Position numbers and translations under genes: made by a program
The notes under the pieces: model-generated
Seen by the model: only the letters and a program-made list of their open reading frames with translations
The model's database searches: none
What the model was told of the DNA's origin: nothing
NCBI GenBank assembly: GCA_963773905.1
Contig: CAVZDB010000008.1
Span: 575,200-639,199, forward strand
DNA: 64,000 bases
DNA from: an uncultured Acidobacteriota bacterium
GTDB lineage: Bacteria > Acidobacteriota > Thermoanaerobaculia > UBA5066 > Gp7-AA6
Direction of reading: 5' to 3'
Shown: in pieces, positions 1 through 64,000 of the stretch
How positions within the stretch are numbered: position 1 is the first letter of the stretch
Layout of the letters: every line of letters begins with the position of its first letter

Positions 1-452
1 CGCGCGACCAGCTGCCGCTCTCGCTCGTCATGATCGACATCGACTACTTCAAGAGCTACAACGACACCTACGGGCACCAGCTCGGTGACGAGTGTCTGCG
101 CCGCGTCGCGACCGAGATCCGCGAGGCGATCACCCGTCCGGGGGACCTCGTCGCGCGCTACGGCGGAGAGGAGTTCGCCGCCGTACTGCCCTCGACGCCG
201 GCCAAGGGCGCCTTCGCCGTGGCCGAGCTCCTCCGGCTGCGTGTCGAGCGCATCGCGACCCGCCACCAGACCTCGCCCCTCGGCGTGGTGACGATCAGCG
301 TGGGCGTGGCGTCGATGACGCCGGGGGAGTCGTTCGCGAAGGAGACGCTGGTTGCGGCGGCCGACGGCGCCCTGTACGCCGCCAAGCGCGCCGGGCGCAA
401 CCGGGTCGAGAGCGCCAACGCCCCCATTCCGGCGCCGGCGGCGATGCGGTAG
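1..452 (+). CDS. GGDEF-domain diguanylate cyclase, C-terminal part (5' end upstream of window)
   Basis: Frame is open from the window edge. ORF 30..452 contains IDIDYFKSYNDTYGHQLGD and RYGGEEFAAVLP (GGEEF active-site motif). Confidence 0.85.
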   Translation, partial: RDQLPLSLVMIDIDYFKSYNDTYGHQLGDECLRRVATEIREAITRPGDLVARYGGEEFAAVLPSTPAKGAFAVAELLRLRVERIATRHQTSPLGVVTISVGVASMTPGESFAKETLVAAADGALYAAKRAGRNRVESANAPIPAPAAMR

Positions 453-467
453 CCCGCTCGCTTCCGC

Positions 468-1709
468 CTAGTTCTTCCAGCCCGGCAGCTCCGGCGGCTT
501 CGCGAGGCCCGCGAACAGGACGACGTCCTTGCCCGAAGCGCGGATCGTCTCCGCGGCCGCGGCCGGCCGCTTGACGCGGGCCTTCCGGAGGGCCGCCTCG
601 AAGCGGGAAGCGGAAGCCGGCTCGTCGAAACGGATGCGCCAGAGGTAGCCGGTGCTGCCTCCCGAGGAGAAGAACGCGATCCGGTCCCCGCGCCACCCCT
701 CCGCCGCCACGGCCGCCTCCTTCTCGGGCAGCCCGCGCTCGAGCAGGAACCGCAGCGTCCACTCGCCGAGCGTGTCGAAGTAGAGGAGGCGCTGGCCGGG
801 GGCGATCGTGGTGAGATTGTCGGGCAAGAGTCCCGTCGCGGGCGGCGGCTGCGGTGCGCCGTGGATGATCTCCGCGCTCGACTCGGGAGGCGTCCTCCAG
901 AGCTTGTCGACCTCCGCCCAGCCGCCCCGCTTGACCGCGGCACGGACGAACTCGAGCCCGTCCACGTAGGGGAAGAAGAGCTGGTCGACGAAGTACTCCG
1001 GCACGTCGGAAGGGACGTTGGCCTTCTCGAGCGCGCCGGCGGAGAGGAGCGGTCCGATCTGCTCCTCGGTCTGCTCGCTCGCGCCGCCAGGAATCTGCTG
1101 GAGCGCGACCCGGATCATGACGAGGGTGGCCTCGCCCTCGAGCAGGCTCTGCAGCGCGAGCGCCCGGTCGCTGTCGTCCTTGAGCTTCTGCATCCGTTCG
1201 TCCAGCCGCATCGACTCGTCCTGGAGCGCATGGGTCAGCTCGTGCGAGAAGATCAGGCCCTGCGACATTGCCTCCGAAAGGTCCGGGGCGTCCAGCCCCT
1301 CGGCGGCCAGACCCTCCGTCGCGCTCGCGCCTTTGATCACGAAGAAGCGGTGGGGCTGCGGATCGTAGAAGGCGATGACCTGCGAGGCGTAGAAGTCGAC
1401 GAGAGTGTCGAGCAGCCCCGACTGCTGGTCGATGAGCCCGAGGCTGGACAGCGTCCGGAAGTAGTCCTCGGCGGGGACCGGCAGCTGCTCCGAGAGCTTG
1501 GACCGGAGGATCTTGCGCAGCTCCGCCTTGTCGAGCTCGGAGGCGGGGACGGTGCGGCTGAACTTGCGGCCGCGGACCTGCTCCACCTTCCGGGAGTACT
1601 CGGCGATGCGGTCCGGGAGGTAGTCGGTGAAGCCCAGGAGCAGAAGCGCTGAAAGGGCCGCTCCGGCTGCGCCGAGGCGTGTTTTTCTGCGCATGATCGA
1701 GGGTAACAC
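468..1709 (-). CDS. Putative secreted zinc metallopeptidase (HExxH), family not recognised
   Basis: 413-aa ORF with a signal-like hydrophobic N-terminus (LGAAGAALSALLLLGF) and the motif FSHELTHALQDE. Confidence 0.55.
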   Translation of the reverse strand: MLPSIMRRKTRLGAAGAALSALLLLGFTDYLPDRIAEYSRKVEQVRGRKFSRTVPASELDKAELRKILRSKLSEQLPVPAEDYFRTLSSLGLIDQQSGLLDTLVDFYASQVIAFYDPQPHRFFVIKGASATEGLAAEGLDAPDLSEAMSQGLIFSHELTHALQDESMRLDERMQKLKDDSDRALALQSLLEGEATLVMIRVALQQIPGGASEQTEEQIGPLLSAGALEKANVPSDVPEYFVDQLFFPYVDGLEFVRAAVKRGGWAEVDKLWRTPPESSAEIIHGAPQPPPATGLLPDNLTTIAPGQRLLYFDTLGEWTLRFLLERGLPEKEAAVAAEGWRGDRIAFFSSGGSTGYLWRIRFDEPASASRFEAALRKARVKRPAAAAETIRASGKDVVLFAGLAKPPELPGWKN

Positions 1710-1775
1710 GCCGGGATTCGTCTATCTTTCCGTCGCGCCTTTGGACTAAGATCCGCCGGTCCGCGAAGTCCGTGA

Positions 1776-2243
1776 ATGAGCGTACCGAGACCGTCCGACA
1801 AAGCCGGCCCGATCCGGATGTCTCTTTCCAGCCGTTTCGAGAACATCGAGATGGCGCAGCATCTGTGTTCCCAGCTGCTGGAGGGGAGGGACGTCCCGGA
1901 GGAGACGCGGCATTGGATCCTCATGGCTCTCCGCGAGGGGCTGGCCAACGCGATCAAGCACGGCAATCGGCAGGACGTCTCGAAGCATGTGCACCTCGAG
2001 ATGGACATCGTCGCGGACACGCTGGCGATCGCCATCCGCGACGAGGGCCCGGGGTTCGACCCGGGCGCGGTTGGCGACCCGCTGTCGCCGGAGAACCGGC
2101 TGAAGACGTCGGGGCGGGGCATCTTCTACATGAAGACGTTCATGGACGACGTCCGCTTTGAGCGGCTGCCGGGCGGTGGAATGGAAATTCTCTTGAAGAA
2201 GAGATTGGGCGAGGCAAACGAGAAGGAGGGAGACCCAGCATGA
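1776..2243 (+). CDS. Anti-sigma regulatory factor / serine kinase (RsbW/SpoIIAB-like HATPase)
   Basis: Contains EGLANAIKHGN, DEGPGFDP and GRGIFYMKTFMDDV (N- and G-box-like motifs). ATGA overlap with the downstream STAS gene. Confidence 0.8.
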   Translation: MSVPRPSDKAGPIRMSLSSRFENIEMAQHLCSQLLEGRDVPEETRHWILMALREGLANAIKHGNRQDVSKHVHLEMDIVADTLAIAIRDEGPGFDPGAVGDPLSPENRLKTSGRGIFYMKTFMDDVRFERLPGGGMEILLKKRLGEANEKEGDPA

Positions 2244-2581
2244 AAACGAACGTGCGCGATGTCGGCGGGGTGGCGGTCGTCGACCTCAAGGGCAAGATCA
2301 CGATCGGCTCCGGAGACGTCCAACTCCGCGAGACGATCAACAAGCTCGTCGACTCCGGAAAGAAGAACATCCTGGTCGACATGCACGACGTGACGACGAT
2401 CGACTCGTCGGGCATCGGCGAGCTCGTCGGCTGCTACACCTCGGTGACGAACAAGGGTGGCAAGCTCAAGCTCCTCCACCTGCCCCCGAAGATCAACGAC
2501 GTGTTGACCGTGACGCAGCTCATCACCGTCTTCGACGTCTACGAATCGGAGTCGGAGGCGTTGGCGAGCTTCCGCGGATAG
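2240..2581 (+). CDS. Anti-sigma-factor antagonist (STAS domain, RsbV/SpoIIAA-like)
   Basis: 113 aa with DMHDVTTIDSSGIGELV. Translationally coupled to the kinase gene. Confidence 0.85.
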   Translation: MKTNVRDVGGVAVVDLKGKITIGSGDVQLRETINKLVDSGKKNILVDMHDVTTIDSSGIGELVGCYTSVTNKGGKLKLLHLPPKINDVLTVTQLITVFDVYESESEALASFRG

Positions 2582-2709
2582 GCGGCGTACCCCTGAAGGG
2601 GCCCGCCGCCGGGGGCGGCGCCTTCGCCTTCGCTCTCGCCTTTGATCGCTTCGCGGCGGCGCATCGCTCCGCGCTCGAGGAGGCGCTCGAGCGCGCGCTG
2701 CCGCCGCCG

Positions 2710-3507
2710 GTGGCCCGCGCCGGGCCGCTGACGCGCGCGATTCACGACGCGATCCTCCCTCCCGGCAAGCGGCTCCGGCCGCTCGCCGCCCTGGCGTCGG
2801 GGGAGATCTGCCGCGCGCCCCGCGAGGCCGCCATGGCCGTGGCCGTCGCGGTCGAGTACGTGCACGCGGCCTCCCTCGTCCTCGACGACCTCCCCTCGAT
2901 GGACGACGCGCGGCGCCGCCGCGGCAGACCCGCCCTGCACCGCACCTACGGAGTCGCCACGGCGGAGCTTGCGGCCGTGGCGCTGCTCTCCCGCGCCTTC
3001 GAGACCCTGTCCTCGACGGACCGACTCTCGCCCGCCGCTCGCGTTCGCGTGGTCGGAGAGCTCGCGGCCGCCGTTGGCGCCTCCGGATGCTGCGCGGGGC
3101 AGGCGGCCGACCTCGCCGCGGAGCCGGCGAGCGTGGGACTCGACGACCTCGAGGCGATCCACGCGCAGAAGACCGGCGCCCTGTTCGTCGCGGCGATCCG
3201 AGGCGGTGCGCTGGCGGGTTCGGCGGGCGAGCGCACGCTCGATGGCCTGTCGCGCTACGCGCGCAACCTCGGTCTCGCGTTCCAGATCACCGACGACCTG
3301 CTAGACCTCGAGGGCGACTCCGACGCGATGGGCAAGGACACGCACCGGGACGCGCACCGTGCCAACTTCGCGACGATCCTCGGCGCGGAGTCGTCCCACC
3401 GCCTCGTGGACGAGCTGCTGGACGCGGCGCTCCAGGCGCTGCCGCTGCCCTCGCGCTCGTCGGTCCTCGCGGACCTGACGCGCGTGGTCCGAGACCGCCG
3501 CGCGTGA
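2710..3507 (+). CDS. Polyprenyl diphosphate synthase (FPP/GGPP synthase family)
   Basis: Contains LVLDDLPSMDDARRRRGRP and FQITDDLLD (two Asp-rich motifs). The frame stays open and looks homologous back to ~2593 with no ATG/GTG/TTG, so the true start is unresolved. Confidence 0.8.
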   Translation: MARAGPLTRAIHDAILPPGKRLRPLAALASGEICRAPREAAMAVAVAVEYVHAASLVLDDLPSMDDARRRRGRPALHRTYGVATAELAAVALLSRAFETLSSTDRLSPAARVRVVGELAAAVGASGCCAGQAADLAAEPASVGLDDLEAIHAQKTGALFVAAIRGGALAGSAGERTLDGLSRYARNLGLAFQITDDLLDLEGDSDAMGKDTHRDAHRANFATILGAESSHRLVDELLDAALQALPLPSRSSVLADLTRVVRDRRA

Positions 3508-3512
3508 GGTTT

Positions 3513-3719
3513 AGGACCGACGGCGCTCAACGCCGTCACGGGGACCGCGGCGGCGGTGAAATCCGCCGGCGCGGGCACTGCAGGACCGACGGCGCTCAAC
3601 GCCGTCACGGGGACCGCGGCGGCGGTGAAATCCGCCGGCGCGGGCGCTGTAGGACCGACGGCGCTCAACGCCGTCACGGGGACCGCGGCGGCGGTGAAAT
3701 CCGCCGGCGCGGGCGCTGT
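3513..3719. repeat. Tandem repeat, 3 x 69 bp, each unit with two hairpins
   Basis: Units start at 3513, 3582 and 3651. Unit 1 differs at 2 positions; units 2 and 3 are identical. Each unit contains GACGGCG-CTCAA-CGCCGTC and CGCGGCGGCGG-TGAAAT-CCGCCGGCGCG. Confidence 0.95.
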
Positions 3720-3724
3720 AGAGC

Positions 3725-5343
3725 ATGAATCGGCCCACGCTGGAGGAGGCACGGGCGAGGCTGCGCGAGCTCGGCTACCTCGATGCCGGCGTCGAGCGCA
3801 TGCTGTTCCGCCCGGTCTTCGAGGGCCGGGGCCTGGGCGGAGCCTGGCTGCCGGCGATCGGCCTCGGCGCCTTCGGGGCGGCGCTCGCCTCGGTCGCCGC
3901 CGTCGAGGGCGCGGACGGGTTCGCTTCGGTCGGCTCGGCCGCCGTCGTCTTCCTGCACCTTCTCCTCGCGGACCTGCTGCCTGCCATCCTGCTGGCGGCG
4001 CTGCTCTCGCCGCTCGCCGACCGCTCGCGCGCGCCCGGACCCGCGGCCACCGCCGCGGGGTTCGCCGCGGCCGCCGCCGTCTTCGCGCTCTGGATCCTGG
4101 GTACCCGTGGCCTCGAACGGGAGATCTCGATGCGCGCGCTGCTCTGGGGCATCCCCGTCGCAGCGGCCTCTCTCTTTCTCGCCGCGGCGGTGCGGCTCGC
4201 GTTCCTCGCCCGCGCGTTCGCGCGCTCGGGCGCGCTGCCGGGGAAGGCCACCCGCCGCCTCTTCGCCGCCGCCGCGGCCGCGGGGCTGCTGGTCGCGGCG
4301 CTGCTCTTCTTCTCCCGCCGCGAGCCCGAGCCCGTGCCGGCGCCGCAGCCGTCGCCCCGGTCCTCGCCGACGGTCGTGCTGGCGATCGACGGACTCGACC
4401 TCGACGGCCCCGGCAAGCCGGCGGAGGCGGCGGCGCTCCTCGCGCGGGGCGCGATCGGCTGGTGGCCGGCACAGCGGCGCACTCCGCCCGAGCTGTGGAC
4501 CGATCTCGCGAGCGGCGAGCCCGCACGCCGCCATGGAGTGCGCGCGCTGACGCGCGTCCGGCCGCTTCTCGCCCGGGAGTCGCTGCGGCCGCCGTTCGGG
4601 ACGTCCTGGTACTTCCGCCGCCTGGGGCCCCTCGTGGGAACGGTCGCGAGCGCGCCGGTCTCCGGCGCCGACCGCCGCCGGCTCGATTTCTGGGAAGTCT
4701 CGGCCTCGGCCGGGATCCCGAGCCTCGCCGTCGGCTGGTGGGCCTCCGCGCCCTGGCCGGGAGCGACCGTGGTGGACAACCGCGCCGTGCTGTCCCGATC
4801 CGGGAACGGCGTGGACGCGGACCGCGTCGCGACGGAGCTCTTCGAGAAGGATCTCCGCGATCGCAAGGGCTACGGCATCGAGACGCTGTACCTGCCGGGA
4901 TGCGACATCGAGCGGGAGGACCGAGCCGCGCGGGAGAGCGCCGTCGCGCAGGTCCGGCGCCTGCTCGAGGAGCTCGCGTCTCGCGCCGAGAGGGGCGAGC
5001 TCGTCCTGGTCGTGCTGGCCGCCGACAGTCACCCGGGCTCCGCGGCGGCGCTCGGCCGCATGGTCGTCTTCGATCATCCTGGCGCTGCCGCGGATTCGCC
5101 TGCGGCCCGCACGGTCCGCCTGAGTGCCGAGGACGTGGCGCCCTCCATCCTCGGCGCGCTCGGGCGTGCCCGTCGCCCGCGACCTGCCCGGACGGCCGGC
5201 CGCGGGGCTGTTCGCGCCGGGCACTCTGGAGACGGCGACGGTCGCGACCTACGGGCCGCGGATCGTGCCGCCGGTGTCCGCCGCGCCGCGAGTCGGATCG
5301 GGAGTACCTGGAGAAGTTAAGATCGCTGGGGTATCTGAAATGA
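3725..5343 (+). CDS. Membrane-anchored alkaline-phosphatase-superfamily protein (nucleotide pyrophosphatase/phosphodiesterase-like), two frame breaks near the 3' end
   Basis: N-terminal TM helices, then VVLAIDGLDLD and TPPELWTDLASGEPARRHGV. The C-terminus continues in two other frames: ILGALG|VPVARDLPGRP at ~5165, then ...|REYLEKLRSLGYLK* at ~5285. The final TGA overlaps the ATG of the next gene. Confidence 0.6.
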
Positions 5344-6395
5344 AGGCCGTCTTCTTCACCGAGCACGGGGACGCCTCCGTGCTTCGTTACGGCGACCGGC
5401 CCACGCCGGAGCCGGCCGCCGGAGAGGTGCGCGTGGCGATCCGCGCCGCGGCGCTCAACCACCTCGACCTCTTCGTGCGCGAGGGGATTCCGGGCGTGCC
5501 CCTGCCGCAGATCCCGGGCGGCGACGGGGCGGGCACCGTGGATCGTCTGGGAGAGGGCGTCTCGGGCCTCACCCCCGGCGACCGCGTGCTGATTCAGCCC
5601 GGCCTGTACGACAACACCTGCGAGTTCTGCCGCGCAGGCGAGCAGAGCCTGTGCGTGAGCTACAAGATCCTGGGCGAGCACACCCTGGGAACCTTCGCCG
5701 AGTACGTCGTCCTTCCGGCGCGCAACGTCTTTCCGATCCCCGCCGGGCTCTCGTTCCCGCGCGCCGCGGCATTCCCGCTGGCATACCAGACCGCCTGGCG
5801 GCTCCTCGTCGGACGGGCGGCCGTCCGGCCGGGAGAGACGGTGCTGGTCCACGGCGCGGGAGGAGGAGTCGCCGGGGCCGCGATCGAGATCGCGCGGCTC
5901 GCCGGGGCCCGGGTCCTCGCCACCACGTCGGGCGAGGAGAAGATGACGCGGCTGCGCGAGTCCGGCGTCGAGCTCGCGATCGACTACAAGAAGGAGGACG
6001 TGCTGGCGGCGGTGCGCGCGCACACCGCGAAGCGGGGGGTCGACGTCATCGTGGACACCGTGGGCGAGGCGACCTGGATGATCTCCCTCAAGGCGGCCGC
6101 CCGGGGCGGTCGCATCGTGACCTGCGGCGCGACGAGCGGTCCCAATCCCAAGGAGGAGATCCGCCAGATCTTCTGGAAGCACCTCTCGATCCTGGGATCC
6201 ACCATGGCGAACGATCGGGAGTTTCGGGCGCTCTACTCCGCGGTGGCTTCGGGTCGGCTGAAGCCGCGCGTGGATCGGGTCTTCTCGCTCGCGCAGGCCC
6301 GCGAGGCCTTCGCCTACATGGAAGAGGGGCGGCAGAACGGGAAGATCGTGCTGGTGCCGGAAGGGGCCGAGCGGGGCTGGCCGGACGGCGACTGA
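5340..6395 (+). CDS. Zinc-type alcohol dehydrogenase / NADPH:quinone oxidoreductase family (MDR)
   Basis: MKAVFFTEHGDASVLRYGDRPTPEP..., GDRVLIQP, VLVHGAGGGVAGAAIEIAR (Rossmann fold). ATGA overlap with the upstream gene. Confidence 0.85.
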   Translation: MKAVFFTEHGDASVLRYGDRPTPEPAAGEVRVAIRAAALNHLDLFVREGIPGVPLPQIPGGDGAGTVDRLGEGVSGLTPGDRVLIQPGLYDNTCEFCRAGEQSLCVSYKILGEHTLGTFAEYVVLPARNVFPIPAGLSFPRAAAFPLAYQTAWRLLVGRAAVRPGETVLVHGAGGGVAGAAIEIARLAGARVLATTSGEEKMTRLRESGVELAIDYKKEDVLAAVRAHTAKRGVDVIVDTVGEATWMISLKAAARGGRIVTCGATSGPNPKEEIRQIFWKHLSILGSTMANDREFRALYSAVASGRLKPRVDRVFSLAQAREAFAYMEEGRQNGKIVLVPEGAERGWPDGD

Positions 6396-6608
6396 CACGT
6401 CGCCCTCGCGGCTCGCGCTGACGCGCTCGACCGCTGCGGGCTCCCGCATCGCGCAGCTCCTCCCTCCTTCGTCGGGAGACTCTGCGCGATGCGGACTCTC
6501 GCGACAGCGCCTCGAGTTGAGGAGCTTGGGTCTGTTGTCGAGGGGGCTCGTGCGATAATCGCTCGTCCTCGTCCAGTCCGCAGGCGGTTCTCGCCGGCGG
6601 ACCCAACC

Positions 6609-7313
6609 ATGACCGAATCCCAACCGCGTCGCGCCTTTCGCATCCACGACCTGCCTTCCGAGGAGCGGCCCCGCGAGCGCCTGCTGCGCCTGGGCCCGGC
6701 GGCCCTGTCCAACGAGGAACTCGTCTCGCTCCTTCTGCGCACCGGGATCCCCGGGAGTAGCGCGCTCGACCGCGCCCGCGGCCTCCTCTCGGCGCACGGC
6801 GGCCTCGCCGGGCTCTCCCTGCTGGGTCCCGAGGAGCTGCTGAACGAGCGCGGCGTCGGGCCGACCCGCGCCTGTGCGATCGCCGCGGCGGTCGAGATCG
6901 CGCGGCGGCTCCCCGCGGCGGCTCTGGGCGGCCGCGACCTCCTCCACTCGCCGGACCTCGTCAAGGAGTTCCTGCGTCGGGCGCAGGCCGACGACGCGCA
7001 GGAGCGCACGGGAGCGCTGTTCCTGAATGCGCGGAATCGGCTCCTGCGCAACGACGCCGAGATCTATCGCGGCACCCTGGACCGCGCCGTCGTCGAGCCG
7101 CGGGAGATCCTCCGCCGCGCGCTCCTGACCAAGGCGGCGGGCGTGATCCTGTACCACAACCATCCTTCCGGCGACCCGTCTCCCTCGCGGGAGGACCGCG
7201 AGTTCACGCGCCGACTCGCCGCGGCCGCCGAGGCGGTCGGCGTCCGACTGCTCGATCACATCGTCGTGGGCCGGGAGGCCTGCGTCTCGTTTCGCGAGGC
7301 AGGCTTGTTGTGA
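6609..7313 (+). CDS. radC: RadC-family JAB-domain protein
   Basis: Contains ERPRERLLRLGPAALSNEELVSLLLRTG and HNHPSGDPSPSREDREFTRRL (JAMM motif). Confidence 0.9.
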   Translation: MTESQPRRAFRIHDLPSEERPRERLLRLGPAALSNEELVSLLLRTGIPGSSALDRARGLLSAHGGLAGLSLLGPEELLNERGVGPTRACAIAAAVEIARRLPAAALGGRDLLHSPDLVKEFLRRAQADDAQERTGALFLNARNRLLRNDAEIYRGTLDRAVVEPREILRRALLTKAAGVILYHNHPSGDPSPSREDREFTRRLAAAAEAVGVRLLDHIVVGREACVSFREAGLL

Positions 7314-7341
7314 GTTGTGAGGTATCTTTTCCGCTTCCCCG

Positions 7342-9379
7342 ATGAAGACGTATTACGCGACGACGCCGATCTACTACGTCAACGACCTGCCCCACATCGG
7401 GCACATCTACTCGACGGTGGTCACCGACGCGATGACGCGGTACCGGCGACTGATCGGCGAGAAGACGCGCTTTTTGACGGGCACGGACGAGCATGGGCAG
7501 AACATCGAGAAGGCGGCGATGGCGCAGGGCATCATGCCCCTCGCGCTGGCCGACCGCGTGGTCGCCCGCTACGAGCAGCTCTACCGGACCTTCGAGATCC
7601 AGAACGACGACTTCATCCGGACGACACAGGAGCGCCACAAGCGGGGCGTCCAGGCGCTGATCGGGCGGATCGACGCCGCGGGCGACTTCTACACCGCGAA
7701 GCACGAGGGCTGGTACTGCGCCAGCTGCGAGGCGTTCTACACGGAGAAGGAGCTCGACGCGACGAGCAACGACAAGAAGTGTCCCGTTCACGGCATTCCG
7801 ACCGCGTGGGAATCGGAGGAGAACGTCTTCTTCCGGCTCTCGAAATACGCGGAGCCGCTGCTCCGGCACTACGAGAGCCAGCCGGGCTTCGTGCGGCCCG
7901 AGAGCCGGCTCGCGGAGGTCGTCTCCTTCGTGAAGTCGGGCCTCTCCGACCTGTCGGTGTCGCGGACCAAGGTGAAGTGGGGGATCCCGTTCCCGGGGCA
8001 TCCCGGGCACGTCGTGTACGTGTGGCTGGACGCGCTCGCGAACTACATCACGGCTCTCGGGTTCGGCCAGGGCGGCGATGCGGAGGCGCTCTACCGCGAG
8101 TTCTGGGATCACCCCGAGGCGGAGCGCGTCCACGTCATCGGCAAGGACATCCTGCGGTTCCACGCGGTCTACTGGCCGGCGTTTCTGCTCTCGGCCGGCG
8201 TGCCCCTGCCGACGCGCGTCTGGGCGCACGGCTGGTGGCTGCGCGACGCGAAGAAGGTCTCCAAGTCCGTCGGCAACATCGTGCGTCCGGACCAGCTCGT
8301 CGCGGATTTCGGCCCCGACGCCCTGCGCTACTTCCTGCTGCGCGAGATGGCGTTCGGCCAGGACGCGAACTTCTCGGACGAGGCGTTCCTGACCCGGTAC
8401 AACGCCGACCTCGCCAACGACCTGGGCAACACCGTGTCCCGCGTCGCCGCGCTGCTGCGGCAGTCCTTCGGCGGCACGCCCAACGAGGTCTGCGACGACA
8501 ACGAGATCCTCGCGGCCTACGGCGACGCGCGCGCGGAGTGGCAGGCCGCGCTCGGCGACTGCCAGTTCAACCGGGCGCTCGAGGCCGTGTGGAAATTCCT
8601 CTCGGTGATCAACGGATTCATCGTCGCCAGGGAGCCCTGGAAGATCCGCAAGGAGGAGGGCGCGGATTCCGGCCGCCTGCACCGCATACTGTCGGCCGCG
8701 GCGGAGGGGATCCGACTCTCCGCGGTGATGCTCTCGCCGTTTCTTCCGGGGATCAGCCGGAGAATCTTCGCGACCTTCGCGATGGAGGCGAAGGACCCGT
8801 CGGCGCGGGACCTCGCGTGGGGAGGGCTTCCCGTCTCGCGGCCCATGCCGGAGGCGCCGGCTCTTTTCCCGCGCGTCGACGTCGCCGAATACTTCGCACG
8901 AAAGGACACACCCATGACCGAACCGACCCGGGGAGCACCCGCGGCGCCTGCTTTGCCCGCGGCTGGCGCTGAATCGCAGGCGGCTCCGGCCTCGCCGGCG
9001 GCTGGTGCCCCGCCGGCGGCTGGTGCCGCGGCGGCGCCTTCCGCCGACGACCGCATCGGCATCGAGGACTTCCAGAAGGTCCGGCTGAAGACGGCGAAGA
9101 TCGTCTCGGCCGAGCGCGTCCCGAAGTCGAACAAGCTCATGCGGCTCATGGTCGATCTGGGCGGCGAGCAGCGGCAGATCGTCGCCGGGATCGCGGCGCA
9201 GTACGAGCCCGAAGCGCTCCTCGGGCGCAACGTCGTCGTGGTCGCGAACCTGAAACCGGCGAAGCTCATGGGCGGTCGAGTCCAACGGCATGGTGCTCGC
9301 GGCCTCGGTCGGCGACGCGGGGGAGCCGGTGCTGTTGGATGTGCCGGCGCACGTGCCGGCCGGGAGCAAGGTGAAGTGA
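7342..9379 (+). CDS. metG: Methionyl-tRNA synthetase with C-terminal tRNA-binding domain; one frame break near 9270
   Basis: Contains PIYYVNDLPHIGHIYS (HIGH) and KVSKSVGN (KMSKS). The C-terminal domain IGIEDFQKVRLKTAKIV...KPAKLMG continues in the +1 frame as VESNGMVLAAS...AGSKVK* ending at 9379. Confidence 0.93.
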
Positions 9380-9413
9380 TTTTGGATTTTGGATTTTGGA
9401 TTTTGGATTGAGG
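9378..9413. repeat. Heptamer-array element, family A (GGATTTT), left arm only
   Basis: TGATTTT GGATTTT GGATTTT GGATTTT GGATTGA. It starts inside the metG TGA stop and matches the left arms at 10575 and 27871. No complementary arm follows. Confidence 0.9.
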
Positions 9414-9435
9414 CGCCGGGTACCACGTCCAGAGC

Positions 9436-10207
9436 ATGCTCGCCGATAGTCACTGCCATCTCCAAATGGCCGCGGATGCCACCGCGCTTCTCGAACGAGC
9501 TCGGGCCGCGGGCGTCACGCGATTCCTGGTCCCCGGGACGACGCTCGCGGATTCGGAGGCGGCGGTGGAGCTGGCCTCCGTCCACGCAGACGTCCTCGCG
9601 GCGGTCGGGATTCATCCGCACGAGTCCAGGGACTTCGACCCGGCACGCGATGGTGCGGGGTTCGAGGCGCTCGCGCGGCGGCCGGGCGTCGCGGCCATCG
9701 GCGAGGTCGGCCTCGACTTCCACTACGACCATTCGCCGCGCGCGACGCAGATCGAGGTCCTGGAGTGGATGCTGGACTGCGCGCGGCGGCTCGCCCTCCC
9801 GGTCATCCTCCACAACCGCGAGAGCGGATCGGAGATGCTCGCGCTGCTCGCCCGGACGGGCGCGGCCGAGCGGCCCGGTGTCTTCCACTCCTTCACCGAG
9901 GACGCGGACTACGGGAAGAAGGCGATCGGCGCTCGGATACCGCGTGTCGTTCTCGGGGATGCTGACGTTCAGGGCGGCCGAGAACATCCGGGCGGCGGCG
10001 GCGGGCCTGCCGCTCGACGCGATGATGGTCGAGACCGACACGCCGTTCCTCGCGCCGGTGCCGCACCGCGGAAAGCCCTGCGAGCCGGCGTTCGTGGTCG
10101 AGACGGCGAAGAAGCTGGCCGAGATCAAGGGAACCGACCTCGATGCGGTCGCGGGCGCGACGACCGGAAACTTCGAGCGCCTATTCCGTCCCGCCCCGGG
10201 CGCGTGA
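9436..10207 (+). CDS. tatD: TatD-family metal-dependent DNase/hydrolase; one frame break near 9935
   Basis: MLADSHCHLQ, GEVGLDFHYD and VILHNRES. The C-terminal half (LGYRVSFSGMLTF...VETDTPFLAPVPHRGKPCEPA) lies in the frame of ORF 9389..10207. Confidence 0.88.
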
Positions 10208-10572
10208 GCTCGCGCCGCATTTCGCCGGAGGAGTTCGACGCCTACGTCGCGGAGGCGCTCGACTCGGTGCCCGCGCCGTTTCGCAGGTATCTCGAGAACA
10301 TCGTCGTCGGCGTGGAGGAGGAGCCCTTCGAGGAGGACTACGAGGAGACCGACACGCCGGAGGACTCCGAGCTCTTCGGCATCTTCCGCGGCGTGCCCTT
10401 CTTCGAGCGCGGATCGGCGGTGTCGAACCTCCCGGCGCAGATCGCGATCTTCCGGGGCCCGATCCTGCGCAGCTTCGCGACCCGCGGCGAGGCCGTGCAG
10501 GCCATTCGGGATACCGTGGTCCACGAGGTCGGCCACATGCTGGGGCTCGACGACGAGGAAATGCCCTACTAG
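10204..10572 (+). CDS. Small zincin-like metallopeptidase family protein (DUF1025/Zincin_1-like)
   Basis: GTGA overlap with the tatD stop. Contains VPAPFRRYLENIVVGVEEEP and VVHEVGHMLGLDDEEM. Confidence 0.7.
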   Translation: MSSRRISPEEFDAYVAEALDSVPAPFRRYLENIVVGVEEEPFEEDYEETDTPEDSELFGIFRGVPFFERGSAVSNLPAQIAIFRGPILRSFATRGEAVQAIRDTVVHEVGHMLGLDDEEMPY

Positions 10573-10574
10573 GG

Positions 10575-10665
10575 GAATTTTGGATTTTGGATTTTCGATT
10601 TTGGATTGAGCCTGATCGGATGCTTGGTGCTTGTAATCCAAAATCCAAAATCCAAAATCTAAAAT
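10575..10665. repeat. Heptamer-array hairpin, family A (GGATTTT)
   Basis: Left arm is 5 heptamers at 10575-10609 (GAATTTT GGATTTT GGATTTT CGATTTT GGATTGA). Right arm at 10633-10665 is GTAATCC AAAATCC AAAATCC AAAATCT AAAAT. The stem is ~30 bp with 2 mismatches and fills the spacer between stop 10572 and ATG 10668. Confidence 0.95.
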
Positions 10666-10667
10666 AC

Positions 10668-11042
10668 ATGGTGATGATCGCAACGCTCTTCCTCGTCGCC
10701 TCGATGGCCACATCCGCTTCGACCCCTGTTGAGATCGCGCGCGCCGAGGCGGAGCAGAACGTGAAGTCGCCGGCGGGGCGGCGGTACGAGGGCGTCGTCA
10801 TCGGGCAGGTCGACGGGTGGCTGCGGCCGGCGATCGGGCGCTGCCTCAAGGATCTCCCGAAGGAGGAGCTCGTGTCGTTCGACGGCCTCGTCCGCGTCGG
10901 GGAGGAGGGAAAGGCCGCGGAGGTCGTGTTCGGGCCCGAGACGGCGCTCGCCCGCTGCGTCGCCCCCGACTTCCGGGACGCGGCCTACCCCCGGCCGCCG
11001 AAGCCGGACTGGTGGATCAAGATCGAGGTCCGGCCCCGGTAG
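10668..11042 (+). CDS. Hypothetical secreted protein
   Basis: The internal ATG of ORF 10143..11042 follows the repeat. Signal-like N-terminus MVMIATLFLVASMATSAS. No recognisable domain. Confidence 0.5.
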   Translation: MVMIATLFLVASMATSASTPVEIARAEAEQNVKSPAGRRYEGVVIGQVDGWLRPAIGRCLKDLPKEELVSFDGLVRVGEEGKAAEVVFGPETALARCVAPDFRDAAYPRPPKPDWWIKIEVRPR

Positions 11043-11098
11043 GTTTCGCGGGAGAGCGTCGCCGCGGGAGGCACGCCCCTTGCAGCCCTGTCCCCCAG

Positions 11099-11632
11099 AT
11101 GGCCGTGAGACAGGGCAGCGTCAAGGACCTCGAGACCGGGGAGACGGTCAGCCGCAAGCCGATCGGCGGCGCGCGCCTGAAGATCTCCCACGTCTTCACC
11201 GGCGTCGAGGACGTCGTTTACATCGCGCTCGGGCTGCTCCTCGCCGCGAGCGCGGGCGTCTCGCTCGCCAACGGCGCCGGCGCCTTCTGGGCGGCGGTCC
11301 GCAGCGACGCCCCCATGCAGGACATCGTCAACCTGCTCGACCGCATCCTGCTCGTGCTGATGATCGTGGAGCTGCTCTACACCGTGAAGGTTTCCTTCCG
11401 CGAGCACGCGCTGGTGCCGGAGCCGTTCTTGATCGTCGGCCTGATCGCGGTGACGCGGCGCATCCTGGTCGTCACCGCGCAGCTCGCGGTCCTGCTCGAG
11501 AAGCCGAACGAGGCGCTCTTCCGGAGCGCGATGCTCGAGCTCGGCATCCTGACCGTGATGGTCCTGGCGCTCGTGGCCTCGCTCTGGATTCTGCGCAAGC
11601 GGTCCGCGACGCCGGTCCCCGACCGGGCCTAG
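11099..11632 (+). CDS. PsiE-like (phosphate-starvation-inducible E family) membrane protein
   Basis: Four predicted TM segments and LLDRILLVLMIVELLYTV...FLIVGLIAVTRRILV, typical of the PsiE family. Confidence 0.6.
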   Translation: MAVRQGSVKDLETGETVSRKPIGGARLKISHVFTGVEDVVYIALGLLLAASAGVSLANGAGAFWAAVRSDAPMQDIVNLLDRILLVLMIVELLYTVKVSFREHALVPEPFLIVGLIAVTRRILVVTAQLAVLLEKPNEALFRSAMLELGILTVMVLALVASLWILRKRSATPVPDRA

Positions 11633-13059
11633 TCGGCGGCTGGCGCACCGCCTGCCGGACACGGCCGCGACTCGGGCAGATAGAGCACGACCGTGGGGCT
11701 CGCGAGCCGCGCGAACGTCGCGCACCGGCGCAGGCCGGCGGACGCCAGCGCCTCCGCGACGGCCGCGTCGGCGTCGGAGGCATAGAGCCCGACCGCGTCG
11801 GCTCCCGCTGCCGCGCGGCGCACCGCTTCGGGCTCGAGCGGTCGGGCCGGTCGGATGTCGCGGATCGTGACCTCGTTTCCCAGGTACAGCGACTCCCCGT
11901 ACGCCCACATCTGCTCGAGCGCGACCCCTCGAACAGGCGGCCTCAGTGCGTGGATCTGTCCCGCGGCCAGGATCGCGGCGGCCGACTTGTCTCTCCAGAG
12001 CGTCAGCGCCCGCTCCAGCCCCAGCGAAGCCGCCACGATCAGCGCCACGGTGGCGAGAACGCGGCCCTCTCGCGTCGCGTCCCGTAAGCGCTCCCAGCCG
12101 AGGGCCGCCGCGAGGCACAGGAACGGAATCACGAGCTGCGTGTAGCGGACCGACTTCGCGGGCGAGAAGGAGAGAAGCGCCGCGACCGCGAGGGCGGTGC
12201 CCAGAGACGCCGCGAGCCGCCGATCCCGCCGCGCCGCCAGGACGAGGAGGACGCTCGCGGGGCCGGCCCAGTGAAGGATGCGCTTGCCGTACCAAAACCA
12301 CGGCTCCGGTCTCGAGCTCGCGAGTCCCTGCACCTGCATGATCCGCCAGAACTCGCGGAGGGTGCCGAAGGGAGCGCCGGAGCTCCGGGCGTCGAATGCG
12401 CCGACGAACAGCAGGACGCCGGCCAGGAATCCGCCGAGGATCGCCGCGAGGGTTCGCGGATCTTTTCGATCCCACGCCGACCACGCGAGGAGCGCGGCGA
12501 GGGCGACGGCCTCGCTCCAGCGTACGGCGAACGCGGCCGCGACGAGGCCTCCGGCGAGGACCGCGAGGGAGCGGGTTCCAGGCTTCGCGCGGGCGACCGC
12601 GACGAACGCGGCGAGAACGAGACACGTCGCGATGGGGCGCGGGTAGGGTGTGCCGCCGTACCCGAGACTCAGCCCATGAACGGCGTAGAGGAACCCGGCG
12701 ACCCGGGCCGTCCTCTCGCTCCAGCCCCACGCGCGGGCGAGGGCGACGACCAGCGGCACGGCGAGCGTCGAGAAGAGGATCGTGGGGAGCGCGGCCAGGA
12801 CGGTCAGGGCCCGGGGACTCGTGAGGCCGGCCCCCGCGCCGAGAGCGACGAACGGGCAGGCGAGCGCGACCGGGTGGAAGAGCGAGCGGAGAGACCAGGC
12901 GCGATAGGTCAGCCGGCCCGCGCAGGCCGCGGCGGCCTGGACGACCTCCAGATCGTCCCCGGTCAGGAATCCCGGGAATCGCCATGCGGCGAAGAGCTTC
13001 AGGCCCGAGGTCGCGAGCAGGAGCGCGAAGAGAAACCGACCCCGTCCCGGTTGGTCCAT
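11629..13059 (-). CDS. Polytopic membrane protein, GT-C-like glycosyltransferase (ArnT/PMT/mannosyltransferase-like)
   Basis: 476 aa with >10 hydrophobic segments and an acidic motif TGDDLEVV in the first loop. Confidence 0.5.
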   Translation of the reverse strand: MDQPGRGRFLFALLLATSGLKLFAAWRFPGFLTGDDLEVVQAAAACAGRLTYRAWSLRSLFHPVALACPFVALGAGAGLTSPRALTVLAALPTILFSTLAVPLVVALARAWGWSERTARVAGFLYAVHGLSLGYGGTPYPRPIATCLVLAAFVAVARAKPGTRSLAVLAGGLVAAAFAVRWSEAVALAALLAWSAWDRKDPRTLAAILGGFLAGVLLFVGAFDARSSGAPFGTLREFWRIMQVQGLASSRPEPWFWYGKRILHWAGPASVLLVLAARRDRRLAASLGTALAVAALLSFSPAKSVRYTQLVIPFLCLAAALGWERLRDATREGRVLATVALIVAASLGLERALTLWRDKSAAAILAAGQIHALRPPVRGVALEQMWAYGESLYLGNEVTIRDIRPARPLEPEAVRRAAAGADAVGLYASDADAAVAEALASAGLRRCATFARLASPTVVLYLPESRPCPAGGAPAAD

Positions 13060-13143
13060 TCCGGGCTCGGGCCCCGAGGCGAGATCCTCACGAAACGGAA
13101 TCTGCGCGATCGCCGTGACTCGGGCGCGGAATCCGCGCGCGGC

Positions 13144-15373
<2,230 letters not shown>

Positions 15374-15489
15374 GGTCGGGTCCTCATCTGTGAATGGCGG
15401 AGGAGCGCGTCCGGGATGGCGGAACGCCATGCGGTGGAGCGCCGCGACACGGGATTGGCCGCGGCCGTCCGGCTCCGTCGCCGGACGAT

Positions 15490-15765
15490 TTACTTCCGGA
15501 GGCCGAGGCGCTCGATGAGCTTGTGGTAGCGCTCCGGGCTCTCGCTCCGGAGGTACTCCAGCAACCGCCGCCGGCGTCCGACCATCTGCAGCAAACCGCG
15601 CCGCGAATGGTGGTCCTTGGCGTTGGACTGGAAGTGCTCCGTCAGGTACGCGATGCGCTTGGTCAGCAGCGCGACCTGAACCTCGGGCGATCCCGTGTCG
15701 CTTTCGTGGGTCCGGTATTGTTTGACGATGTCCGCCTTGCCGGACTCGTACTCGGTAACGTTCAC
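15490..15765 (-). CDS. rpsO: 30S ribosomal protein S15
   Basis: 91 aa with [23 protein letters not shown]...HHSRRGLL. Confidence 0.97.
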
Positions 15766-15911
15766 TCAGCCTCCAAACGACTCAAAACACTCACACTTTT
15801 TCTATAAGCGGGGGAGACTACCACAGGAACCGGGAGTTTCGTAGGGGCGGGGCTTGCCCCCTCCCGGCGCATGGCGGGCGGCCGCGAGGGCCGTCCCCAC
15901 GTTAACGCTCA

Positions 15912-16835
15912 CTACTCCAACACGATGCGCGGCCGGATCAGGCTGACCCCCCGATCGCCGATCGGGCTGACTTGCCCCAGCGCCAGCATGTCGTTGGACG
16001 GGGACAGCAGCGTGATCCAGTCCCCCTCCCGGGCCACGATCCCGCGGGTCGGGACCGCCTGGCCGCGGCGGATCTTCCAGGCCTCGAGCGACGCGAGCTG
16101 GAGGCGGGGGAAAGGAAAGGGCACCCGCGAGAGCGGCATCGCGTGCGGCGCCGCGAGGCGCTCCGCCGGCGTGAAGGCCTCGAAGCGGTCGAGTGGGGCC
16201 GCGTCGGAGACCGAGAAGTCGCCGATGCGCGTGCGGCGCAGGGAGTCGAGGTGCGCCCCGCAGCCCAGCCGCTCCCCGAGGTCGCTCGCGATCGAGCGGA
16301 TGTAGGTCCCCGACGAGCACGCGATCGCGAACTCGAGCCGGCCCTCGACGAGCGGCCCGAACTGCAGCCGCGAGACCTTGACGGTCTTGGGGAGGGACGG
16401 CACGGCCTCGCCCTTGCGGGCCATCTCGTAGAATTTCCGGCCGCCGACCTTCTTGGCGGAGTACGGCGGGGGGGACTGCGGAAACTCGCCCCGGAACTCG
16501 TCCGCGGCCTTCTCGACCGCCTCCGCCGTGACGTGTGTGTGATCGCGGTCGGGGCCGCTCGGCTCGCCCTCGCGGTCGTACGTCGCCGTGGCGCGCCCCA
16601 GCCGGATCGTGCCTTCGTACGATTTGTCCATTCGCGTGAAGAAGCCCTGCAGACGGGCCGCTCCTCCCGCGCAGAGCAGGAGCAGTCCGGTCGCCATCGG
16701 ATCGAGCGTGCCGCTGTGACCGATGCGGGCGAGTCGCGTGGCCCTTCGGGCGCGTTCGACGACGTCGTGCGAGGTCAGACCCTCCGGCTTGTCGATCAGG
16801 AAGAGGTAGCCCCGGCTGAGCGCGTCCGGCCTCAA
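15912..16835 (-). CDS. truB: tRNA pseudouridine(55) synthase
   Basis: Contains FLIDKPEGLTSHDVV and GHSGTLDPMATGLLLL. The probable TTG start overlaps the rbfA stop. Confidence 0.88.
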   Translation of the reverse strand: MRPDALSRGYLFLIDKPEGLTSHDVVERARRATRLARIGHSGTLDPMATGLLLLCAGGAARLQGFFTRMDKSYEGTIRLGRATATYDREGEPSGPDRDHTHVTAEAVEKAADEFRGEFPQSPPPYSAKKVGGRKFYEMARKGEAVPSLPKTVKVSRLQFGPLVEGRLEFAIACSSGTYIRSIASDLGERLGCGAHLDSLRRTRIGDFSVSDAAPLDRFEAFTPAERLAAPHAMPLSRVPFPFPRLQLASLEAWKIRRGQAVPTRGIVAREGDWITLLSPSNDMLALGQVSPIGDRGVSLIRPRIVLE

Positions 16836-17215
16836 GGCTCCTCCTCTCGCTCCTCGTCGGAGTCGGAGCCCGGCAGCACCTGGTGCAGGAGCTCCTCGAT
16901 GCGCGCCCCGCGCTCGAGGGAGAGGTCGGAGACGAAGAAGAGCTCCGGCGCGTAGCGAAGCTGGCAGCGCTGGCCGACCTCGCGCCGCAGGTACCCGGCG
17001 GCGCGGCGCAGCGCCTCGGCCGCCCGGTCGCGGGCCTCCTCGGCTCCGAGGCACGAGAAGTAGACGCGGGCGGACTTCAGGTCCGACGGCATCTCGACGT
17101 CGGTGATCGTCACGCCGCGCAGGTCGGGATCGTGAGCCTCGGTCAGGACGATGCGGGCGAGCTCCGCGCGCACGATGTCGGCGACGCGCTGACTTCTGCG
17201 AGATGGCTTCGCCAT
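16832..17215 (-). CDS. rbfA: Ribosome-binding factor A
   Basis: 127 aa with RVADIVRAELARIV and GVTITDVEMPSDLKSARVYF. Confidence 0.93.
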   Translation of the reverse strand: MAKPSRRSQRVADIVRAELARIVLTEAHDPDLRGVTITDVEMPSDLKSARVYFSCLGAEEARDRAAEALRRAAGYLRREVGQRCQLRYAPELFFVSDLSLERGARIEELLHQVLPGSDSDEEREEEP

Positions 17216-17218
17216 CTC

Positions 17219-17330
17219 AGGTGATAGGTGATAGGTGATAGGTGATGGGGAAATCCCCAGTCACCTGCCGGCCATCACCCTTCTCCTCACACATAGACCT
17301 GTCACCTGTCACCTGACACCTATCACCTAT
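17219..17330. repeat. Heptamer-array hairpin, family B (GGTGAYA), composite
   Basis: (AGGTGAT)x4 at 17219-17246 and TGTCACC TGTCACC TGACACC TATCACC at 17300-17327, with an inner hairpin GGTGATGGGG-AAAT-CCCCAGTCACC. It fills the DUF503-rbfA spacer. Confidence 0.9.
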
Positions 17331-17334
17331 CTCC

Positions 17335-17622
17335 TCACACATGGATGAACTCGTTCTGGTATCCCAGCAGCTCGCCATCCAGATTCTCCTCCACGAAGCG
17401 CAGGATGTGCTGGAGCAGGGCGTCCAGCGGCTGCTGGTCGGGGCCGATGGCCGCCACCCCGAGCTTCGCACGCTGCAGGAGCTCCTGGTCGCCCACCTCG
17501 GCCGCGGAGACCTCGAACTCGTTGCGGATCCGGGCCTTGAGGCTCTTGACGACCATGCGCTTTTCCTTCAGCCCGCGGCAGCCCGGCAGGTGGATGTCGA
17601 AGACGGCGTAGGCGAGGACCAT
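17335..17622 (-). CDS. DUF503 family protein (YlxP-like)
   Basis: 95 aa with AVFDIHLPGCRGLKEKRMVVKSLKARI, in the conserved position between infB and rbfA. Confidence 0.85.
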   Translation of the reverse strand: MVLAYAVFDIHLPGCRGLKEKRMVVKSLKARIRNEFEVSAAEVGDQELLQRAKLGVAAIGPDQQPLDALLQHILRFVEENLDGELLGYQNEFIHV

Positions 17623-17623
17623 G

Positions 17624-17714
17624 GGAGCTTTCAGCTCGCAGCTTCAGCTTACAGCCGACGCGGGGCGCGAAACGACGTCTCGCTGGGAGCCCTCAGCGGT
17701 CAGCTGAGAGCTAT
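17624..17714. repeat. Heptamer-array hairpin, family C (AGCTNNN)
   Basis: Left arm is AGCTTTC AGCTCGC AGCTTC AGCTTAC AGCCGAC. The reverse complement of the right arm is AGCTCTC AGCTGAC CGCTGAG GGCTCCC AGCGAGA. The infB TAG stop (17711-17713) lies in the last heptamer. Confidence 0.8.
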
Positions 17715-20497
17715 CCCATCACCCCGGCGACCTTCTCCACCTGGAACGCCTCGATGATGTCGCCGACCTTGACGTCCTGGTACCGGTCGAGGCCGATGCC
17801 GCATTCGAATCCCTGTTTGACCTCCGACACGTCGTCCTTGAAGCGGCGCAGCGACCCCACCTTGCCCTCGTAGATCACGCGGTTGTCGCGCAGAAGACGC
17901 AGCTGCGCCGAACGCGGGATCGTGCCCTCGGTGACGTAGCAGCCGGCGACGATGCCGAACTTCGGGACCTTGAAGGTGTTGCGCACCTCGGCGCGGCCCC
18001 TGGCGACTTCCTTGAGGGTCGGGTCCAGCAGGCCCTCCATCGCCTTCTTGATCTCGTCGGTCACGTTGTAGATGACCGTGTGGAGGCGGATGTCGACGCC
18101 GGCCTTCTCGGCCTCCTCCGCGGCCTTCTTCTCGGGCCGCACGTTGAAGCCGACGATGATCGCGCTCGAGGCCGAGGCGAGGAGCACGTCGTTGATGTTG
18201 ATGGCGCCCACGCCCGAGTGCAGGAGCGAGATCTTGACCTTGTCGTTGGAGAGCGCCTTGAGGGACTGCGACAGCACCTCGACGGATCCCGAGACGTCGG
18301 CCTTCAGGATGATCGGCAGATCCTTGATCTTGCCTTCCTGGATCTTGCTGAACAGCTGTTCGAGCGAGAGGCGCGAGGAGGAGGCCATGGCCTTCTCCCG
18401 GTCCTTCTGCTGGCGGAAGCTCACGATCGAGCGCGCGCGCGTCTCGTCCTCGACGACCTGGAAGGGATCGCCGGCCTGCGGCAGCTCCTCGAAGCCCGTG
18501 ACCTCGACGGGCGTCGCCGGGCCCGCCTCCAGGACCCGCGCACCGTGGTCGTCCTGCATCGAGCGGACGCGGCCGAACGCGGAGCCCGCGAAGAACACGT
18601 CGCCCACGTGCAGAGTGCCGGACTGGACGAGAACGGTCGCGAGGTTTCCTCGCCCCGCCTCGCGCCGCGCCTCGAGCACGACGCCCCGGGCCTCCGCCGC
18701 CTCCGCCGCCGAGAGCTCCTGCAGGTCCGCGACGAGGAGGATCAGCTCGAGGAGGTGGTCGATGCCCTGCTTCTTCGTCGCCGAGATCTCGGCGGAGGGC
18801 ACGTCGCCGCCCCAGGACTCGAGGAGCACGTTGCGGTCGGCCAGCTCCTTCTTGACGCGGTCCACGTTCGCGTTGGGCTTGTCGATCTTGTTGATCGCCA
18901 CGACGATCGGCACCTTCGCGGCGCGCGCGTGGTCGATGGCCTCGACGGTCTGGGGCATCACGGCGTCGTCGGCGGCCACGACCAGGACGACGATGTCCGT
19001 GGCCTTGGCGCCGCGCGCGCGCATCGAGGTGAACGCCTCGTGGCCGGGCGTGTCCAGGAAGACGATCGGCTTGCCGTGGGTCTCGACGCGGTAGGCGCCG
19101 ATGTGTTGCGTGATGCCGCCCGCCTCGCCCGCCGCGACGTTGGTCTGGCGGATCGCGTCGAGCAGGGAGGTCTTCCCGTGGTCGACGTGGCCCATGACCG
19201 TCACGACCGGCGCCCGCGGAACGCGCGGGGCCGCGGACTCGCCGACGTCCTGGGAGCGCGTGAGCTCCATCTCCTCTTCGAAGGAGACGACCGCGGCCTC
19301 GACGCCGATCTCGCGGGCGAGCTGGACCGCCGTCGCCGCGTCGAGGGTCTGGTTGACCGTCGCGAGCACGCCGCGCTGCATCAGCAGCCGCTGGATGTCG
19401 CGAGTCAGCACGCCGAGCTTCTCCGAGAGCTCCTTGACCGTGACGCCCTCGGTGAAGAAAACCGGACCGGTCGGTGCGGGCTTCTTGAACTCGAGGAGCT
19501 TGCCGGAGTCGTGCGCCCGGGTTTCCTTCGCAGCGCGACGAATGGCCGACTTGGAGACGGGGCGCGCCGCGTTGGTGGCGGCCGCATCGGCCTCGTCGGA
19601 CGCCGTCTTCTCGATCAGCGGCAGCGAGATGTCGGAGTACGTGTCCTCCTGGTAGGTTCCCACGAACTCGCGCAGATCGACCTCGTCCGCGACGGTGATC
19701 TTCGGACGGGCGCCACGCTTGCCGGCGGCCGTCTTCTTGGCGTCGTCTTTGTCGTCCTTCTTGCGCTTGGCGGGTCCGGTGCGCTCCGGAACGGCCGGGC
19801 CCGTCGTTCGGCCGAGCGGGGCGCCGGGCCGCGGGGGTCCTCCCGGCGGGCGCGCGCCGGGGCCTCCGGGCGTCGGCCGGTAGACCGAGGGGCCCGTCGG
19901 GCGCAGGCCGCCCGTGGGTCCGCCGACGCGCGGGCCCATCGGGCCCATCGGACGCGCCGGGCCCGTCGGGCGAAGGCCGCCCGTGGGTCCGGCCGCGGGC
20001 CGTGCAAAATTGCCGGGGCCCGTCGGCGGCCGGGGGGCCGGTCGCGGGGGCAGGACGATCTTTCTCGGAACGGGCGGGGCGGCCGGGCGCGGGGCCTCGG
20101 GCTCCGGCTCTGCCGGAACCACGGCCGTCCGCGCGGGCTCGGCCGGCTTGGCTGCGGCCTTCGGTTCCGCTGGGGGCGCGCGGCGCGGCGCGGGCGCCTC
20201 GGTCTCGGGCTCTGCCGGCGAGGCCTCGGGCTCGCCCTTGGCCCCCGGGGCCTTGTCGATGATCTTGATGCGGTTGAGCGCGCTCTTCTGCGGCCGGACG
20301 GCGCGCGCCTCGTTGTCGCGGACGATCAGCTGCTTGGGCGCGTGGGTCTTGCCCTGCAGGATCGCGAGGACCGTCGACTCATCCAGCGCGGCCTGCGGAG
20401 ACTTGACATCGACACCGATCGACTGGAGCAGGAAGAGAACTTCCTTGCTCCCAATGCCCATCTGGGCGGCAAGCTCTTCGACTCGAATCTTTCCCAT
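17711..20497 (-). CDS. infB: Translation initiation factor IF-2
   Basis: 928 aa with a Pro/Ala-rich linker and G-domain motifs [17 protein letters not shown] and NKID. Confidence 0.97.
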
Positions 20498-20507
20498 CGT
20501 GCTCGGT

Positions 20508-21944
20508 CTACTCCCTCACGCCCGTCTCTTCGGGGGCCTCGGTCTGGGTCTCTTCCTCGGGATTCTCTTCGTCGCTCTCTTCCTCATCCGGTGCGGTCTC
20601 GAGCGCCCGCGCGGACTCCAGGATCTTCTCGGCGGATTTCTCGCCGATGCCCGGCAGCTGTGCGAGCTCGGCGGCGGACTTCTCGAGCAGGTCGCCGAGC
20701 GTCGCGACGCCCGCCTCGGTCAGGCGCTCGGCCGTCTTCTCGCCGACGCCGGGGATCTCGGCGACGGCGGTCTGCCGGCGCCTCGAGGCCTGCAGCATGC
20801 GCGAGAGCGCCTGCGCGACCTCGCCCTTGACCTCGGACTCGCCCTTGATCTCGATCTTCATGCCGATCAGCGCGGAGGCGAGTCGGACGTTCTGCCCCTT
20901 CTTTCCGATCGCGAGCGACAGCTGGTCGTCCTCGACGACGCAGTCGAGGCTCATGCCCCCGTCCTCGTGGTGGATCGGGGACACGCGCGTGATCTTGGCC
21001 GGCGCGAGCGCGTTCTGGGCGAACGTGATGAGGTCGTCCGAATAGAGGATGACGTCGATCTTCTCGCCGTGGAGCTCGCGCATGATGGATTGGACGCGGC
21101 TGCCGCGCATGCCCACGCACGCGCCGACGGGGTCGACGTCCCGCTCGCGCGAGCGAACGGCGACCTTCGCGCGCTCGCCCGGCTGGCGCACCGCGCCCTT
21201 GATCACGACCGTTCCGTCATAGATCTCGGGCACCTCCATCTCGAAGAGCCGGATCAGGAGGCGCGGGTCCGTGCGCGACAGCACGAGCTGCGGACCCTTC
21301 GGGTTCTTGTGCACGTCGTAGAGGATCGCGCGGATGCGCTCGCCCTGGCCGTAGCGCTCGGCGCGGGACTGCTGGTCGCGCGGAATGATCGCCTCGGAGC
21401 GGCCGAGGTCGACGATCATGTCGCCCCGTTCGAAACGCTTGACCGTCCCGTTCATCAGCTCGCCGACCTTGGGGAAGTACTCGTTGTAGACGTTGTCCCG
21501 CTCGGCCTCGCGGACCTTCTGGTAGAGGACCTGCTTCGCGGTCTGCGCGGCGATGCGGCCGAGCCCGACCGTCTCGCGGTAGACCCGGACCTCGTCCCCC
21601 AGCGCGACGTCGTGGACCTCGGTCGCGGGTTGCTCTTCCGGACCGCCCCGCAGGATCCGGACCTCGCCCTTGGTTCCCTTCTGGGCGATCAGCGTCTGCG
21701 CTTCGTCCAGCAGGATCTGCGGCGGCGGCTCCTCGGACTCGGTGTCCAGCTCCGCGACGACGGTCCGCGGCGAATAGACCGTCATCTCACCCGACTGGCG
21801 GTCGATCACGGTGACCATCGCCCGGTCGTGGTAGTACTTCCGCGCGGCCGAGGACATCGCCTCCTCGAGGGCGCCGAACATCTTCTCGGCGTCGATGTCT
21901 TTTTCTCGCGACACCTGTCGGATCACCGACGGATCGATAATCAT
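20508..21944 (-). CDS. nusA: Transcription termination/antitermination factor NusA
   Basis: Contains MIIDPSVIRQVSREKDIDAEKMFGALEE, S1 and two KH domains (LAIGKKGQNVRLAS) and a C-terminal HhH/acidic tail. Start taken at the internal ATG at 21944. Confidence 0.93.
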   Translation of the reverse strand: MIIDPSVIRQVSREKDIDAEKMFGALEEAMSSAARKYYHDRAMVTVIDRQSGEMTVYSPRTVVAELDTESEEPPPQILLDEAQTLIAQKGTKGEVRILRGGPEEQPATEVHDVALGDEVRVYRETVGLGRIAAQTAKQVLYQKVREAERDNVYNEYFPKVGELMNGTVKRFERGDMIVDLGRSEAIIPRDQQSRAERYGQGERIRAILYDVHKNPKGPQLVLSRTDPRLLIRLFEMEVPEIYDGTVVIKGAVRQPGERAKVAVRSRERDVDPVGACVGMRGSRVQSIMRELHGEKIDVILYSDDLITFAQNALAPAKITRVSPIHHEDGGMSLDCVVEDDQLSLAIGKKGQNVRLASALIGMKIEIKGESEVKGEVAQALSRMLQASRRRQTAVAEIPGVGEKTAERLTEAGVATLGDLLEKSAAELAQLPGIGEKSAEKILESARALETAPDEEESDEENPEEETQTEAPEETGVRE

Positions 21945-21957
21945 GCCCACCCGCTCC

Positions 21958-22509
21958 CTATCGCCCCTGTCCTTCCCGCCGCGGCCACTCGAAGTCCAGC
22001 CGGGCGAGTCGAATATCGCCGAAACGGACATTATAGATTTTGCGCTCCGCCTCATCAACGACGGTGAGGCGATCGCCGTCGACCTGCGAGAGCACGCCCC
22101 CGAAATTTCGCGCCGGAGAAATGGCTGGCGTCTTCCGGCTTCCCGTCGCGCTCGCCGCGGGCAGCACGTCCGGCGTCACCGGAGACTCCGTCTTGACGCG
22201 CACCCTCCGGCCGATGAAGCGCACCGCGTCTTCGAGCGAGTAGAGCTTGCGCTCGAGTCCCGCGGAGGAGACCTCGAGCGTGTAGCGGTGCGCGATCTCG
22301 TCGGAGGCGTCGAGCACGGCGGAGGCGTCGCGCGAGACATGCTCGCAGTCCTCGACCGTCACCGGCTCACCGCCGGCGCGCTCCAGGACCAGCCGAAGAA
22401 CCGTGAAGCGGCCCGCCCCGGCGGTCTCGACCGCCAGGAGCCGGCACCCCTTCTCCTCCGCGATGGCCTCGATTTCACGAGTCGTTTTGTCGCTCAGAAG
22501 CTTTCTCAT
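21958..22509 (-). CDS. rimP: Ribosome maturation factor RimP
   Basis: 183 aa with YTLEVSSAGLERKL, directly upstream of nusA. Confidence 0.9.
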   Translation of the reverse strand: MRKLLSDKTTREIEAIAEEKGCRLLAVETAGAGRFTVLRLVLERAGGEPVTVEDCEHVSRDASAVLDASDEIAHRYTLEVSSAGLERKLYSLEDAVRFIGRRVRVKTESPVTPDVLPAASATGSRKTPAISPARNFGGVLSQVDGDRLTVVDEAERKIYNVRFGDIRLARLDFEWPRREGQGR

Positions 22510-22538
22510 CGAATAAAAATGCGGGCCAAGCCCGCATT
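22510..22538 (-). promoter_or_regulatory. Terminator-like leader hairpin immediately 5' of the rimP start
   Basis: Minus strand reads AAUGCGGGC-UUG-GCCCGCAUU (perfect 9-bp stem), then UUUAUUCG and AUG. Confidence 0.55.
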
Positions 22539-22875
22539 ACCCGAAACGGGGCACTTTATATCAGATGGGGCAAGAGGGCCGCCAGGAGAGTCCGAGCGCG
22601 CGAAACCGCGAGGCGCGTGCGGCCGTTAAGTGCAGAGGGGCGGAGAGTTGGGCTCCGCGCCCTGGATCGCGCCGGAACCGAGCGAGTCGCCGAAGCCGCC
22701 GCCGCGGGCGGCGGGCGGCAGGAACGGAGCGGGGAAGGACGGGCGACCCGTAGAATCCCTTCGAGCGGCTTGCTTCTTCGAGGGACCCTCGTCGGGGTCC
22801 GTTCTCGAGAATCCCTTTCGCAGGGACGTTGTTAGCACTGTTTGAGCGGATCATCCGTCGTGGGAGAAAACTTGC

Positions 22876-24348
22876 GTGTCTGAGCCCGAAGAGCCCGGCC
22901 TTTTTTCCTCCGAGCGAAGCAGCATGCTCGCCTCGATGGGCTCTCGGCGCCGGTTCGGCCTTTTCGGCCTCTTCGGCCGCAATGGCGCGACCGAGCACGT
23001 CGACCTCGGCGGCGGGGCCGATTCGGGGTCCGAAGAACCCTACGTCGCCCACAGCATGCTCGGCGACCTCGCGAGCCATGCTCCGGCGCGGGTCTCGGTC
23101 CAGCTCGATCTCGACCCCGAGTCCGAGGAGCCGTTCGTCGCCCACAGCATGCTGGGGGCGCTCGCCAGTCACGCGACGGCCGCGGCGGCCCCGGAAGACG
23201 AGCCGGCAACGGGCGGCGGCCGCTCGCTGCTCGCGCTCGAGAGGGCGGAAGAGGCGATCCCAATGCCGCTTCAGGCCGCCGAGAAGGCGCCCGCCCGGCC
23301 GCCGGAGCCCCTGGTCTTCGGCCACGCCGGGCTGCACAGCACGGTCGCCGAGATGGCCGGGCTGGAAGAGCACATCGGAACCCCGTTTCCGATCGAGCGC
23401 TTCATCCTCCTCTCCCTGGTGGCGCACCTCCTGCTGGTGGTGTTCCTGATCGTGGCGCCCGCGAAGATCCCGGCGAACTCGAAGGGGGACCTGTTCGCGG
23501 GGTTGGTCCCCCAGCCCAAGGACGACACTCCGATTCCGGTCGTCTTCACCGACGCGACCGGGCAGCCGCGCGCCAACCCCAAGAAGTCTCCGCTGTCCGA
23601 CGCGGACCGGCGCGCCGCCGGCGGCGACCCGTCGAAGCCGAAGGCGGCGACCCCGTTCTCGCCTCCGACCGGGGTCGCCGGGCTCGCCCCGGGACCGCGA
23701 GTCCCGCGCGTCCCGGGCAGCCCGCAGCCCTCTCAACCCTCGAAGGCGGCCCCCGGCGCGAGCGCCTCGGCCCAGGCGCAGGCCCGGGGCGAAGCCCGCT
23801 CGGCACCGGCCCAGGCGCCGGCGAGCGCGGAGACGAAGCCCTCCGAGTTTCCGGACATGACCAAGCCGATGACCACGGGCCCCCGGGAGACGACGCGGCT
23901 CGCCGGGCTGGACACCGCGATCCGCGAGGCGGCGCGCGGCGCCGTCGGCGGCGAGGGCGGATCGCCGGGCGGCGATCCCGAGGGCGGATTCGTCGACTCC
24001 GGTCCCATCTCCTTCGACACGAGCTGGTACGACTGGGGTCCGTACGCGGCGGAGATGGTCCGCCGCATCAAGCTGCACTGGGACGTCCCGGAGCTCGCGC
24101 GTCTGGGCTGGAAAGGCAGCCTCACGGTCCGCTTCTTCATCCTGGCCGACGGCACCGTGGCGGACGCGAAGATCCTGCGGGGCTCGAGCATCCCCCCGTT
24201 CGACTTCGCCGCCTTCCAGGCGATCGTGAAGTCGTCTCCCTTCCGCCCGCTGCCGGCGGATCTCCACTCGACCCGCGAGGGGGTCACCGTAACCTTTTTC
24301 TACAACATGCGTCCTGAGACAGAGAGGGCGGAGGCTGCGGCCCATTGA
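22876..24348 (+). CDS. TonB C-terminal-domain protein (energy-transducer-like), Pro/Ala-rich linker
   Basis: One TM helix (FILLSLVAHLLLVVFLIVAP), a Pro-rich spacer, and a TonB_C-like end (GSLTVRFFILADGTVADAKILRGSSIPPFDFAAFQAI). Confidence 0.75.
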   Translation: MSEPEEPGLFSSERSSMLASMGSRRRFGLFGLFGRNGATEHVDLGGGADSGSEEPYVAHSMLGDLASHAPARVSVQLDLDPESEEPFVAHSMLGALASHATAAAAPEDEPATGGGRSLLALERAEEAIPMPLQAAEKAPARPPEPLVFGHAGLHSTVAEMAGLEEHIGTPFPIERFILLSLVAHLLLVVFLIVAPAKIPANSKGDLFAGLVPQPKDDTPIPVVFTDATGQPRANPKKSPLSDADRRAAGGDPSKPKAATPFSPPTGVAGLAPGPRVPRVPGSPQPSQPSKAAPGASASAQAQARGEARSAPAQAPASAETKPSEFPDMTKPMTTGPRETTRLAGLDTAIREAARGAVGGEGGSPGGDPEGGFVDSGPISFDTSWYDWGPYAAEMVRRIKLHWDVPELARLGWKGSLTVRFFILADGTVADAKILRGSSIPPFDFAAFQAIVKSSPFRPLPADLHSTREGVTVTFFYNMRPETERAEAAAH

Positions 24349-24782
24349 ACGAGCCGGACCGGATCCGACGCGCCCTGGAAACGGCGGAGACCGTGGCGGT
24401 CGTGGGCTGCTCGCCCGACCCGTCCCGCGCTTCGCATGCGATCTCGCGGTTCTTGATGGAGCAGGGCTACCGGGTCGTTCCGGTGAATCCCAATCATCCG
24501 CGCATCCTGGGGGAGACCGCCTATCCCTCGGTCTCCGCGGTACCGGAGGACGTGCGCCTGGACATCGTGGATGTCTTCCGCCGCTCGGACGCCGTGGCCC
24601 CGGTCGCGGAGGAGGCCATCGCGCGCCGGGTGCCCTTCTTCTTCATGCAGCAGGGCGTCGTCGACTCGGCCACGGCGGCCCGCCTCGAATCGGCCGGCAT
24701 CGGCGTGGCCATGGACCGCTGCATCCTGGTGGAGCACGAGAGGCTCGGGATCGCGCCCAAATCGAGGAATTCGAACCGTTGA
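24345..24782 (+). CDS. CoA-binding domain protein (YccU/YneT-like)
   Basis: Contains VAVVGCSPDPSRASHAISRFLMEQGYRVVPVNP and DIVDVFRRSD. ATGA overlap with the upstream gene. Confidence 0.85.
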   Translation: MNEPDRIRRALETAETVAVVGCSPDPSRASHAISRFLMEQGYRVVPVNPNHPRILGETAYPSVSAVPEDVRLDIVDVFRRSDAVAPVAEEAIARRVPFFFMQQGVVDSATAARLESAGIGVAMDRCILVEHERLGIAPKSRNSNR

Positions 24783-24849
24783 ATCCGCGTTCTCTGGATG
24801 GTCCCGAGATTTTGATACCGCTTTAGGAGAAAAGAGAGAGACGACGAAT

Positions 24850-26389
24850 ATGGAGAGAACCACCAAACGCGCATTGTCCTTTTCGGCGCTGATCGCCGCC
24901 GCCGTCGTATTCGGCATGGTGGTGGCCAGCTCAATCAACATCACCCCCAAGTCCGAGGCCCAGCGCACGACCCCCGCTGCGACCCGGCCGCTGCACACCG
25001 GCGGCGTCGCGCTGCCGTCGTTCGCCGACGTGGCCCAGGAGGCGATGCCCTCGCTCGTGTCGATCACCTCGACCGACATCGTCAAGGGCGCCCAGAGCCG
25101 CCACGGACAGATGAACCCCTTCGGGGGCGACGGCGATCCGTTCGAATTCTTCTTCGGTCCCCCGGGCGGCGGCCGCCGCAACGCTCCCAAGGACGACGAG
25201 GAGCACAAGGAAGTCCAGGGCGGCACCGGATTCGTCATCTCGGATGACGGCTACATCGTGACGAACAACCACGTCATCGAAGGCGCCGACAAGATCGAGG
25301 TCCGGGTCAACAACAAGGAGAAGTACACCGCGAAGCTGATTGGAAAGGATCCCGCGACGGACCTCGCGCTCCTGAAGATCGAGACGAAGCAGCGCCTGAC
25401 GCCGCTTCCAGCTGGGCGACTCCGACAAGCTCCGGGTGGGCGAGTGGGTCATGGCGATCGGAGATCCGCTCAACTTCGACAAGACCGTCACGGTCGGCGT
25501 GGTCTCGGCGAAGGATCGCTCGGGCCTGACGGCCGACGCCGCGACGCGCAGCTTCGAGAACTACATCCAGACCGACGCGGCCATCAACTTCGGAAACTCG
25601 GGCGGCCCGCTGATCAACGTCAACGGCGAGGTCATCGGCATCAACACGGCGATGTTCCGGCCCGCCCAGAACATCGGGTTCGCGATTCCGGTCAACACGC
25701 TCAAGCAGGTCCTGCCGCAGCTGCGTGAGAAGGGCAAGGTCGTTCGCGGCTTCCTCGGCATCAACATCGTCAACGTGGACTCCGACCGCGCCGCGGCCTT
25801 CGGGCTCAAGTCCGAGGACGGCGCGTTCATCGAGTCCGTCGAGGCGGGCAAGCCCGCGGAGAAGGCCGGCGTGAAGCCCGGCGACACGATCGTGAAGGTC
25901 GACAGCGTCCCGGTCAAGGACACGCGCGACCTGATCGGCTACGTCTCGGGCAAGGCGCCCGGCAGCAAGGTGCAGCTGGGGGTCGTGCGCGACGGCAAGG
26001 AGCAAACGCTCACGGCGACGCTCTCCGAGCGCGAGGGCGAGGGCGGAGACAACGAGAATCCCGAGAAGGTCGCCTCCGACGACTCGCACGACAAGATCGG
26101 CAAGATCGGCATCTCGGTCATGGAGCTGACGCCCCAGGTGCGCCAGATGCAGCGGATCAAGGACGGCGTGGATGGCCTTCTGGTCGTCCGCGTCAAGGAA
26201 GTCTCTCCGGCGGCGGACGCCGCCATCCAGGAGGGCGACATCATCACGGCGGTCAACGGCCAGAAGGTGGCGACGGCCGACCAGTTCGGCAAGCTCGTGG
26301 CCAACGCGAAGAAGGGGGACTACCTCAAGCTCTACGTGTTCAGCCCGCGCGCCAACCTCTCCCGTTTCGCCCTGGTGCACATCGACTGA
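24850..26389 (+). CDS. htrA: HtrA/DegP-family periplasmic serine protease with two PDZ domains; one frame break near 25400
   Basis: Contains GTGFVISDDGYIVTNNHVI, DLALLKI and NFGNSGGPLINVNGEVIG (catalytic Ser), then two PDZ domains. The N-terminal part lies in ORF 24571..25728 and the rest in ORF 25436..26389. Confidence 0.9.
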
Positions 26390-26413
26390 GGTCTTCCACA
26401 TCGATTCCGAGAC

Positions 26414-26448
26414 TCGCGCCCGCCCTTCCGGCGGGCGCGATCATTTTG
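26414..26448 (+). terminator. Intrinsic terminator after htrA
   Basis: TCGCGCCCGCC-CTTCC-GGCGGGCGCGA (11-bp stem) followed by TCATTTTG. Confidence 0.75.
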
Positions 26449-26470
26449 TCCTCTTTAGGGGAATAAGCAC

Positions 26471-27865
<1,395 letters not shown>

Positions 27866-27870
27866 AGGGA

Positions 27871-27949
27871 GAATTTTGGATTTTGGATTTTGGATTTTGG
27901 ATTGAAAACAATGCTTGTAATCCAAAATCCAAAATCTAAAATCCAAAAT
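27871..27949. repeat. Heptamer-array hairpin, family A (GGATTTT)
   Basis: Left arm at 27871-27905 is GAATTTT (GGATTTT)x3 GGATTGA. Loop is AAAACAATGCTT. Right arm at 27917-27949 is GTAATCC AAAATCC AAAATCT AAAATCC AAAAT. It fills the spacer up to the pyrE start. Confidence 0.95.
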
Positions 27950-27951
27950 CG

Positions 27952-28527
27952 TTGGTCACGCTGAAGGACTTCCAAGACACCGGGGCATTGCTCGAGGGCC
28001 ACTTTCGCCTTTCCTCGGGCCTCCACTCCGACCGCTACCTCCAGTGCGCGCGGCTGCTCATGTGGCCGGAGCGCGCGGAGCAGGCGGGCCGCGACCTCGC
28101 GGCGGCGCTGCGCGAGTTCTCTCCCAGCGCGGTCGTGTCGCCGGCGCTGGGTGGAGTGATCATCGGGCACGAGACGGCGCGGGCCCTTCGCGTCCCCGCG
28201 ATGTTCGTCGAACGCAAGGACGGCGCCTTCGCGCTGCGCCGCGGGTTCTCCCTGGCGGGCGGGGAACGCGTCGTCGTCGTCGAGGACGTCTTCACGACCG
28301 GCAAGTCGACGCGCGAGGCCGCCTCCGCGGTCGAAGCGGCCGGGGGCCGCGTGATCGCGGTCGGCTCCATCGTCGACCGCGGCGTGCCGGCGGGGGCCTT
28401 CAGCGTTCCGGCGCGCTCCCTGCTCGCGCTGTCGGTGCCGTCCTGGCCCGAGGCGGAGTGTCCGCTCTGCGCGAAGGGCGTCGCGATCGATTCCCCCGGC
28501 AGCCGCTTCGCGCGCGCGAGCGGCTGA
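27952..28527 (+). CDS. pyrE: Orotate phosphoribosyltransferase
   Basis: Contains GHFRLSSGLHSDRYLQ and VVVVEDVFTTGKST (PRPP motif). TTG start. Confidence 0.9.
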   Translation: MVTLKDFQDTGALLEGHFRLSSGLHSDRYLQCARLLMWPERAEQAGRDLAAALREFSPSAVVSPALGGVIIGHETARALRVPAMFVERKDGAFALRRGFSLAGGERVVVVEDVFTTGKSTREAASAVEAAGGRVIAVGSIVDRGVPAGAFSVPARSLLALSVPSWPEAECPLCAKGVAIDSPGSRFARASG

Positions 28528-28539
28528 GTCCCGCCGCGG

Positions 28540-29262
28540 TCAGGAGGCGAGGGTCTGCGCGAGCCGGCGCAGGAGCTCGCCTCCGTCTCCGGTCCACGCG
28601 CTGCCGTGCATGCAGGCCAGCGTGCGCGGCTCGGTCGACGCGAGCCGCTCGAGGATGGGGCCGGCGTTGCGCGAATGGGAGAAGTAGTCCATCGGCTGGC
28701 GGAACGCCTCGCTCGGGCCGAGGATGTCGGACTCCGTGAGCGCGGTGTCCCCGGTGCCCCCCTGAGTGAAGAGATCCCCGCACAGCAGGGTCGCGGTGGT
28801 CTCCTCGTGGAGAAAGCCGGTCTCCCATCCGTGCGGCACGTGCGGCGCATCGAACCAGCGGAACCGCCGGCGGCCGGTCGCGAGCACCTCGCCGTCCGCG
28901 AGGGCCCGGGGCGGGCGGTCGGCGAAGTCCTCGACCGACACGATCGCCGCGACCCGCGAGCAGACCGGCACGGCGCGCGGCGCCACGGCCAGGAGCGCGT
29001 TGAGCGCGCCGCACTCGTCGGACTCGAAGTGGGAGAACGCCAGCCAGCGGAGCCGCTCGACCGGCATCACGCTCGCGATCGCCTCGCGCACCAGAGGAAA
29101 GGTGCGGCGCAGCCCCGTATGGAAGAGGACGGGCTCTTCGTCGTCGATCAGATACTGGTTGAAGGAGAAGCCCCCGGGCACGACCGACAGCGGCGTGTTG
29201 ATCCGGTAGATGCCCTCCGCGATCTCGGCGACGTTTGTTCCCGACTCCGCGTTCGTGATCAT
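28540..29262 (-). CDS. Metallo-beta-lactamase-fold protein, flavodiiron/ODP-like di-iron domain
   Basis: 240 aa with an H-x-E-x-D-type motif (SHFESDECG), then FDAPHVPHG and LACMHG. Confidence 0.5.
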   Translation of the reverse strand: MITNAESGTNVAEIAEGIYRINTPLSVVPGGFSFNQYLIDDEEPVLFHTGLRRTFPLVREAIASVMPVERLRWLAFSHFESDECGALNALLAVAPRAVPVCSRVAAIVSVEDFADRPPRALADGEVLATGRRRFRWFDAPHVPHGWETGFLHEETTATLLCGDLFTQGGTGDTALTESDILGPSEAFRQPMDYFSHSRNAGPILERLASTEPRTLACMHGSAWTGDGGELLRRLAQTLAS

Positions 29263-29323
29263 TCGACCTCCTCGGAAGCCCGGATCTTACGCAAGGCGGC
29301 GGGGGCCTGTAAGATCAACCGGT

Positions 29324-29902
29324 ATGGACCTCAAGAGCATCTGTGTCTACTGCGGCTCGGCCGAGACCCAGGAGAAGAAGGTCGAGGAGCAAATCCGCGA
29401 GTTCGGCCGCGAGATCGCGAAGCGCGGGATCCGGCTGATCTACGGCGGCGCCTCGCGCGGCCACATGGGCGCGCTCGCCGATGAGGTCCTGAAGGCGGGG
29501 GGCAAGGTCACCGGCGTCATGCCGAAGGCGCTCGAGGGGCGCGAGTCGGTGCACCGCGGCCTGACCGAGCTGCGCGTCGTGGACTCGCTCCACGCCCGCG
29601 AGCAGATCATGTTCGACCTCTCCGACGCGTTCGTCGCGTTTCCGGGCGGCTACGGCACGATGGAGGAGATCGTCGAGATGATCTCGTGGAAGCAGATGGG
29701 CATCCACGGAAAGCCGATCGTGATCGCCAACATCGGCGGCTACTTCCAGCCCCTGCTGCAGCAGTTCGAGCTCGCGGTCCAGAAGGGCTACGCGCGCAGG
29801 GAGGATCGCATCCTCTTCGCCGTGGCAGACACGACGAAGGCGATCCTGACGTTTCTCGAGGGCGCGCCCGTTCTGTCGCGGAAGGCCGGAGACTGGGCGT
29901 AG
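29324..29902 (+). CDS. LOG-family (TIGR00730) nucleotide 5'-monophosphate nucleosidase
   Basis: Contains ICVYCGS, LIYGGASRGHMGALA and AFPGGYGTMEEI. Confidence 0.88.
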   Translation: MDLKSICVYCGSAETQEKKVEEQIREFGREIAKRGIRLIYGGASRGHMGALADEVLKAGGKVTGVMPKALEGRESVHRGLTELRVVDSLHAREQIMFDLSDAFVAFPGGYGTMEEIVEMISWKQMGIHGKPIVIANIGGYFQPLLQQFELAVQKGYARREDRILFAVADTTKAILTFLEGAPVLSRKAGDWA

Positions 29903-30060
29903 GGGCGGGGCTCGTCTCCGCCCGGGCGGCCGCGACCCGACCACCGACTCGGCCACCGAAGGCAGACCCTCAGCAGGAGAGAACGCCGACCGGGGTCGGC
30001 GGTTACGCAAGCCCCCGGCAGTAGGGAGCGCCGCGCAAAGCGCGCGCGATAACGCCGCCC

Positions 30061-31008
30061 CTACGAACTGGTTTTCTTCTCCTTCAGCTTCATTTCTTCC
30101 AGCAGCCGCCGGTTGATGGCGACCAGGTCCGCGAGCAGCGCGATCAGGAGTGTCTGGAACCCCACGACGATCAGCACCGCCGCGAGGATCAGGCTCTGGA
30201 CATGGCCGGCAGCGCCGCCGGGGTTCGCGCCGAAGACGTAGTAGAGGAGGAACCGCATGCCCAGCGCGGCTCCGGCGAGCATGAAGAGCGCGCCGGCGAT
30301 CGAGAAGACCTTCATCGGCTTGTAGAGCGCCGTGATGCGCAGGACGTTGGACCCCTGCAGGACGACGTACTTGAACGTCGAGGTGAAGAGCCGCGACGGC
30401 CGGACGGGCGGATGGGCGCGCACCGGCACCGAGACGACGCGCAGGCCCTTGTAGCCGGCCTGGATGAGCGTCTCGAGCGTGTAGGTCAGCTTCGAGAAGA
30501 CGTTGAGCTTTCGCGCGGCGTCCGCGGAGACCGCCCGGAATCCGGAGACCGCGTCGGTCACCTGGATGCCCGACGCCTGCCGGACGACCCAGCTGCCCAT
30601 CCTCTGGAGCAGGCGCTTCGACGGCGAGAAGTGCGCGAGCTGCCCGGGGCCGCGGTCGCCGATCGTGAAGTCGGCGCGGCCCTCGAGGACCGGCGCGGTG
30701 AGCGCCGGGATGTCGGCCGGGTCGTACTGGAGATCCGCGTCGAAGTTGACGATCACGTCCGCGCCCATCGCGAGGGCCTCCGAGAGCCCGACCGAGAACG
30801 CCTCGGCGAGCCCGCGGTTGGTCGTCAGGCGCACGACGCGTCCCGCGCCGGCCGCCCGCGCCCGATCGGAGGTCGCATCGGTCGAGCCGTCGTCGATCAC
30901 GAGGGTCTCGACCGATGAGAAACCGGTCACGCTCTTCGGCAGAGCGGCGAGCGCCTTCGCGATCGTCGCCTCTTCGTTGTATGCGGGGATCTGGATGACG
31001 AGTTTCAT
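30061..31008 (-). CDS. GT2 polyprenyl-phosphate glycosyltransferase (GtrB/DPM-synthase-like) with two C-terminal TM helices
   Basis: Contains QIPAYNEEATI, VIDDGSTDAT and NFDADLQYDP, plus two C-terminal hydrophobic helices. Confidence 0.85.
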   Translation of the reverse strand: MKLVIQIPAYNEEATIAKALAALPKSVTGFSSVETLVIDDGSTDATSDRARAAGAGRVVRLTTNRGLAEAFSVGLSEALAMGADVIVNFDADLQYDPADIPALTAPVLEGRADFTIGDRGPGQLAHFSPSKRLLQRMGSWVVRQASGIQVTDAVSGFRAVSADAARKLNVFSKLTYTLETLIQAGYKGLRVVSVPVRAHPPVRPSRLFTSTFKYVVLQGSNVLRITALYKPMKVFSIAGALFMLAGAALGMRFLLYYVFGANPGGAAGHVQSLILAAVLIVVGFQTLLIALLADLVAINRRLLEEMKLKEKKTSS

Positions 31009-31009
31009 A

Positions 31010-31110
31010 GGAGCTTTCGGACTTCAGCTCACAGCTCTCAGCTCAGAGAAGATCTCACACGGAGGCCTTCCGGCTGACCGCTGGAAGCTGAAAGCTGCGA
31101 GCTGTGAGCG
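31010..31110. repeat. Heptamer-array hairpin, family C (AGCTNNN)
   Basis: Left arm is GGAGCTTTCGGACTTC AGCTCAC AGCTCTC AGCTCAG. Right arm is GGAAGCT GAAAGCT GCGAGCT GTGAGCG. It overlaps the last ~24 codons and the TGA of the YfhO-like ORF and abuts the GT2 start codon. Confidence 0.8.
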
Positions 31111-33377
31111 CGCAGGATCACCGCCAGCAAGGCGACTACGCCGGCGACGGAAATCAGAAGCTCCGCTCTCGGAATCACGAACCGCCCTTCCACGGTGTGG
31201 CGTCCGGCGGGCACATCCACCCCCAGGAAAAGGCCGTCGGCCGTGAAGGCGGGAACCTCGCGCCCGTCCAGGAAGCATCGCCAGTACGGTGGGAAGCGCT
31301 TCTGCGTCGTGACCAGGAGGGACGGCGCGCGGCCCTCGACCTCGACGCGAAAGCGTTCGGGCCGCAGCTCGGCGATGGCGACTCTTCCGATGCCGCGCGG
31401 GGCGATGCCCTCCGGAGTCGCCTCGGCCGCGTCCAGGCGGGCTCGATCGGCGGAATCCACGAAGACCGCGTGCGCGAGCGTGTCGCGATCGGCCTTCCGG
31501 ACCTCCTCGATCCCGCCGAGCCGCGTCTGCGCGACGCTGAAGAAACGCGGGAGCGCGGTCGGCCGCTCGAACAGCGTGAGGTCTTTTCCGGCGTAGGCGC
31601 GCGCGAGGAGCGGCCGCGGCCCCCCGGGTTCGCTGTGCGCCGCCGCCGCATTTCCATCCACGCGAAAGGGCGCGGCGTCCCGCGTCTCGGCCTCCGCGCC
31701 CACCGGGCTCGACGCCCCGGGCGGCGCGGCGAGCCAGCGCACGCCGAGGAGGTCGAGCACCGGCGAGGCCGGGTCGAGCGACCAGGGATCGAAGACGAGG
31801 TAGGTGCCATAGGGGCCGTAGGCGTTGGGATCGGCCGCGGTGACGAGGCGGCGATATCCCGCGTCGAGCAGGAAGTGGCCCCGCACGTCGTCGACACCGA
31901 GGGCCTCCGAGACGTTGGGGATCAGCGTCCATCCGGCGGCCGCGAACCGCTCTCCGCGCCGCGCGGCCTCCCGCAGCCGGACGATGCCGGGCGTGTCCTC
32001 GAAGACGGCCTGCTCGGGGCGGCACTCCGGGTAGAAGTCGAGCGCCAGGAGCGCCAGCGGGACCGCGATGGCGAACGGGACGATCCGAAGCACCAGCGCT
32101 CGCGCCGGGGAGTCCGCCGCGAGCCTCTCGAGCGCCTCCACGCCGCAGGCCGCGAGGATCGCGATGGCGAAGACGATCAGGATCTTCGCGCGTGCGAACA
32201 GGCCGATGTCGAGCAGGGGCAATTTCCCGACGACGGCGAGGAGCCCTCCGCCGCCGTAGAGCGGAAGGGCGATCGCCGCGCCGAGGACCGCCGCGAATCG
32301 CGCCTCGCTCCGGCGCTTCAGTGTCGCGAGCCCCACGAGCGCGAGTGCCGCCGCGGCGACACCGACGCCTGTGGCGGTCTCGATGTAGTTGTCTCCGGGG
32401 ATCCAGCCCACCCCGGCGTAGTTGTCGCGGCGGGGCGTGCCGACGTAGCCGGGCCATGCGTAGAGGATCAGCTGGCGCAGGGGGAGCGCGAAGGAGCTGC
32501 CCATGCCGCGCCGCAGCTCGCGGTAGCCGGACTCGCGCAGGAACCGCGAGGTCGCGAGGATGGACGGTGTCAGGATCGCTGCGGCGATCACCGCGGCGGC
32601 CGCGAGACGGGCAGAGGCGCGGGCGGCGCGCGCGAAACCGGCGCCACGGCGTTCGAACACACGCAGCAGCAGGTACAGGCTCGCCGCGGCCGCGCCGTAG
32701 ACGATCCAGTGCGGGAATCCTCCGGCGAGGCACAGCAGGATCGCGAGCGCGCCGAATCGGATCGCGCGCCACGCGCTCTCCTCCTCGAGCGCACGGTCCG
32801 CGGCCATCAGGAGCAGGGGGTACGTGACCGAGACGGAGGTCTGCATCCAGAGACCCCACACGGTCTGGCCCGTCGCGAACGCCCACGCGGCCGCACCGGC
32901 GGAGGCCGCGAGGTCCGAGAAGCGCCGGCTCCGGAGAAAGGCGTACGCGGCGAGGAAGGCGAAATTGAACTTGAGAAACAGGATTCCCGTCTCGATGCCG
33001 GCCTCCGGGAGAAGGAGCGCGGGCAGAGCGACGAAGGGGGAGAGGAACCCCTGCGCCAGGTGGAAGGGGCCGATCGCGCCCGACGACACCCACGGGTTCC
33101 AGAAGAGGCCCTCGGGGAACTTTCGATACCGCACGAGCGTCGTCTCGCCGGACGCGGCGGGATCCGAAAGCAGCCGGTTCTCGGACTCGAGCACTCCGTC
33201 CGGTCCCATCCGCCAGGGATGGTGGGCGCGGACGAAGTCGTGCGAGGAGAGGACGCCCCCGGTCCAGAGCAGGGGAGCGAAGAGGACGAGGTTGAAGACG
33301 AGGAGGGTCGCGGCGCCAACCCGAGGTGACAGGTGAGAGGTGGAAGGTGTTAGGGGTCCGACCCTGTCACCTGACAC
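31038..33377 (-). CDS. YfhO-like polytopic membrane protein (GT-C-type glycosyltransferase candidate)
   Basis: 779-aa ORF with an N-terminal multi-TM region (FLKFNFAFLAAYAFLRSRRFS...WGLWMQTSVSVTYPLLLMAAD) and a large C-terminal extracytoplasmic part. Both ends run into repeat elements, so the start and stop are uncertain. Confidence 0.65.
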   Translation of the reverse strand: MSGDRVGPLTPSTSHLSPRVGAATLLVFNLVLFAPLLWTGGVLSSHDFVRAHHPWRMGPDGVLESENRLLSDPAASGETTLVRYRKFPEGLFWNPWVSSGAIGPFHLAQGFLSPFVALPALLLPEAGIETGILFLKFNFAFLAAYAFLRSRRFSDLAASAGAAAWAFATGQTVWGLWMQTSVSVTYPLLLMAADRALEEESAWRAIRFGALAILLCLAGGFPHWIVYGAAAASLYLLLRVFERRGAGFARAARASARLAAAAVIAAAILTPSILATSRFLRESGYRELRRGMGSSFALPLRQLILYAWPGYVGTPRRDNYAGVGWIPGDNYIETATGVGVAAAALALVGLATLKRRSEARFAAVLGAAIALPLYGGGGLLAVVGKLPLLDIGLFARAKILIVFAIAILAACGVEALERLAADSPARALVLRIVPFAIAVPLALLALDFYPECRPEQAVFEDTPGIVRLREAARRGERFAAAGWTLIPNVSEALGVDDVRGHFLLDAGYRRLVTAADPNAYGPYGTYLVFDPWSLDPASPVLDLLGVRWLAAPPGASSPVGAEAETRDAAPFRVDGNAAAAHSEPGGPRPLLARAYAGKDLTLFERPTALPRFFSVAQTRLGGIEEVRKADRDTLAHAVFVDSADRARLDAAEATPEGIAPRGIGRVAIAELRPERFRVEVEGRAPSLLVTTQKRFPPYWRCFLDGREVPAFTADGLFLGVDVPAGRHTVEGRFVIPRAELLISVAGVVALLAVILRAHSSQLSASSGQPEGLRVRSSLS

Positions 33378-33386
33378 CTATCACCT
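33324..33386. repeat. Heptamer-array hairpin, family B (GGTGAYA)
   Basis: Left arm is GAGGTGA CAGGTGA GAGGTGG AAGGTGT TAGGGG. Loop is TCCGA. Right arm is CCC TGTCACC TGACACC TATCACC T. The methyltransferase TAG stop (33385-33387) lies in the first heptamer when read on the minus strand. Confidence 0.9.
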
Positions 33387-34311
33387 AAGCGCGGCGGCGT
33401 CCGACGAGCACGCGAAAGTAGGAATCCACCCAGCCCTTCTCGAGGAGATGGTCCTCGAGCGCAATCAGGCGCGAGAGCGCGCCGGTCTCGTCCTCGCGGA
33501 GACGCGCGATGTCCATGCACGGGAAGACGAACCAGAGGATGTTGCCGCCATACGGCCGGTCCTCCAGGACCTCGAAGAGCCGCTTCGCGGCCGGGAGGAT
33601 CGCGCTCGAGCGGATCGACTCGGAGGGGTCGTCCATCGGCAGCGGGATCGCGAGCTCGGAGCGGTTCTTGAGATCCGCGGGCAGGGCGTCGAACGCGCTG
33701 CGCGCGAACCCCCACTGCGCGTCGCTCCACTCCGAGCGCGAGGGGCCCATGTACTCGTCCAGGAAGATGAGGCCTCCCGGCTTGAGCGCCGCGCGCACCT
33801 CCTCCATCACGCCCTCGACGTTGCGGATGTGGTGGAGCGACCCGTGGAAGAAGACGATGTCGTAGCGCGCGCGCGGCAGGCGGATCGCGTTGATGTCCTC
33901 GACCCGATAGTCCAGCCGCCGCGCGAGGCCGGCCTCCTCCGCGCCGCGCCGGGCCTCCGCGATCGCCTCCGGCGAGAAGTCGACGCCCTCGATGCGCTCG
34001 CAGATGCCCTTGAGGAAGACGTCGCGCTCGAGCAGGCCCGTGCCGCAGCCGACGGAGAGGCCGAGCGGGACCGCCGCCGGAACGTACTTCTGGGCGAACC
34101 ACTCCATCGGCCAGCGGTTGGGATCGCCGGTCACCCGCCGGTTGATCGCGCGGCGCACCAGGGGCTGCGATCCCCAGTACCGGTCCTCGGGCTCCCCCGG
34201 GGCGCCGGCATCCCAGAACTCCCGGGCCGCCGCCGCCTCGGCACGGGCGGCGCGGAGAACACTCCAGCGCCGGGCGAGTGAGTTCAGCGAGGCGCGAATC
34301 GCGGATGCCAT
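33385..34311 (-). CDS. Class I SAM-dependent methyltransferase
   Basis: Contains LSVGCGTGLLERD (motif I), VDFSPEAI and DIVFFHGSLHHI. Confidence 0.8.
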   Translation of the reverse strand: MASAIRASLNSLARRWSVLRAARAEAAAAREFWDAGAPGEPEDRYWGSQPLVRRAINRRVTGDPNRWPMEWFAQKYVPAAVPLGLSVGCGTGLLERDVFLKGICERIEGVDFSPEAIAEARRGAEEAGLARRLDYRVEDINAIRLPRARYDIVFFHGSLHHIRNVEGVMEEVRAALKPGGLIFLDEYMGPSRSEWSDAQWGFARSAFDALPADLKNRSELAIPLPMDDPSESIRSSAILPAAKRLFEVLEDRPYGGNILWFVFPCMDIARLREDETGALSRLIALEDHLLEKGWVDSYFRVLVGRRRA

Positions 34312-34574
34312 CGGTGAGCCGATCCATTATGCGGCAGAGGGATCGCACCGGAAAACAGAAACGCGAAACGCGAGAAGGCGAGAAGGGCAATCCCGCGGGA
34401 GGGCTCCCCCCGGGCGCGCCCGGTTTGCGAGTCGATGGGCCCCTCTGGTAACCTGCGCGGTCCCGGGGAACTCCCGGGAGCGGATCTTTTTCAACGTGGG
34501 TCGAAGGCCGGGATGAAAATGCCCCCGCGGGCTTCCGGCCATTAGCCCCCCGGGGCAACCCGGGATCGAAGAGC

Positions 34575-34649
<75 letters not shown>

Positions 34650-34665
34650 GTCTCTTCGTTATTGC

Positions 34666-34741
34666 AGGCGCTTAGCTCAGCTGGGAGAGCGCTTCCTTCA
34701 CACGGAAGAGGTCAACGGTTCGATCCCGTTAGCGCCTACCA
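34666..34741 (+). tRNA. tRNA-Val (anticodon CAC), CCA encoded
   Basis: Acceptor AGGCGCT/AGCGCCT, anticodon stem CTTCC/GGAAG with loop TTCACAC, T arm AACGG-TTCGATC-CCGTT. Confidence 0.9.
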
Positions 34742-34749
34742 AAGAACCG

Positions 34750-34780
34750 AACGCGGGGTGGCCCGCGTTTTTTTGTTTTT
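34750..34780 (+). terminator. Intrinsic terminator after the tRNA-Val pair
   Basis: AACGCGGG-GTGG-CCCGCGTT followed by TTTTTTGTTTTT. Confidence 0.8.
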
Positions 34781-34795
34781 GGGGATCGAGACAGA

Positions 34796-36757
34796 ATGGA
34801 AGCTCTGGCGGACATGGTTACGGTCACGCTGCCCGACGGATCGGCCCGCAAGGTGGCCGCCGGGACGACCCTGCGCGAGATCGCGCAGGGGATCGGCCCG
34901 CGCCTCGCCAAGGACGCGCTCGCCGCGAAGGTGGACGGCCGGCTCGTGGACCTCGCCGCGCGCGTCACGAAAGACGCCGCCGTCGAGATCGTGACGCCCC
35001 GCTCGCCGGAGGCGCTCGAGCTCTACCGGCACTCGACCGCGCACCTCACGGCCAACGCGGTCAAGCGGCTCTTCCCGACGGTCCAGATCGGAATCGGCCC
35101 CGCGATCGAGAACGGCTACTACTACGACTTCCTGCCGGAGCGCCCGTTCACGCCGGATGACCTCGCCGCGATCGAGACCGAGATGCGCAAGATCGTGGCC
35201 GAGGACAATCCGGTCGAGCGCCTCGAGATGCCGAAGGACGAGGCGATCCGGATCTTCGAGGGCCAGAAGGACCCGCTCAAGGTCGAGATCATCCGCGGGA
35301 TCCCGGACCCGAACGTGTCCGCCTACCGCCAGAGGGACTTCATCGACCTCTGCCGCGGGCCGCACGTGCCGTCGACGGGCCGCCTCGGGGTCTTCAAGCT
35401 CACGCACACGGCCGGCGCCTACTGGAAGGGCGACGAGAAGAACCCGATGCTGCAGCGCATCTACGGTGCGTGCTTCCTGACGCAGAAGGAGCTCGACGAG
35501 CACCTGCAGCGCCTCGAGGAGGCGCGCCAGCGCGACCACCGCAAGCTCGGCAAGGAGCTTGACCTCTTCTCCTTCAACCCGCTCGCGCCCGCGTCGCCGT
35601 TCTTCCATCCGAAGGGCGCGATCCTCTACAACGCGCTGATCGCGTACCTCCGGCAGGAGTACCGCGCGCGCGGGTACGACGAGGTCATCACGCCGCAGAT
35701 CTTCGACGCCGAGCTCTTCAAGATCTCGGGGCACTACGCGAACTACAAAGAGAACATGTACTGGACCGAGATCGACGAGCGGGAGTTCGGCGTCAAGCCG
35801 ATGAACTGCCCGGGCCACCACCTGCTCTTCCGGGAGCGGCTGTGGTCCTATCGCGAGCTCCCGGTCCGGTATGCCGACTTCGCGCGGCTCCACCGCTACG
35901 AGCGCTCGGGCGTGACGGCCGGGCTGACTCGCGTCCGCACGTTCTCGCAGGACGACGGCCACATCTACACGCCGATGGAGAAGATCGAGAGCGAGATCTT
36001 CGCGTTCCTCGACTTCCTGGACGTCGTGTACGGCGCCTTCGGGTTCACCGACGTCGAGATCTCGCTGGGGCTGCGGCCACAGCAGCGCGCGGGCACCGAC
36101 GAGCAGTGGAACCGCGGCGAGGCCGCGCTCGAGGCGGCCCTCAAGAAGGCCGGGCGGCCCTTCGTCGTCTCGCCGGGAGACGGCGCCTTCTACGGCTCCA
36201 AGATCGACTTCCGGGTCAAGGACGCGATCGGCCGGCCCTGGCAGCTCGGCACCATCCAGTGCGACCTGACGCAGCCCGAGCTCTTCGACCTCTCCTACAT
36301 CGGCGAAGACGGCAAGGCGCACCGGCCCGCGGTCCTGCACCGCGCGATCCTGGGCTCGCTCGAGCGCTTCCTCGGCATCCTGATCGAGCACACGGGCGGC
36401 AACTTCCCGTTCTGGATCTCGCCCGTGCAGGCCGTCGTGCTGCCCGTGTCGGACCGCTTCGTCGAGAAGGCGCGGGAGGTCGAGGCCCGCCTCGCGGAGG
36501 CCGGGCTTCGGGTCGAGGTCGACGACAAGAACGAGAAGCTCGGCGCGCGCATCCGCCGCGCCGAGCTGCAGAAGACCCCGAGCATGCTGGTCATCGGCGA
36601 GAAGGAGGCGGCCTCGGAATCGGTGGCCGTGCGCCTGCGCCACGGGGGAGACGCTGGAACGATGAGCCTCGTGGAGTTCATCGGAGCCGCCCGCCAGGCG
36701 GTCGCCGAGAAGAGGAAGGAACTGGTGAGAGATCTCGCGGAGGTGAAAGATCGATAA
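34796..36757 (+). CDS. thrS: Threonyl-tRNA synthetase
   Basis: 653 aa with a TGS domain N-terminus, HSTAHL, class II motifs (FRPLHRYERSG-like RLHRYERSGV, GTIQCDL) and an anticodon-binding C-terminus. Confidence 0.96.
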   Translation: MEALADMVTVTLPDGSARKVAAGTTLREIAQGIGPRLAKDALAAKVDGRLVDLAARVTKDAAVEIVTPRSPEALELYRHSTAHLTANAVKRLFPTVQIGIGPAIENGYYYDFLPERPFTPDDLAAIETEMRKIVAEDNPVERLEMPKDEAIRIFEGQKDPLKVEIIRGIPDPNVSAYRQRDFIDLCRGPHVPSTGRLGVFKLTHTAGAYWKGDEKNPMLQRIYGACFLTQKELDEHLQRLEEARQRDHRKLGKELDLFSFNPLAPASPFFHPKGAILYNALIAYLRQEYRARGYDEVITPQIFDAELFKISGHYANYKENMYWTEIDEREFGVKPMNCPGHHLLFRERLWSYRELPVRYADFARLHRYERSGVTAGLTRVRTFSQDDGHIYTPMEKIESEIFAFLDFLDVVYGAFGFTDVEISLGLRPQQRAGTDEQWNRGEAALEAALKKAGRPFVVSPGDGAFYGSKIDFRVKDAIGRPWQLGTIQCDLTQPELFDLSYIGEDGKAHRPAVLHRAILGSLERFLGILIEHTGGNFPFWISPVQAVVLPVSDRFVEKAREVEARLAEAGLRVEVDDKNEKLGARIRRAELQKTPSMLVIGEKEAASESVAVRLRHGGDAGTMSLVEFIGAARQAVAEKRKELVRDLAEVKDR

Positions 36758-37298
36758 GAAGAGTATCCGTGTCAACGAACAGATCCGCTGGAAAGAGGTT
36801 CGCCTGATCGGCGCGGAGGGCGAGGCGATCGGCGTCGTGCCGATGGCCGAGGCGCTGCAGAAGGCCCGCGAGGCGGCGCTCGACCTGGTCGAGATCGCCC
36901 CGACGGCCCAACCCCCGGTCTGCCGGATCATGAACTTCGGAAAGTTCATCTACCAGCAGAAGAAGAAGCAGCAGGACTCGAAGAAGAAGCAGAAGACGAC
37001 GCAGGTCAAGGAAGTGAAGTTTCGTCCCAACATCGACGACCACGACTACGACTTCAAGATGAAGAACATCCTCAAGTTCCTGTCCCACGGCGACAAGGTC
37101 AAGGCGACCGTGCAGTTCCGTGGACGGGAGATGGCGCGCCGCGAAAACGGCCAGAGGGTCCTCGACCGACTCCTCAAGGACCTGGTCGGCAAGGCGGTGG
37201 CCGAGTCGCGCTCCGAGATGCTGGGCAACCGGCTGTACCAGATCCTCTCGCCGGTGAAGCACGAGAAGGTGCCGGTGCCCGTCAAGAGCGGCGCCTGA
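36750..37298 (+). CDS. infC: Translation initiation factor IF-3, probable non-AUG (AUC) start
   Basis: The frame is open from just after the in-frame TGA at 36744-36746. It reads IDKKSIRVNEQIRWKEVRLIGAEGEAIGVV...VCRIMNFGKFIYQ. There is no ATG/GTG/TTG before the conserved N-terminal domain; ORF 36837..37298 covers only the rest. Confidence 0.85.
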   Translation: MDKKSIRVNEQIRWKEVRLIGAEGEAIGVVPMAEALQKAREAALDLVEIAPTAQPPVCRIMNFGKFIYQQKKKQQDSKKKQKTTQVKEVKFRPNIDDHDYDFKMKNILKFLSHGDKVKATVQFRGREMARRENGQRVLDRLLKDLVGKAVAESRSEMLGNRLYQILSPVKHEKVPVPVKSGA

Positions 37299-37316
37299 CG
37301 CAACGAAAGGAAACCC

Positions 37317-37514
37317 ATGCCGAAGCTGAAGACCCACCGGGGCGCGGCGAAGCGCTTCAAGAAGACCGCCTCCGGCAAGTTCAAGAGGGCGAAGGCGTTC
37401 AAGAGCCACATCCTCACCAAGAAGGCGCCGGGCCGTAAGCGCGGCCTCGCCCATTCCACGACGGTCTCGAAGGCCGACATCCGGCGCGTCCGGGAGATGT
37501 TGCCTTACGCGTGA
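37317..37514 (+). CDS. rpmI: 50S ribosomal protein L35
   Basis: 65 aa, [24 protein letters not shown]. Confidence 0.97.
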
Positions 37515-37561
37515 GACGCGGGCCGCCGCCGAGAGACCCCAACGAAAACAAGGAGTGACCG

Positions 37562-37924
37562 ATGCCTCGCGTAAAGAGGGGACCCAAGCGCAAGAACAAG
37601 CGCGCCAAGACGCTGGCGCTCGCCAAGGGCTACTACGGGACGAAATCCAAGTCCTACCGGATGGCGAAGCTCCAGGTGGAGAAGTCGCTCGTCTACGCGT
37701 ACCGCGACCGCAAGGCGCGCAAGCGCGACTTCCGCGGACTGTGGATCGTTCGCATCAACGCCGCGGCGCGCGAGAACGCCATTTCCTACAGCAAGCTGAT
37801 GAGCGGCCTGAAGAAGGCGGGCAGCGAGATCAACCGGAAGATGCTGGCCGATCTGGCCGTGTCCGATCCGGCTGCCTTCACCCACCTCGTAGGCGTTGCC
37901 AAACAGGCCCTGAAGATCGCGTGA
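37562..37924 (+). CDS. rplT: 50S ribosomal protein L20
   Basis: 120 aa, [26 protein letters not shown]...[12 protein letters not shown]. Confidence 0.97.
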
Positions 37925-37959
37925 AGCGGTAGGCCGCGGGCGTAGGGCTAAGAGTAGCC

Positions 37960-39012
37960 GTGTCGCACGACGCCGTCGAGAAGGTCCTGCGCTCCTTTCG
38001 CGAGGAGATCGCTCGAGGTGTGTCGAGCCGCGCCGAGTTCGAGCGCCTGAAGGGCGCCTACCTCGGACGGGAGAAGGGGCTCATCCCCCAGCTCCTGACC
38101 ACCCTCAAGACGCTGCCTCCCGCCGAGCGCGCCGCGTTCGGCGCGAGCGCCAATGCCGCGAAGGCGGAGGTCGAGGCCGCCCTCACCGACCTCGCGGCAC
38201 AGATCCAGCGCCGGGAGGCCGCGTCGCGCGACCGGGCCGCCGCGGTCGACGTGACCCTGCCGGGCCGCCGCGAGCGCGCCGGCGGGCTCCATCCGCTGAC
38301 GATCGTGCGCCGGCGGATCGAGGAGATCTTCCTCCGGATGGGCTATTCCATCGCCGACGGCCCCGAGGTCGAGAGCGACTTCCACAACTTCGAGGCGCTC
38401 AACTTCCCGCCGGAGCATCCGGCGCGGGACACGCAGGACACGCTCCTGCTCGACCGGCCGGCGCGCTCGCCGCTGCTCCTGCGCACGCACACCTCGCCCG
38501 TGCAGATTCGCGAGATGCGCAAGCACGGGGCGCCGCTGCGCATCCTGTGTCCCGGCCGCGTGTACCGCAAGGACGAGGTCGACGCGACGCACTCGCCGGT
38601 CTTTCACCAGGTCGAGGGCCTCCTGGTCGACCGCGGGATCTCCATGGCCGACCTGAAGGGCACCGTGTCGACGTTTCTCGAGGAGCTCTTCGGCAAAGGC
38701 ACGCACGCCCGCTTCATTCCCACGTTCTTCCCCTTCGTCGAGCCCGGCGTCGACGTCGCCATGAGCTGCATCTTCTGCAAGGGCACCGGCTGCCCGAAGT
38801 GCAAGGGCTCGGGCTGGATCGAGATCATGGGCGCGGGGATGGTGCATCCGCGCGTTCTCCAGGGCGTGGCGATCGATCCCGAGGAGTACACGGGCTTCGC
38901 CTTCGGCCTGGGCATCGACCGGGTCGCGCTGCTCCACTACGGATTCCCGGACCTGCGCCTTCTCTTCGAGGGCGACGAGCGGTTCCTGCGACAGTTCGCG
39001 GGGCCGGCCTAG
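37960..39012 (+). CDS. pheS: Phenylalanyl-tRNA synthetase alpha subunit
   Basis: 350 aa with HPLT, FPPEHPARDTQDT, RTHTSPVQIR, GRVYRKDEVDATHSPVFHQVEGL and AFGLGIDRVALL. Confidence 0.96.
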   Translation: MSHDAVEKVLRSFREEIARGVSSRAEFERLKGAYLGREKGLIPQLLTTLKTLPPAERAAFGASANAAKAEVEAALTDLAAQIQRREAASRDRAAAVDVTLPGRRERAGGLHPLTIVRRRIEEIFLRMGYSIADGPEVESDFHNFEALNFPPEHPARDTQDTLLLDRPARSPLLLRTHTSPVQIREMRKHGAPLRILCPGRVYRKDEVDATHSPVFHQVEGLLVDRGISMADLKGTVSTFLEELFGKGTHARFIPTFFPFVEPGVDVAMSCIFCKGTGCPKCKGSGWIEIMGAGMVHPRVLQGVAIDPEEYTGFAFGLGIDRVALLHYGFPDLRLLFEGDERFLRQFAGPA

Positions 39013-39023
39013 GCCTCGCCGCC

Positions 39024-41138
39024 GTGAAGTTCTCGCTCGACTGGCTCCACGAGTTCGTCGACACCGGCGCGGCCGGCGGCGCCGAAGGCGTTCGCGCGCT
39101 CCTCGACCAGGCCGGGTTCCCGGTCGAGTCGACGCAGCTCGCGGGGTCGGACACGGTCCTCGACGTCGAGATCACGCCCAACCGGCCGGACGCGATGGGC
39201 CATCGCGGCCTGGCGCGGGAGGTCGCGGCGATGGCGGGTCTCCCGATGCGCGATCTCGAGCCGCGCTACGCGGATCCGGAGTCGCGCGGCGAGTCGGCGG
39301 AGCACCTCGCGTCGATCGTGATCCGCGTGCCGAAGCTCTGCCGGCGGTTCGGCGCACGCATCGTCCGGGGCATCGGCTCCGCGCCGGCCACGGCGGGAAT
39401 GCGGAGGAGCCTCTCGGCGATCGGGGCCAAGTCGATCTCCGCCGCGGTCGACGCGACCAACTACGTCCTGTGGGACACGGGTCAGCCGCTGCACGCCTTC
39501 GACCTCGACAAGCTCGCGGGCGGCCTGGTCATCGTGCGCCGCGCGGCGCCCGGCGAGAAGCTCGTCACGCTGGACGGAATCGAGCGCGCGCTGGAGTCTT
39601 CGGACGTCGTCGTGGCCGACGCCGAGCGCGCGGTGTCGCTCGCCGGGATCATGGGCGGCCTCGACACCGCGGTCACGGCCGACACGAAGAACGTCCTCCT
39701 GGAGGCCGCGTGGTGGGACCCCGTCTCGATCCGCAAGACCGCCCGGCGGCTCGGGATGCACACCGACGCGTCGCATCGCTTCGAGCGCGGCGCCGACTAC
39801 GGCGCGATCCCCGGCGCGCTCAACCTGGCGGCCCGGCTCCTGGTCGGGAGCGCGGGCGGCGCGGTCGCGCCCGGCCTGCTCGACGCGCACGGCAGCGCCT
39901 TCCGGCTGCGCCGCACCGTCCTGCGGCTCGCGCGCCTGCGCCTGCTCTCCGGCGACGCCTCGCTCTCGCTCGACTTCGCCGAGGAGGCGCTGGCCCGCCT
40001 GGGCTTCTCGACCGAGCGCCGGGGCAAGCGCATCGCGGTGCGGATCCCGTACTTCCGCGCCGACGTGCGGCGCGAGGACGACCTGGTCGAGGAGGTCCTG
40101 CGCGTCCACGGCTACAACCGGCTGCCCACGCGGCTCCCCGCGGCGACCGCGCCCGGCGAGTTCCGTGAGCCGCTCCGCGCGGTCGAGGACCGGCTGACCG
40201 ACGGGGCCGCGGCCGCCGGATTCTTCGAGACGATCCAGTACCCGTTCGTCGACCGCGACACGGACGAGGCGGCTTGGGGCGAGTGGCTAAGGATCACCGA
40301 CACCGCGCTCGAGCCGCTGGCGATCCTCAATCCCCTGGACGGCACGCGCCGGCACCTGCGGGCGACGCTGCTGCCCGGCCTGCTCGACACGCTCGCGCGC
40401 AACGTCCGGCGCGGCGCCGAGGGGGCGGCGGTGTTCGAGATCGGCCGCGCGTTCGGGGAGCCGGGCGAGCCGGATAAGCCGGAGTCCTTCGAGTCGCGCC
40501 GCTTCGCCTTCGCGCTGGCCGGAGAGATCCGCGTCCACTGGAGCGCTCCGGAGAGGCTGCGGGGCGCGGACTTCTTCGACGCGAAGGGCCTCGTCGAGCG
40601 GCTGCTCGCGCCGTGGCTGCCGGCGTCGGCGCTGCGCTGGAAGCCGGTCGCGGTCCAGGGGATGACGGCCGGCGCCTCGGCCACCGTCGAGACCCGCGCC
40701 GGACGCCTGCTCGGACTCGCCGGGACGGTCTCGATCGCCGAGCGCCAGAGACGGGATCTGCCGGTCGCGGCCTTCGCCGGCGAGATCCTGATCGCGCGGA
40801 TCCCCTCGGAGCGGCGGCTGTTCGCGTACCGCGAGTTCTCGACGCTGCCCGCGATCACCGCGGACCTGTCCTTCGCGCAGCCGAAGGATCTGAGCTGGGA
40901 CTCGGTCGAGACGCTGGTGCGCGATACCCGGCTCGCGAACCTGGAGTCGGTCGAATGCCACGACCGCTACGAGGGGCCGGGCGTCGGGGAGGGGGAGATC
41001 AAGACGACGCTTCGCCTGCGGTTCCGCTCGCCCGAGCGGACCCTTTCGCAGGAAGAAGTGAATGGCGAGGTGCGGCGGCTCGCCGAAGCGCTAGGATCGC
41101 GCCCGGGCATCACCGTCAGCGGTTGGGAGAAAGCGTGA
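39024..41138 (+). CDS. pheT: Phenylalanyl-tRNA synthetase beta subunit
   Basis: GTG start. VKFSLDWLHEFVD, B3/4 domain (TNYVLWDTGQPLHAFD), B5 domain and a C-terminal FDX-ACB-like domain. Confidence 0.93.
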   Translation: MKFSLDWLHEFVDTGAAGGAEGVRALLDQAGFPVESTQLAGSDTVLDVEITPNRPDAMGHRGLAREVAAMAGLPMRDLEPRYADPESRGESAEHLASIVIRVPKLCRRFGARIVRGIGSAPATAGMRRSLSAIGAKSISAAVDATNYVLWDTGQPLHAFDLDKLAGGLVIVRRAAPGEKLVTLDGIERALESSDVVVADAERAVSLAGIMGGLDTAVTADTKNVLLEAAWWDPVSIRKTARRLGMHTDASHRFERGADYGAIPGALNLAARLLVGSAGGAVAPGLLDAHGSAFRLRRTVLRLARLRLLSGDASLSLDFAEEALARLGFSTERRGKRIAVRIPYFRADVRREDDLVEEVLRVHGYNRLPTRLPAATAPGEFREPLRAVEDRLTDGAAAAGFFETIQYPFVDRDTDEAAWGEWLRITDTALEPLAILNPLDGTRRHLRATLLPGLLDTLARNVRRGAEGAAVFEIGRAFGEPGEPDKPESFESRRFAFALAGEIRVHWSAPERLRGADFFDAKGLVERLLAPWLPASALRWKPVAVQGMTAGASATVETRAGRLLGLAGTVSIAERQRRDLPVAAFAGEILIARIPSERRLFAYREFSTLPAITADLSFAQPKDLSWDSVETLVRDTRLANLESVECHDRYEGPGVGEGEIKTTLRLRFRSPERTLSQEEVNGEVRRLAEALGSRPGITVSGWEKA

Positions 41139-41140
41139 CT

Positions 41141-41479
41141 ATGGATACCGTCAAGGTCTTCGACAGCCTGGATCGCAAGATCGAGCGATTGATCGACCGC
41201 CTCAAGTCGCTCGAGACCGAGAACGAGAAGCTCAAGAACGACGTCGCGACGGCCCGCAAGGCGGAGAAGGAGGCGGGCGGGTCGAAGGAGCGTCTCAAGT
41301 CGGTCGAGGCCGAGAACGAGAAACTCAAGAACGACCTCGCGGCTTCGCGCAAGGCCGAGAAGGAAGCGGGCAGCTCGAAGAGCGTCGTCGAGAAGATGGA
41401 GCGCGAGCAGAGCCTGGTTCGCGAGCGCCTCGAGAAGCTGATCGGATCGCTCGAGGCCGCGGAGGAGAAGCGCTCGTAG
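41141..41479 (+). CDS. Coiled-coil protein, ZapB-like cell-division candidate
   Basis: 112 aa, heptad-rich, with an internal ~31-aa duplication (ENEKLKND..RKAEKEAG.SK). Located between pheT and zapA. Confidence 0.5.
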   Translation: MDTVKVFDSLDRKIERLIDRLKSLETENEKLKNDVATARKAEKEAGGSKERLKSVEAENEKLKNDLAASRKAEKEAGSSKSVVEKMEREQSLVRERLEKLIGSLEAAEEKRS

Positions 41480-41488
41480 ACGCCGCCA

Positions 41489-41588
41489 TGTCATCCCGAC
41501 GCCGAGCGCAGCGAGGTGAAGGGACCCCTTTGAAGCCTTTGTGTTCCTTGGAAAGGGGTCCCTCGTCGCTCCGCTCCTCGGGATGACA
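41489..41588. repeat. Long imperfect palindrome (REP/MITE-like), family D
   Basis: Left arm is TGTCATCCCGACGCCGAGCGCAGCGAGGTGAAGGGACCCCTT, followed by a 22-nt loop. Right arm is AAGGGGTCCCTCGTCGCTCCGCTCCTCGGGATGACA. The downstream ATG (41583) lies in the right arm. Confidence 0.85.
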
Positions 41589-42461
41589 GAGATCGCCGCC
41601 TTCGGCCCCCGCTGTCTGGTCTGCGGCGCCGAGAAGTTCGCGGCGTTCGCGCGCACGCCGCCGGGGTCCTGGGTCCGCTGCCGGCGCTGCGGGCTCGTGC
41701 GCCAGGTGGATCCGCCGCCCGAATCGGTGACGCAGGCGCGCTACGGGTTCGCGCCGCGGCACTCGGAGGAGGCCTCGCCGGAATCCTGGGGCGAGACCCG
41801 GCCCGACGCGCACTCCCAATTCAAGTACTGGATCGTGGGCGAGGCGCTGCGCTCGCGGGGGCTGTCGGGCCGCCTCGTGGACGTGGGCTGCGGCAACGGC
41901 CTTCTGCAGCACCACCTCGCCTCGCTCGGGTTTGCCGACACCGTCGGGGTCGAGCCGTCCGGCAACCCGACCGGACACCGCGAGCTTCGCCTCGCGATCT
42001 ACAACGAGCCGGTCGAGACCTTCCTCGAGCGGCCCGGCATGGCCGGGGGTTTCGCGATCGCGGTGGCCAACCACGTCCTCGAGCACGCCTACGCTCCCGG
42101 GGAGCTTCTCCGCCAGTTGCGCGCGCTCGTGCGTCCCGGGGGGCACGTCTTCATCGCGACTCCCAACCTCGCCGGCGCGGCGATGCGCTGGAAGACGCTC
42201 CTCTCGCGGCTCTCCCTGAAGGCCCGCCCCTTCCGCCACCTCGACTATCCCAAGCACCTGGTCCTCTTCGACCGCCGCAACCTCCCCCGGCTGATCGCCG
42301 CGGCCGGGCTCGAGGTGCTGGCCGTCGAAACCTACACGCGGGCCTCGTCGGATGCCTCGAAGAAGCCCGCCCGCGCGAGCCTGTGGGACGCGCTGGGTTG
42401 GGGCGACAACATGTACGTGCTGGCGAAACGACCCGGACCGGAACCCGCCGCTCCGTCGTAA
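41583..42461 (+). CDS. Class I SAM-dependent methyltransferase with N-terminal Cys4 zinc-ribbon-like motif
   Basis: Contains CLVCGAEKF...CRRCG, VDVGCGNGLL and ANHVLEHAYAPGELL. Confidence 0.75.
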   Translation: MTEIAAFGPRCLVCGAEKFAAFARTPPGSWVRCRRCGLVRQVDPPPESVTQARYGFAPRHSEEASPESWGETRPDAHSQFKYWIVGEALRSRGLSGRLVDVGCGNGLLQHHLASLGFADTVGVEPSGNPTGHRELRLAIYNEPVETFLERPGMAGGFAIAVANHVLEHAYAPGELLRQLRALVRPGGHVFIATPNLAGAAMRWKTLLSRLSLKARPFRHLDYPKHLVLFDRRNLPRLIAAAGLEVLAVETYTRASSDASKKPARASLWDALGWGDNMYVLAKRPGPEPAAPS

Positions 42462-42521
42462 CCCGTTGACTCCTTTGGTCCAGACGAACTAGACTCGCGC
42501 AGGAAAGGAGTCAGTGTTCCG

Positions 42522-42815
42522 ATGGATAGGCGGGGCAGTGTGACTCAAGTCGAAATCTTCGGGCAGACGTACAGCGTCCGCGCCGAGGGCGAAAGCGGCT
42601 ATATTCACGATCTGGCCCGCTTCGTGGACTCACGCATGAAAGAAGTGGCGGAGAAGACGGCGACTGTCGACACCACGAAGATCGCCATACTGGCCGCCCT
42701 GAACATTTCGGATGATCTTTATCAAGTCGAAAAGCGTAGGCAGGGCGACCCCACGGACTCGAAGGCCCGTGCGGAGCGCCTGATTCGAAAACTGGACGAC
42801 GCCCTCGGGCTCTAG
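42522..42815 (+). CDS. zapA: Cell division protein ZapA
   Basis: 97 aa with VEIFGQTYSVRAEGESGYIHDLARFVDSRMKEV...AILAALNISDDL. Confidence 0.85.
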   Translation: MDRRGSVTQVEIFGQTYSVRAEGESGYIHDLARFVDSRMKEVAEKTATVDTTKIAILAALNISDDLYQVEKRRQGDPTDSKARAERLIRKLDDALGL

Positions 42816-42986
42816 GCGAGGCGTCGGCACCCCGCGCCAAGAGGAGCCGCGGGGACACACGAAGGAATACGAGAGGTCGTTTTGAGTCCGGTTGTCCCGT
42901 TTCCTAACCCTCGTCGGAAGAGTCGCTTCCGCCCCATCGTGTAGCCGCGTCAGCCCAGGGCCCCCAGGGCGAGTAGGGGGCTCGGA

Positions 42987-44555
42987 ATGAACACAACGAT
43001 CGCGATAGCGGTCGCGGCGGGCCTCGTCGTGGCCGCCGTGCTGCTCGCCCTCGGCTATGCCTTCCTTCGCAAGAAGGTCGAGCAGGAGCGCGCGGGCATC
43101 CGCTCGGAGGCGGACAAGGCCCTGGCCGAGGCCCGCAAGCTCGCGGACACCAAAGTTCGCGAGGCCGACATCGAGGCCAAGGAGAAGGTCCTGGCCGCCC
43201 GGGCGGAGTTCGACAAGACGGTCCAGGCCCGGCGCCAGGAGATCGCGGGCCTCGAGAAGAGGGTCCAGCAGAAGGAAGAAAACCTCGACCGCAAGCTCTC
43301 CCATCAGGAGCGGCGGGAGGAGGAGTACGGCGCCAAGGAACGGGCCGTCGCCGATTCCCAGCGCCGGCTGGAGGAGAAGCAGGCGGAGGTCCAACGGGTC
43401 ATCGAGGAGCAGCGCCTCCGGCTGGAGCAGATCTCGGGGCTGACCGCCGTCGATGCCAAGCGCGATCTCGTCAAGTCGGTCGAGAACGAGGCGCGGATCG
43501 AGGCCGCCGGCCTCATTCGCCGGATCGAGGAAGAGGCCAACGAGCAGTCCTCGCAGAAGGCGCGCCGGATCATCGGCATGGCCATCCAGCGGCTCGCCTC
43601 CGACACCGTCGTGGAGGCCACCGTCTCGGTGGTCGAGCTGCCCTCGGACGACCTCAAGGGCCGCATCATCGGCCGCGAGGGCCGCAACATCCGCGCGCTG
43701 GAGGCGGCGACGGGCGTCGACCTGATCATCGACGACACGCCGGAGGCCATCGTGATCTCGGCCTTCGAGCCGCTGCGGCGCGAGGTCGCGCGGCACGCGC
43801 TCGAGAAGCTGATCGCGGACGGACGGATTCACCCGGCCCGCATCGAGGAGATCGTCGAGAAGGTGCGCTCCGAGCTGTGGGAGAAGATCCGGCAGGAGGG
43901 CGAGGCCGCGGCGCTCGAGTTCGGCATCCCCGACCTGCACCCGGAGCTGGTCAAGATGCTGGGCCGGCTGAAGTACCGGACCTCGTACGGGCAGAACGTC
44001 CTCCAGCACTCCAAGGAGGTCGGCTACCTCGCGATGAACATGGCCGCCGAGCTCGGCGCCAAGGTGGACGTCGTCCGCCGCGCGGGTCTCCTGCACGACA
44101 TCGGCAAGGCGATCGACCGCGAGATGGAAGGCACGCACCTCGAGCTCGGACGCGAGGTCTTGAAGAAGTTCGGCGAGAGCAGCGAGGTCATTCACGCGAT
44201 GGAGTGCCACCACGGCGACTACGAGCCGCGCTCGCTCGAGGCGGTGCTCGTCAACGGGGCGGACGCGCTCTCGGCGGCGCGGCCGGGGGCCCGCCGCGAG
44301 ATCCTGGAGACCTACGTCAAGCGTCTCGAGAAGCTCGAGCACATCGCCGACGGCTTCAAGGGCGTGCAGAAGGCGTTTGCGATCCAGGCCGGCCGCGAGC
44401 TGCGCATCGTCGTCGAGGCCAACCGCGTGACCGACGACGAGGCGCTGTGGCTTTCGCGCGACGTCGCCAAGAAGATCGAGGCCGAGCTGCAGTACCCCGG
44501 CCAGATCAAGGTGACCGTCATCCGGGAGACGCGAGCGGTGGAGTACGCGAGATAG
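42987..44555 (+). CDS. rny: Ribonuclease Y
   Basis: 522 aa with an N-terminal TM helix, coiled coil, KH domain ([15 protein letters not shown]) and HD domain (LLHDIGKA...HH). Confidence 0.96.
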
Positions 44556-44634
44556 GTGACAGGTGACGGGTGATAGGTGACAGGGAGGACGGTAATGTCG
44601 GTCCCGATCACCTGACACCTGTCACCTACCACCT
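44552..44634. repeat. Heptamer-array hairpin, family B (GGTGAYA)
   Basis: Left arm is A TAGGTGA CAGGTGA CGGGTGA TAGGTGA CAGGG, with the rny TAG inside the first heptamer. The loop is 17 nt. Right arm is CCC GATCACC TGACACC TGTCACC TACCACC T. It fills the rny-ymdB spacer. Confidence 0.95.
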
Positions 44635-44640
44635 TCCTCT

Positions 44641-45429
44641 ATGAACCTCCTCTTCGTCGGCGACGTCGTGGGCGCGCCGGGCCGCCGGGCGCTCGCGGAG
44701 GCGCTCGAGAAGGTCATCGACCGGCACCGTGTCGACTTCACGGTCGTCAACGTCGAGAACGCCGCGGGCGGGTTCGGCCTGACGGTCGAGCTCTTCGACG
44801 ACTTGTCGAGGATGCCGATCGACGTGTTCTCCTCGGGCAACCACATCTGGGACAAGAAGGAGATCTACGACACGCTCAACTCCTCCGATCGCCTGCTGCG
44901 TCCGGCGAACTACCCGCCCGGCAATCCGGGCCGCGGCTGGACGGTCCAGCAGACCTCGGCCGGCATCCCGGTGGGCGTGCTCAATCTCCAGGGCCAGGTG
45001 TTCATGCCCGCCAACGCCGACTCGCCCTTCCGCGTGGCCGACGAGGAGCTCGCCCGGGCCGGAGACGTCAGGGTGATCCTGGTCGACATCCACGCCGAGG
45101 CGACCTCGGAGAAGGCCGCGCTGGGCTGGTACCTGGACGGAAGGGTGTCGGCCGTCATCGGCACGCACACGCACGTGCCGACCGCGGACGAGACCATCCG
45201 GCCCGGAGGAACCGCCTTCCTCTCGGACGCGGGAATGACCGGGGCCTACGAGGGCATCATCGGATTCACCAAGGATCGGATCATCGAGAAGTTCCTGTCC
45301 CAGACGCCGCGATCCTTCGAGACCGCGAAGAAGGACATCCGGCTGTCGGGCTGCGTCGTGGACGTGGACGAGGCGACCGGGAAGGCGCGGAGGATCGAGC
45401 GAGTGCAGGTGAAAATAGGTGACAGGTGA
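44641..45429 (+). CDS. ymdB: YmdB-family metallophosphoesterase (2',3'-cyclic-nucleotide phosphodiesterase, TIGR00282)
   Basis: Contains MNLLFVGDVVGAPGR, VNVENAAGGFG, SGNHIWDKKE and VDIHAEATSEK. It keeps the conserved rny neighbourhood. The last 4 codons and the TGA are repeat-encoded. Confidence 0.9.
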   Translation: MNLLFVGDVVGAPGRRALAEALEKVIDRHRVDFTVVNVENAAGGFGLTVELFDDLSRMPIDVFSSGNHIWDKKEIYDTLNSSDRLLRPANYPPGNPGRGWTVQQTSAGIPVGVLNLQGQVFMPANADSPFRVADEELARAGDVRVILVDIHAEATSEKAALGWYLDGRVSAVIGTHTHVPTADETIRPGGTAFLSDAGMTGAYEGIIGFTKDRIIEKFLSQTPRSFETAKKDIRLSGCVVDVDEATGKARRIERVQVKIGDR

Positions 45430-45502
45430 CAGGTGATAGGTAACAGGCGATGAGCGTGGACCTGCTCCGGCCCTGTCACCTGACCCCTATCACCTGACAC
45501 CT
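45415..45502. repeat. Heptamer-array hairpin, family B (GGTGAYA)
   Basis: Left arm is A TAGGTGA CAGGTGA CAGGTGA TAGGTAA CAGG. The loop is 23 nt. Right arm is CCC TGTCACC TGACCCC TATCACC TGACACC T. It ends 3 nt before ATG 45506. Confidence 0.95.
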
Positions 45503-45505
45503 TCT

Positions 45506-46348
45506 ATGCGCCCTCGCCTCACCGCAATCGTCACGACCTTCAACGAGGAGGTCAACATCCAGGCCTGCCTCGAGAGCCTCGCCTTCGCGGACGAGATCCT
45601 GCTGGTCGACTCCTTCTCGACGGACCGCACGCTCGCGCTCGCGCGGTCCATTCCGGAGGAGCGGCTGCGGCTGAGAATCGTCCAGCGCGAATACTTCGGC
45701 TCGGCCGCGCAGAAGAACTGGGCCATGGATCAGGTCACGACGCCCTGGATCCTGATCGTGGACGCCGACGAGCGCGTCCCGGAGCCGCTCGCGCGCGAGA
45801 TCCTGGCGCTCCTCGAGGCGGGGCCCGGCGCGAAGCACTACTTCCTCCGCCGGGAAAATTTCTTCCTCGGCAAGCGCATCCGTCACAGCGGCTGGTCGAC
45901 CGACAAGGTCGTGCGGCTGTTCGAGCGCGGCGCGGCGCGCTATCCGAACCGGCGCGTCCACGCCGATCTCGCGGCGCAGGGGCCGACGCCGACGCTCATG
46001 CACGCCATGGTCCACGAGACCTACCGCTCGCTCGACCAGGCCCTCGAGAAGCTCCACCGCTACGCGGTGTGGGCGGCGGCCGACGCGTATCGGGCCCGCC
46101 GCAGCCCCGGGCCCGTCGAGCTCGTCTTCCGGCCGCTCTGGCGCTTCTTTCGCATGTACTTCGTCCAGGCGGGGTTTCTCGACGGCCGCCACGGGCTGGT
46201 ACTCTGCGCGCTCCAGGCCTACGGCGTCTTCCTGAAGTGGGCGCGGGTGTGGGAGTGGGAGATGCTCGAGAGGCGTGGCCTGCCGGTGAGCCTGCCCGCG
46301 TTCGACGAGACGCGGGAGACCTGGGAGGGAACGGGCGGGAATCGATGA
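45506..46348 (+). CDS. Glycosyltransferase family 2 (LPS-core WaaE/KdtX-like)
   Basis: Contains TAIVTTFNEEVNIQACLESL, LLVDSFSTDRT and ILIVDADERV. Confidence 0.75.
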   Translation: MRPRLTAIVTTFNEEVNIQACLESLAFADEILLVDSFSTDRTLALARSIPEERLRLRIVQREYFGSAAQKNWAMDQVTTPWILIVDADERVPEPLAREILALLEAGPGAKHYFLRRENFFLGKRIRHSGWSTDKVVRLFERGAARYPNRRVHADLAAQGPTPTLMHAMVHETYRSLDQALEKLHRYAVWAAADAYRARRSPGPVELVFRPLWRFFRMYFVQAGFLDGRHGLVLCALQAYGVFLKWARVWEWEMLERRGLPVSLPAFDETRETWEGTGGNR

Positions 46349-46836
46349 CTCTCGTCGGAATCTTCAAGACGCTGCTGTGGAGGCCCAAGATGCTGTCCGT
46401 CGGCGACCAGGCTCCCGAGTTCGCGGTTCCGGACCACAACGGCGTGATGCGCCGGCTCTCGGATTACCGCGGCAAGAACCTCGTGCTCTGGTTCTATCCG
46501 AAGGCCGACACCCCCGGTTGAACCCTCGAGGGTCGCGGGTTCCGCGACCACTACCCCGAGTTCCAGGCCAGGAACGCGGAGATCCTGGGCGCCTCGTTCG
46601 ATACCCCGGAGGAGAATGCCGTCTTCGCGGAGAAGCAGGGGTTCCCCTTCCCGCTGCTCTGCGACGTCGATCGGAAGATCGGCATGGCCTACGGGTCCGC
46701 GGAGTCGCCGACGAGCGAGTTCGCCAAGCGCATCAGCTACGTCATCGGCCCCGACGGCAGGATCGCGCAGGCGTACCCGAAGGTCTCGCCGAAGACGCAC
46801 CCCGAGGAGGTTCTGGCCGTCCTCTCGATGGAATAG
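46345..46836 (+). CDS. bcp: Bcp-type peroxiredoxin with in-frame UGA (selenocysteine candidate) at the peroxidatic position
   Basis: The ORF ends ...LVLWFYPKADTPG-TGA(46519-46521). The same frame continues TLEGRGFRDHYPEFQARNAEILGASFDTPEEN...FPLLCD...SYVIGPDGRI to TAG 46834-46836. The canonical family motif is FYPKDxTPGCTxE. Confidence 0.85.
46531..46549 (+). promoter_or_regulatory. SECIS-like hairpin downstream of the bcp UGA
   Basis: GGUCGCGG-GUU-CCGCGACC, a perfect 8-bp stem. It starts 9 nt after the UGA, and the G/U loop is at +21..+23 from the U of UGA. Confidence 0.7.
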
Positions 46837-46855
46837 ACTTGCCGAGGAGGCGCGT

Positions 46856-47110
46856 ATGGCGGTCGATCCCGAGCTTCTCGCGATTCTCGTCTGCCCCAAG
46901 ACCAAGGGTCCGCTCGAGCTGATCGAGCTCAAGGAGTCGACGCGGGCGGCGCTCGTCGAGAAGTACCGCGAGAAGTTCCGCGACGAAGAGCCGGTCGTGA
47001 CGCAGGGCCTCTATTCGAAGCAGGCGGACCTCGTGTATCCGATCGTGTCGGACATCCCGGTGATGCTGATCGACGAGGCCCTGCCCGGCTCGGAAGCGGC
47101 GGGGCGCTGA
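46856..47110 (+). CDS. Trm112/UPF0434 family small protein
   Basis: Contains LLAILVCPKTKGPLE and LVYPIVSDIPVMLIDEA. Confidence 0.8.
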   Translation: MAVDPELLAILVCPKTKGPLELIELKESTRAALVEKYREKFRDEEPVVTQGLYSKQADLVYPIVSDIPVMLIDEALPGSEAAGR

Positions 47111-47124
47111 CGGCCTCGACCGCG

Positions 47125-48312
47125 GTGCCGGCGCGCGGCGTCTTTGCCTTCTCTCCTCCCGACCTGCCCTTCGTTCTCCTCCTGCTGTTCGCGCTCCTGA
47201 CGCCGGCGATCTCGGCGGCCTACGTCGTCGTCGTTCTGCTGCTCCTCTCCTGGATCGCCGCCGTCCGCCGGCGGGGCGTCCTGCCCGCGAGCCTGCGCTC
47301 CCCGCTGACGCTCGTGGCGGGACTGCTGGGCGCCTTCACGGTGCTGTCCACGATCTTCTCGCGCGAGCCCGCGGTCAGCGCGCGCCACGTCACCGGGGTC
47401 CTGCTCTTCCTGCTCCTGCCGATCACCATGGACCTCCTCGACTCCGAGACGCGCGCCCGATGGCTGCTCCTGACGCTCTCCGCCGGCGGCGTGGTCCTCG
47501 CGGTCGTCGGAATCTGGCAGTTCCTCCACGGCGGCGACGACCTCGGCAACCGGATCCGGGGGACGCTCTCGCACTACATGACTTTCTCCGGGATCGCGAT
47601 GGCCTCCGCGTGCCTTCTCCTGGGGTTCGCGCTGGAGGGCCCCGGGCGCTGGCGGCTGGCCGGACTGCTCGGCGCGCTGCCGCTCGCCGCCGTGCTCCTG
47701 ACCTTCACGCGCAACGCGTACGTCGGGCTCGTCGTTGCGCTCCTCGTGTACATGGTGGTGCGGCGTCCCCGCGGGCTGCTCCTGCTCGCGCCCGCGCTCC
47801 TGGCGGTGTTCCTCCTGGCGCCCCCCGAGATTCGCGGGCGGATCCGCTCGATCGCCGACCTCTCGGACTCGACGAACCGGGACCGCATCGCGATGGCGCA
47901 CGCGGGCTCGCGCATCATCGCCCAGTATCCGGTCTTCGGCCTCGGGCCCGACATGATCCCGCCGTACTACCCGCTCTACCGCGACGAGGGCTCCCTGCAC
48001 TGGCGCGTCCCGCACCTGCACAACAACGTGATCCAGATCGCGGCCGCGAACGGCGTCTTCGCCGCCGCCTCCTACGTCGCGCTCGTGGCCCTGTTCCTCG
48101 CCCGCGCGGTCGTGCTGCTGCACCGCGAGCGCCGGCCCGAGCGTGCGGCGATCTGGTCGGCCGTCCTGCTCGCGGGTACGGCGCTGAGCGTCGCCGGGCT
48201 CTTCGAGTACAACTTCGGCGACACCGAGGTCGAGATGACGGCCCTCTTGATCTTCGCCGTTCCCTTCGCGGCGTTCGCGCGACGCTCGGTACCCGTGGCA
48301 GAATCGGCGTGA
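47125..48312 (+). CDS. O-antigen ligase/polymerase-like (Wzy_C) membrane protein
   Basis: 395 aa with ~10 TM segments, TFTRNAYVGLVVALL and PHLHNNVIQIAAANGVF. Confidence 0.7.
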   Translation: MPARGVFAFSPPDLPFVLLLLFALLTPAISAAYVVVVLLLLSWIAAVRRRGVLPASLRSPLTLVAGLLGAFTVLSTIFSREPAVSARHVTGVLLFLLLPITMDLLDSETRARWLLLTLSAGGVVLAVVGIWQFLHGGDDLGNRIRGTLSHYMTFSGIAMASACLLLGFALEGPGRWRLAGLLGALPLAAVLLTFTRNAYVGLVVALLVYMVVRRPRGLLLLAPALLAVFLLAPPEIRGRIRSIADLSDSTNRDRIAMAHAGSRIIAQYPVFGLGPDMIPPYYPLYRDEGSLHWRVPHLHNNVIQIAAANGVFAAASYVALVALFLARAVVLLHRERRPERAAIWSAVLLAGTALSVAGLFEYNFGDTEVEMTALLIFAVPFAAFARRSVPVAESA

Positions 48313-49733
48313 TGTACCCGCAGCCGGTCCCCGCCGCGGCGCCTCCGCGGCCCTACACCGTCTCGGAGCTCGCGGCGGAGGTCGCGAGCGTCCTCCGCAC
48401 GACCTGGCGCAACGTCTCCGTGGTGGGAGAGATCGCCCGGTTCGAGACGAAGAACGGCCACGGCTACTTCACCCTGAAGGACCGGACCGCGACGCTCTCG
48501 GCGATCATCTTCGCCTCCGACCTCCAGCGCATCCCGTTCCGGCCCGAGGTCGGCCTGGAGGTCGTGATCCGCGGCTCCCTCGACCTCTACACGCCGCAGG
48601 GCAAGTTCCAGATCAAGGCCTTTGCGATCGAGCCGGTCGGCCGCGGCGCGCTGCAGCTCGCCTTCGAGCAGCTCAAGGCGCGTCTCGCGGCCGAGGGCCT
48701 CTTCAACCCCGCGCACAAGCGAGCGATCCCGAAGCTCCCGCGCTCGATCGCGGTCGTCACCTCGCCCACGGGCGCCGTCATTCGCGACATCCTGCACGTG
48801 CTGCGGAGGCGCTACGACGGGCTGGGCGTCACGATCTATCCGGTGCGCGTCCAGGGGGAGCTCGCCGCCCGGGAGATCGTGATGGCGATCCGCAGCCTCA
48901 ACCTGCGCGGCGGCTTCGACGTGCTCATCCTGGCGCGCGGCGGCGGTTCCCCCGAGGACCTCGCCCCGTTCAACGACGAGGGCGTCGCGCGGGCGCTGGC
49001 CGCCTCGCGCATCCCGACCATCTGCGGCGTCGGGCACGAGACGGACGTCACGATCGCGGACCTCGTCGCGGACCTGCGCGCGCCCACGCCCTCCGCCGCG
49101 GCGGAGCTCGTCTGCGCGAGCCGCGAGGAGATCGCGCGTCGGGTCGCCCACGCGTCGGCGCAGGTGCTGCGCGGCCTGCGCGGGCGCCTGGCGCTCGAGC
49201 GCTCGCGGCTGACCGGCCTCTCGCGCAGCGACGCGCTCGTCGGCTTCCCGCGGCGCGTCCGGTCCGTCCGCGAGTCCGTCGCGCAGAGCCGTGAGGCCCT
49301 GGTCACGCAGCTGCGTCGGCGTCCGGCGGAATACGCCGCGCGGGTCCTGGCGGCGCGGCGGGTCCTCGAGTCGTTTTCGCGGGTCGTCCAGATCCCGCGC
49401 CTGCGGGACGCGATCGAGGGCTGCCGCTCGATGCTGGGCGAGCGCATCGGCCGCCGCGTGGACCGGCGGCGCGCGCGGCTGCGAGAGCTGATGCGGCGGC
49501 TCGACGCGCTCTCGCCGCTCGCCGTGCTGGCGCGCGGGTACGCCGTCGCGTACCGCGAGGGAGCCAAGCGGCCGATCCTGTCGGCGCAGGACGTGGCGGT
49601 CGGCGAGCGGCTGCGGGTCCGGCTCCACCAGGGAGAGCTCGGCGTGATCGTCCGCGACGGAGGGAAGTGGCTCGACCCGGGGCCGCTCTTCGCGGATCCC
49701 GCCGAGGAAAAGGCCGAGGAGGAGAAACCGTGA
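48312..49733 (+). CDS. xseA: Exodeoxyribonuclease VII large subunit
   Basis: Contains YTVSELAAEVASVLRTTW..VSVVGEIARFE..GHGYFTLKD (OB fold), then VVTSPTGAVIRDI and ARGGGSPEDL. Confidence 0.92.
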   Translation: MYPQPVPAAAPPRPYTVSELAAEVASVLRTTWRNVSVVGEIARFETKNGHGYFTLKDRTATLSAIIFASDLQRIPFRPEVGLEVVIRGSLDLYTPQGKFQIKAFAIEPVGRGALQLAFEQLKARLAAEGLFNPAHKRAIPKLPRSIAVVTSPTGAVIRDILHVLRRRYDGLGVTIYPVRVQGELAAREIVMAIRSLNLRGGFDVLILARGGGSPEDLAPFNDEGVARALAASRIPTICGVGHETDVTIADLVADLRAPTPSAAAELVCASREEIARRVAHASAQVLRGLRGRLALERSRLTGLSRSDALVGFPRRVRSVRESVAQSREALVTQLRRRPAEYAARVLAARRVLESFSRVVQIPRLRDAIEGCRSMLGERIGRRVDRRRARLRELMRRLDALSPLAVLARGYAVAYREGAKRPILSAQDVAVGERLRVRLHQGELGVIVRDGGKWLDPGPLFADPAEEKAEEEKP

Positions 49734-50002
49734 CCGCTCGCGTCAAGAAGGAGCGCAGCTTCGAGGAGGCGATGGCGCGGCTCGAGGCGATCGTCTCCGA
49801 GCTCGAGGGGGAGGATGAGGGTCTCGAGCGCCAGTTCGCGCTCTTCCAGGAGGGCATGGAGCTCGCCCGCTTCTGCGACCGCAAGCTGTCGGAGGTCGAG
49901 AAGTCGGTCGAGATCGTCCTGAAAGAGTCGGCCGAGGAATGGAAGACGGCGCCCTTCGAGCCCGACGAGCCCTCCGGCGCCGAGGATGACGAGCGGAACT
50001 GA
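49730..50002 (+). CDS. xseB: Exodeoxyribonuclease VII small subunit
   Basis: GTG start overlapping the xseA TGA. SFEEAMARLEAIVSELEGEDEGLERQFALFQEGMEL. Confidence 0.88.
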   Translation: MTARVKKERSFEEAMARLEAIVSELEGEDEGLERQFALFQEGMELARFCDRKLSEVEKSVEIVLKESAEEWKTAPFEPDEPSGAEDDERN

Positions 50003-50927
50003 CACGGCGCCGGGCACGGCGGGCGCGACCGGCGCGGCGGGTCTCGCCGCCTACCTCGCGGCCGGCCGGCAGGACGTCGACGCCGCGCTCGAGCGGCTGC
50101 TCCCCGGCCCCGACGCCTGGCCCTCGCATCTGCACCGTGCGATCCGGCATTCGGTCTTCGCGGGCGGCAAGCGGCTGCGCCCGATCCTCTGCCTCGCGGC
50201 GGCCGAGGTCTTCGGCGCGCGCCGGGACCTCGTGATCGAGCCCGCCTGCGGGCTCGAGATGATCCACACCTATTCCCTCATCCACGACGACCTGCCGGCG
50301 CTCGACAACGACGACCTGCGCCGGGGCGTGCCGACGTGCCACGTGGTCTTCGGCGAGGCGACCGCGATCCTGGCGGGCGACTCCCTCCTGACGCACGGGC
50401 TCGGCCTCTTCGCCCAGTACCCGCGGGGGGAGGCGCACGCGGGCGCGAAGGTGCGCGTGCTCCAGACCGTGGTGGAAGCGATCGGGACGCAGGGCATGAT
50501 CGGCGGCCAGGCCGCGGACCTCGAGGCCGAGAAGGAGACGGAGCCGACCGCGGAGCTCGTCGCGAAGATTCACGAGAACAAGACCGGCCGGCTCATCCGC
50601 GGATCGCTCCTGGCGGGCGCGATCCTCGCCGGTGCGGACGACGACGCCCTCGCGCGCGTCGACCAGTACGGCCGCCGGATCGGCCTCGCGTTCCAGATCA
50701 AGGACGACCTCCTCGACGTCGAGTCCGACGCGGCGACGCTCGGCAAGGCGGCGGGCAAGGACTCGGCGCACGGCAAGGCCACGTTTCCGGGAGTCTGGGG
50801 CGTCGAGCGGTCGCGCGAGCTCCTCGCCGAGAACGTGAACGAGGCGGTCGCGATCGCGTCGTCCCTCCCGGGCCGCGGAGGCGTCCTGCCCGAGCTCGCG
50901 CGGTTCGTCGGATCGCGGAAGAGCTGA
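49986..50927 (+). CDS. ispA: Farnesyl/geranylgeranyl diphosphate synthase
   Basis: Contains GGKRLRP, LIHDDLPALDNDDLRRGVPTCH and FQIKDDLLD. It keeps the conserved xseB-ispA linkage. Confidence 0.9.
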   Translation: MTSGTDTAPGTAGATGAAGLAAYLAAGRQDVDAALERLLPGPDAWPSHLHRAIRHSVFAGGKRLRPILCLAAAEVFGARRDLVIEPACGLEMIHTYSLIHDDLPALDNDDLRRGVPTCHVVFGEATAILAGDSLLTHGLGLFAQYPRGEAHAGAKVRVLQTVVEAIGTQGMIGGQAADLEAEKETEPTAELVAKIHENKTGRLIRGSLLAGAILAGADDDALARVDQYGRRIGLAFQIKDDLLDVESDAATLGKAAGKDSAHGKATFPGVWGVERSRELLAENVNEAVAIASSLPGRGGVLPELARFVGSRKS

Positions 50928-50960
50928 CGGCGCGCCGCGGACCGCGAAGCCATCGGAACG

Positions 50961-51969
50961 ATGAAGGCCTACGTTCAGACCGCGATCGGGAGCTACGAGG
51001 AGCGCGAGCTTCCGGCGCCCACGGCCGGTCCGGGCGAGGTCGTCCTGCGGATGCGCGCGACGCTGACCTGCGGCACCGACGTCAAGATCCTGAGGCGCGG
51101 CCACACGAAGGTCTCGCTTCCCGTCACGATGGGCCACGAGCTCTGCGGCGAGATCGTGGAGCTCGGCGAGGGCGTCTCGGGTTGGAGAATCGGCGAGCGC
51201 GCGGCTCCCGGCGTGTCGGGGCCCTGCGGTCGCTGCGCCGACTGCGCGGCGGGGCGGCCGAACCTGTGCTCGGGGTCTCCCGCGTGGATGTGGGGCACCT
51301 TCGCCGAGCGCGTCCGGATCCCGGCGGGCATCGTCGCCGCGAACCTCCACCGCGTGCCCGAGGGCGTGTCGGACGAGGTCGCCGCGTTTCTGGACCCGCT
51401 CGCCTCGGTGCTCCACGGCTGGAACCGCCTCGGGACGCCGGCGCCCGGGCCCGGCGCGTCGATGCTCGATCTACGGCGCCGGGGCGCTCGCCTTCCTGTG
51501 GGCGGGTCTCGCGTCGAAGCGCGGGCTCGCGGTGACGGTCGCCGGGCGTCGTCCCGAGCGCGCGAAGCTCGCCGAGCGGTTCGGGGCGAGGTTTCTCGAC
51601 GTCTCGGGCGGTTTCCCCGAAGGCGGCCCGCGACCGGCCGACATCGCGGTGGACTGCACGGGCGACCGTACGGTGTGGGAGCGGCTGCCCACGCTCGTGC
51701 GCGCCGGCGGCCGGGTGCTGCTCTTCGGCGGCTGCGCCCCGGGAGCGACCGTGACCTTCGACGCCGCGCGGCTGCACTACTCCGAGATCGCGCTCATCGG
51801 CTCGTTTCACTACACGCCCGAGGAGGCGCGCGCGTCGCTCGAGGCGCTCGCGTCGGGCGCGATCGACCCGCGCCCGCTCATCGCCGAGCACGGCGCGCTG
51901 TCGGATCTCCCGCGCTTCCTGGAAGCGCAACAGGAAGGCGAGGGCGTGCGGTATGCGATTCGCGGCTGA
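50961..51969 (+). CDS. Zinc-dependent alcohol/threonine-type dehydrogenase (MDR); one frame break near 51465
   Basis: Contains CGTDVKILRRGH, GHELCGEIVELG and CGRCADCAAGRPNLC. The Rossmann half (IYGAGALAFLWAGLA...) continues in the frame of ORF 51532..51969. Confidence 0.8.
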
Positions 51970-52945
51970 ACGCGTTCTCTTCGCCGCCGTGCTGCTCGTC
52001 TCCGGCGCGTCGCAGGCGCAGACCGTCGAGATTGCCCCGGGGACGAAGGCCGGGTTCGCGTCGGCGGCCGAGGGCGGGCGGCTGCTCTCCGCCCGCGACG
52101 TCTTCGTCGCCGCGATGAGCCCGTTCGACCGCGCGGCGCGCCTCAAGACCGATCGGGACGTGGCGGAGACCGAGTACCTGGCCTTCGTGGCCCGCCAGAC
52201 GCTGGAGTGGACCGACGCCGAGGTTGCGGCGCTGGCCTCGATCCTCGGGCGGTTCCGGCACGCCACCGCGGACCTCGACCTGCGCCTTCCGCCCGTCGTG
52301 CTCTTCGTCAAGACCACGGGCCTGGAGGAAGGACGCGCGGCGTACTGTCGCGGCGCGTCCGTCGTTCTCCCGGTGAACGTGGTCGGCGGCGATGCGAAGG
52401 AGCTCGAGAAGACCGTCTTCCACGAGCTCTTCCACATCTTCAGCCGCCACCATCCCGAGAAGCGCGCGGCGCTCTACGGGATCCTCGGCTTCGAGGTCTG
52501 TCCGGAGATCGCGCTGCCCGAGGCGCTTCGCGCGCGGAAGATCACCAACCCGGACGCGCCGCTGCTCGACTCCGTGATCCGCGTCCGAGTCGATGGCGAG
52601 CGCCGGCCCGTCACGCCCTTGCTGCTCGCGAGGACCGAACGCTACGACGTCCGGAAGGGCGGCGAGTTCTTCGACAGCATGGACTTCCGCCTGCTCGTCG
52701 TGGTCGAGGAGGGCGGGCGGTTCCGGCCGGCGGCGCGGCCGGACGGCGAGCCCCGGCTGCTCGAGGCCAGGGAGGTCCCCGACTACCTGGAGCAGATCGG
52801 CGCGAACACCCGCTACATCATTCACCCCGAGGAGATTCTCGCGGACAACTTCGTGCTGCTCGTGAACCCGAAGCCAGGGACGCCCGTGCCGACGCCCAGG
52901 ATTCTGGAACAGCTCCGGGCGCTTCTGACCCCGCGAGCGCCGTAG
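51953..52945 (+). CDS. Hypothetical secreted protein with HExxH motif
   Basis: Signal peptide MRFAAERVLFAAVLLVSGASQAQ and the motif VFHELFHIFSRHHPE. Family not recognised. Confidence 0.5.
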   Translation: MRFAAERVLFAAVLLVSGASQAQTVEIAPGTKAGFASAAEGGRLLSARDVFVAAMSPFDRAARLKTDRDVAETEYLAFVARQTLEWTDAEVAALASILGRFRHATADLDLRLPPVVLFVKTTGLEEGRAAYCRGASVVLPVNVVGGDAKELEKTVFHELFHIFSRHHPEKRAALYGILGFEVCPEIALPEALRARKITNPDAPLLDSVIRVRVDGERRPVTPLLLARTERYDVRKGGEFFDSMDFRLLVVVEEGGRFRPAARPDGEPRLLEAREVPDYLEQIGANTRYIIHPEEILADNFVLLVNPKPGTPVPTPRILEQLRALLTPRAP

Positions 52946-53126
52946 ACCCGCGTTCCAGGATCCCCCCGTACTGCGGCGTTCGGAGGTTTCTCCGCTGCGA
53001 CGCGTCGCTCGAGGATCCCGCGATCGACGCGCTGATGCACGCGACCCGCGCGCGGCTCGCGAGTGAGGCGGGACACGCAGGACTCTCCGCCGGAGGGTAT
53101 AGGATCGGCGCAAAGCGAGGTGGCGC

Positions 53127-53537
53127 ATGACCTCGGCCAACGCTCTCCTGGCCCGCCGCTGGTTCGACGAAGTCTGGAACCAGCGTAAGGACGAGACGAT
53201 CACGGAGCTGCTCGACCCGAACATCGTGGGGCAGATGGAGGGCGTCGACGTGCGTTCGCCGGAGGACTTCCTGAAGGCGCGCGCGGGCCTGCTCGACGGG
53301 TTTCCGGACCTGCAGGTGACCGTGGACGACGTCGTCGCGGAGGGCGACAACGTGGTCGTGCGCTGGTCGGCGTCGGGCACGCACAAGGGCGCCGGCCTCG
53401 GGATTGCGCCGAGCAAGCGCCGCGTGTCCTTCCGGGGAATGAGCTGGATCGTTTTTTCCAACGGGCGCATCGTGAAGGGCTGGGACTCCTGGAACCTCGG
53501 CCAGCTCTTTGCGCAGCTCACCGCGCCCCAACCCTGA
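53127..53537 (+). CDS. SnoaL-like ester/polyketide cyclase family protein
   Basis: 136 aa with ARRWFDEVWNQRK and VAEGDNVVVRWSASGTHKG. Confidence 0.8.
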   Translation: MTSANALLARRWFDEVWNQRKDETITELLDPNIVGQMEGVDVRSPEDFLKARAGLLDGFPDLQVTVDDVVAEGDNVVVRWSASGTHKGAGLGIAPSKRRVSFRGMSWIVFSNGRIVKGWDSWNLGQLFAQLTAPQP

Positions 53538-53656
53538 GGGCCGCCCGCGGCGGCGTCGGGGTCGCGTTCGCGCGGTGGGAATCCTGAGTCTCTACCGGCG
53601 GGACTGGCTCGTCTCTTGCTCCGATAGAAGGAAACGCGCGGCGAAAGGAGCCTGGG

Positions 53657-54223
53657 ATGAGGAAGCTGGCCGTCTTCAACAGCGTGACGCTGGATGGGTA
53701 CTTCACGGGCAGGGACGGCGACCTGAGCTGGGCACATACCGGCGGCGACGATTCGGAGTTCCGCGACTTCGTCGCGGGGAACGCGCGCGGTGAAGGCACG
53801 CTCCTCTTCGGCCGGGTCACCTACGAGATGATGGCCGCCTCCTGGCCCACGCCCGCGGCGGCGAAGAACTACCCGGAGGTGGCGGAGGGCATGAACCGCA
53901 GGACGAAGATCGTCTTCTCGCGTTCCCTCGAGCACGCGTCCTGGTCCAACACGACGGTGAAGAAGGGTGATCTCGCGCGGGAGGTGCGCGATCTGAAGGA
54001 GGTCTCCGGCCGGGACCTCGTGATCCTCGGAAGCGGAAGCGTCGTCGCGCAGCTCGCGGGGACGGGCCTGATCGACGAGTATCAGATCGTCGTGTGCCCG
54101 GTCGTCCTCGGCGGCGGGAGGACGATGTTCGAGGGCGTGGCGAAGCGCCTCTCCCTACGGCTGGCGCAGAGCCGGGCGTTCTCCAACGGGAAGGTGTTTC
54201 TCCGCTACGAGGCGGGGAGCTGA
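53657..54223 (+). CDS. Dihydrofolate reductase-like (RibD C-terminal domain) protein
   Basis: Contains MRKLAVFNSVTLDGYF, LLFGRVTYEMM, LVILGSGSVVAQL, and EYQIVVCPVVLGGG. Confidence 0.82.
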   Translation: MRKLAVFNSVTLDGYFTGRDGDLSWAHTGGDDSEFRDFVAGNARGEGTLLFGRVTYEMMAASWPTPAAAKNYPEVAEGMNRRTKIVFSRSLEHASWSNTTVKKGDLAREVRDLKEVSGRDLVILGSGSVVAQLAGTGLIDEYQIVVCPVVLGGGRTMFEGVAKRLSLRLAQSRAFSNGKVFLRYEAGS

Positions 54224-54282
54224 CGCTGATGCGGGCGGACAGCCGCGATGCGCGCTCTCCGGCCGGGCGCGTCCCCGTCCGG

Positions 54283-54783
54283 TCACGCCGCCCGGGCGGC
54301 CAGGATCTCCTCGAGTCGCCGATAGCTCCTCTCGACGCCCGACTCCATCCCGGATTTCAACACGCCGTCGCGGATCTCGCGTGTCTCGTAGAGCATCGTC
54401 TGCGTCAGGGTCGTGTGGCCGCCGGACTCGGTCAGCACGATCGTGTTGAGCCCCTCGCCGGGATACCAGGGCTGCTCGAACTGCTCGGTCAAGACGAGGC
54501 GCTCGGGGGCGACGATCTCCTTGAAGACGCCGCCCGACGCCATCTCGGTGCCGTCCTCGTCGCGCCGCCAGACCCACCGGTACCTGCCGCCGACGCGCAG
54601 GTCCATCTCGCAGATCGGCATCGACCAGCCGTCGGGTCCCAGCAGCCATTGCTTGACGAGCGCGGGCTTCGTGTGCGCGTCCCACACGAGGCGGCGGGGC
54701 GCGGGGAAGTCGCGCGTCAACACGATCTCGCGCTCGCTGGGGAGCCTGATCCTCAGGGCATCGGGTTTGGATTTCGCCTTCAT
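54283..54783 (-). CDS. SRPBCC/AHSA1 (Activator of Hsp90 ATPase homolog-like) domain protein
   Basis: Contains REIVLTRDFPAPRRLVWDAHTKPALVKQW and RVGGRYRWVW. Start taken at MKAKSKPD. Confidence 0.82.
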   Translation of the reverse strand: MKAKSKPDALRIRLPSEREIVLTRDFPAPRRLVWDAHTKPALVKQWLLGPDGWSMPICEMDLRVGGRYRWVWRRDEDGTEMASGGVFKEIVAPERLVLTEQFEQPWYPGEGLNTIVLTESGGHTTLTQTMLYETREIRDGVLKSGMESGVERSYRRLEEILAARAA

Positions 54784-54785
54784 CG

Positions 54786-54990
54786 GGAATCTCCTCCGTC
54801 GGGCCGGGGGAACGTCCGCGTTTCTTGTCCGGAGTCTTTTTATCGCGGATTTGCAGCGCGCCGAGCAGGGCCTCGAGGCGTTTGTCATTGGCGGTCCAGA
54901 ACTCCCCATATTGGAGATGCACTTGTCGAGTGCCCGGAGGAAGCCTTTCGAGGTATTGGTATGCCTCGATTCACGTCGGGAGCAGGGGGG
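54786..54990 (-). pseudogene. Remnant of an ArsR/SmtB-family regulator (C-terminal part only, frame-broken)
   Basis: Minus-strand frames read SRRESRHTNTSKGFLRALDKCISNMG | EFWTANDKRLEALLGALQ. This resembles the ...SRREGR..Y.L....L..L..WL..Y..FW...LD.L C-termini of ArsR genes that precede AHSA1 genes. No HTH-coding sequence lies further upstream. Confidence 0.4.
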
Positions 54991-54995
54991 GACCC

Positions 54996-55395
54996 ATGAA
55001 CATCACCCGCCTCGTGGCCGCCGCGGTCGACGCCCTGGTCGTCTTCTTCGCCTACGGATTCCTCATCAACGGGATGCTGATCCGCGACCACGACCAGCCC
55101 TACTCCGCCGTTTACCGTTCGGCCGACGCCCTGGCCGGCAACGCCCCGTTCGGTCTCGCGGGCACGCTGCTCGCGAATGCTCGTCCTGGCGATGATCTAT
55201 GCCAGGGGCTACGAGGGCGGGAGCGGGGCGGCCGAGGGGGCCCGGTTCGGGGTCCTGCTGAACATCGGGGGCCGGCTCGCCGCCGAGCTGGCCGTGGCAG
55301 CTTTCTTCCAATGGATCGCGGTCGGCCTCGCGGTCGCTTTGGTCTACCGGCCGCGGCGCGGCGCCAACACGCGGGCGGCCCCGGCGGCACCTTAA
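54996..55395 (+). CDS. Small membrane protein (DUF1761-like?); one frame break near 55180
   Basis: MNITRLVAAAVDALVVFFAYGFLINGML... continues in the frame of ORF 55177..55395 (LVLAMIYARGYEGG...FFQWIAVGLAVALVY). Confidence 0.4.
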
Positions 55396-55450
55396 GGCGG
55401 CGCCGGCGGACTGTGGCTGTGGTACACCATGAGACGGAAAGGAGTCGCCA

Positions 55451-55897
55451 ATGCTTTTCCAATCTCGAAGGGCGTGGGCGGCCGGGACGGCCCTGACCCT
55501 CGCGCTACTGGGTCTCTCCTGCAACAAGTCCGATTCCGTGACGAACCCCATGAGCTCGCCTGTGGCCTCCGCGAGCGTCGCCGGAAATTGGAGCGGGACG
55601 TTCCAGGCGCGCACGGCCGGGTGCACCTCGCCGGTCACGGCGACGCTTCAACAGAACGGCGCGGACGTCCAGGGGCTCTTCACCGCCGACGGCTGCAAGA
55701 TCCGCGGCGCGTTCTTCGGGACGGTGTCCGGCAAGACGCTGGACGGGAAGATCGAGATGTCCGGCTGCAAGGGCGGCGCGGTGGTAGGAACGGCATCCGC
55801 CTCGGCGGTGTCGATGGAGGTCGGCGACTTCTGGTCGCCGTCCGACTTCGGAGACAAGATCCTCCTGTACGGCGGGACGGTCACGCTGCAGAAGTGA
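55451..55897 (+). CDS. Hypothetical lipoprotein
   Basis: Lipobox LALLGLSC. 148 aa and Cys-containing, with no recognised domain. Confidence 0.6.
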   Translation: MLFQSRRAWAAGTALTLALLGLSCNKSDSVTNPMSSPVASASVAGNWSGTFQARTAGCTSPVTATLQQNGADVQGLFTADGCKIRGAFFGTVSGKTLDGKIEMSGCKGGAVVGTASASAVSMEVGDFWSPSDFGDKILLYGGTVTLQK

Positions 55898-55930
55898 GCG
55901 GCGGGCAGCCAGGCGCCTGACGACAGGCGC

Positions 55931-56488
55931 GTGATGGCTTCCGTCCTCTCGCATCCCGCGGTTCCCCTGGCGATCGCCGTCGTGGCGGGCCGCGCCGCGG
56001 TGCCGCGCCGGCTGGCGCTCCTGGCTTGCGCGGCGAGCGTGCTCCCGGACGTCGACGCCCTCGGCTACTGGGCGGGCGTCCCCTACGACGCGCCGCTCGG
56101 CCACCGGGGCTTCACCCACTCCCTCGTCTTCGCCGCGATCCTGGCGGCGTGCGCCACGGCGTTCGCGCGGAGGCTCCCCGCCACGCGCGGGACGGCGTTC
56201 CTCGTCGTCCTGCTCGCGGCGGCGTCGCACGGCGTGCTCGACGCGCTGACGACCGGAGGCATGGGCGTCGCGTTCTTCTCGCCGTTCTCGAACGCGCGGT
56301 ACTTCCTGCCGTGGCGCGTCATCGCGGTCTCGCCGATCGGCGTCGGGCGCTTCTTCTCGGAGCGGGGGATTCGGATCCTGCGATCCGAGCTCCTCTGGAT
56401 CTGGGCGCCGTGCGCCCTCCTCGCGGGGATCGGCGCCTTCGTTCGGCAACGGGCGATACGAGTTTCGGCTCGCTCGTATACTGATTGA
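55931..56488 (+). CDS. YdjM-family membrane-bound metal-dependent hydrolase (DUF457)
   Basis: Contains SHPAVPLAI and PLGHRGFTHSLVFA, with multiple TM helices. Confidence 0.72.
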   Translation: MMASVLSHPAVPLAIAVVAGRAAVPRRLALLACAASVLPDVDALGYWAGVPYDAPLGHRGFTHSLVFAAILAACATAFARRLPATRGTAFLVVLLAAASHGVLDALTTGGMGVAFFSPFSNARYFLPWRVIAVSPIGVGRFFSERGIRILRSELLWIWAPCALLAGIGAFVRQRAIRVSARSYTD

Positions 56489-58440
56489 TGAAAGCCGTGC
56501 ACCACAGTTCGCTTCCCGGCCGAATCTCGGGCGCGGCCCTCGCCGCGCTCTGGCTCGCTTTGCTCGCCCCGGTCGGCTCAGCCGCGGCGCTGGAGATCGG
56601 CTCCCGCACCGTCGAGCGCGTGAGCAACCGTTCGCACAGCGGCCCGTATTGCGGGTTGATCCTGGCCCTCGCGGCCGATCCGCGCGACGCCAACGTGCTC
56701 TACGCGGGCACGGAAAACGGACTCTTCCGGAGCGCCGACGCCGGGGGCAGCTGGACGCTCCTGCTGGGTGGAAACGTCGTCGACGGCGTCTACGTGAGTC
56801 CCTCCGATTCGTCGGTGCTCCTGGCCTCCGTGGCGGCCACGTCAGACGAGATATTTCCCTACGACTCCGAGGTCTCGTACCTTTTTCGGAGCGCCGACTC
56901 CGGAGCGACCTGGGTGCAGGTTCTCGAAGCCCATCAACAGCTTTCGATTGGCACGAGCATCGGCAGGTTCTACGCGAGCGACAATTCCGCCTCCCCCTTC
57001 GACCCATCCTTCGCGGCCGTCAGCACCGACGACGGGGCGAGCTGGGCCCCGCTGCCCAGGGCCGCCGAGAGGGCGATCGCGGTCGATTCGGTCGTGAACA
57101 CGCGGGTATACCTGCTGGATTGGAACGGGACGGTGGAAGTCAGCCTCGACGGCGGCAGCTCGTGGCAGGCGACGCCGCTTCAGAACGCCGGCGTGAATCT
57201 CCTGCAAGTCGATCCATCGTCTCCGCTGACCGTCTATGCCTCCGGCGACGTGTTCTTTCGCAGCGACGACGGCGGATCCCACTGGAGTCCCAATCGTTGG
57301 GCTGGAGCTCCGATCGTGGCCCTGGCGGTCTCTGAGCGCACCCTCTATGCCGCGACGGCTGCGGGCGACGTCTACGGCTCCGCCAACCGCGGCGACACCT
57401 GGGCGCGGGTCGGTGCCGTCCCGGGCGGGCTGCTGTCCCTCCTCGCTGACCAGGATGCCCTCCTCGCGGGAGCGGACGGCGCTGGCGTACTTCGCTCGGA
57501 TGACGGCGGCCGGAGCTGGTCGCCCCGCAACGGACATCTCGACGCGGCGCCGATCGGCGCCGTGGCCGTCGCGCCGAGCGCTCCGGGGACCGTCTACGCG
57601 TTGACCGGCGGGTTCGCGAAGACGACCGACGGCGGGCAGACCTGGTCCTTGGACGCGTTCGCGCCGTCCGCGGCGGCGTTCGGCGGCCTCGCTGTCGATC
57701 CCACCGATTCCCGGATCGTCTATGCGTCGGACGCGACCGCGGGTGTGATCCGAAGCGGCGACGGCGGAACGACCTGGTCGCCGCCCTCGGCGACCGGCCG
57801 CTTCGTGACGTCGATCGCGGTCTCGCCGGCTGTGCCTTCGACGGTCTACATGGCCGACGGCCAGCCGTGGAAGAGCACGGACGGTGGAGAGACCTGGATT
57901 CCAATCCACGACGGGATCGGCGACGGCGTCGACTTCGTCGTCGTGGATCCGACGGCCGCGGACACGCTCTATGCGACGAATGGAGAAATCTATCGAAGCG
58001 ACAACGCGGGAGATCAATGGGAGCTCGCGACCGCGCAGTCCCTCGGTTACGTGACGGCGCTGGTTCCGGATCCGGCGCATCCAGGAACGATCTACGCCAT
58101 TGCCTTTTCCGATTTGTACAAGAGCGAGGATCGCGGAAAGACTTGGAGTCTGGAACTCTTGCAGGTCATCGCGGCGGCCGTGGACGATCGTGGCGTCGTG
58201 TCGGTGGGGACCGCGGATGGCCCCTCGCGTAGCGGCACACGATCCGGTCTGCCACCCCTTCGCAGCACCGACGGCGGAGCGACATGGCAGCAGCTCTGCG
58301 ATTGGGGACGCCCCGACGGTCCCGGCGCTATTGTCACGAGCCTCGCGACGGACAATCACGGCTTCCTCTACGCTGGGACCTCCACCAACGGCGTCTGGCG
58401 GATCGGCTCGCAGGCTCCGCTGCAGCTCGCGCCCCGCTGA
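56485..58440 (+). CDS. Secreted BNR/Asp-box repeat protein (double beta-propeller, sialidase/Ycf48-like fold)
   Basis: Signal peptide and 13 Asp-box-like motifs (e.g. [56 protein letters not shown]). ATGA overlap with ydjM-like. Confidence 0.8.
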
Positions 58441-58481
58441 GCGCCACGAGACGTTAAACTCGCGCCGGAGGGGCGCCGTCG

Positions 58482-58889
58482 ATGAGGATCTTCCGGGTCT
58501 CGCTCGAGGTCTCGGACTCGAAGAAGGCCAACCGGTTCTACTCGAAGCTGCTGGGGATCGAGGGGAGGCTCGTCGGCGGCGGGCGCGTCTACTTCGACTG
58601 CGGCCCGGTGATCCTGGCCCTCGTCGATGTCTCGGCGACGCGGAAGAAGCCGAGGCCCATCGCGCAGGATGTGTACTTCGCGGTTCCGGACGTCGAGGCG
58701 TATTACGCCCGCGCGAAGAAATTGCGCGGCCTCTCGAAGGAGGACGTTCACGGCGCGCCGGCGGGAGCGGTCGTCGTGCGGCCCTGGGGCGAGCGCTCCT
58801 TCTACGCCGAGGACCCCTTCGGCAACGGCCTCTGTTTCGTCGACGAGAAGACCCTCTTCATCGGCGCGAGGCCGACGAGGACAGGATGA
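58482..58889 (+). CDS. VOC (glyoxalase/bleomycin-resistance) family protein
   Basis: 135 aa with [10 protein letters not shown] and [15 protein letters not shown]. Confidence 0.8.
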
Positions 58890-59269
58890 GCGACCTCGAG
58901 CGGAACAAGAAGACCGTGATGGCGTTCTACGACCTGATGTTCAACCAGGCGAAGCCGGCCGAGGCGATCGAGCGCTACGCCGGCAAGATCTACACGCAGC
59001 ACAACCCGAAGGTCGCCGACGGGAAGCAGGCGTTCGTCGACTACTTCCTGCGGATGGCGGAGGAGTTCCCGGGCAAGCGGGTCTACTTCAAGCGCGCGAT
59101 CGCCGAGGGCGACTACGTCGTGCTGCACTGCTTCCAGGAGTGGCCCGGCGAGAGCAACTGGGCCGGCATCGACATCTTCCGCCTGGATCCCGAGGGCCGG
59201 ATCGTGGAGCACTGGGACGTGCTGCAGCCGATCCCGCCGACCTCCGCCAACAACAACACGATGTTCTGA
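58886..59269 (+). CDS. SnoaL-like / NTF2-fold protein
   Basis: Contains [21 protein letters not shown], and [14 protein letters not shown] overlap with the upstream gene. Confidence 0.8.
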
Positions 59270-59296
59270 CCGCGGAGACGCAGCGAGAAACGCGCG

Positions 59297-59704
59297 ATGG
59301 CAATGCCCGAATCCGAGTCCGTCCACTTCGAGTGCGTCGACCCCATCCTCAGGGTCTCCGACATGGCGCGGAGCGTCGCCTACTACATCGGCGTCCTCGG
59401 GTTCACGAACGCGCCGTGGGGGACCGACGAGTTCACGCGCGTCGGTCGCGACGGGCTGGGGATCTACCTGTGCCGGGAGGGACAGGGCCGGGGCGGCGCC
59501 TGGGTCTGGGTCGGTGTCAGCGACGTGCGGGCGCTGTACGCCGTGTATCGGGAGCGCGGCGCGCTCATCCGGTCGGAGCCGGCGAACTTTCCCTGGGGGC
59601 TCGAGATGCAGGTCGAGGATCCGGACGGCAACGTCCTGCGGTTCGGGTCCGACCGCGAGGACGAGAGTCCAGCGTCTGACGGATTCGTCCCGGGATCCGT
59701 ATAG
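59297..59704 (+). CDS. VOC (glyoxalase/bleomycin-resistance) family protein
   Basis: Contains ILRVSDMARSVAYYIGVLGF and EMQVEDPDGNVLRFG. Confidence 0.8.
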   Translation: MAMPESESVHFECVDPILRVSDMARSVAYYIGVLGFTNAPWGTDEFTRVGRDGLGIYLCREGQGRGGAWVWVGVSDVRALYAVYRERGALIRSEPANFPWGLEMQVEDPDGNVLRFGSDREDESPASDGFVPGSV

Positions 59705-59723
59705 CCATCGGGAGGTTTCCACC

Positions 59724-60243
59724 ATGCGCTCCGCCCTTCTCGCCGCCTGCCTCCTGACGAGCCTAGCCGCCGCGCCTCTCCTCGCCTCGGGCGCCGACGC
59801 CGTTGCTCCCCAATCCTGCGATCGACATGGACGCCCATCTTCGTCTTTCGCGGGAGGCGGCCATCGCGCGCGAGACCCACCGCGTGACCGAGGAGGACTT
59901 TCTCCGGATGAGCCGCGAGCGCGGGACGGTGGTCCTCGACGCGCGCAGCAGGGAGAAGTACGACGAGCTCCACGTCAAGGGCGCGGTCAACGTGAGCTTC
60001 CCGGACTTCACGGCCGCGAGCCTGGGGGCGGTCATCCCGGACAAGTCCACCCGCGTCCTGATCTACTGCAACAACAACTTCGTCAACGCCGCCTCGGCGT
60101 TCCCGATCAAGGCGCCGGCCGCGTCGCTCAACCTGTCGACGTACGTTACGCTCTACATCTATGGGTACAGGAACGTCTGGGAGCTCGCGCCGCTCCTCGA
60201 CGCGAAGGCGTGCCGGCTCGAGCTCGAGCCGGCGGCAAAGTAG
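59724..60243 (+). CDS. Secreted rhodanese-like domain protein; one frame break near 59808
   Basis: Strong signal peptide MRSALLAACLLTSLAAAPLLASGADA behind a GGGAGG RBS. The rhodanese body (VVLDARSREKYDELHVKGAVNV...VLIYCNNN) lies in the frame of ORF 59803..60243. Confidence 0.7.
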
Positions 60244-60283
60244 GGGGAGCACCCGGGCGCCAAGCCCGGCTTGGACGGCAAGG

Positions 60284-60619
60284 GCTCTTCTCCTCTCCCT
60301 CCCCGGCGTCGAGGAGGGCCCCTGCTATGGCACGCCGGGATTTAGGGTCCGCGGGAAGCTCCTCGCGCGCCTGCGCGAGGACGGCGAGACGCTCGTGGTC
60401 AAGTGCGGCGACGAGGCGCTCGAGGCGTGGATGCACGCCGATCCCGTGTCGTTCTTTTTGACCGACCACTATCGCGGCTACGGGGCGGTCCTGGTCCGCC
60501 TGGACACCGTGGGGGCAGGCGCACTCCGGGATCTCCTGGTCCAGTCCTGGCGGCGGCTCGCGCCGAAGAGGCTGATTGTTGAGTACGACGCGAACGCGCT
60601 CAGAGGCCGCCGCCGATAG
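60284..60619 (+). CDS. MmcQ/YjbR-family protein, N-terminus unresolved
   Basis: Contains ALLLSLPGVEEGPCYGTPGFRVRGKLLARL and FFLTDHYRGYGAVLVRL. No in-frame start exists between the rhodanese stop and the conserved LPGV motif, so another indel is likely. Confidence 0.6.
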   Translation, partial: ALLLSLPGVEEGPCYGTPGFRVRGKLLARLREDGETLVVKCGDEALEAWMHADPVSFFLTDHYRGYGAVLVRLDTVGAGALRDLLVQSWRRLAPKRLIVEYDANALRGRRR

Positions 60620-60630
60620 AATCGCGGGCG

Positions 60631-61542
60631 ATGGAGACCTGGCCGAGCCTCCCCCTCCAGGGATGGGCCGACACCTACGCGACGCTGCACCTCTGGACGC
60701 AGATCGTCGGAAAGATCCGGCTCGTCACGACGCCGCCGATCAACCACTGCTGGAACGTGACGCTGTACGTGACCGCGCGCGGGCTCACGACCGGGCCGAT
60801 GCCGCACGGCGAGCGCACGTTCCAGATCGACTTCGACTTCCTGGACCACGCGCTGCGCATCGCGGCGGGCGACGGCGCGACCGGGAGCGTCCCCCTCGAG
60901 CCCCAGTCGGTGGCGGCGTTCTACCGCCGGCTCTTCGCGGAGCTCGACCGACTCGGGCTCTCCGTGAGGATCCACGAGAATCCCAACGAGGTCGCGGAAC
61001 CGATCCCGTTCGATCGGGACGAGCGCCACGCGTCCTACGATCCCGACGCGGCGCAGCGGTTCTGGCGGATCCTCCAGCAGTCGGACCGCGTGTTCCAGCG
61101 CTTCCGCTCGCGCTTCATCGGCAAGTGCAGCCCGGTCCACTTCTTCTGGGGAGCGCCGGACCTCGCCGTCACGCGCTTCTCGGGCCGCCCGGCGCCGCTC
61201 CACCCCGGCGGCGTGCCCGGACTGCCGGACCGCGTGACCCGCGACGCCTACTCGCACGAGGTCAGCAGCGCCGGCTTCTGGCCGGGCGGCGGTCCGATCG
61301 CGTACCCCGCGTACTACTCCTACGCGTATCCCGAGCCGCCCGGGTTCGCGCAGGCGCCCGTCGAGCCCGGGGCGGCGTTCTACTCGACGGATCTCAAGGA
61401 GTTCCTCCTGCCGTACGACGCGGTGCGGACGGCGGCCTCGCCGGACGACGCGCTTCTCGCCTTCCTGCAGTCGACCTACGAGGCGGCGGCGAACGCGGCC
61501 GCCTGGGACCGGCGGGCGCTCGAACGGGCGCAGAGCGCATGA
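60631..61542 (+). CDS. DUF5996 family protein
   Basis: 303 aa with WPSLPLQGWADTYATLHLWTQIVGKIRL...NHCWNVTLYVTARGLTT. Confidence 0.72.
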   Translation: METWPSLPLQGWADTYATLHLWTQIVGKIRLVTTPPINHCWNVTLYVTARGLTTGPMPHGERTFQIDFDFLDHALRIAAGDGATGSVPLEPQSVAAFYRRLFAELDRLGLSVRIHENPNEVAEPIPFDRDERHASYDPDAAQRFWRILQQSDRVFQRFRSRFIGKCSPVHFFWGAPDLAVTRFSGRPAPLHPGGVPGLPDRVTRDAYSHEVSSAGFWPGGGPIAYPAYYSYAYPEPPGFAQAPVEPGAAFYSTDLKEFLLPYDAVRTAASPDDALLAFLQSTYEAAANAAAWDRRALERAQSA

Positions 61543-62246
61543 GCGCGTCCGGACAGTCCGGATCGGACCTCGAGGTCAAGATGGCCGTGTACCGGCACTT
61601 CGCGGAGACGGCGCGCCGGCCGTCGCCCGGGGAGGTCGCCGCGCGCGCGGGCGTGCCGGCCGCCGAGGTGCCCGCGGCGTACGCGAGGCTTCGCGCGCAG
61701 CGGGTGCTCGTCCTCGAGGAGGACGGCGTCTCGATCCGGATGGCGCCGCCCTTCTCGGGCGTCCCGACGCAGCACGTGGCGGTCGTGGCGGAGAAGCGGT
61801 ACTTCGCCAACTGCGCGTGGGACGTCTTCGGGATAGTCGCAGCCCTTCAGAAGCCCGGCGCCGTCGAGTCGCGCTGCGAGCAGACGCACGAGCCGCTGCG
61901 CCTCGCGATCGGGCCGGAGGGCCCGGGCGGTTCCGACTGGCTCTTCCACTGCGCCGTTCCGGCCGCGCAGTGGTGGGACGACATCGTCCTGACCTGAAGC
62001 CGCATGCTCTTCTTCCGGTCGGAAGAAAGGGTGCGGGAGTGGTGCGAGGGCCTCGGGATCCCGGTGCGCCCGCTCGTTGCGCTCGAACAGCTCTGGGGGC
62101 TCGCGGTCGCCTGGTACTCCACGCGGCTCCAGCCGACCTCGCGTCGGCCGCAGCCCGAGGAGATGCGGCGGATCTTCGCCGGCCTCGGCCTCGAGGGGCC
62201 GTTCTGGGACCCGCAGTCGGACCGCTTCTCGTCCGCCGGGTCCTAG
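61539..62246 (+). CDS. MerB (alkylmercury lyase)-family protein with in-frame UGA (selenocysteine candidate) at the Cys159-equivalent position
   Basis: ORF 61539..61997 (FANCAWDVFG = Cys-x-x-Asp) and ORF 62004..62246 (MLFFRSEERVREW...) share one frame. They are separated by TGA 61995-61997. ATGA overlap with the DUF5996 gene. Confidence 0.75.
62010..62027 (+). promoter_or_regulatory. SECIS-like hairpin downstream of the merB-like UGA
   Basis: UUCUUCC-GGUC-GGAAGAA, a perfect 7-bp stem. The GGUC tetraloop is at +23..+26 from the U of UGA. The stem can be extended outward with wobble pairs. Confidence 0.7.
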
Positions 62247-62276
62247 GAGCGGGCAGATACACTGCTCTCCGAAATC

Positions 62277-62807
62277 ATGCCCCGGCACATCGCGTTTCTG
62301 CGCGCCATCAACGTGGGCGTGCACGTCGTCCCCATGGAGGCGCTGCGCCGCCTCTTCGAGCGCCTGGGCCACTCCGAGGTCGAGACCTTCATCGCGAGCG
62401 GCAACGTCATCTTCGCGTCGGCCTCGAGGAACACGGGGGCGCTCGAGCGGGCGATCGCGGCGCATCTCGAGAAGGCGCTCGGCTACGGAGTCGCGACCTT
62501 CATCCGCTCGCCGGCCCAGCTCGCAGCAATCTCTGGCCACCGTGCGTTCCCGCGTGAAGCCGCGGGCACGAGCCTCCACGTGGGGTTCCTCTCCGCGACG
62601 CCGGCGGCGGCCGCGGTCCGCGCGCTCGAGTCCCTGCGGACGGGCACCGACGACTTCCGTGTCCGCGAGCGCGAGGTCTACTGGCGCATCCACGGCGGGT
62701 TCAGCGACTCGAAGTTCTCGGGCGCGAAGCTCGAGAAGCTCCTCGGCGTCCAGGCGACGTTTCGCAACCTGAACACCGTCACGAAGCTCGCGGCGAAGTA
62801 CGCGTGA
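62277..62807 (+). CDS. DUF1697 family protein
   Basis: MPRHIAFLRAINVGVHVVPMEALRRLFERLGHSEVETFIASGNVIFAS. Confidence 0.85.
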   Translation: MPRHIAFLRAINVGVHVVPMEALRRLFERLGHSEVETFIASGNVIFASASRNTGALERAIAAHLEKALGYGVATFIRSPAQLAAISGHRAFPREAAGTSLHVGFLSATPAAAAVRALESLRTGTDDFRVREREVYWRIHGGFSDSKFSGAKLEKLLGVQATFRNLNTVTKLAAKYA

Positions 62808-62835
62808 GCCGGGGAGCCGGCGGGCCGCGGCGGGC

Positions 62836-63672
62836 GTGGGCGTAACCAAGGCCGTCCTCCTCGCCGCGGGGCTCGGCCGCCGGATGCGGCAGCGGGAGCC
62901 CGGCGGCGCCGGCGGATCCCGAGCCTCTTCACTGGACGCCGGCCAGGCGGCCGCGGCGGATGCTGGCCTGAAGGGCCTCGTCCCGGTCCCGCGGCCGTTT
63001 CTCGACTACGTGCTCTCGGCCCTCGCGGACGCCGGGATCGAGGAGGTCTGCCTGGTGATCGGGCCGGGCGCGGCCAACCCGATCCGGGAGCGGTACGCGG
63101 CGCTGCCGATGGGCCGGCTCGCCGTCCGCTTCGCGGTCCAGGAGTCTCCGCGGGGGACGGCCGACGCGACGCTCGCGGCGGAGGAGTTCGCGGCGGGCGC
63201 CGACTTCCTCCTCGCCAACGCCGACAACTATTATCCGCTCGTGGCGTACCGCGCGCTTCGGGCCCTCTCCGAGCCGGGACTGCCCGTCTTCGAGCGCGAC
63301 GCGCTGCAGCGGCGGGGCAACGTGCCGGCGGAGCGCATCGCCCGGTACGCGACGCTGCGGATCGCGGCGGACGGCTCCCTCGCGCGCATCGACGAGAAGC
63401 CGGGCCCCGAGGCGCTCCTCACGGAGCGCGGGCCAGTCCTCGTCAGCATGAACCTCTGGCGCTTCTCGCCCGCGATCTTCGAGGCGTGCCGGCGCGTCCC
63501 GGTCTCCGCGCGCGGCGAGCGCGAGCTCCCGCAGGCGGTCCAGCTCGGGATCGACGCGCTCGGGCTCCGGTTCTGCGCCGTCCCGTGCGCCGAGGGCGTG
63601 CTCGACCTCTCGACGCGCGAGGACGTCGCGTCCGTCGAGCGCGCGCTCGCCGGGATCGAGGTCCGGCTGTGA
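62836..63672 (+). CDS. Sugar-phosphate nucleotidyltransferase (NTP_transferase family)
   Basis: Contains KAVLLAAGLGRRM, GTADA, and LLANADNYYP. Confidence 0.72.
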   Translation: MGVTKAVLLAAGLGRRMRQREPGGAGGSRASSLDAGQAAAADAGLKGLVPVPRPFLDYVLSALADAGIEEVCLVIGPGAANPIRERYAALPMGRLAVRFAVQESPRGTADATLAAEEFAAGADFLLANADNYYPLVAYRALRALSEPGLPVFERDALQRRGNVPAERIARYATLRIAADGSLARIDEKPGPEALLTERGPVLVSMNLWRFSPAIFEACRRVPVSARGERELPQAVQLGIDALGLRFCAVPCAEGVLDLSTREDVASVERALAGIEVRL

Positions 63673-64000
63673 GCCTCGGCGCGCTCGAGGACCGGCTGCA
63701 GGCGGAGGGGCTGAGCGCCTCCGAGGCGCGGCGCAAGGGCGAGCTCTTCGAGCCGGTCGATGCGGCGCTCGCCGCGACGAGGGAAGCCTCCGGCGGGGCC
63801 TCGCCGGGGGAACCGGCGCGGCGCTGGTTCGTGCCGGGCCGGATCGAGGTTCTGGGCAAGCACACGGACTACGCCGGCGGCCGCAGCCTCCTCTGCACCG
63901 CGGGCCGGGGCTTCTGCGTCGCGGCCGCTCCGCGCTCGGACCGCACCGTCCGCATCACCGATGTGGCCCGCGGTCTGACCGAGGAGGTCGCGCTGGACGC
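63669..64000 (+). CDS. GHMP-family sugar kinase (galactokinase-like), N-terminal part (3' end beyond window)
   Basis: GTG overlapping the upstream TGA. Contains FVPGRIEVLGKHTDYAGGRSL (galactokinase-signature-like). Confidence 0.7.
   Translation, partial: MSLGALEDRLQAEGLSASEARRKGELFEPVDAALAATREASGGASPGEPARRWFVPGRIEVLGKHTDYAGGRSLLCTAGRGFCVAAAPRSDRTVRITDVARGLTEEVALD

Follow-up and report, generated by a model that had tools for sequence, protein, structure and literature searches.

Fast-evolving heptanucleotide repeats form predicted hairpins at gene junctions of an acidobacterial genome

The elements found at nine gene junctions in a 64,000-nt stretch of DNA (hereafter the window) from an uncultured acidobacterium of the Thermoanaerobaculia are heptanucleotide long simple-sequence repeats, of the same class as the cyanobacterial heptanucleotide repeats named STRRs and the GGGAATC repeats of Xanthomonas. 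STRRs were reportedly described by Mazel et al. in 1990. A kind of repeat already known from cyanobacteria and Xanthomonas is seen here in a thermoanaerobaculial host. The arrays are intergenic and begin at the stop codon, their period is 7 nt and rarely 8 nt irrespective of the unit sequence, and they turn over very quickly, again irrespective of the unit. On balance, we think that they are fast-evolving, dispensable slippage repeats, tolerated since an RNA stem would juxtapose the flanking stop and start codons.

The initial annotation had described nine elements of tandem heptamers, all folding into one type of hairpin with a loop of 5-25 nt. TRF and our own period scan recovered tandem heptamers at all nine sites. 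Seven of them carry a strong hairpin whose arms measure about 31 nt, equal to four 7-nt units and 3 further nt; the exceptions are 9378, which has one arm, and 17624, which is degenerate. The sites are as follows, z denoting fold stability relative to shuffled sequence.

9378..9409, family A (GGATTTT) half-element, a single array of 4.6 units and 32 nt (TRF, fold, frame analysis)
10577..10665 (site 10575), family A hairpin (TRF, fold MFE -40.9, z -5.8)
27873..27950 (site 27871), family A hairpin (TRF, fold z -8.0)
17219..17335, family B hairpin in the spacer between DUF503 and rbfA (TRF, z -3.4)
33323..33387 (site 33324), family B hairpin between a methyltransferase gene and a YfhO-like ORF (TRF, z -4.5)
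44552..44634, family B hairpin spanning the whole rny-ymdB spacer (TRF, MFE -57.1, z -7.6)
45415..45502, family B hairpin between ymdB and a GT2 glycosyltransferase gene with ATG at 45506 (TRF, z -5.0)
17624..17710, family C (AGCTNNN) degenerate element between infB and DUF503 (z -1.95)
31010..31110, family C hairpin of mixed AGCTNNN units (TRF, z -3.8)

The seven hairpins were far more stable than shuffled sequence; their predicted stems of 25-45 bp have MFE values of -36 to -57 kcal/mol and hold the stop and start codons at their base. At 10575 the 5' arm (ATTTTGG, 4.4 copies, 10577-10607) and the 3' arm (AATCCAA, 4.4 copies, 10635-10665) enclose a loop of 27 nt, and the upstream stop TAG (10570-10572) and the downstream ATG (10668) both fall at the predicted stem base. 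The second family A hairpin, 27871, has arms at 27873-27903 and 27919-27950. Its 15-nt loop and the loop of 10575 both contain ATGCTTGT; the element is preceded by the end of a sigma-54-activator-like gene (stop 27863-27865) and followed by a phosphoribosyltransferase gene (27952). The half-element 9378 lacks the complementary arm (fold z +0.65) and begins at the canonical metG stop TGA (9377-9379), the TatD start (9436) following 26 nt further on.

Among the family B copies, which have a CCGNCCCTGTCACC-like inner end in common, 44552 consists of a 5' arm (AGGTGAC, 4.4 copies, 44554-44584) and a 3' arm (44604-44634) ahead of the ymdB ATG at 44641, and 45415 has arms at 45417-45447 and 45472-45502. 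The 17219 hairpin, flanked by the DUF503 stop (17335-17337, minus strand) and the rbfA start (17215), has arms of four AGGTGAT units (17219-17246) and 5.5 ACCTRTC units (17297-17335), and its centre of about 50 nt, made of degenerate units and a small GGGGAAATCCCC hairpin, exceeds the loop range given earlier. In family C, the 17624 element between the infB stop (17711-17713, minus strand) and the DUF503 start (17622) retained a weak period-7 signal (best period 7, 0.46), and folding gave no single stable hairpin there. The 31010 hairpin encodes the C-terminus of the YfhO-like ORF (about 24 codons; stop 31038-31040, minus strand), and 1 nt separates the hairpin from a GT2 start (31008).

The gene contexts (metG-TatD, nusA-infB-DUF503-rbfA-truB, rny-ymdB-GT2 and methyltransferase-YfhO-like-GT2) were as previously assigned, including the infB-DUF503-rbfA and rny-ymdB junctions; the spacers that the hairpins fill thus include several between housekeeping genes. 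The statement that upstream stop codons lie inside elements also held. The first unit of 44552 includes the rny stop TAG (44553-44555), the methyltransferase stop (33385-33387, minus strand) lies in the first unit of 33324, and the ymdB stop TGA (45427-45429) lies in the second unit of 45415, so that the ymdB tail KIGDR* is encoded by the element. For metG the statement is valid only in the canonical frame (...AGSKVK*), because the gene carries an apparent frameshift near 9277 in the window. The elements matched no Rfam family and were not terminator-like.

To place these sites in a wider context, arrays were counted under a lenient score in 699.5 kb, comprising the window and 80 related loci. 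This census detected 86 period-7 and 19 period-8 arrays compared with about one per period in Markov shuffles, which excludes chance, whereas essentially no arrays were seen at periods 4, 5, 10 and 11. In 626 kb of control DNA from mixed bacteria only 11 period-7 arrays were found, nearly all within its Acidobacteriota loci. The 86 period-7 arrays fell into 51 unit classes; 41 of them were 30-32 nt long, with a mode of about four units. In most hairpins the G-rich unit formed the 5' arm (14:2, 35:4 and 15:1 in three locus sets). Heptamer arrays with arbitrary units occur in Cyanobacteria, Chloroflexota, Planctomycetota, Bacteroidota and further phyla. Arrays of GGATTTT are abundant in cyanobacteria as well as in several other phyla, and so are those of GGTTATT, a control unit of equal base composition; this bears out the proposed link to STRRs.

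Short-read metagenome-assembled genomes can mis-assemble repeats and palindromes, and the apparent metG frameshift could be taken as a sign of this. However, the architecture recurs at identical junctions in dozens of assemblies produced independently by different projects. It is also seen in isolate and near-complete genomes, among them Calothrix NIES-22 and Sphaerospermopsis NIES-73, and such arrays are present in published Xanthomonas and Nostoc genomes (PMC4692102). An assembly or binning artefact was therefore excluded for all practical purposes.

A preference of four units is also what would be expected if four G-tracts spaced 7 nt apart formed a DNA or RNA G-quadruplex, as proposed by Rehm et al. 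(2015), who demonstrated such structures in vitro for GGGAATC repeats (PMC4692102). The GG within units A and B and the fixed orientation of the G-rich strand relative to genes agree with this proposal. Nevertheless, in the Thermoanaerobaculia set a mode of about 4.5 units was equally sharp among arrays devoid of GG or CC (10 of 20 such arrays), whose units include the AGCTNNN, GTTGTTA and CTCTTAG types. Moreover, A and B could form only weak two-tetrad quadruplexes, and the G-rich arm is paired when the hairpin forms. The G-quadruplex proposal is thus weakened by our analysis, and we consider it very improbable.

According to the crude gene calls of the census, 82 of the 105 arrays lay outside genes, though about 82% of the DNA is coding, in keeping with the suggested enrichment at gene junctions. 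The hairpins began at a median of 5 nt past the stop codon, and within 10 nt of it in 27 of 39 cases. All window elements lie between co-directional genes, as had been noted, but the wider set deprives this of significance: hairpins occupied 29 of 456 co-directional, 12 of 71 divergent and 2 of 57 convergent spacers, and an enrichment specific to co-directional or essential operons is thus not supported. The reported lack of a Shine-Dalgarno motif was likewise observed at all eight window starts preceded by a hairpin or array; it is not distinctive, because only 24 of the 72 window gene calls have one.

Since the arrays adjoin start codons and the genome makes little use of Shine-Dalgarno motifs, they might be regarded as multivalent landing sites for a protein whose domains or subunits each read about 7 nt (a cold-shock-domain protein, ribosomal protein S1 or CsrA), a role proposed for TAACTGA repeats (MacGregor 2015, PMC4679880). 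The fixed period of 7 and the GGA, GAG or AGG present in many 5'-arm units would suit such a protein. However, a sequence-specific reader is ruled out by the arbitrary unit sequences, and both arms are paired in the hairpin and would be inaccessible to single-strand binders. We find little reason to expect this explanation to be correct.

Comparison of the syntenic rny-ymdB junction in 65 related species revealed such a hairpin in about half of them, with a different unit each time. The spacer was short (0-21 nt) in 27 species and longer (33-340 nt) in the remaining 38; among the latter, the best period was 7 in 24 and 8 in 8, with species-dependent units. Thus, the earlier view that unrelated units build one architecture was substantiated by dozens of different units at a single orthologous junction. 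The 44552 and 45415 elements were absent from a relative about 90% identical to the window (L001), which carries its own GTGATTT hairpin at the site of an ATGA stop/start overlap in the window, and they were also missing from L199-L201 (about 90% identical). Hence, elements are gained and lost at one junction between species of about 90% identity. Three other relatives (L021, L025 and L023) differed from each other by an indel of one 7-nt unit, and their arms were homogenised separately; copy number changes by one or more complete 7-nt units at a time, and the arms homogenise independently of each other.

These data bear on the idea that the hairpins are selected cis-regulatory RNAs. As intercistronic sites of RNase III processing, attenuators or devices for translational coupling, they would set the relative expression of neighbouring operon genes. 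The stability of the predicted stems and the exact placement of hairpins between stop and start are consistent with it, as is the recurrent occupation of the rny-ymdB and ymdB-next junctions and, in other Acidobacteriota, of infB-DUF503-rbfA. In addition, some relatives without the heptamer hairpin have another GC-rich palindrome at the site (L199, at rny-ymdB), and the heptamer hairpin of hmw1A is a functional RNase III target (PMC12721329). On the other hand, about 40% of the species have little or no spacer at rny-ymdB and close relatives differ; the arms mutate and homogenise independently of each other and without compensation; single-arm arrays exist (9378); and the per-kb rate is similar in divergent spacers. 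Furthermore, the antisense strand folds as well as the sense strand, which gives no sign of selection acting on the RNA. A selected regulatory function therefore seems to us unlikely.

The clean presence or absence of elements between genomes about 90% identical could also be produced by non-autonomous, REPIN- or MITE-like mobile hairpins, if a trans-encoded protein copied whole hairpins or 31-nt arms to new junctions and slippage only modified them later. One unit does occur at several unlinked sites per genome (A three times and B four times in the window, and at least five GGATTTT hairpins in the metagenome-assembled genome CALMZP), the arm length is discrete, and the loop segment shared by the two A hairpins and the inner end shared by the B copies are suggestive. 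Mobilisation of hairpin doublets in trans has a precedent in REPINs, which are extragenic hairpins of about 70-110 nt made of two inverted short repeats, with many copies per genome and variable presence among relatives (PMC3116915). However, each REP arm is an imperfect palindrome, specific to its genome and recognised by a RAYT transposase (PMC3116915), whereas the window arms are direct heptamer arrays of arbitrary sequence. The flanks show neither target-site duplication nor a conserved target, the loops are otherwise unrelated within and between genomes, and a separate sequence-specific recognition system would be needed for each unit class, of which there are at least 51 in 80 genomes. 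Rehm et al. saw no association with mobile elements (PMC4692102); our search for transposase or RAYT genes covered 20 window proteins. We regard mobility as a doubtful, minority explanation.

The slippage-repeat interpretation would account for the elements as follows. A convergent pair consists of a roughly 31-nt array abutting the stop, a unique centre and a roughly 31-nt reverse complement abutting the next start, and it would originate and evolve as DNA by replication slippage together with template switching or conversion between the arms. Being located inside operons, the elements are presumably transcribed, and their RNA would fold into a stem of 25-45 bp that places the upstream stop and downstream start side by side; they would therefore be tolerated where relatives have a spacer of 0-20 nt or a stop/start overlap. 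Each element would be dispensable at any given site, and a conserved site-specific regulatory role would not be expected. Side effects could include structure-dependent translational coupling and a double-stranded target for RNase III; the elements may be RNase III substrates. Neutral slippage, however, predicts neither the sharp arm-length mode nor the polarity of the G-rich 5' arm, and does not account for the preference for period 7 over 5 and 6. The several copies of one arbitrary unit in 64 kb also need copying between sites or a genome-specific bias.

The palindromic form had been thought unfamiliar in a high-GC genome, but it has a precedent in Xanthomonas, where Rehm et al. (2015) reported 70-75 convergent inverted pairs of heptamer arrays per genome that are capable of forming stem-loops (PMC4692102). 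As in the window, the GGGAATC (Xanthomonas) and GGGGAYT (Nostoc) repeats are built of 7-nt units in tandem, most often about four, are intergenic and lie mostly between aligned ORFs, no more than 50 bp from a stop or start codon and in some cases overlapping the stop, have the G-rich strand adjoining its 5' ORF, and vary in length and sequence between close species (PMC4692102). Apart from its acidobacterial host, the window differs in having several unrelated units per genome, some without G-tracts, and the hairpin form in almost all arrays. Turnover is also much higher, with gain and loss at about 90% identity compared with 83% of sites common to Xcc and Xac.

Cyanobacterial STRRs are similarly intergenic and highly repeated with several tandem heptamers per genome, and the window GGATTTT array is found verbatim in many Nostocales genomes. 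In contrast, cyanobacterial arrays are mostly single or composite, often longer and less regularly paired into hairpins, and their genomes have a low GC content. Calothrix PCC 7601 has three heptamer units, as cited by Rehm et al. (PMC4692102).

The TAACTGA direct repeats of marine Beggiatoaceae, Cyanobacteria and Bacteroidetes (MacGregor 2015) resemble the window elements in forming heptamer arrays of 2-6 copies a few nt from start codons, in operons of essential genes with few canonical ribosome-binding sites, and in being scattered among phyla; they differ in having one dominant unit and in being direct repeats, with 1 of 170 inverted (PMC4679880). In the 5'-UTR of H. influenzae hmw1A, the (ATCTTTC)n repeat likewise forms one arm of a long RNA hairpin, which is transcribed and processed by RNase III, and hairpin, transcription and RNase III influence the change in repeat number (PMC12721329). 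Unlike the window elements, it is a single phase-variable locus with at least 11 units, its other arm is a non-repeat G-rich segment, and the pyrimidine-rich repeat forms the 5' arm, the opposite of the polarity observed in the window (PMC12721329).

At each of the nine sites named in the initial annotation, Tandem Repeats Finder detected an array of 7-nt units with 4.0-4.6 copies, and our own period scans agreed. Most of these arrays were paired into inverted arms in an inverted-repeat scan of the window, and at seven of the nine sites a convergent array pair able to form a stem-loop was present. The annotation had described hairpins at every site. RNA folding was done on the strand that is sense for the neighbouring genes, with dinucleotide shuffles for comparison. 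Seven elements gave long hairpins of much greater stability than the shuffles (z -3.4 to -8.0), whereas site 9378 proved to be a single arm and site 17624 was decayed.

Predicted folding of the nine heptamer elements. Sites are named by approximate start coordinate in the window; z-scores are relative to dinucleotide shuffles.
9378, lone GGATTTT arm, z +0.65
10575, long hairpin, z -5.8
17219, long hairpin, z -3.4
17624, decayed AGCTNNN element, z -1.95
27871, long hairpin, z -8.0
31010, long hairpin, z -3.8
33324, long hairpin, z -4.5
44552, long hairpin, z -7.6
45415, long hairpin, z -5.0

The window has a GC content of 70%, and its genes assign it to Thermoanaerobaculia (Acidobacteriota): relatives of the RNase Y gene, at 96-60% amino-acid identity, occurred in MAGs of this class alone. 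The gene order around the elements is as annotated: metG-TatD, nusA-infB-DUF503-rbfA-truB, methyltransferase-YfhO-like-GT2 and rny-ymdB-GT2. Likewise, six stop codons of the window do fall within elements. The first units contain the upstream stop codon of metG, infB, the methyltransferase gene, rny and ymdB, and repeat sequence accounts for the last 5 residues of YmdB as well as for some 24 codons of the YfhO-like ORF. In the case of metG (window 7342-9411) this holds in the canonical frame only, because of an apparent frameshift near 9277 (9265-9285): the conserved C-terminus of the tRNA-binding domain (...VESNGMVLAAS...AGSKVK*) goes on in the +1 frame to a stop codon at 9377-9379, and the long ORF instead runs through the GGATTTT array as far as 9411. 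The frameshift is either an assembly error or a genuine lesion. In the predicted folds the stem base holds the stop and start codons, a few nucleotides apart.

The absence of a Shine-Dalgarno sequence, which the annotation had noted for the downstream starts, is no hallmark of the elements, as the motif is also missing from two-thirds of all window genes. The family B unit AGGTGAT/C (window 17219-17335, 33323-33387, 44552-44634 and 45415-45502) is complementary to the 3' tail of 16S rRNA. The 5' arm therefore amounts to a series of sites resembling Shine-Dalgarno sequences, and an anti-Shine-Dalgarno sequence is mimicked by the 3' arm (…CACCTTCCTCT). Since this likeness is confined to family B, it is probably a coincidence.

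To evaluate how far the arrays exceed chance, the window and 80 related loci (699.5 kb in total) were scanned for tandem periods of 4-12.

Tandem arrays by period in 699.5 kb.
Period 4, 1 array
Period 5, 1 array
Period 6, 11 arrays
Period 7, 86 arrays
Period 8, 19 arrays
Period 9, 3 arrays
Period 12, 8 arrays

Sequences shuffled with a first-order Markov model yielded about one array per period. Although approximately 82% of the DNA is coding, 82 of the 105 period-7 and period-8 arrays lay outside gene calls; these calls were crude (GC3-based), and several arrays scored as inside genes were in miscalled ORFs. This bears out the enrichment at gene junctions across the 699.5 kb. Co-directional spacers, which the annotation had singled out, were not significantly preferred beyond their abundance. 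As a negative control we used 626 kb of infB-centred loci, which belonged to mixed, distant bacteria among the matches listed; only 11 period-7 arrays were found there, nearly all of them in the Acidobacteriota loci of the set and again at infB-DUF503-rbfA junctions. The heptamer arrays are real, specific to period 7, intergenic and limited to certain lineages. The initial observation is largely correct and far beyond chance, and the probability that the elements are an assembly artefact is negligible.

The exact 26-nt GGATTTT array occurred on more than 118 contigs among the matches listed, the hosts including Cyanobacteria, Chloroflexota, Verrucomicrobiota, Planctomycetota, Acidobacteriota and others; the listed loci held 362 period-7 arrays of 109 unit classes. 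GGTTATT, a control unit of the same base composition, was as widespread among the matches listed (322 period-7 arrays at its loci), and we therefore rejected GGATTTT as a special or preferred unit. This implies that the units are arbitrary and that the common trait is the period, limited to particular lineages. Ten unit classes were common to several phyla, compared to about five expected.

Other properties were also independent of the unit sequence. Among the Thermoanaerobaculia arrays, 41 of 86 had an arm of 30-32 nt (four units plus 3 nt) and 43 of 86 a copy number of 4.5 units, and the minor arm-length modes were one unit off the main mode; the mode was broader where cyanobacterial and Bacteroidota loci predominated. 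The four-unit mode was unchanged for units without GG or CC, that is, family C and 20 of the 86 related arrays. The polarity of the elements is intrinsic, as X...rc(X) reads alike on both strands and the 5'-arm unit is thereby defined. Of 16 Thermoanaerobaculia hairpins, 14 had the G-rich unit as their 5' arm (p = 0.004); the same held for 35 of the 39 from other phyla (p = 3e-7) and, in a third set, for 15 of 16 (p = 5e-4). Where a partner arm was detected among the matches listed, GGATTTT always stood on the 5' side and AAAATCC on the 3' side. The median distance from the stop codon to the hairpin start was 5 nt; for the orientation of single arrays relative to the nearest gene, the cases were too few to show a trend (7 near stops, 7 near starts).

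The independence of the four-unit mode and the polarity from G-tracts is new here and weakens the explanation of the arrays as G-quadruplex repeats. That class has at least four G-tracts of G3+, or at least G2; the tracts of families A and B are GG only, and family C lacks GG and CC with no change in the copy-number mode. Moreover, a constant geometry combined with a variable unit argues against sequence-dependent causes in general and points to a structural or mutational one. Thus, we regard G-quadruplexes as very improbable, and landing pads for sequence-specific binding proteins as equally so.

The rny-ymdB junction was compared in 65 species. Its spacer length was bimodal: 27 species had a short spacer of 0-21 nt, often TAGATG, and the other 38 a long one of 33-340 nt. 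Of the long spacers, 24 had a best period of 7 and eight a best period of 8, with units that all differed (GCCGTAA, TAGGTCG, AGTCCAA, CGGGACT, GGAAGTC, GAGGACA, GTTGTTA, CTCTTAG and others). The comparison of syntenic junctions suggested in the annotation revealed gain and loss of elements between relatives of about 90% DNA identity: the 44552 and 45415 elements were missing from the genome L001 and from the metagenome contigs L199-L201, and L001 carried a GTGATTT hairpin at the very position of an ATGA stop/start overlap in the window (46345). Such very fast turnover at orthologous junctions is also new. One metagenome scan yielded this single further relative (L199-L201, about 90% identity) and no strain-level variants, and exact matching of the DUF503 and rny proteins gave no hit to a close strain. 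The close genomes L021, L025 and L023 had one common element differing by a 7-nt unit indel, with one or other arm homogenised. These differences show directly that the arrays evolve in place by whole units. In addition, the loop of the 44552 element (window 44585-44603) weakly resembled the 21-nt rny-ymdB spacer of relatives (L199 2862-2882; ACGG.AA...CGGTC.CG), with a permutation p of about 0.02 for L199 and 0.24 for L001, which hints that the arrays may have grown on either side of an ancestral spacer.

A mobile REPIN- or MITE-like element is favoured by the discrete arm length and by the repeated use of a single unit at several sites of a genome. However, no target-site duplications were found in the flanks of at least 20 GGATTTT hairpins or between filled and empty sites, the loops are unrelated, as they would not be in a MITE, and the unit classes are numerous. 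The arms are direct heptamer arrays that are not self-complementary, unlike the conserved imperfect palindromes of REP and REPIN arms, and no RAYT transposase was present among the 20 window proteins scanned (64 kb of the genome). We consider this origin unlikely. Much the same low probability applies to selected regulatory hairpins. The recurrent occupation of the same junctions could speak for selection, but the elements are often absent and the divergence of their arms is uncompensated. Furthermore, RNA folding energies were unbiased between the sense and antisense strands, and G-U asymmetry thus does not point to selection on the transcript.

The elements are also not intrinsic terminators (a GC-rich stem-loop with a U-tract), as none was among the terminator-like sites of the window; canonical terminators were located elsewhere, at 26414 and 34749. 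The latter (34749-34770) follows tandem tRNA-Val genes (GAC and CAC anticodons; window 34575-34770), indicating that ordinary terminators are in use in this organism. A CRISPR-like reading was rejected on anatomy. At the gathering score, Rfam 15 matched only tRNAs and none of the elements, whose sub-threshold matches to eukaryotic miRNA precursors reflect generic long hairpins. The predicted stems are long enough for RNase III, which needs near-perfect double-stranded RNA of roughly 20 bp or more, and are plausible substrates of this enzyme.

The annotation had linked the elements to STRR repeats, and they do share the features of the STRR / heptanucleotide long SSR class: at least three head-to-tail copies of a 7-nt unit, a preferred copy number of about four, over-representation of period 7 relative to other periods and to chance, and an intergenic position near ORF ends with a stop codon overlapped at some sites. 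According to Mrazek et al. 2007, as far as cited in PMC4679880, heptanucleotide repeats are the most abundant class of long SSR in many prokaryotes, and a link to polymerase slippage was proposed. Rehm et al. 2015 (PMC4692102) described GGGAATC arrays in Xanthomonas, about 185 in each genome, and GGGGAYT arrays in Nostoc. These arrays are strongly intergenic, prefer aligned ORFs as neighbours, include 70-75 convergent stem-loop-capable pairs per genome, and vary in length and sequence between close species; their function was not identified. In the inverted-pair subclass of that study the arrays are convergent and the G-rich strand is proximal to its 5' ORF, and the window elements match both. 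All architectural features of the window elements therefore have a precedent in a high-GC genome, and the implied novelty of the palindromic form does not stand, although the annotation was right on the architecture and the STRR link. TAACTGA arrays are known immediately upstream of start codons (MacGregor 2015, PMC4679880). In H. influenzae the heptamer repeat of hmw1A forms an RNA hairpin that is cleaved by RNase III, and hairpin, transcription and RNase III influence the change in repeat number (PMC12721329).

Also new are the host lineage and the finding that many unrelated units occur side by side in an identical geometry. Bacterial heptamer repeats were discovered decades ago, and neither their origin nor their function has yet been explained. 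Thermoanaerobaculia provide a natural experiment, in which a single orthologous operon junction carries dozens of units while period, the approximately 31-nt arm, polarity and stop/start contact stay constant. The elements are well suited to a comparative study of this long-standing problem. Stems of -40 to -57 kcal/mol are tolerated at the very tight essential junctions infB-rbfA and rny-ymdB, which are thus well suited to examining processing by RNase III and the translational coupling of genes separated by a hairpin.

Our comparisons demonstrate that convergent period-7 pairs adjoin stop and start codons, turn over among closely related genomes and vary in steps of one unit. We favour, with modest confidence, a composite explanation. 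The elements would be DNA repeats that are dispensable and lengthen through slippage, and template switching or inter-arm conversion would keep their arms roughly complementary. The transcribed stem would join the stop and start codons and preserve the coupling of the two cistrons after insertion, which could be why the elements persist in tight operon junctions. Neutral slippage leaves the fixed period, the 31-nt mode and the polarity unexplained, and there is some room for an unrecognised machinery that writes arrays independently of unit sequence with a specific 7-nt period, although we judge it a long shot. Candidate writers could be a repeat-adding polymerase, an end-healing activity extending 3' ends with G-rich 7-nt repeats, or an expansion coupled to RNA hairpins and RNase III. 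Such a machinery would be common to Acidobacteriota, Cyanobacteria, Chloroflexota, Planctomycetota, Bacteroidota and Xanthomonas, and could account for the fixed period, the quantum of about 31 nt, the reuse of a unit within a genome and the orientation of the arrays, which mostly converge and have their G-rich strand directed inward.

Some genomes carried period-8 arrays with the same stop-to-start hairpin layout (L036 5523-5626 and 6421-6536; L014 6416-6518; L015-L017, TCACCCGA; L202 1933-2027). The array load differs strongly among genomes, as seen in the Thermoanaerobaculia genomes L053, L055 and L065, where a GGGGAGT or CGGGAGT hairpin occupies almost all junctions upstream of rny (about 1680-3390), with three hairpins within 1.7 kb. 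At L035 (5584-5816) GTTGTTA and CTAACAA arrays lie 164 nt apart between rny and ymdB and flank a terminator-like hairpin (GGGCTCCGG...CCGGAGCCC, then TTTTT), so the arrays are able to bracket other spacer features.

Non-heptamer repeats were observed as well. In the window, a 69-nt unit in three tandem copies (97% identical; 3512-3721) sits in a 217-nt spacer between two plus-strand genes and folds strongly (z -5.1). A palindrome at 41489-41588, with arms TGTCATCCCGACGCCGAGCGCAGCGAGG / CCTCGTCGCTCCGCTCCTCGGGATGACA, lies between two genes and is missing in the approximately 90%-identical L001; it is a second kind of hairpin insertion in this lineage. GC-rich palindromes or repeats of relatives (L001 7790-7875 and L199 3667-3735; GCCCTGAGGGC type, GTAGGGGCGGGGC...GCCCCTAC) occupy junctions where the window has nothing or a heptamer hairpin. 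The spacers of this clade gather several kinds of hairpin.

Follow-up and report, generated by a model that had tools for sequence, protein, structure and literature searches.

Two adjacent open reading frames in the window (the whole 64,000-nucleotide stretch of DNA analysed here) are almost certainly a single gene for a mercury-lyase-like enzyme in which selenocysteine (Sec) replaces a catalytic cysteine. Positions 61539-62246 very probably encode one cytoplasmic MerB-family enzyme of 235 residues, with the UGA at 61995-61997 decoded as Sec153. The core of the original prediction, namely one MerB-family gene with a UGA at the equivalent of Cys159 and a SECIS element resembling that of E. coli fdhF, is strongly supported by our results. 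Its premise of novelty is not: it named no known Sec-containing member of the MerB family, and SaoL, a MerB-like 'selenocysteine-assisted organometallic lyase' (NCBIfam NF040728), was described in 2022 (Haft & Gwadz, bioRxiv 10.1101/2022.07.06.499078). What is new is the clade to which the gene belongs, which is widespread, almost always Sec-using, distinct from the MerB of mer operons, and both different from SaoL and much more widespread. Neither a description of the clade nor an NCBIfam model for it was found.

Results

Two reading frames form one MerB domain

The features of the gene are as follows.

61539..62246, + strand: MerB-family gene; 235 codons, Sec being codon 153, then TAG stop 62244-62246
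61812..61823, + strand: C92-A-W-D95, equivalent of MerB Cys96-x-x-Asp99 (metal-binding thiolate, proton donor)
61995..61997, + strand: in-frame UGA, proposed Sec153, in the column of MerB catalytic Cys159
61998..62243, + strand: C-terminal part after Sec; 82 codons, corresponding roughly to MerB residues 160-211 and including the nearly invariant W168-C169
62010..62027, + strand: SECIS upper stem-loop; stem 62010-62016 / 62021-62027, loop GGUC 62017-62020

In the window sequence, the open reading frames 61539-61997 and 62004-62246 share one frame, as had been claimed, and TGA 61995-61997 is all that separates them; it is flanked by the in-frame segments 61539..61994 and 61998..62243, with the TAG as the true stop. 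In the joined protein a winged-helix-like N-terminal region precedes the MerB catalytic core; FANCAWDVFG forms residues 89-98 and SRMLFFRSEERVREW residues 154-168. The joined translation scores 85 bits against Pfam PF03243 (cutoff 27) and covers positions 1-125 of the 126 in the profile. Either frame alone matches just part of this domain, which is complete only when the two are joined.

A phmmer comparison with the PDB aligned C92 and D95, in the motif already noticed in the N-terminal part, with MerB Cys96 and Asp99, and both residues are invariant in a 14-sequence alignment of homologs. The same alignment runs across the TGA and places it on Cys159 ('ltUSRMLFF' here, 'sfCSHVHFF' in MerB), confirming the placement given in the original prediction. 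The Cys159 column is hence occupied by UGA instead of a Cys codon, and this catalytic feature would be functionally present only with Sec decoding of the UGA. An AlphaFold model of a full-length relative (P0007, 58% identical; pLDDT 73.6) had MerB or MerB2 structures as all 11 of its best PDB matches in Foldseek (TM 0.47-0.65 over ~200 columns). The predicted fold is that of MerB, with low model confidence around the Sec site (pLDDT < 50 at residues 133-153).

Representative homologs were searched with the C-terminal reading frame as query. More distant homologs (P0224, P0238, P0265, P0196 and P0236; 29-40% identity) carry Cys in the Sec column, in the form T-C-x, so the UGA does stand in the column of the conserved Cys. 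The codon is TGC in all four of those whose DNA was read (P0224, P0238, P0265 and P0196), and the hairpin is absent from three of the four Cys homologs examined while the peptide motif is kept. Some full-length close homologs show W, R or C in the column, each one nucleotide from TGA; for P0007, an apparent 'W' homolog and the one of them whose DNA was read, the codon is actually TGA.

A conserved SECIS-like hairpin follows the TGA

After a gap of 12 nt, the TGA is followed by a stem in which TTCTTCC (62010-62016) pairs with GGAAGAA (62021-62027) in seven perfect base pairs, closing a GGUC loop at +23 to +26 (the U of UGA being +1). Stem, loop, gap and loop position are all as predicted. The comparison with E. 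coli fdhF made in the original prediction also proved right: its UGA is codon 140 and its GGUC lies at +22 to +25. A start ~12 nt after the UGA is a further likeness to fdhF and to the bacterial SECIS consensus. The upper stem of the fdhF SECIS carries a bulged U, whereas the minimum free energy (MFE) fold of the window hairpin has a tight tetraloop and no bulge in the upper helix.

Published constraints for bacterial SECIS elements (bSECIS) comprise a loop of 3-9 nt with a G in its first two positions, a stem of 4-16 bp, a spacing of 16-37 nt and an MFE of -7.5 kcal/mol or lower (PMC13188914). Applied to the region after the TGA, they are satisfied for loop, stem, spacing and energy: the TGA-to-loop spacing is 19 nt, and the helix by itself folds with -7.5 kcal/mol, the whole element with -22.5 kcal/mol. 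The ortholog set numbers 81 and is made up of the window and 80 species-representative genomes from several phyla. With the energy cutoff imposed on the uninterrupted helix alone, 58 of the 80 loci pass and 22 fail. All loci failing this strict test have a whole-segment MFE of -8.6 kcal/mol or lower, and most of them are still predicted to form this hairpin, its uninterrupted helix being shorter. Five loci keep the hairpin sequence intact but have a different structure as their MFE fold.

As a single sequence, the fold is unremarkable (z = -1.85, with 8 of 200 shuffles folding equally well), and the evidence for a hairpin above chance comes from the comparison across genomes. Across 76 distinct sequences, 98.9% of the stem cells are paired. 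Compensatory and wobble substitutions occur, among them a closing C-G that became A-U through changes on both sides in two species. True covariation is thin, amounting to this one pair in two species, because the stem is nearly invariant. Conservation is also visible at the codon level: synonymous diversity is 0-0.12 over the hairpin codons and 0.3-0.75 elsewhere, and third-position entropy over the 81 orthologs is 0.26 over the hairpin against 1.2-1.33. A lower stem (62000-62005 / 62031-62036), which the fold of the window sequence predicts and which would extend the element to ~62000-62036, is unsupported by the alignment; conservation is confined to the 7-bp upper stem. Rfam gave no SECIS family match, and a permissive threshold yielded noise matches alone.

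A second Sec candidate and the decoding of the UGA

A second Cys-position UGA with a hairpin, at 46519, had been reported for the same window. It is real, and occupies the peroxidatic Cys position of a peroxiredoxin of the AhpC/TSA type:

46345..46836, + strand: PrxQ/BCP-type peroxiredoxin, separate from the MerB-like gene; UGA 46519-46521 at the peroxidatic Cys (P-KAD-T-PG-U), hairpin 46529-46552

When joined across its UGA, this protein covers positions 1-123 of the 124 of the Pfam AhpC-TSA profile, and its hairpin, of 8 bp with a GUU loop, has a 17-nt spacing and an energy of -14 kcal/mol. PxxxTxxU is the motif of a known Sec-Prx family (PMC13188914). In a scan of the entire window, six in-frame TGA codons had coding signal before and after them. 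The peroxiredoxin and the MerB-like gene were the only candidates recognised among these; the TGA at 37296 plainly precedes the start of the next gene and was discarded.

The 64-kb window yielded no selA, selB, selC or selD; ARAGORN and Rfam detected two tRNA-Val genes only. The sole tblastn match to E. coli SelA, SelB or SelD (18590-19207, SelB-like) was read as initiation factor IF2, being part of a 928-aa protein with NusA-like and TruB-like open reading frames beside it. In ~1.4 Mb of related loci there were likewise no matches to SelA, SelB or SelD. One ortholog locus (L068) has a tRNA-Sec gene ~500 nt from the ortholog; the DNA adjoining this tRNA gene encodes an integrase-like open reading frame and not SelB. 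We infer that the Sec machinery is present in the host genome, for which the Sec-Prx gene of the window and the tRNA-Sec gene of L068 speak indirectly.

The lack of Sec machinery in the window would also suit a recoding of the UGA without Sec, in which the hairpin helps a suppressor tRNA, or a near-cognate tRNA for Trp, Cys or Arg, to read through the codon; hairpins downstream of stop codons can indeed promote read-through in other systems. We nevertheless consider this very unlikely. The hairpin fits the Sec-specific bSECIS consensus and shares loop sequence and position with fdhF, the Cys that homologs have in the same column makes a classic Sec/Cys pair, a textbook Sec-Prx gene lies in the same window and a tRNA-Sec gene adjoins one ortholog. 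Moreover, Trp or Arg would be implausible at a metal-binding catalytic position.

The internal codon is always TGA and its tail is coding

If the TGA were a genuine stop, the locus would encode a split MerB: a 152-aa protein and an 80-aa protein initiated separately, or reinitiated, at ATG 62004, with the hairpin serving another purpose, for example mRNA stability or translational coupling. This is how gene callers annotate the locus everywhere, and ~97% of the orthologs do have an ATG (rarely GTG or TTG) two codons after the TGA. A plain stop should however drift as the terminal stops of the same 81 genes do (TAG 31, TGA 31, TAA 19), and the internal codon is TGA in all 81. The mixed terminal stops imply that UGA can terminate translation in these genomes too, and that the internal codon is under TGA-specific selection.

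What follows the TGA behaves as coding sequence. In all 80 loci the TGA falls at the identical column and is followed by ~78 conserved in-frame codons. Entropy by codon position in this tail (0.65/0.50/1.33 over the 81 orthologs) indicates purifying selection in that frame, and the tail carries W at +15 in 100% of the orthologs and C at +16 in 99%. Around the Sec the motif is F/L-T-U-x in all 81 (T-U-S in the window). Had close homologs truly ended here as stand-alone proteins, the split reading would have gained; in every database homolog that ends at the site, the stop is TGA with a conserved in-frame continuation after it. A split would furthermore remove the equivalent of Cys159, and the distant homologs are single chains with Cys at that position. 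Nor does the putative second start look like one: no Shine-Dalgarno-like motif was seen upstream of ATG 62004, initiation would be hampered by a stable hairpin lying 6 nt downstream of the start codon, and the Met position is merely hydrophobic (M/I/L) in the Cys forms. We therefore regard two separate proteins as very unlikely.

The reading as a pseudogene, or as a TGY turned into TGA by faulty sequencing or assembly, would have a bare in-frame stop as its only argument and is practically refuted by the TGA in 80 other species genomes, by >120 metagenome contigs with the exact TGA-plus-hairpin pattern, by an independent assembly of run ERR11523651 that reproduces TGA, and by purifying selection on both halves.

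A clade apart from canonical MerB and from SaoL

The joined protein shares the predicted fold, the C-x-x-D motif and the third catalytic position with canonical MerB (R831b MerB, PDB 3F0P/3F2G; B. megaterium MerB2, PDB 5C17). The structural Cys117 of MerB also has a conserved equivalent here (C113). Where canonical MerB has Cys159, however, this protein would have Sec; Cys160 is absent, and the clade has two additional conserved cysteines, C138 and C169. Scores against the NCBIfam MerB equivalog models stay far below cutoff (42.9 against 193 for NF009710 and 35.3 against 200 for NF033555). Canonical MerB comes with a mer operon, whereas here no merA, merR, merT or merP lies nearby.

SaoL is a precedent for the Sec. 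It belongs to the same Pfam MerB superfamily and has its Sec (Sec162) aligned with MerB Cys159 (bioRxiv 10.1101/2022.07.06.499078), beside the equivalents of Cys96 and Asp99; it is likewise routinely truncated at the UGA in databases, and both proteins are presumed to cleave carbon-metal bonds. Two reviews, PMC9312934 and PMC13188914, include SaoL. The window protein nonetheless reaches only 34.6 bits against the SaoL model NF040728 (cutoff 140), over residues 37-124 only. The metal site of SaoL is C-U, whereas that of the window protein is T-U-S, without the vicinal Cys. SaoL is found in a nine-gene SAO locus and in strict anaerobes (Clostridia, spirochaetes, deltaproteobacteria), whereas the clade described here has neither a SAO locus nor any conserved neighbour, and its hosts are mostly soil metagenome-assembled genomes (MAGs).

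Indeed, when all flanking open reading frames were clustered, no family recurred in more than 7 of ~80 loci. Neighbours in the window are a rhodanese-domain gene, a small unclassified open reading frame, DUF5996, DUF1697 and an NTP-transferase gene; close relatives have a GHMP-kinase gene downstream. DUF5996 was considered as a functional partner, its stop overlapping the MerB-like start (ATGA), yet it is present in just 6 of 82 loci including the window. No mer genes were found near the gene in the window or near the orthologs, and no conserved neighbour points to a substrate. The gene is thus solitary, mostly from soil, and its host MAGs are labelled Acidobacteriota, Verrucomicrobiota, Gemmatimonadota, Eisenbacteria, Chloroflexota and others. 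None of the several host phyla is known as a heavy user of selenium.

Discussion

From the sequence features, the hairpin 62010-62027 would act as a bacterial SECIS: with the ribosome at the UGA, SelB bearing Sec-tRNA(Sec) would bind the loop, Sec would be inserted in place of termination, and 82 more codons would be translated up to TAG 62244. By homology to MerB, the Cys92 thiolate and the Sec153 selenolate would then bind the metal of an organometallic substrate, and Asp95 would protonate the departing carbon, cleaving the carbon-metal bond. The most likely substrate would be an organomercurial such as methylmercury, and the selenol may shift specificity. Hg-Se bonds are very strong, so product release could be hindered if mercury is the substrate. 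A bolder and rather doubtful proposal is that this solitary MerB-like enzyme, in hundreds of soil species, is a major methylmercury demethylase independent of the mer operon, or another organometal(loid) lyase, whose selenol alters substrate range or kinetics with respect to the thiol of MerB. If true, it would tie soil selenium availability directly to organometal turnover.

The annotation itself has consequences. Thousands of database entries of the clade stand as two pieces, a ~146-aa 'organomercurial lyase' and an orphan open reading frame of 75 aa, and soil merB surveys and selenoproteome censuses alike miss or miscount them. Selenoproteins are rarely retained in aerobic bacteria, Sec use being concentrated in anaerobes (PMC13188914). 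A Sec enzyme with an almost invariant SECIS across soil Acidobacteriota, Verrucomicrobiota, Gemmatimonadota and Chloroflexota would broaden this anaerobe-centred view.

The SECIS loop is the same as that of E. coli fdhF, and heterologous expression may for this reason be feasible. With Sec in place of Cys159 but lacking the vicinal Cys of SaoL and MerB, the clade would represent a second and independent lineage of MerB with Sec, and C-C, C-U and T-U would make a natural comparison set for the role of the selenol in the protonolysis of carbon-metal bonds.

The UGA codon lies within one conserved reading frame

As the original prediction stated, the ORFs at 61539..61997 and 62004..62246 are in the same reading frame, with TGA 61995-61997 as their sole separator. 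A search of 5.8 billion proteins yielded 4402 clusters, of which the best 120 were inspected: nearly all are about 146 aa long and end exactly at the TGA point, with a distinct 75-aa gene annotated 7 nt further on in relatives. When each GTDB species was represented by one genome, 371 relatives were recovered, and the best 80 loci were analysed. Their MAG labels, which may include mis-binned contigs, are Acidobacteriota/Thermoanaerobaculia, Verrucomicrobiota, Gemmatimonadota, Eisenbacteria, Chloroflexota, Anaeromyxobacteraceae, Ignavibacteria, Calditrichaeota and others, and their GC content runs from 0.435 to 0.725. All 80 carry TGA at the identical column, and about 78 codons after it stay in frame and conserved. 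Counting the window's gene, TGA is the internal codon of every one (81/81), whereas the true terminal stops of these genes are mixed (TAG 31, TGA 31, TAA 19). This indicates TGA-specific selection on the internal codon and, since UGA still terminates in these genomes, excludes a wholesale code change. The tail after the UGA shows coding periodicity (entropy of 0.65/0.50/1.33 bits at codon positions 1/2/3; 0.43/0.33/1.20 bits for the N-terminal part). Our results demonstrate a single reading frame across the TGA, with TGA-specific conservation.

The TGA itself is confirmed by an independent assembly of run ERR11523651, in which 1537 nt are identical to the window, TGA included, and the exact 32-nt TGA-plus-hairpin pattern occurs in at least 120 metagenome contigs. 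The 'W' found in the Sec column of one close homolog, P0007, is a spurious full-length form: the DNA codon is TGA, rendered as Trp by the source pipeline of the JGI contig that encodes it (L091), apparently through an alternative genetic code call.

The joined protein is MerB-like

The joined translation, with FANCAWDVFG at residues 89-98 and SRMLFFRSEERVREW at residues 154-168, matches Pfam MerB (PF03243) over profile positions 1-125 of 126 at 85 bits (cutoff 27); by itself the N-terminal ORF reaches only positions 1-80, and the C-terminal ORF only 88-125. Using phmmer against the PDB, residues 76-204 aligned to MerB residues 80-211. C92 and D95 fall on Cys96 and Asp99, and the TGA falls on Cys159 ('sfCSHVHFF' versus 'ltUSRMLFF'), so that the MerB alignment of the original prediction was right. 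The AlphaFold model of the full-length relative P0007 (pLDDT 73.6, with low confidence near the Sec site) has MerB or MerB2 as all 11 of its best PDB matches, in alignments of about 200 columns in total that extend across the Sec position. Because these alignments cross the Sec position, the 82 residues after the UGA are an integral part of the fold, and the model shows a predicted MerB fold for the Sec clade protein.

A W168-C169 pair (codons +15/+16 after the UGA, window 62040-62045) is 99-100% conserved across the 81 orthologs and absent in canonical MerB, and C138 ('FHC') is conserved in about 93% of the Sec clade; these cysteines may have resolving or metal hand-off roles. The closest relatives (P0002, P0004, P0005 and P0023) have, near residue 104 and following 'AALQ', an insert built of one to three tandem 10-aa units (PRGTEVAALQ-like), seen at about 6300-6470 of locus L007. 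The insert is a variable in-frame tandem repeat within the enzyme, of which the window's gene has no copy.

Cysteine occupies the UGA column in more distant homologs

With the C-terminal ORF as query, an exhaustive search returned mainly 70-78-aa fragments beginning at the Met after the TGA. Five full-length or longer homologs (P0224, P0238, P0265, P0196 and P0236; 29-40% identity) have T-C-[SAGT] exactly where the window has T-TGA-S; the original prediction had proposed to check this column for Cys. In the four whose DNA was retrieved, this Cys is encoded by TGC. The column of Cys159 is thereby shown to hold a Cys/Sec pair. Three of these four keep the LFRSE-type peptide and lack the hairpin (-1.3 to -2.9 kcal/mol versus -7.5). 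The fourth (P0196, locus L216) retains a hairpin, CUCUUCC-GGUU-GGAAGAG, at the homologous place downstream of the TGC, which may be a relic SECIS left by a recent Sec-to-Cys switch.

The hairpin is under selection as RNA

The proposed hairpin is present 12 nt after the TGA, as a perfect 7-bp stem (62010-62016 / 62021-62027) with a GGUC loop (62017-62020); its spacing is 19 nt, and its energy is -7.5 kcal/mol when only the helix is counted and -22.5 kcal/mol for the element as a whole. These values agree with the bacterial SECIS constraints of PMC13188914, which ask for a loop of 3-9 nt with G among its first two positions, a stem of 4-16 bp, a spacing of 16-37 nt and an MFE of at most -7.5 kcal/mol. 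The loop lies at +23..+26, as against +22..+25 in E. coli fdhF, a position confirmed in the K-12 genome (UGA at codon 140). The fold of the window sequence alone is unremarkable (z = -1.85), and the case hence rests on comparison. Synonymous diversity at hairpin codons +5 to +9 (F F R S E) is 0-0.12, against 0.3-0.75 where these residues occur at other sites of the gene, and third-position entropy across the hairpin is 0.26 bits; judged from these alignments, there is RNA-level constraint atop the coding sequence. The seven stem pairs are formed in 98.9% of cells. In two species (loci L076 and L084) the closing C-G became A-U through changes on both sides, and other stem changes are mostly U-A to U·G wobbles. 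The lower stem of the window hairpin is not conserved among the orthologs. Altogether, these comparisons show a SECIS-compliant hairpin under RNA-level selection.

Probable selenocysteine decoding in the host

No tRNA-Sec, SelA, SelB or SelD gene lies within the 64-kb window. Its one SelB-like match, a 928-aa ORF, is flanked by NusA-like and TruB-like ORFs and is therefore read as IF2. The relevant features, and the window's tRNA-Val pair, are:

34575-34741, forward strand: two tandem tRNA-Val genes (anticodons GAC and CAC), 17 nt apart
46345-46836, forward strand: PrxQ/BCP-type peroxiredoxin gene, split by in-frame TGA 46519-46521 on the peroxidatic Cys
46529-46552, forward strand: peroxiredoxin hairpin, GUU loop, 8 bp, 17-nt spacing, consensus-compliant
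L068 (Chloroflexia MAG) 7163-7258, reverse strand: tRNA-Sec gene beside the MerB-like ortholog
L068 7385-8086, forward strand: integrase-like ORF after the tRNA-Sec gene

The second UGA noticed originally, at 46519, thus falls on a peroxidatic Cys. The motif P-KAD-T-PG-U (PKADTPGU) fits PxxxTxxU, that of the experimentally known Sec-Prx family (PMC13188914), and the window has in this gene its second selenoprotein gene, a canonical one. In L068 about 500 nt separate the MerB-like selenoprotein gene from the tRNA-Sec gene downstream of it; the integrase-like ORF points to insertion of a mobile element at selC. Sec use is also documented in Acidobacteriota, in Occallatibacter riparius (PMC12013277). 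These three lines support Sec decoding in the source organism, which we infer.

Relation to SaoL and canonical MerB

The premise that no Sec-containing MerB-family member was known is outdated: SaoL, described in 2022, is a selenoprotein that resembles MerB and has a C-U motif; its Sec162 stands at the position of Cys159 in the alignment, and it belongs to a nine-gene SAO locus of strict anaerobes (Haft & Gwadz, bioRxiv 10.1101/2022.07.06.499078). It is the only MerB-like selenoprotein in two reviews (PMC9312934 and PMC13188914). The window protein is not SaoL, giving a partial match of 34.6 bits to NF040728 (cutoff 140); it has T-U-S instead of C-U, and its gene lacks the SAO locus. Nor is it a canonical mer-operon MerB (42.9 bits versus a cutoff of 193, and 35.3 versus 200), and against the NCBIfam models (June 2026 release) it stays below every cutoff.

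No mer genes are found near the window gene, and no family of neighbouring genes is shared by more than 7 of about 80 loci. Immediately upstream is:

60631-61542, forward strand: DUF5996 gene (471 bits), its stop overlapping the MerB-like gene start (ATGA)

The overlap suggests translational coupling. This pairing occurs in 6/82 loci (window included), in the nearest Thermoanaerobaculia relatives only.

Proposed function and significance

SelB would insert Sec at the UGA, and a Cys92/Sec153/Asp95 triad would cleave a carbon-metal bond by protonolysis, as MerB does. By homology, an organomercurial is the default candidate substrate; other organometal(loid)s are possible as well, given that the enzyme would carry a selenol and has no vicinal Cys, that C138 and C169 are additional conserved cysteines, and that no MerA is nearby.

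The conserved TGA (81/81), the SECIS-compliant hairpin, the Cys/Sec pair and the predicted MerB fold uphold the candidate selenoprotein. That 61539..62246 is a genuine selenoprotein gene is well supported, and it is very probably decoded with Sec. Our literature search, of incomplete coverage, found no description of this Sec MerB-like clade, and an earlier account elsewhere is possible. GenBank MAG annotations name its truncated forms 'organomercurial lyase'. Sec-containing MerB-like lyases were already known; what is new is a widespread, systematically mis-annotated clade of them.
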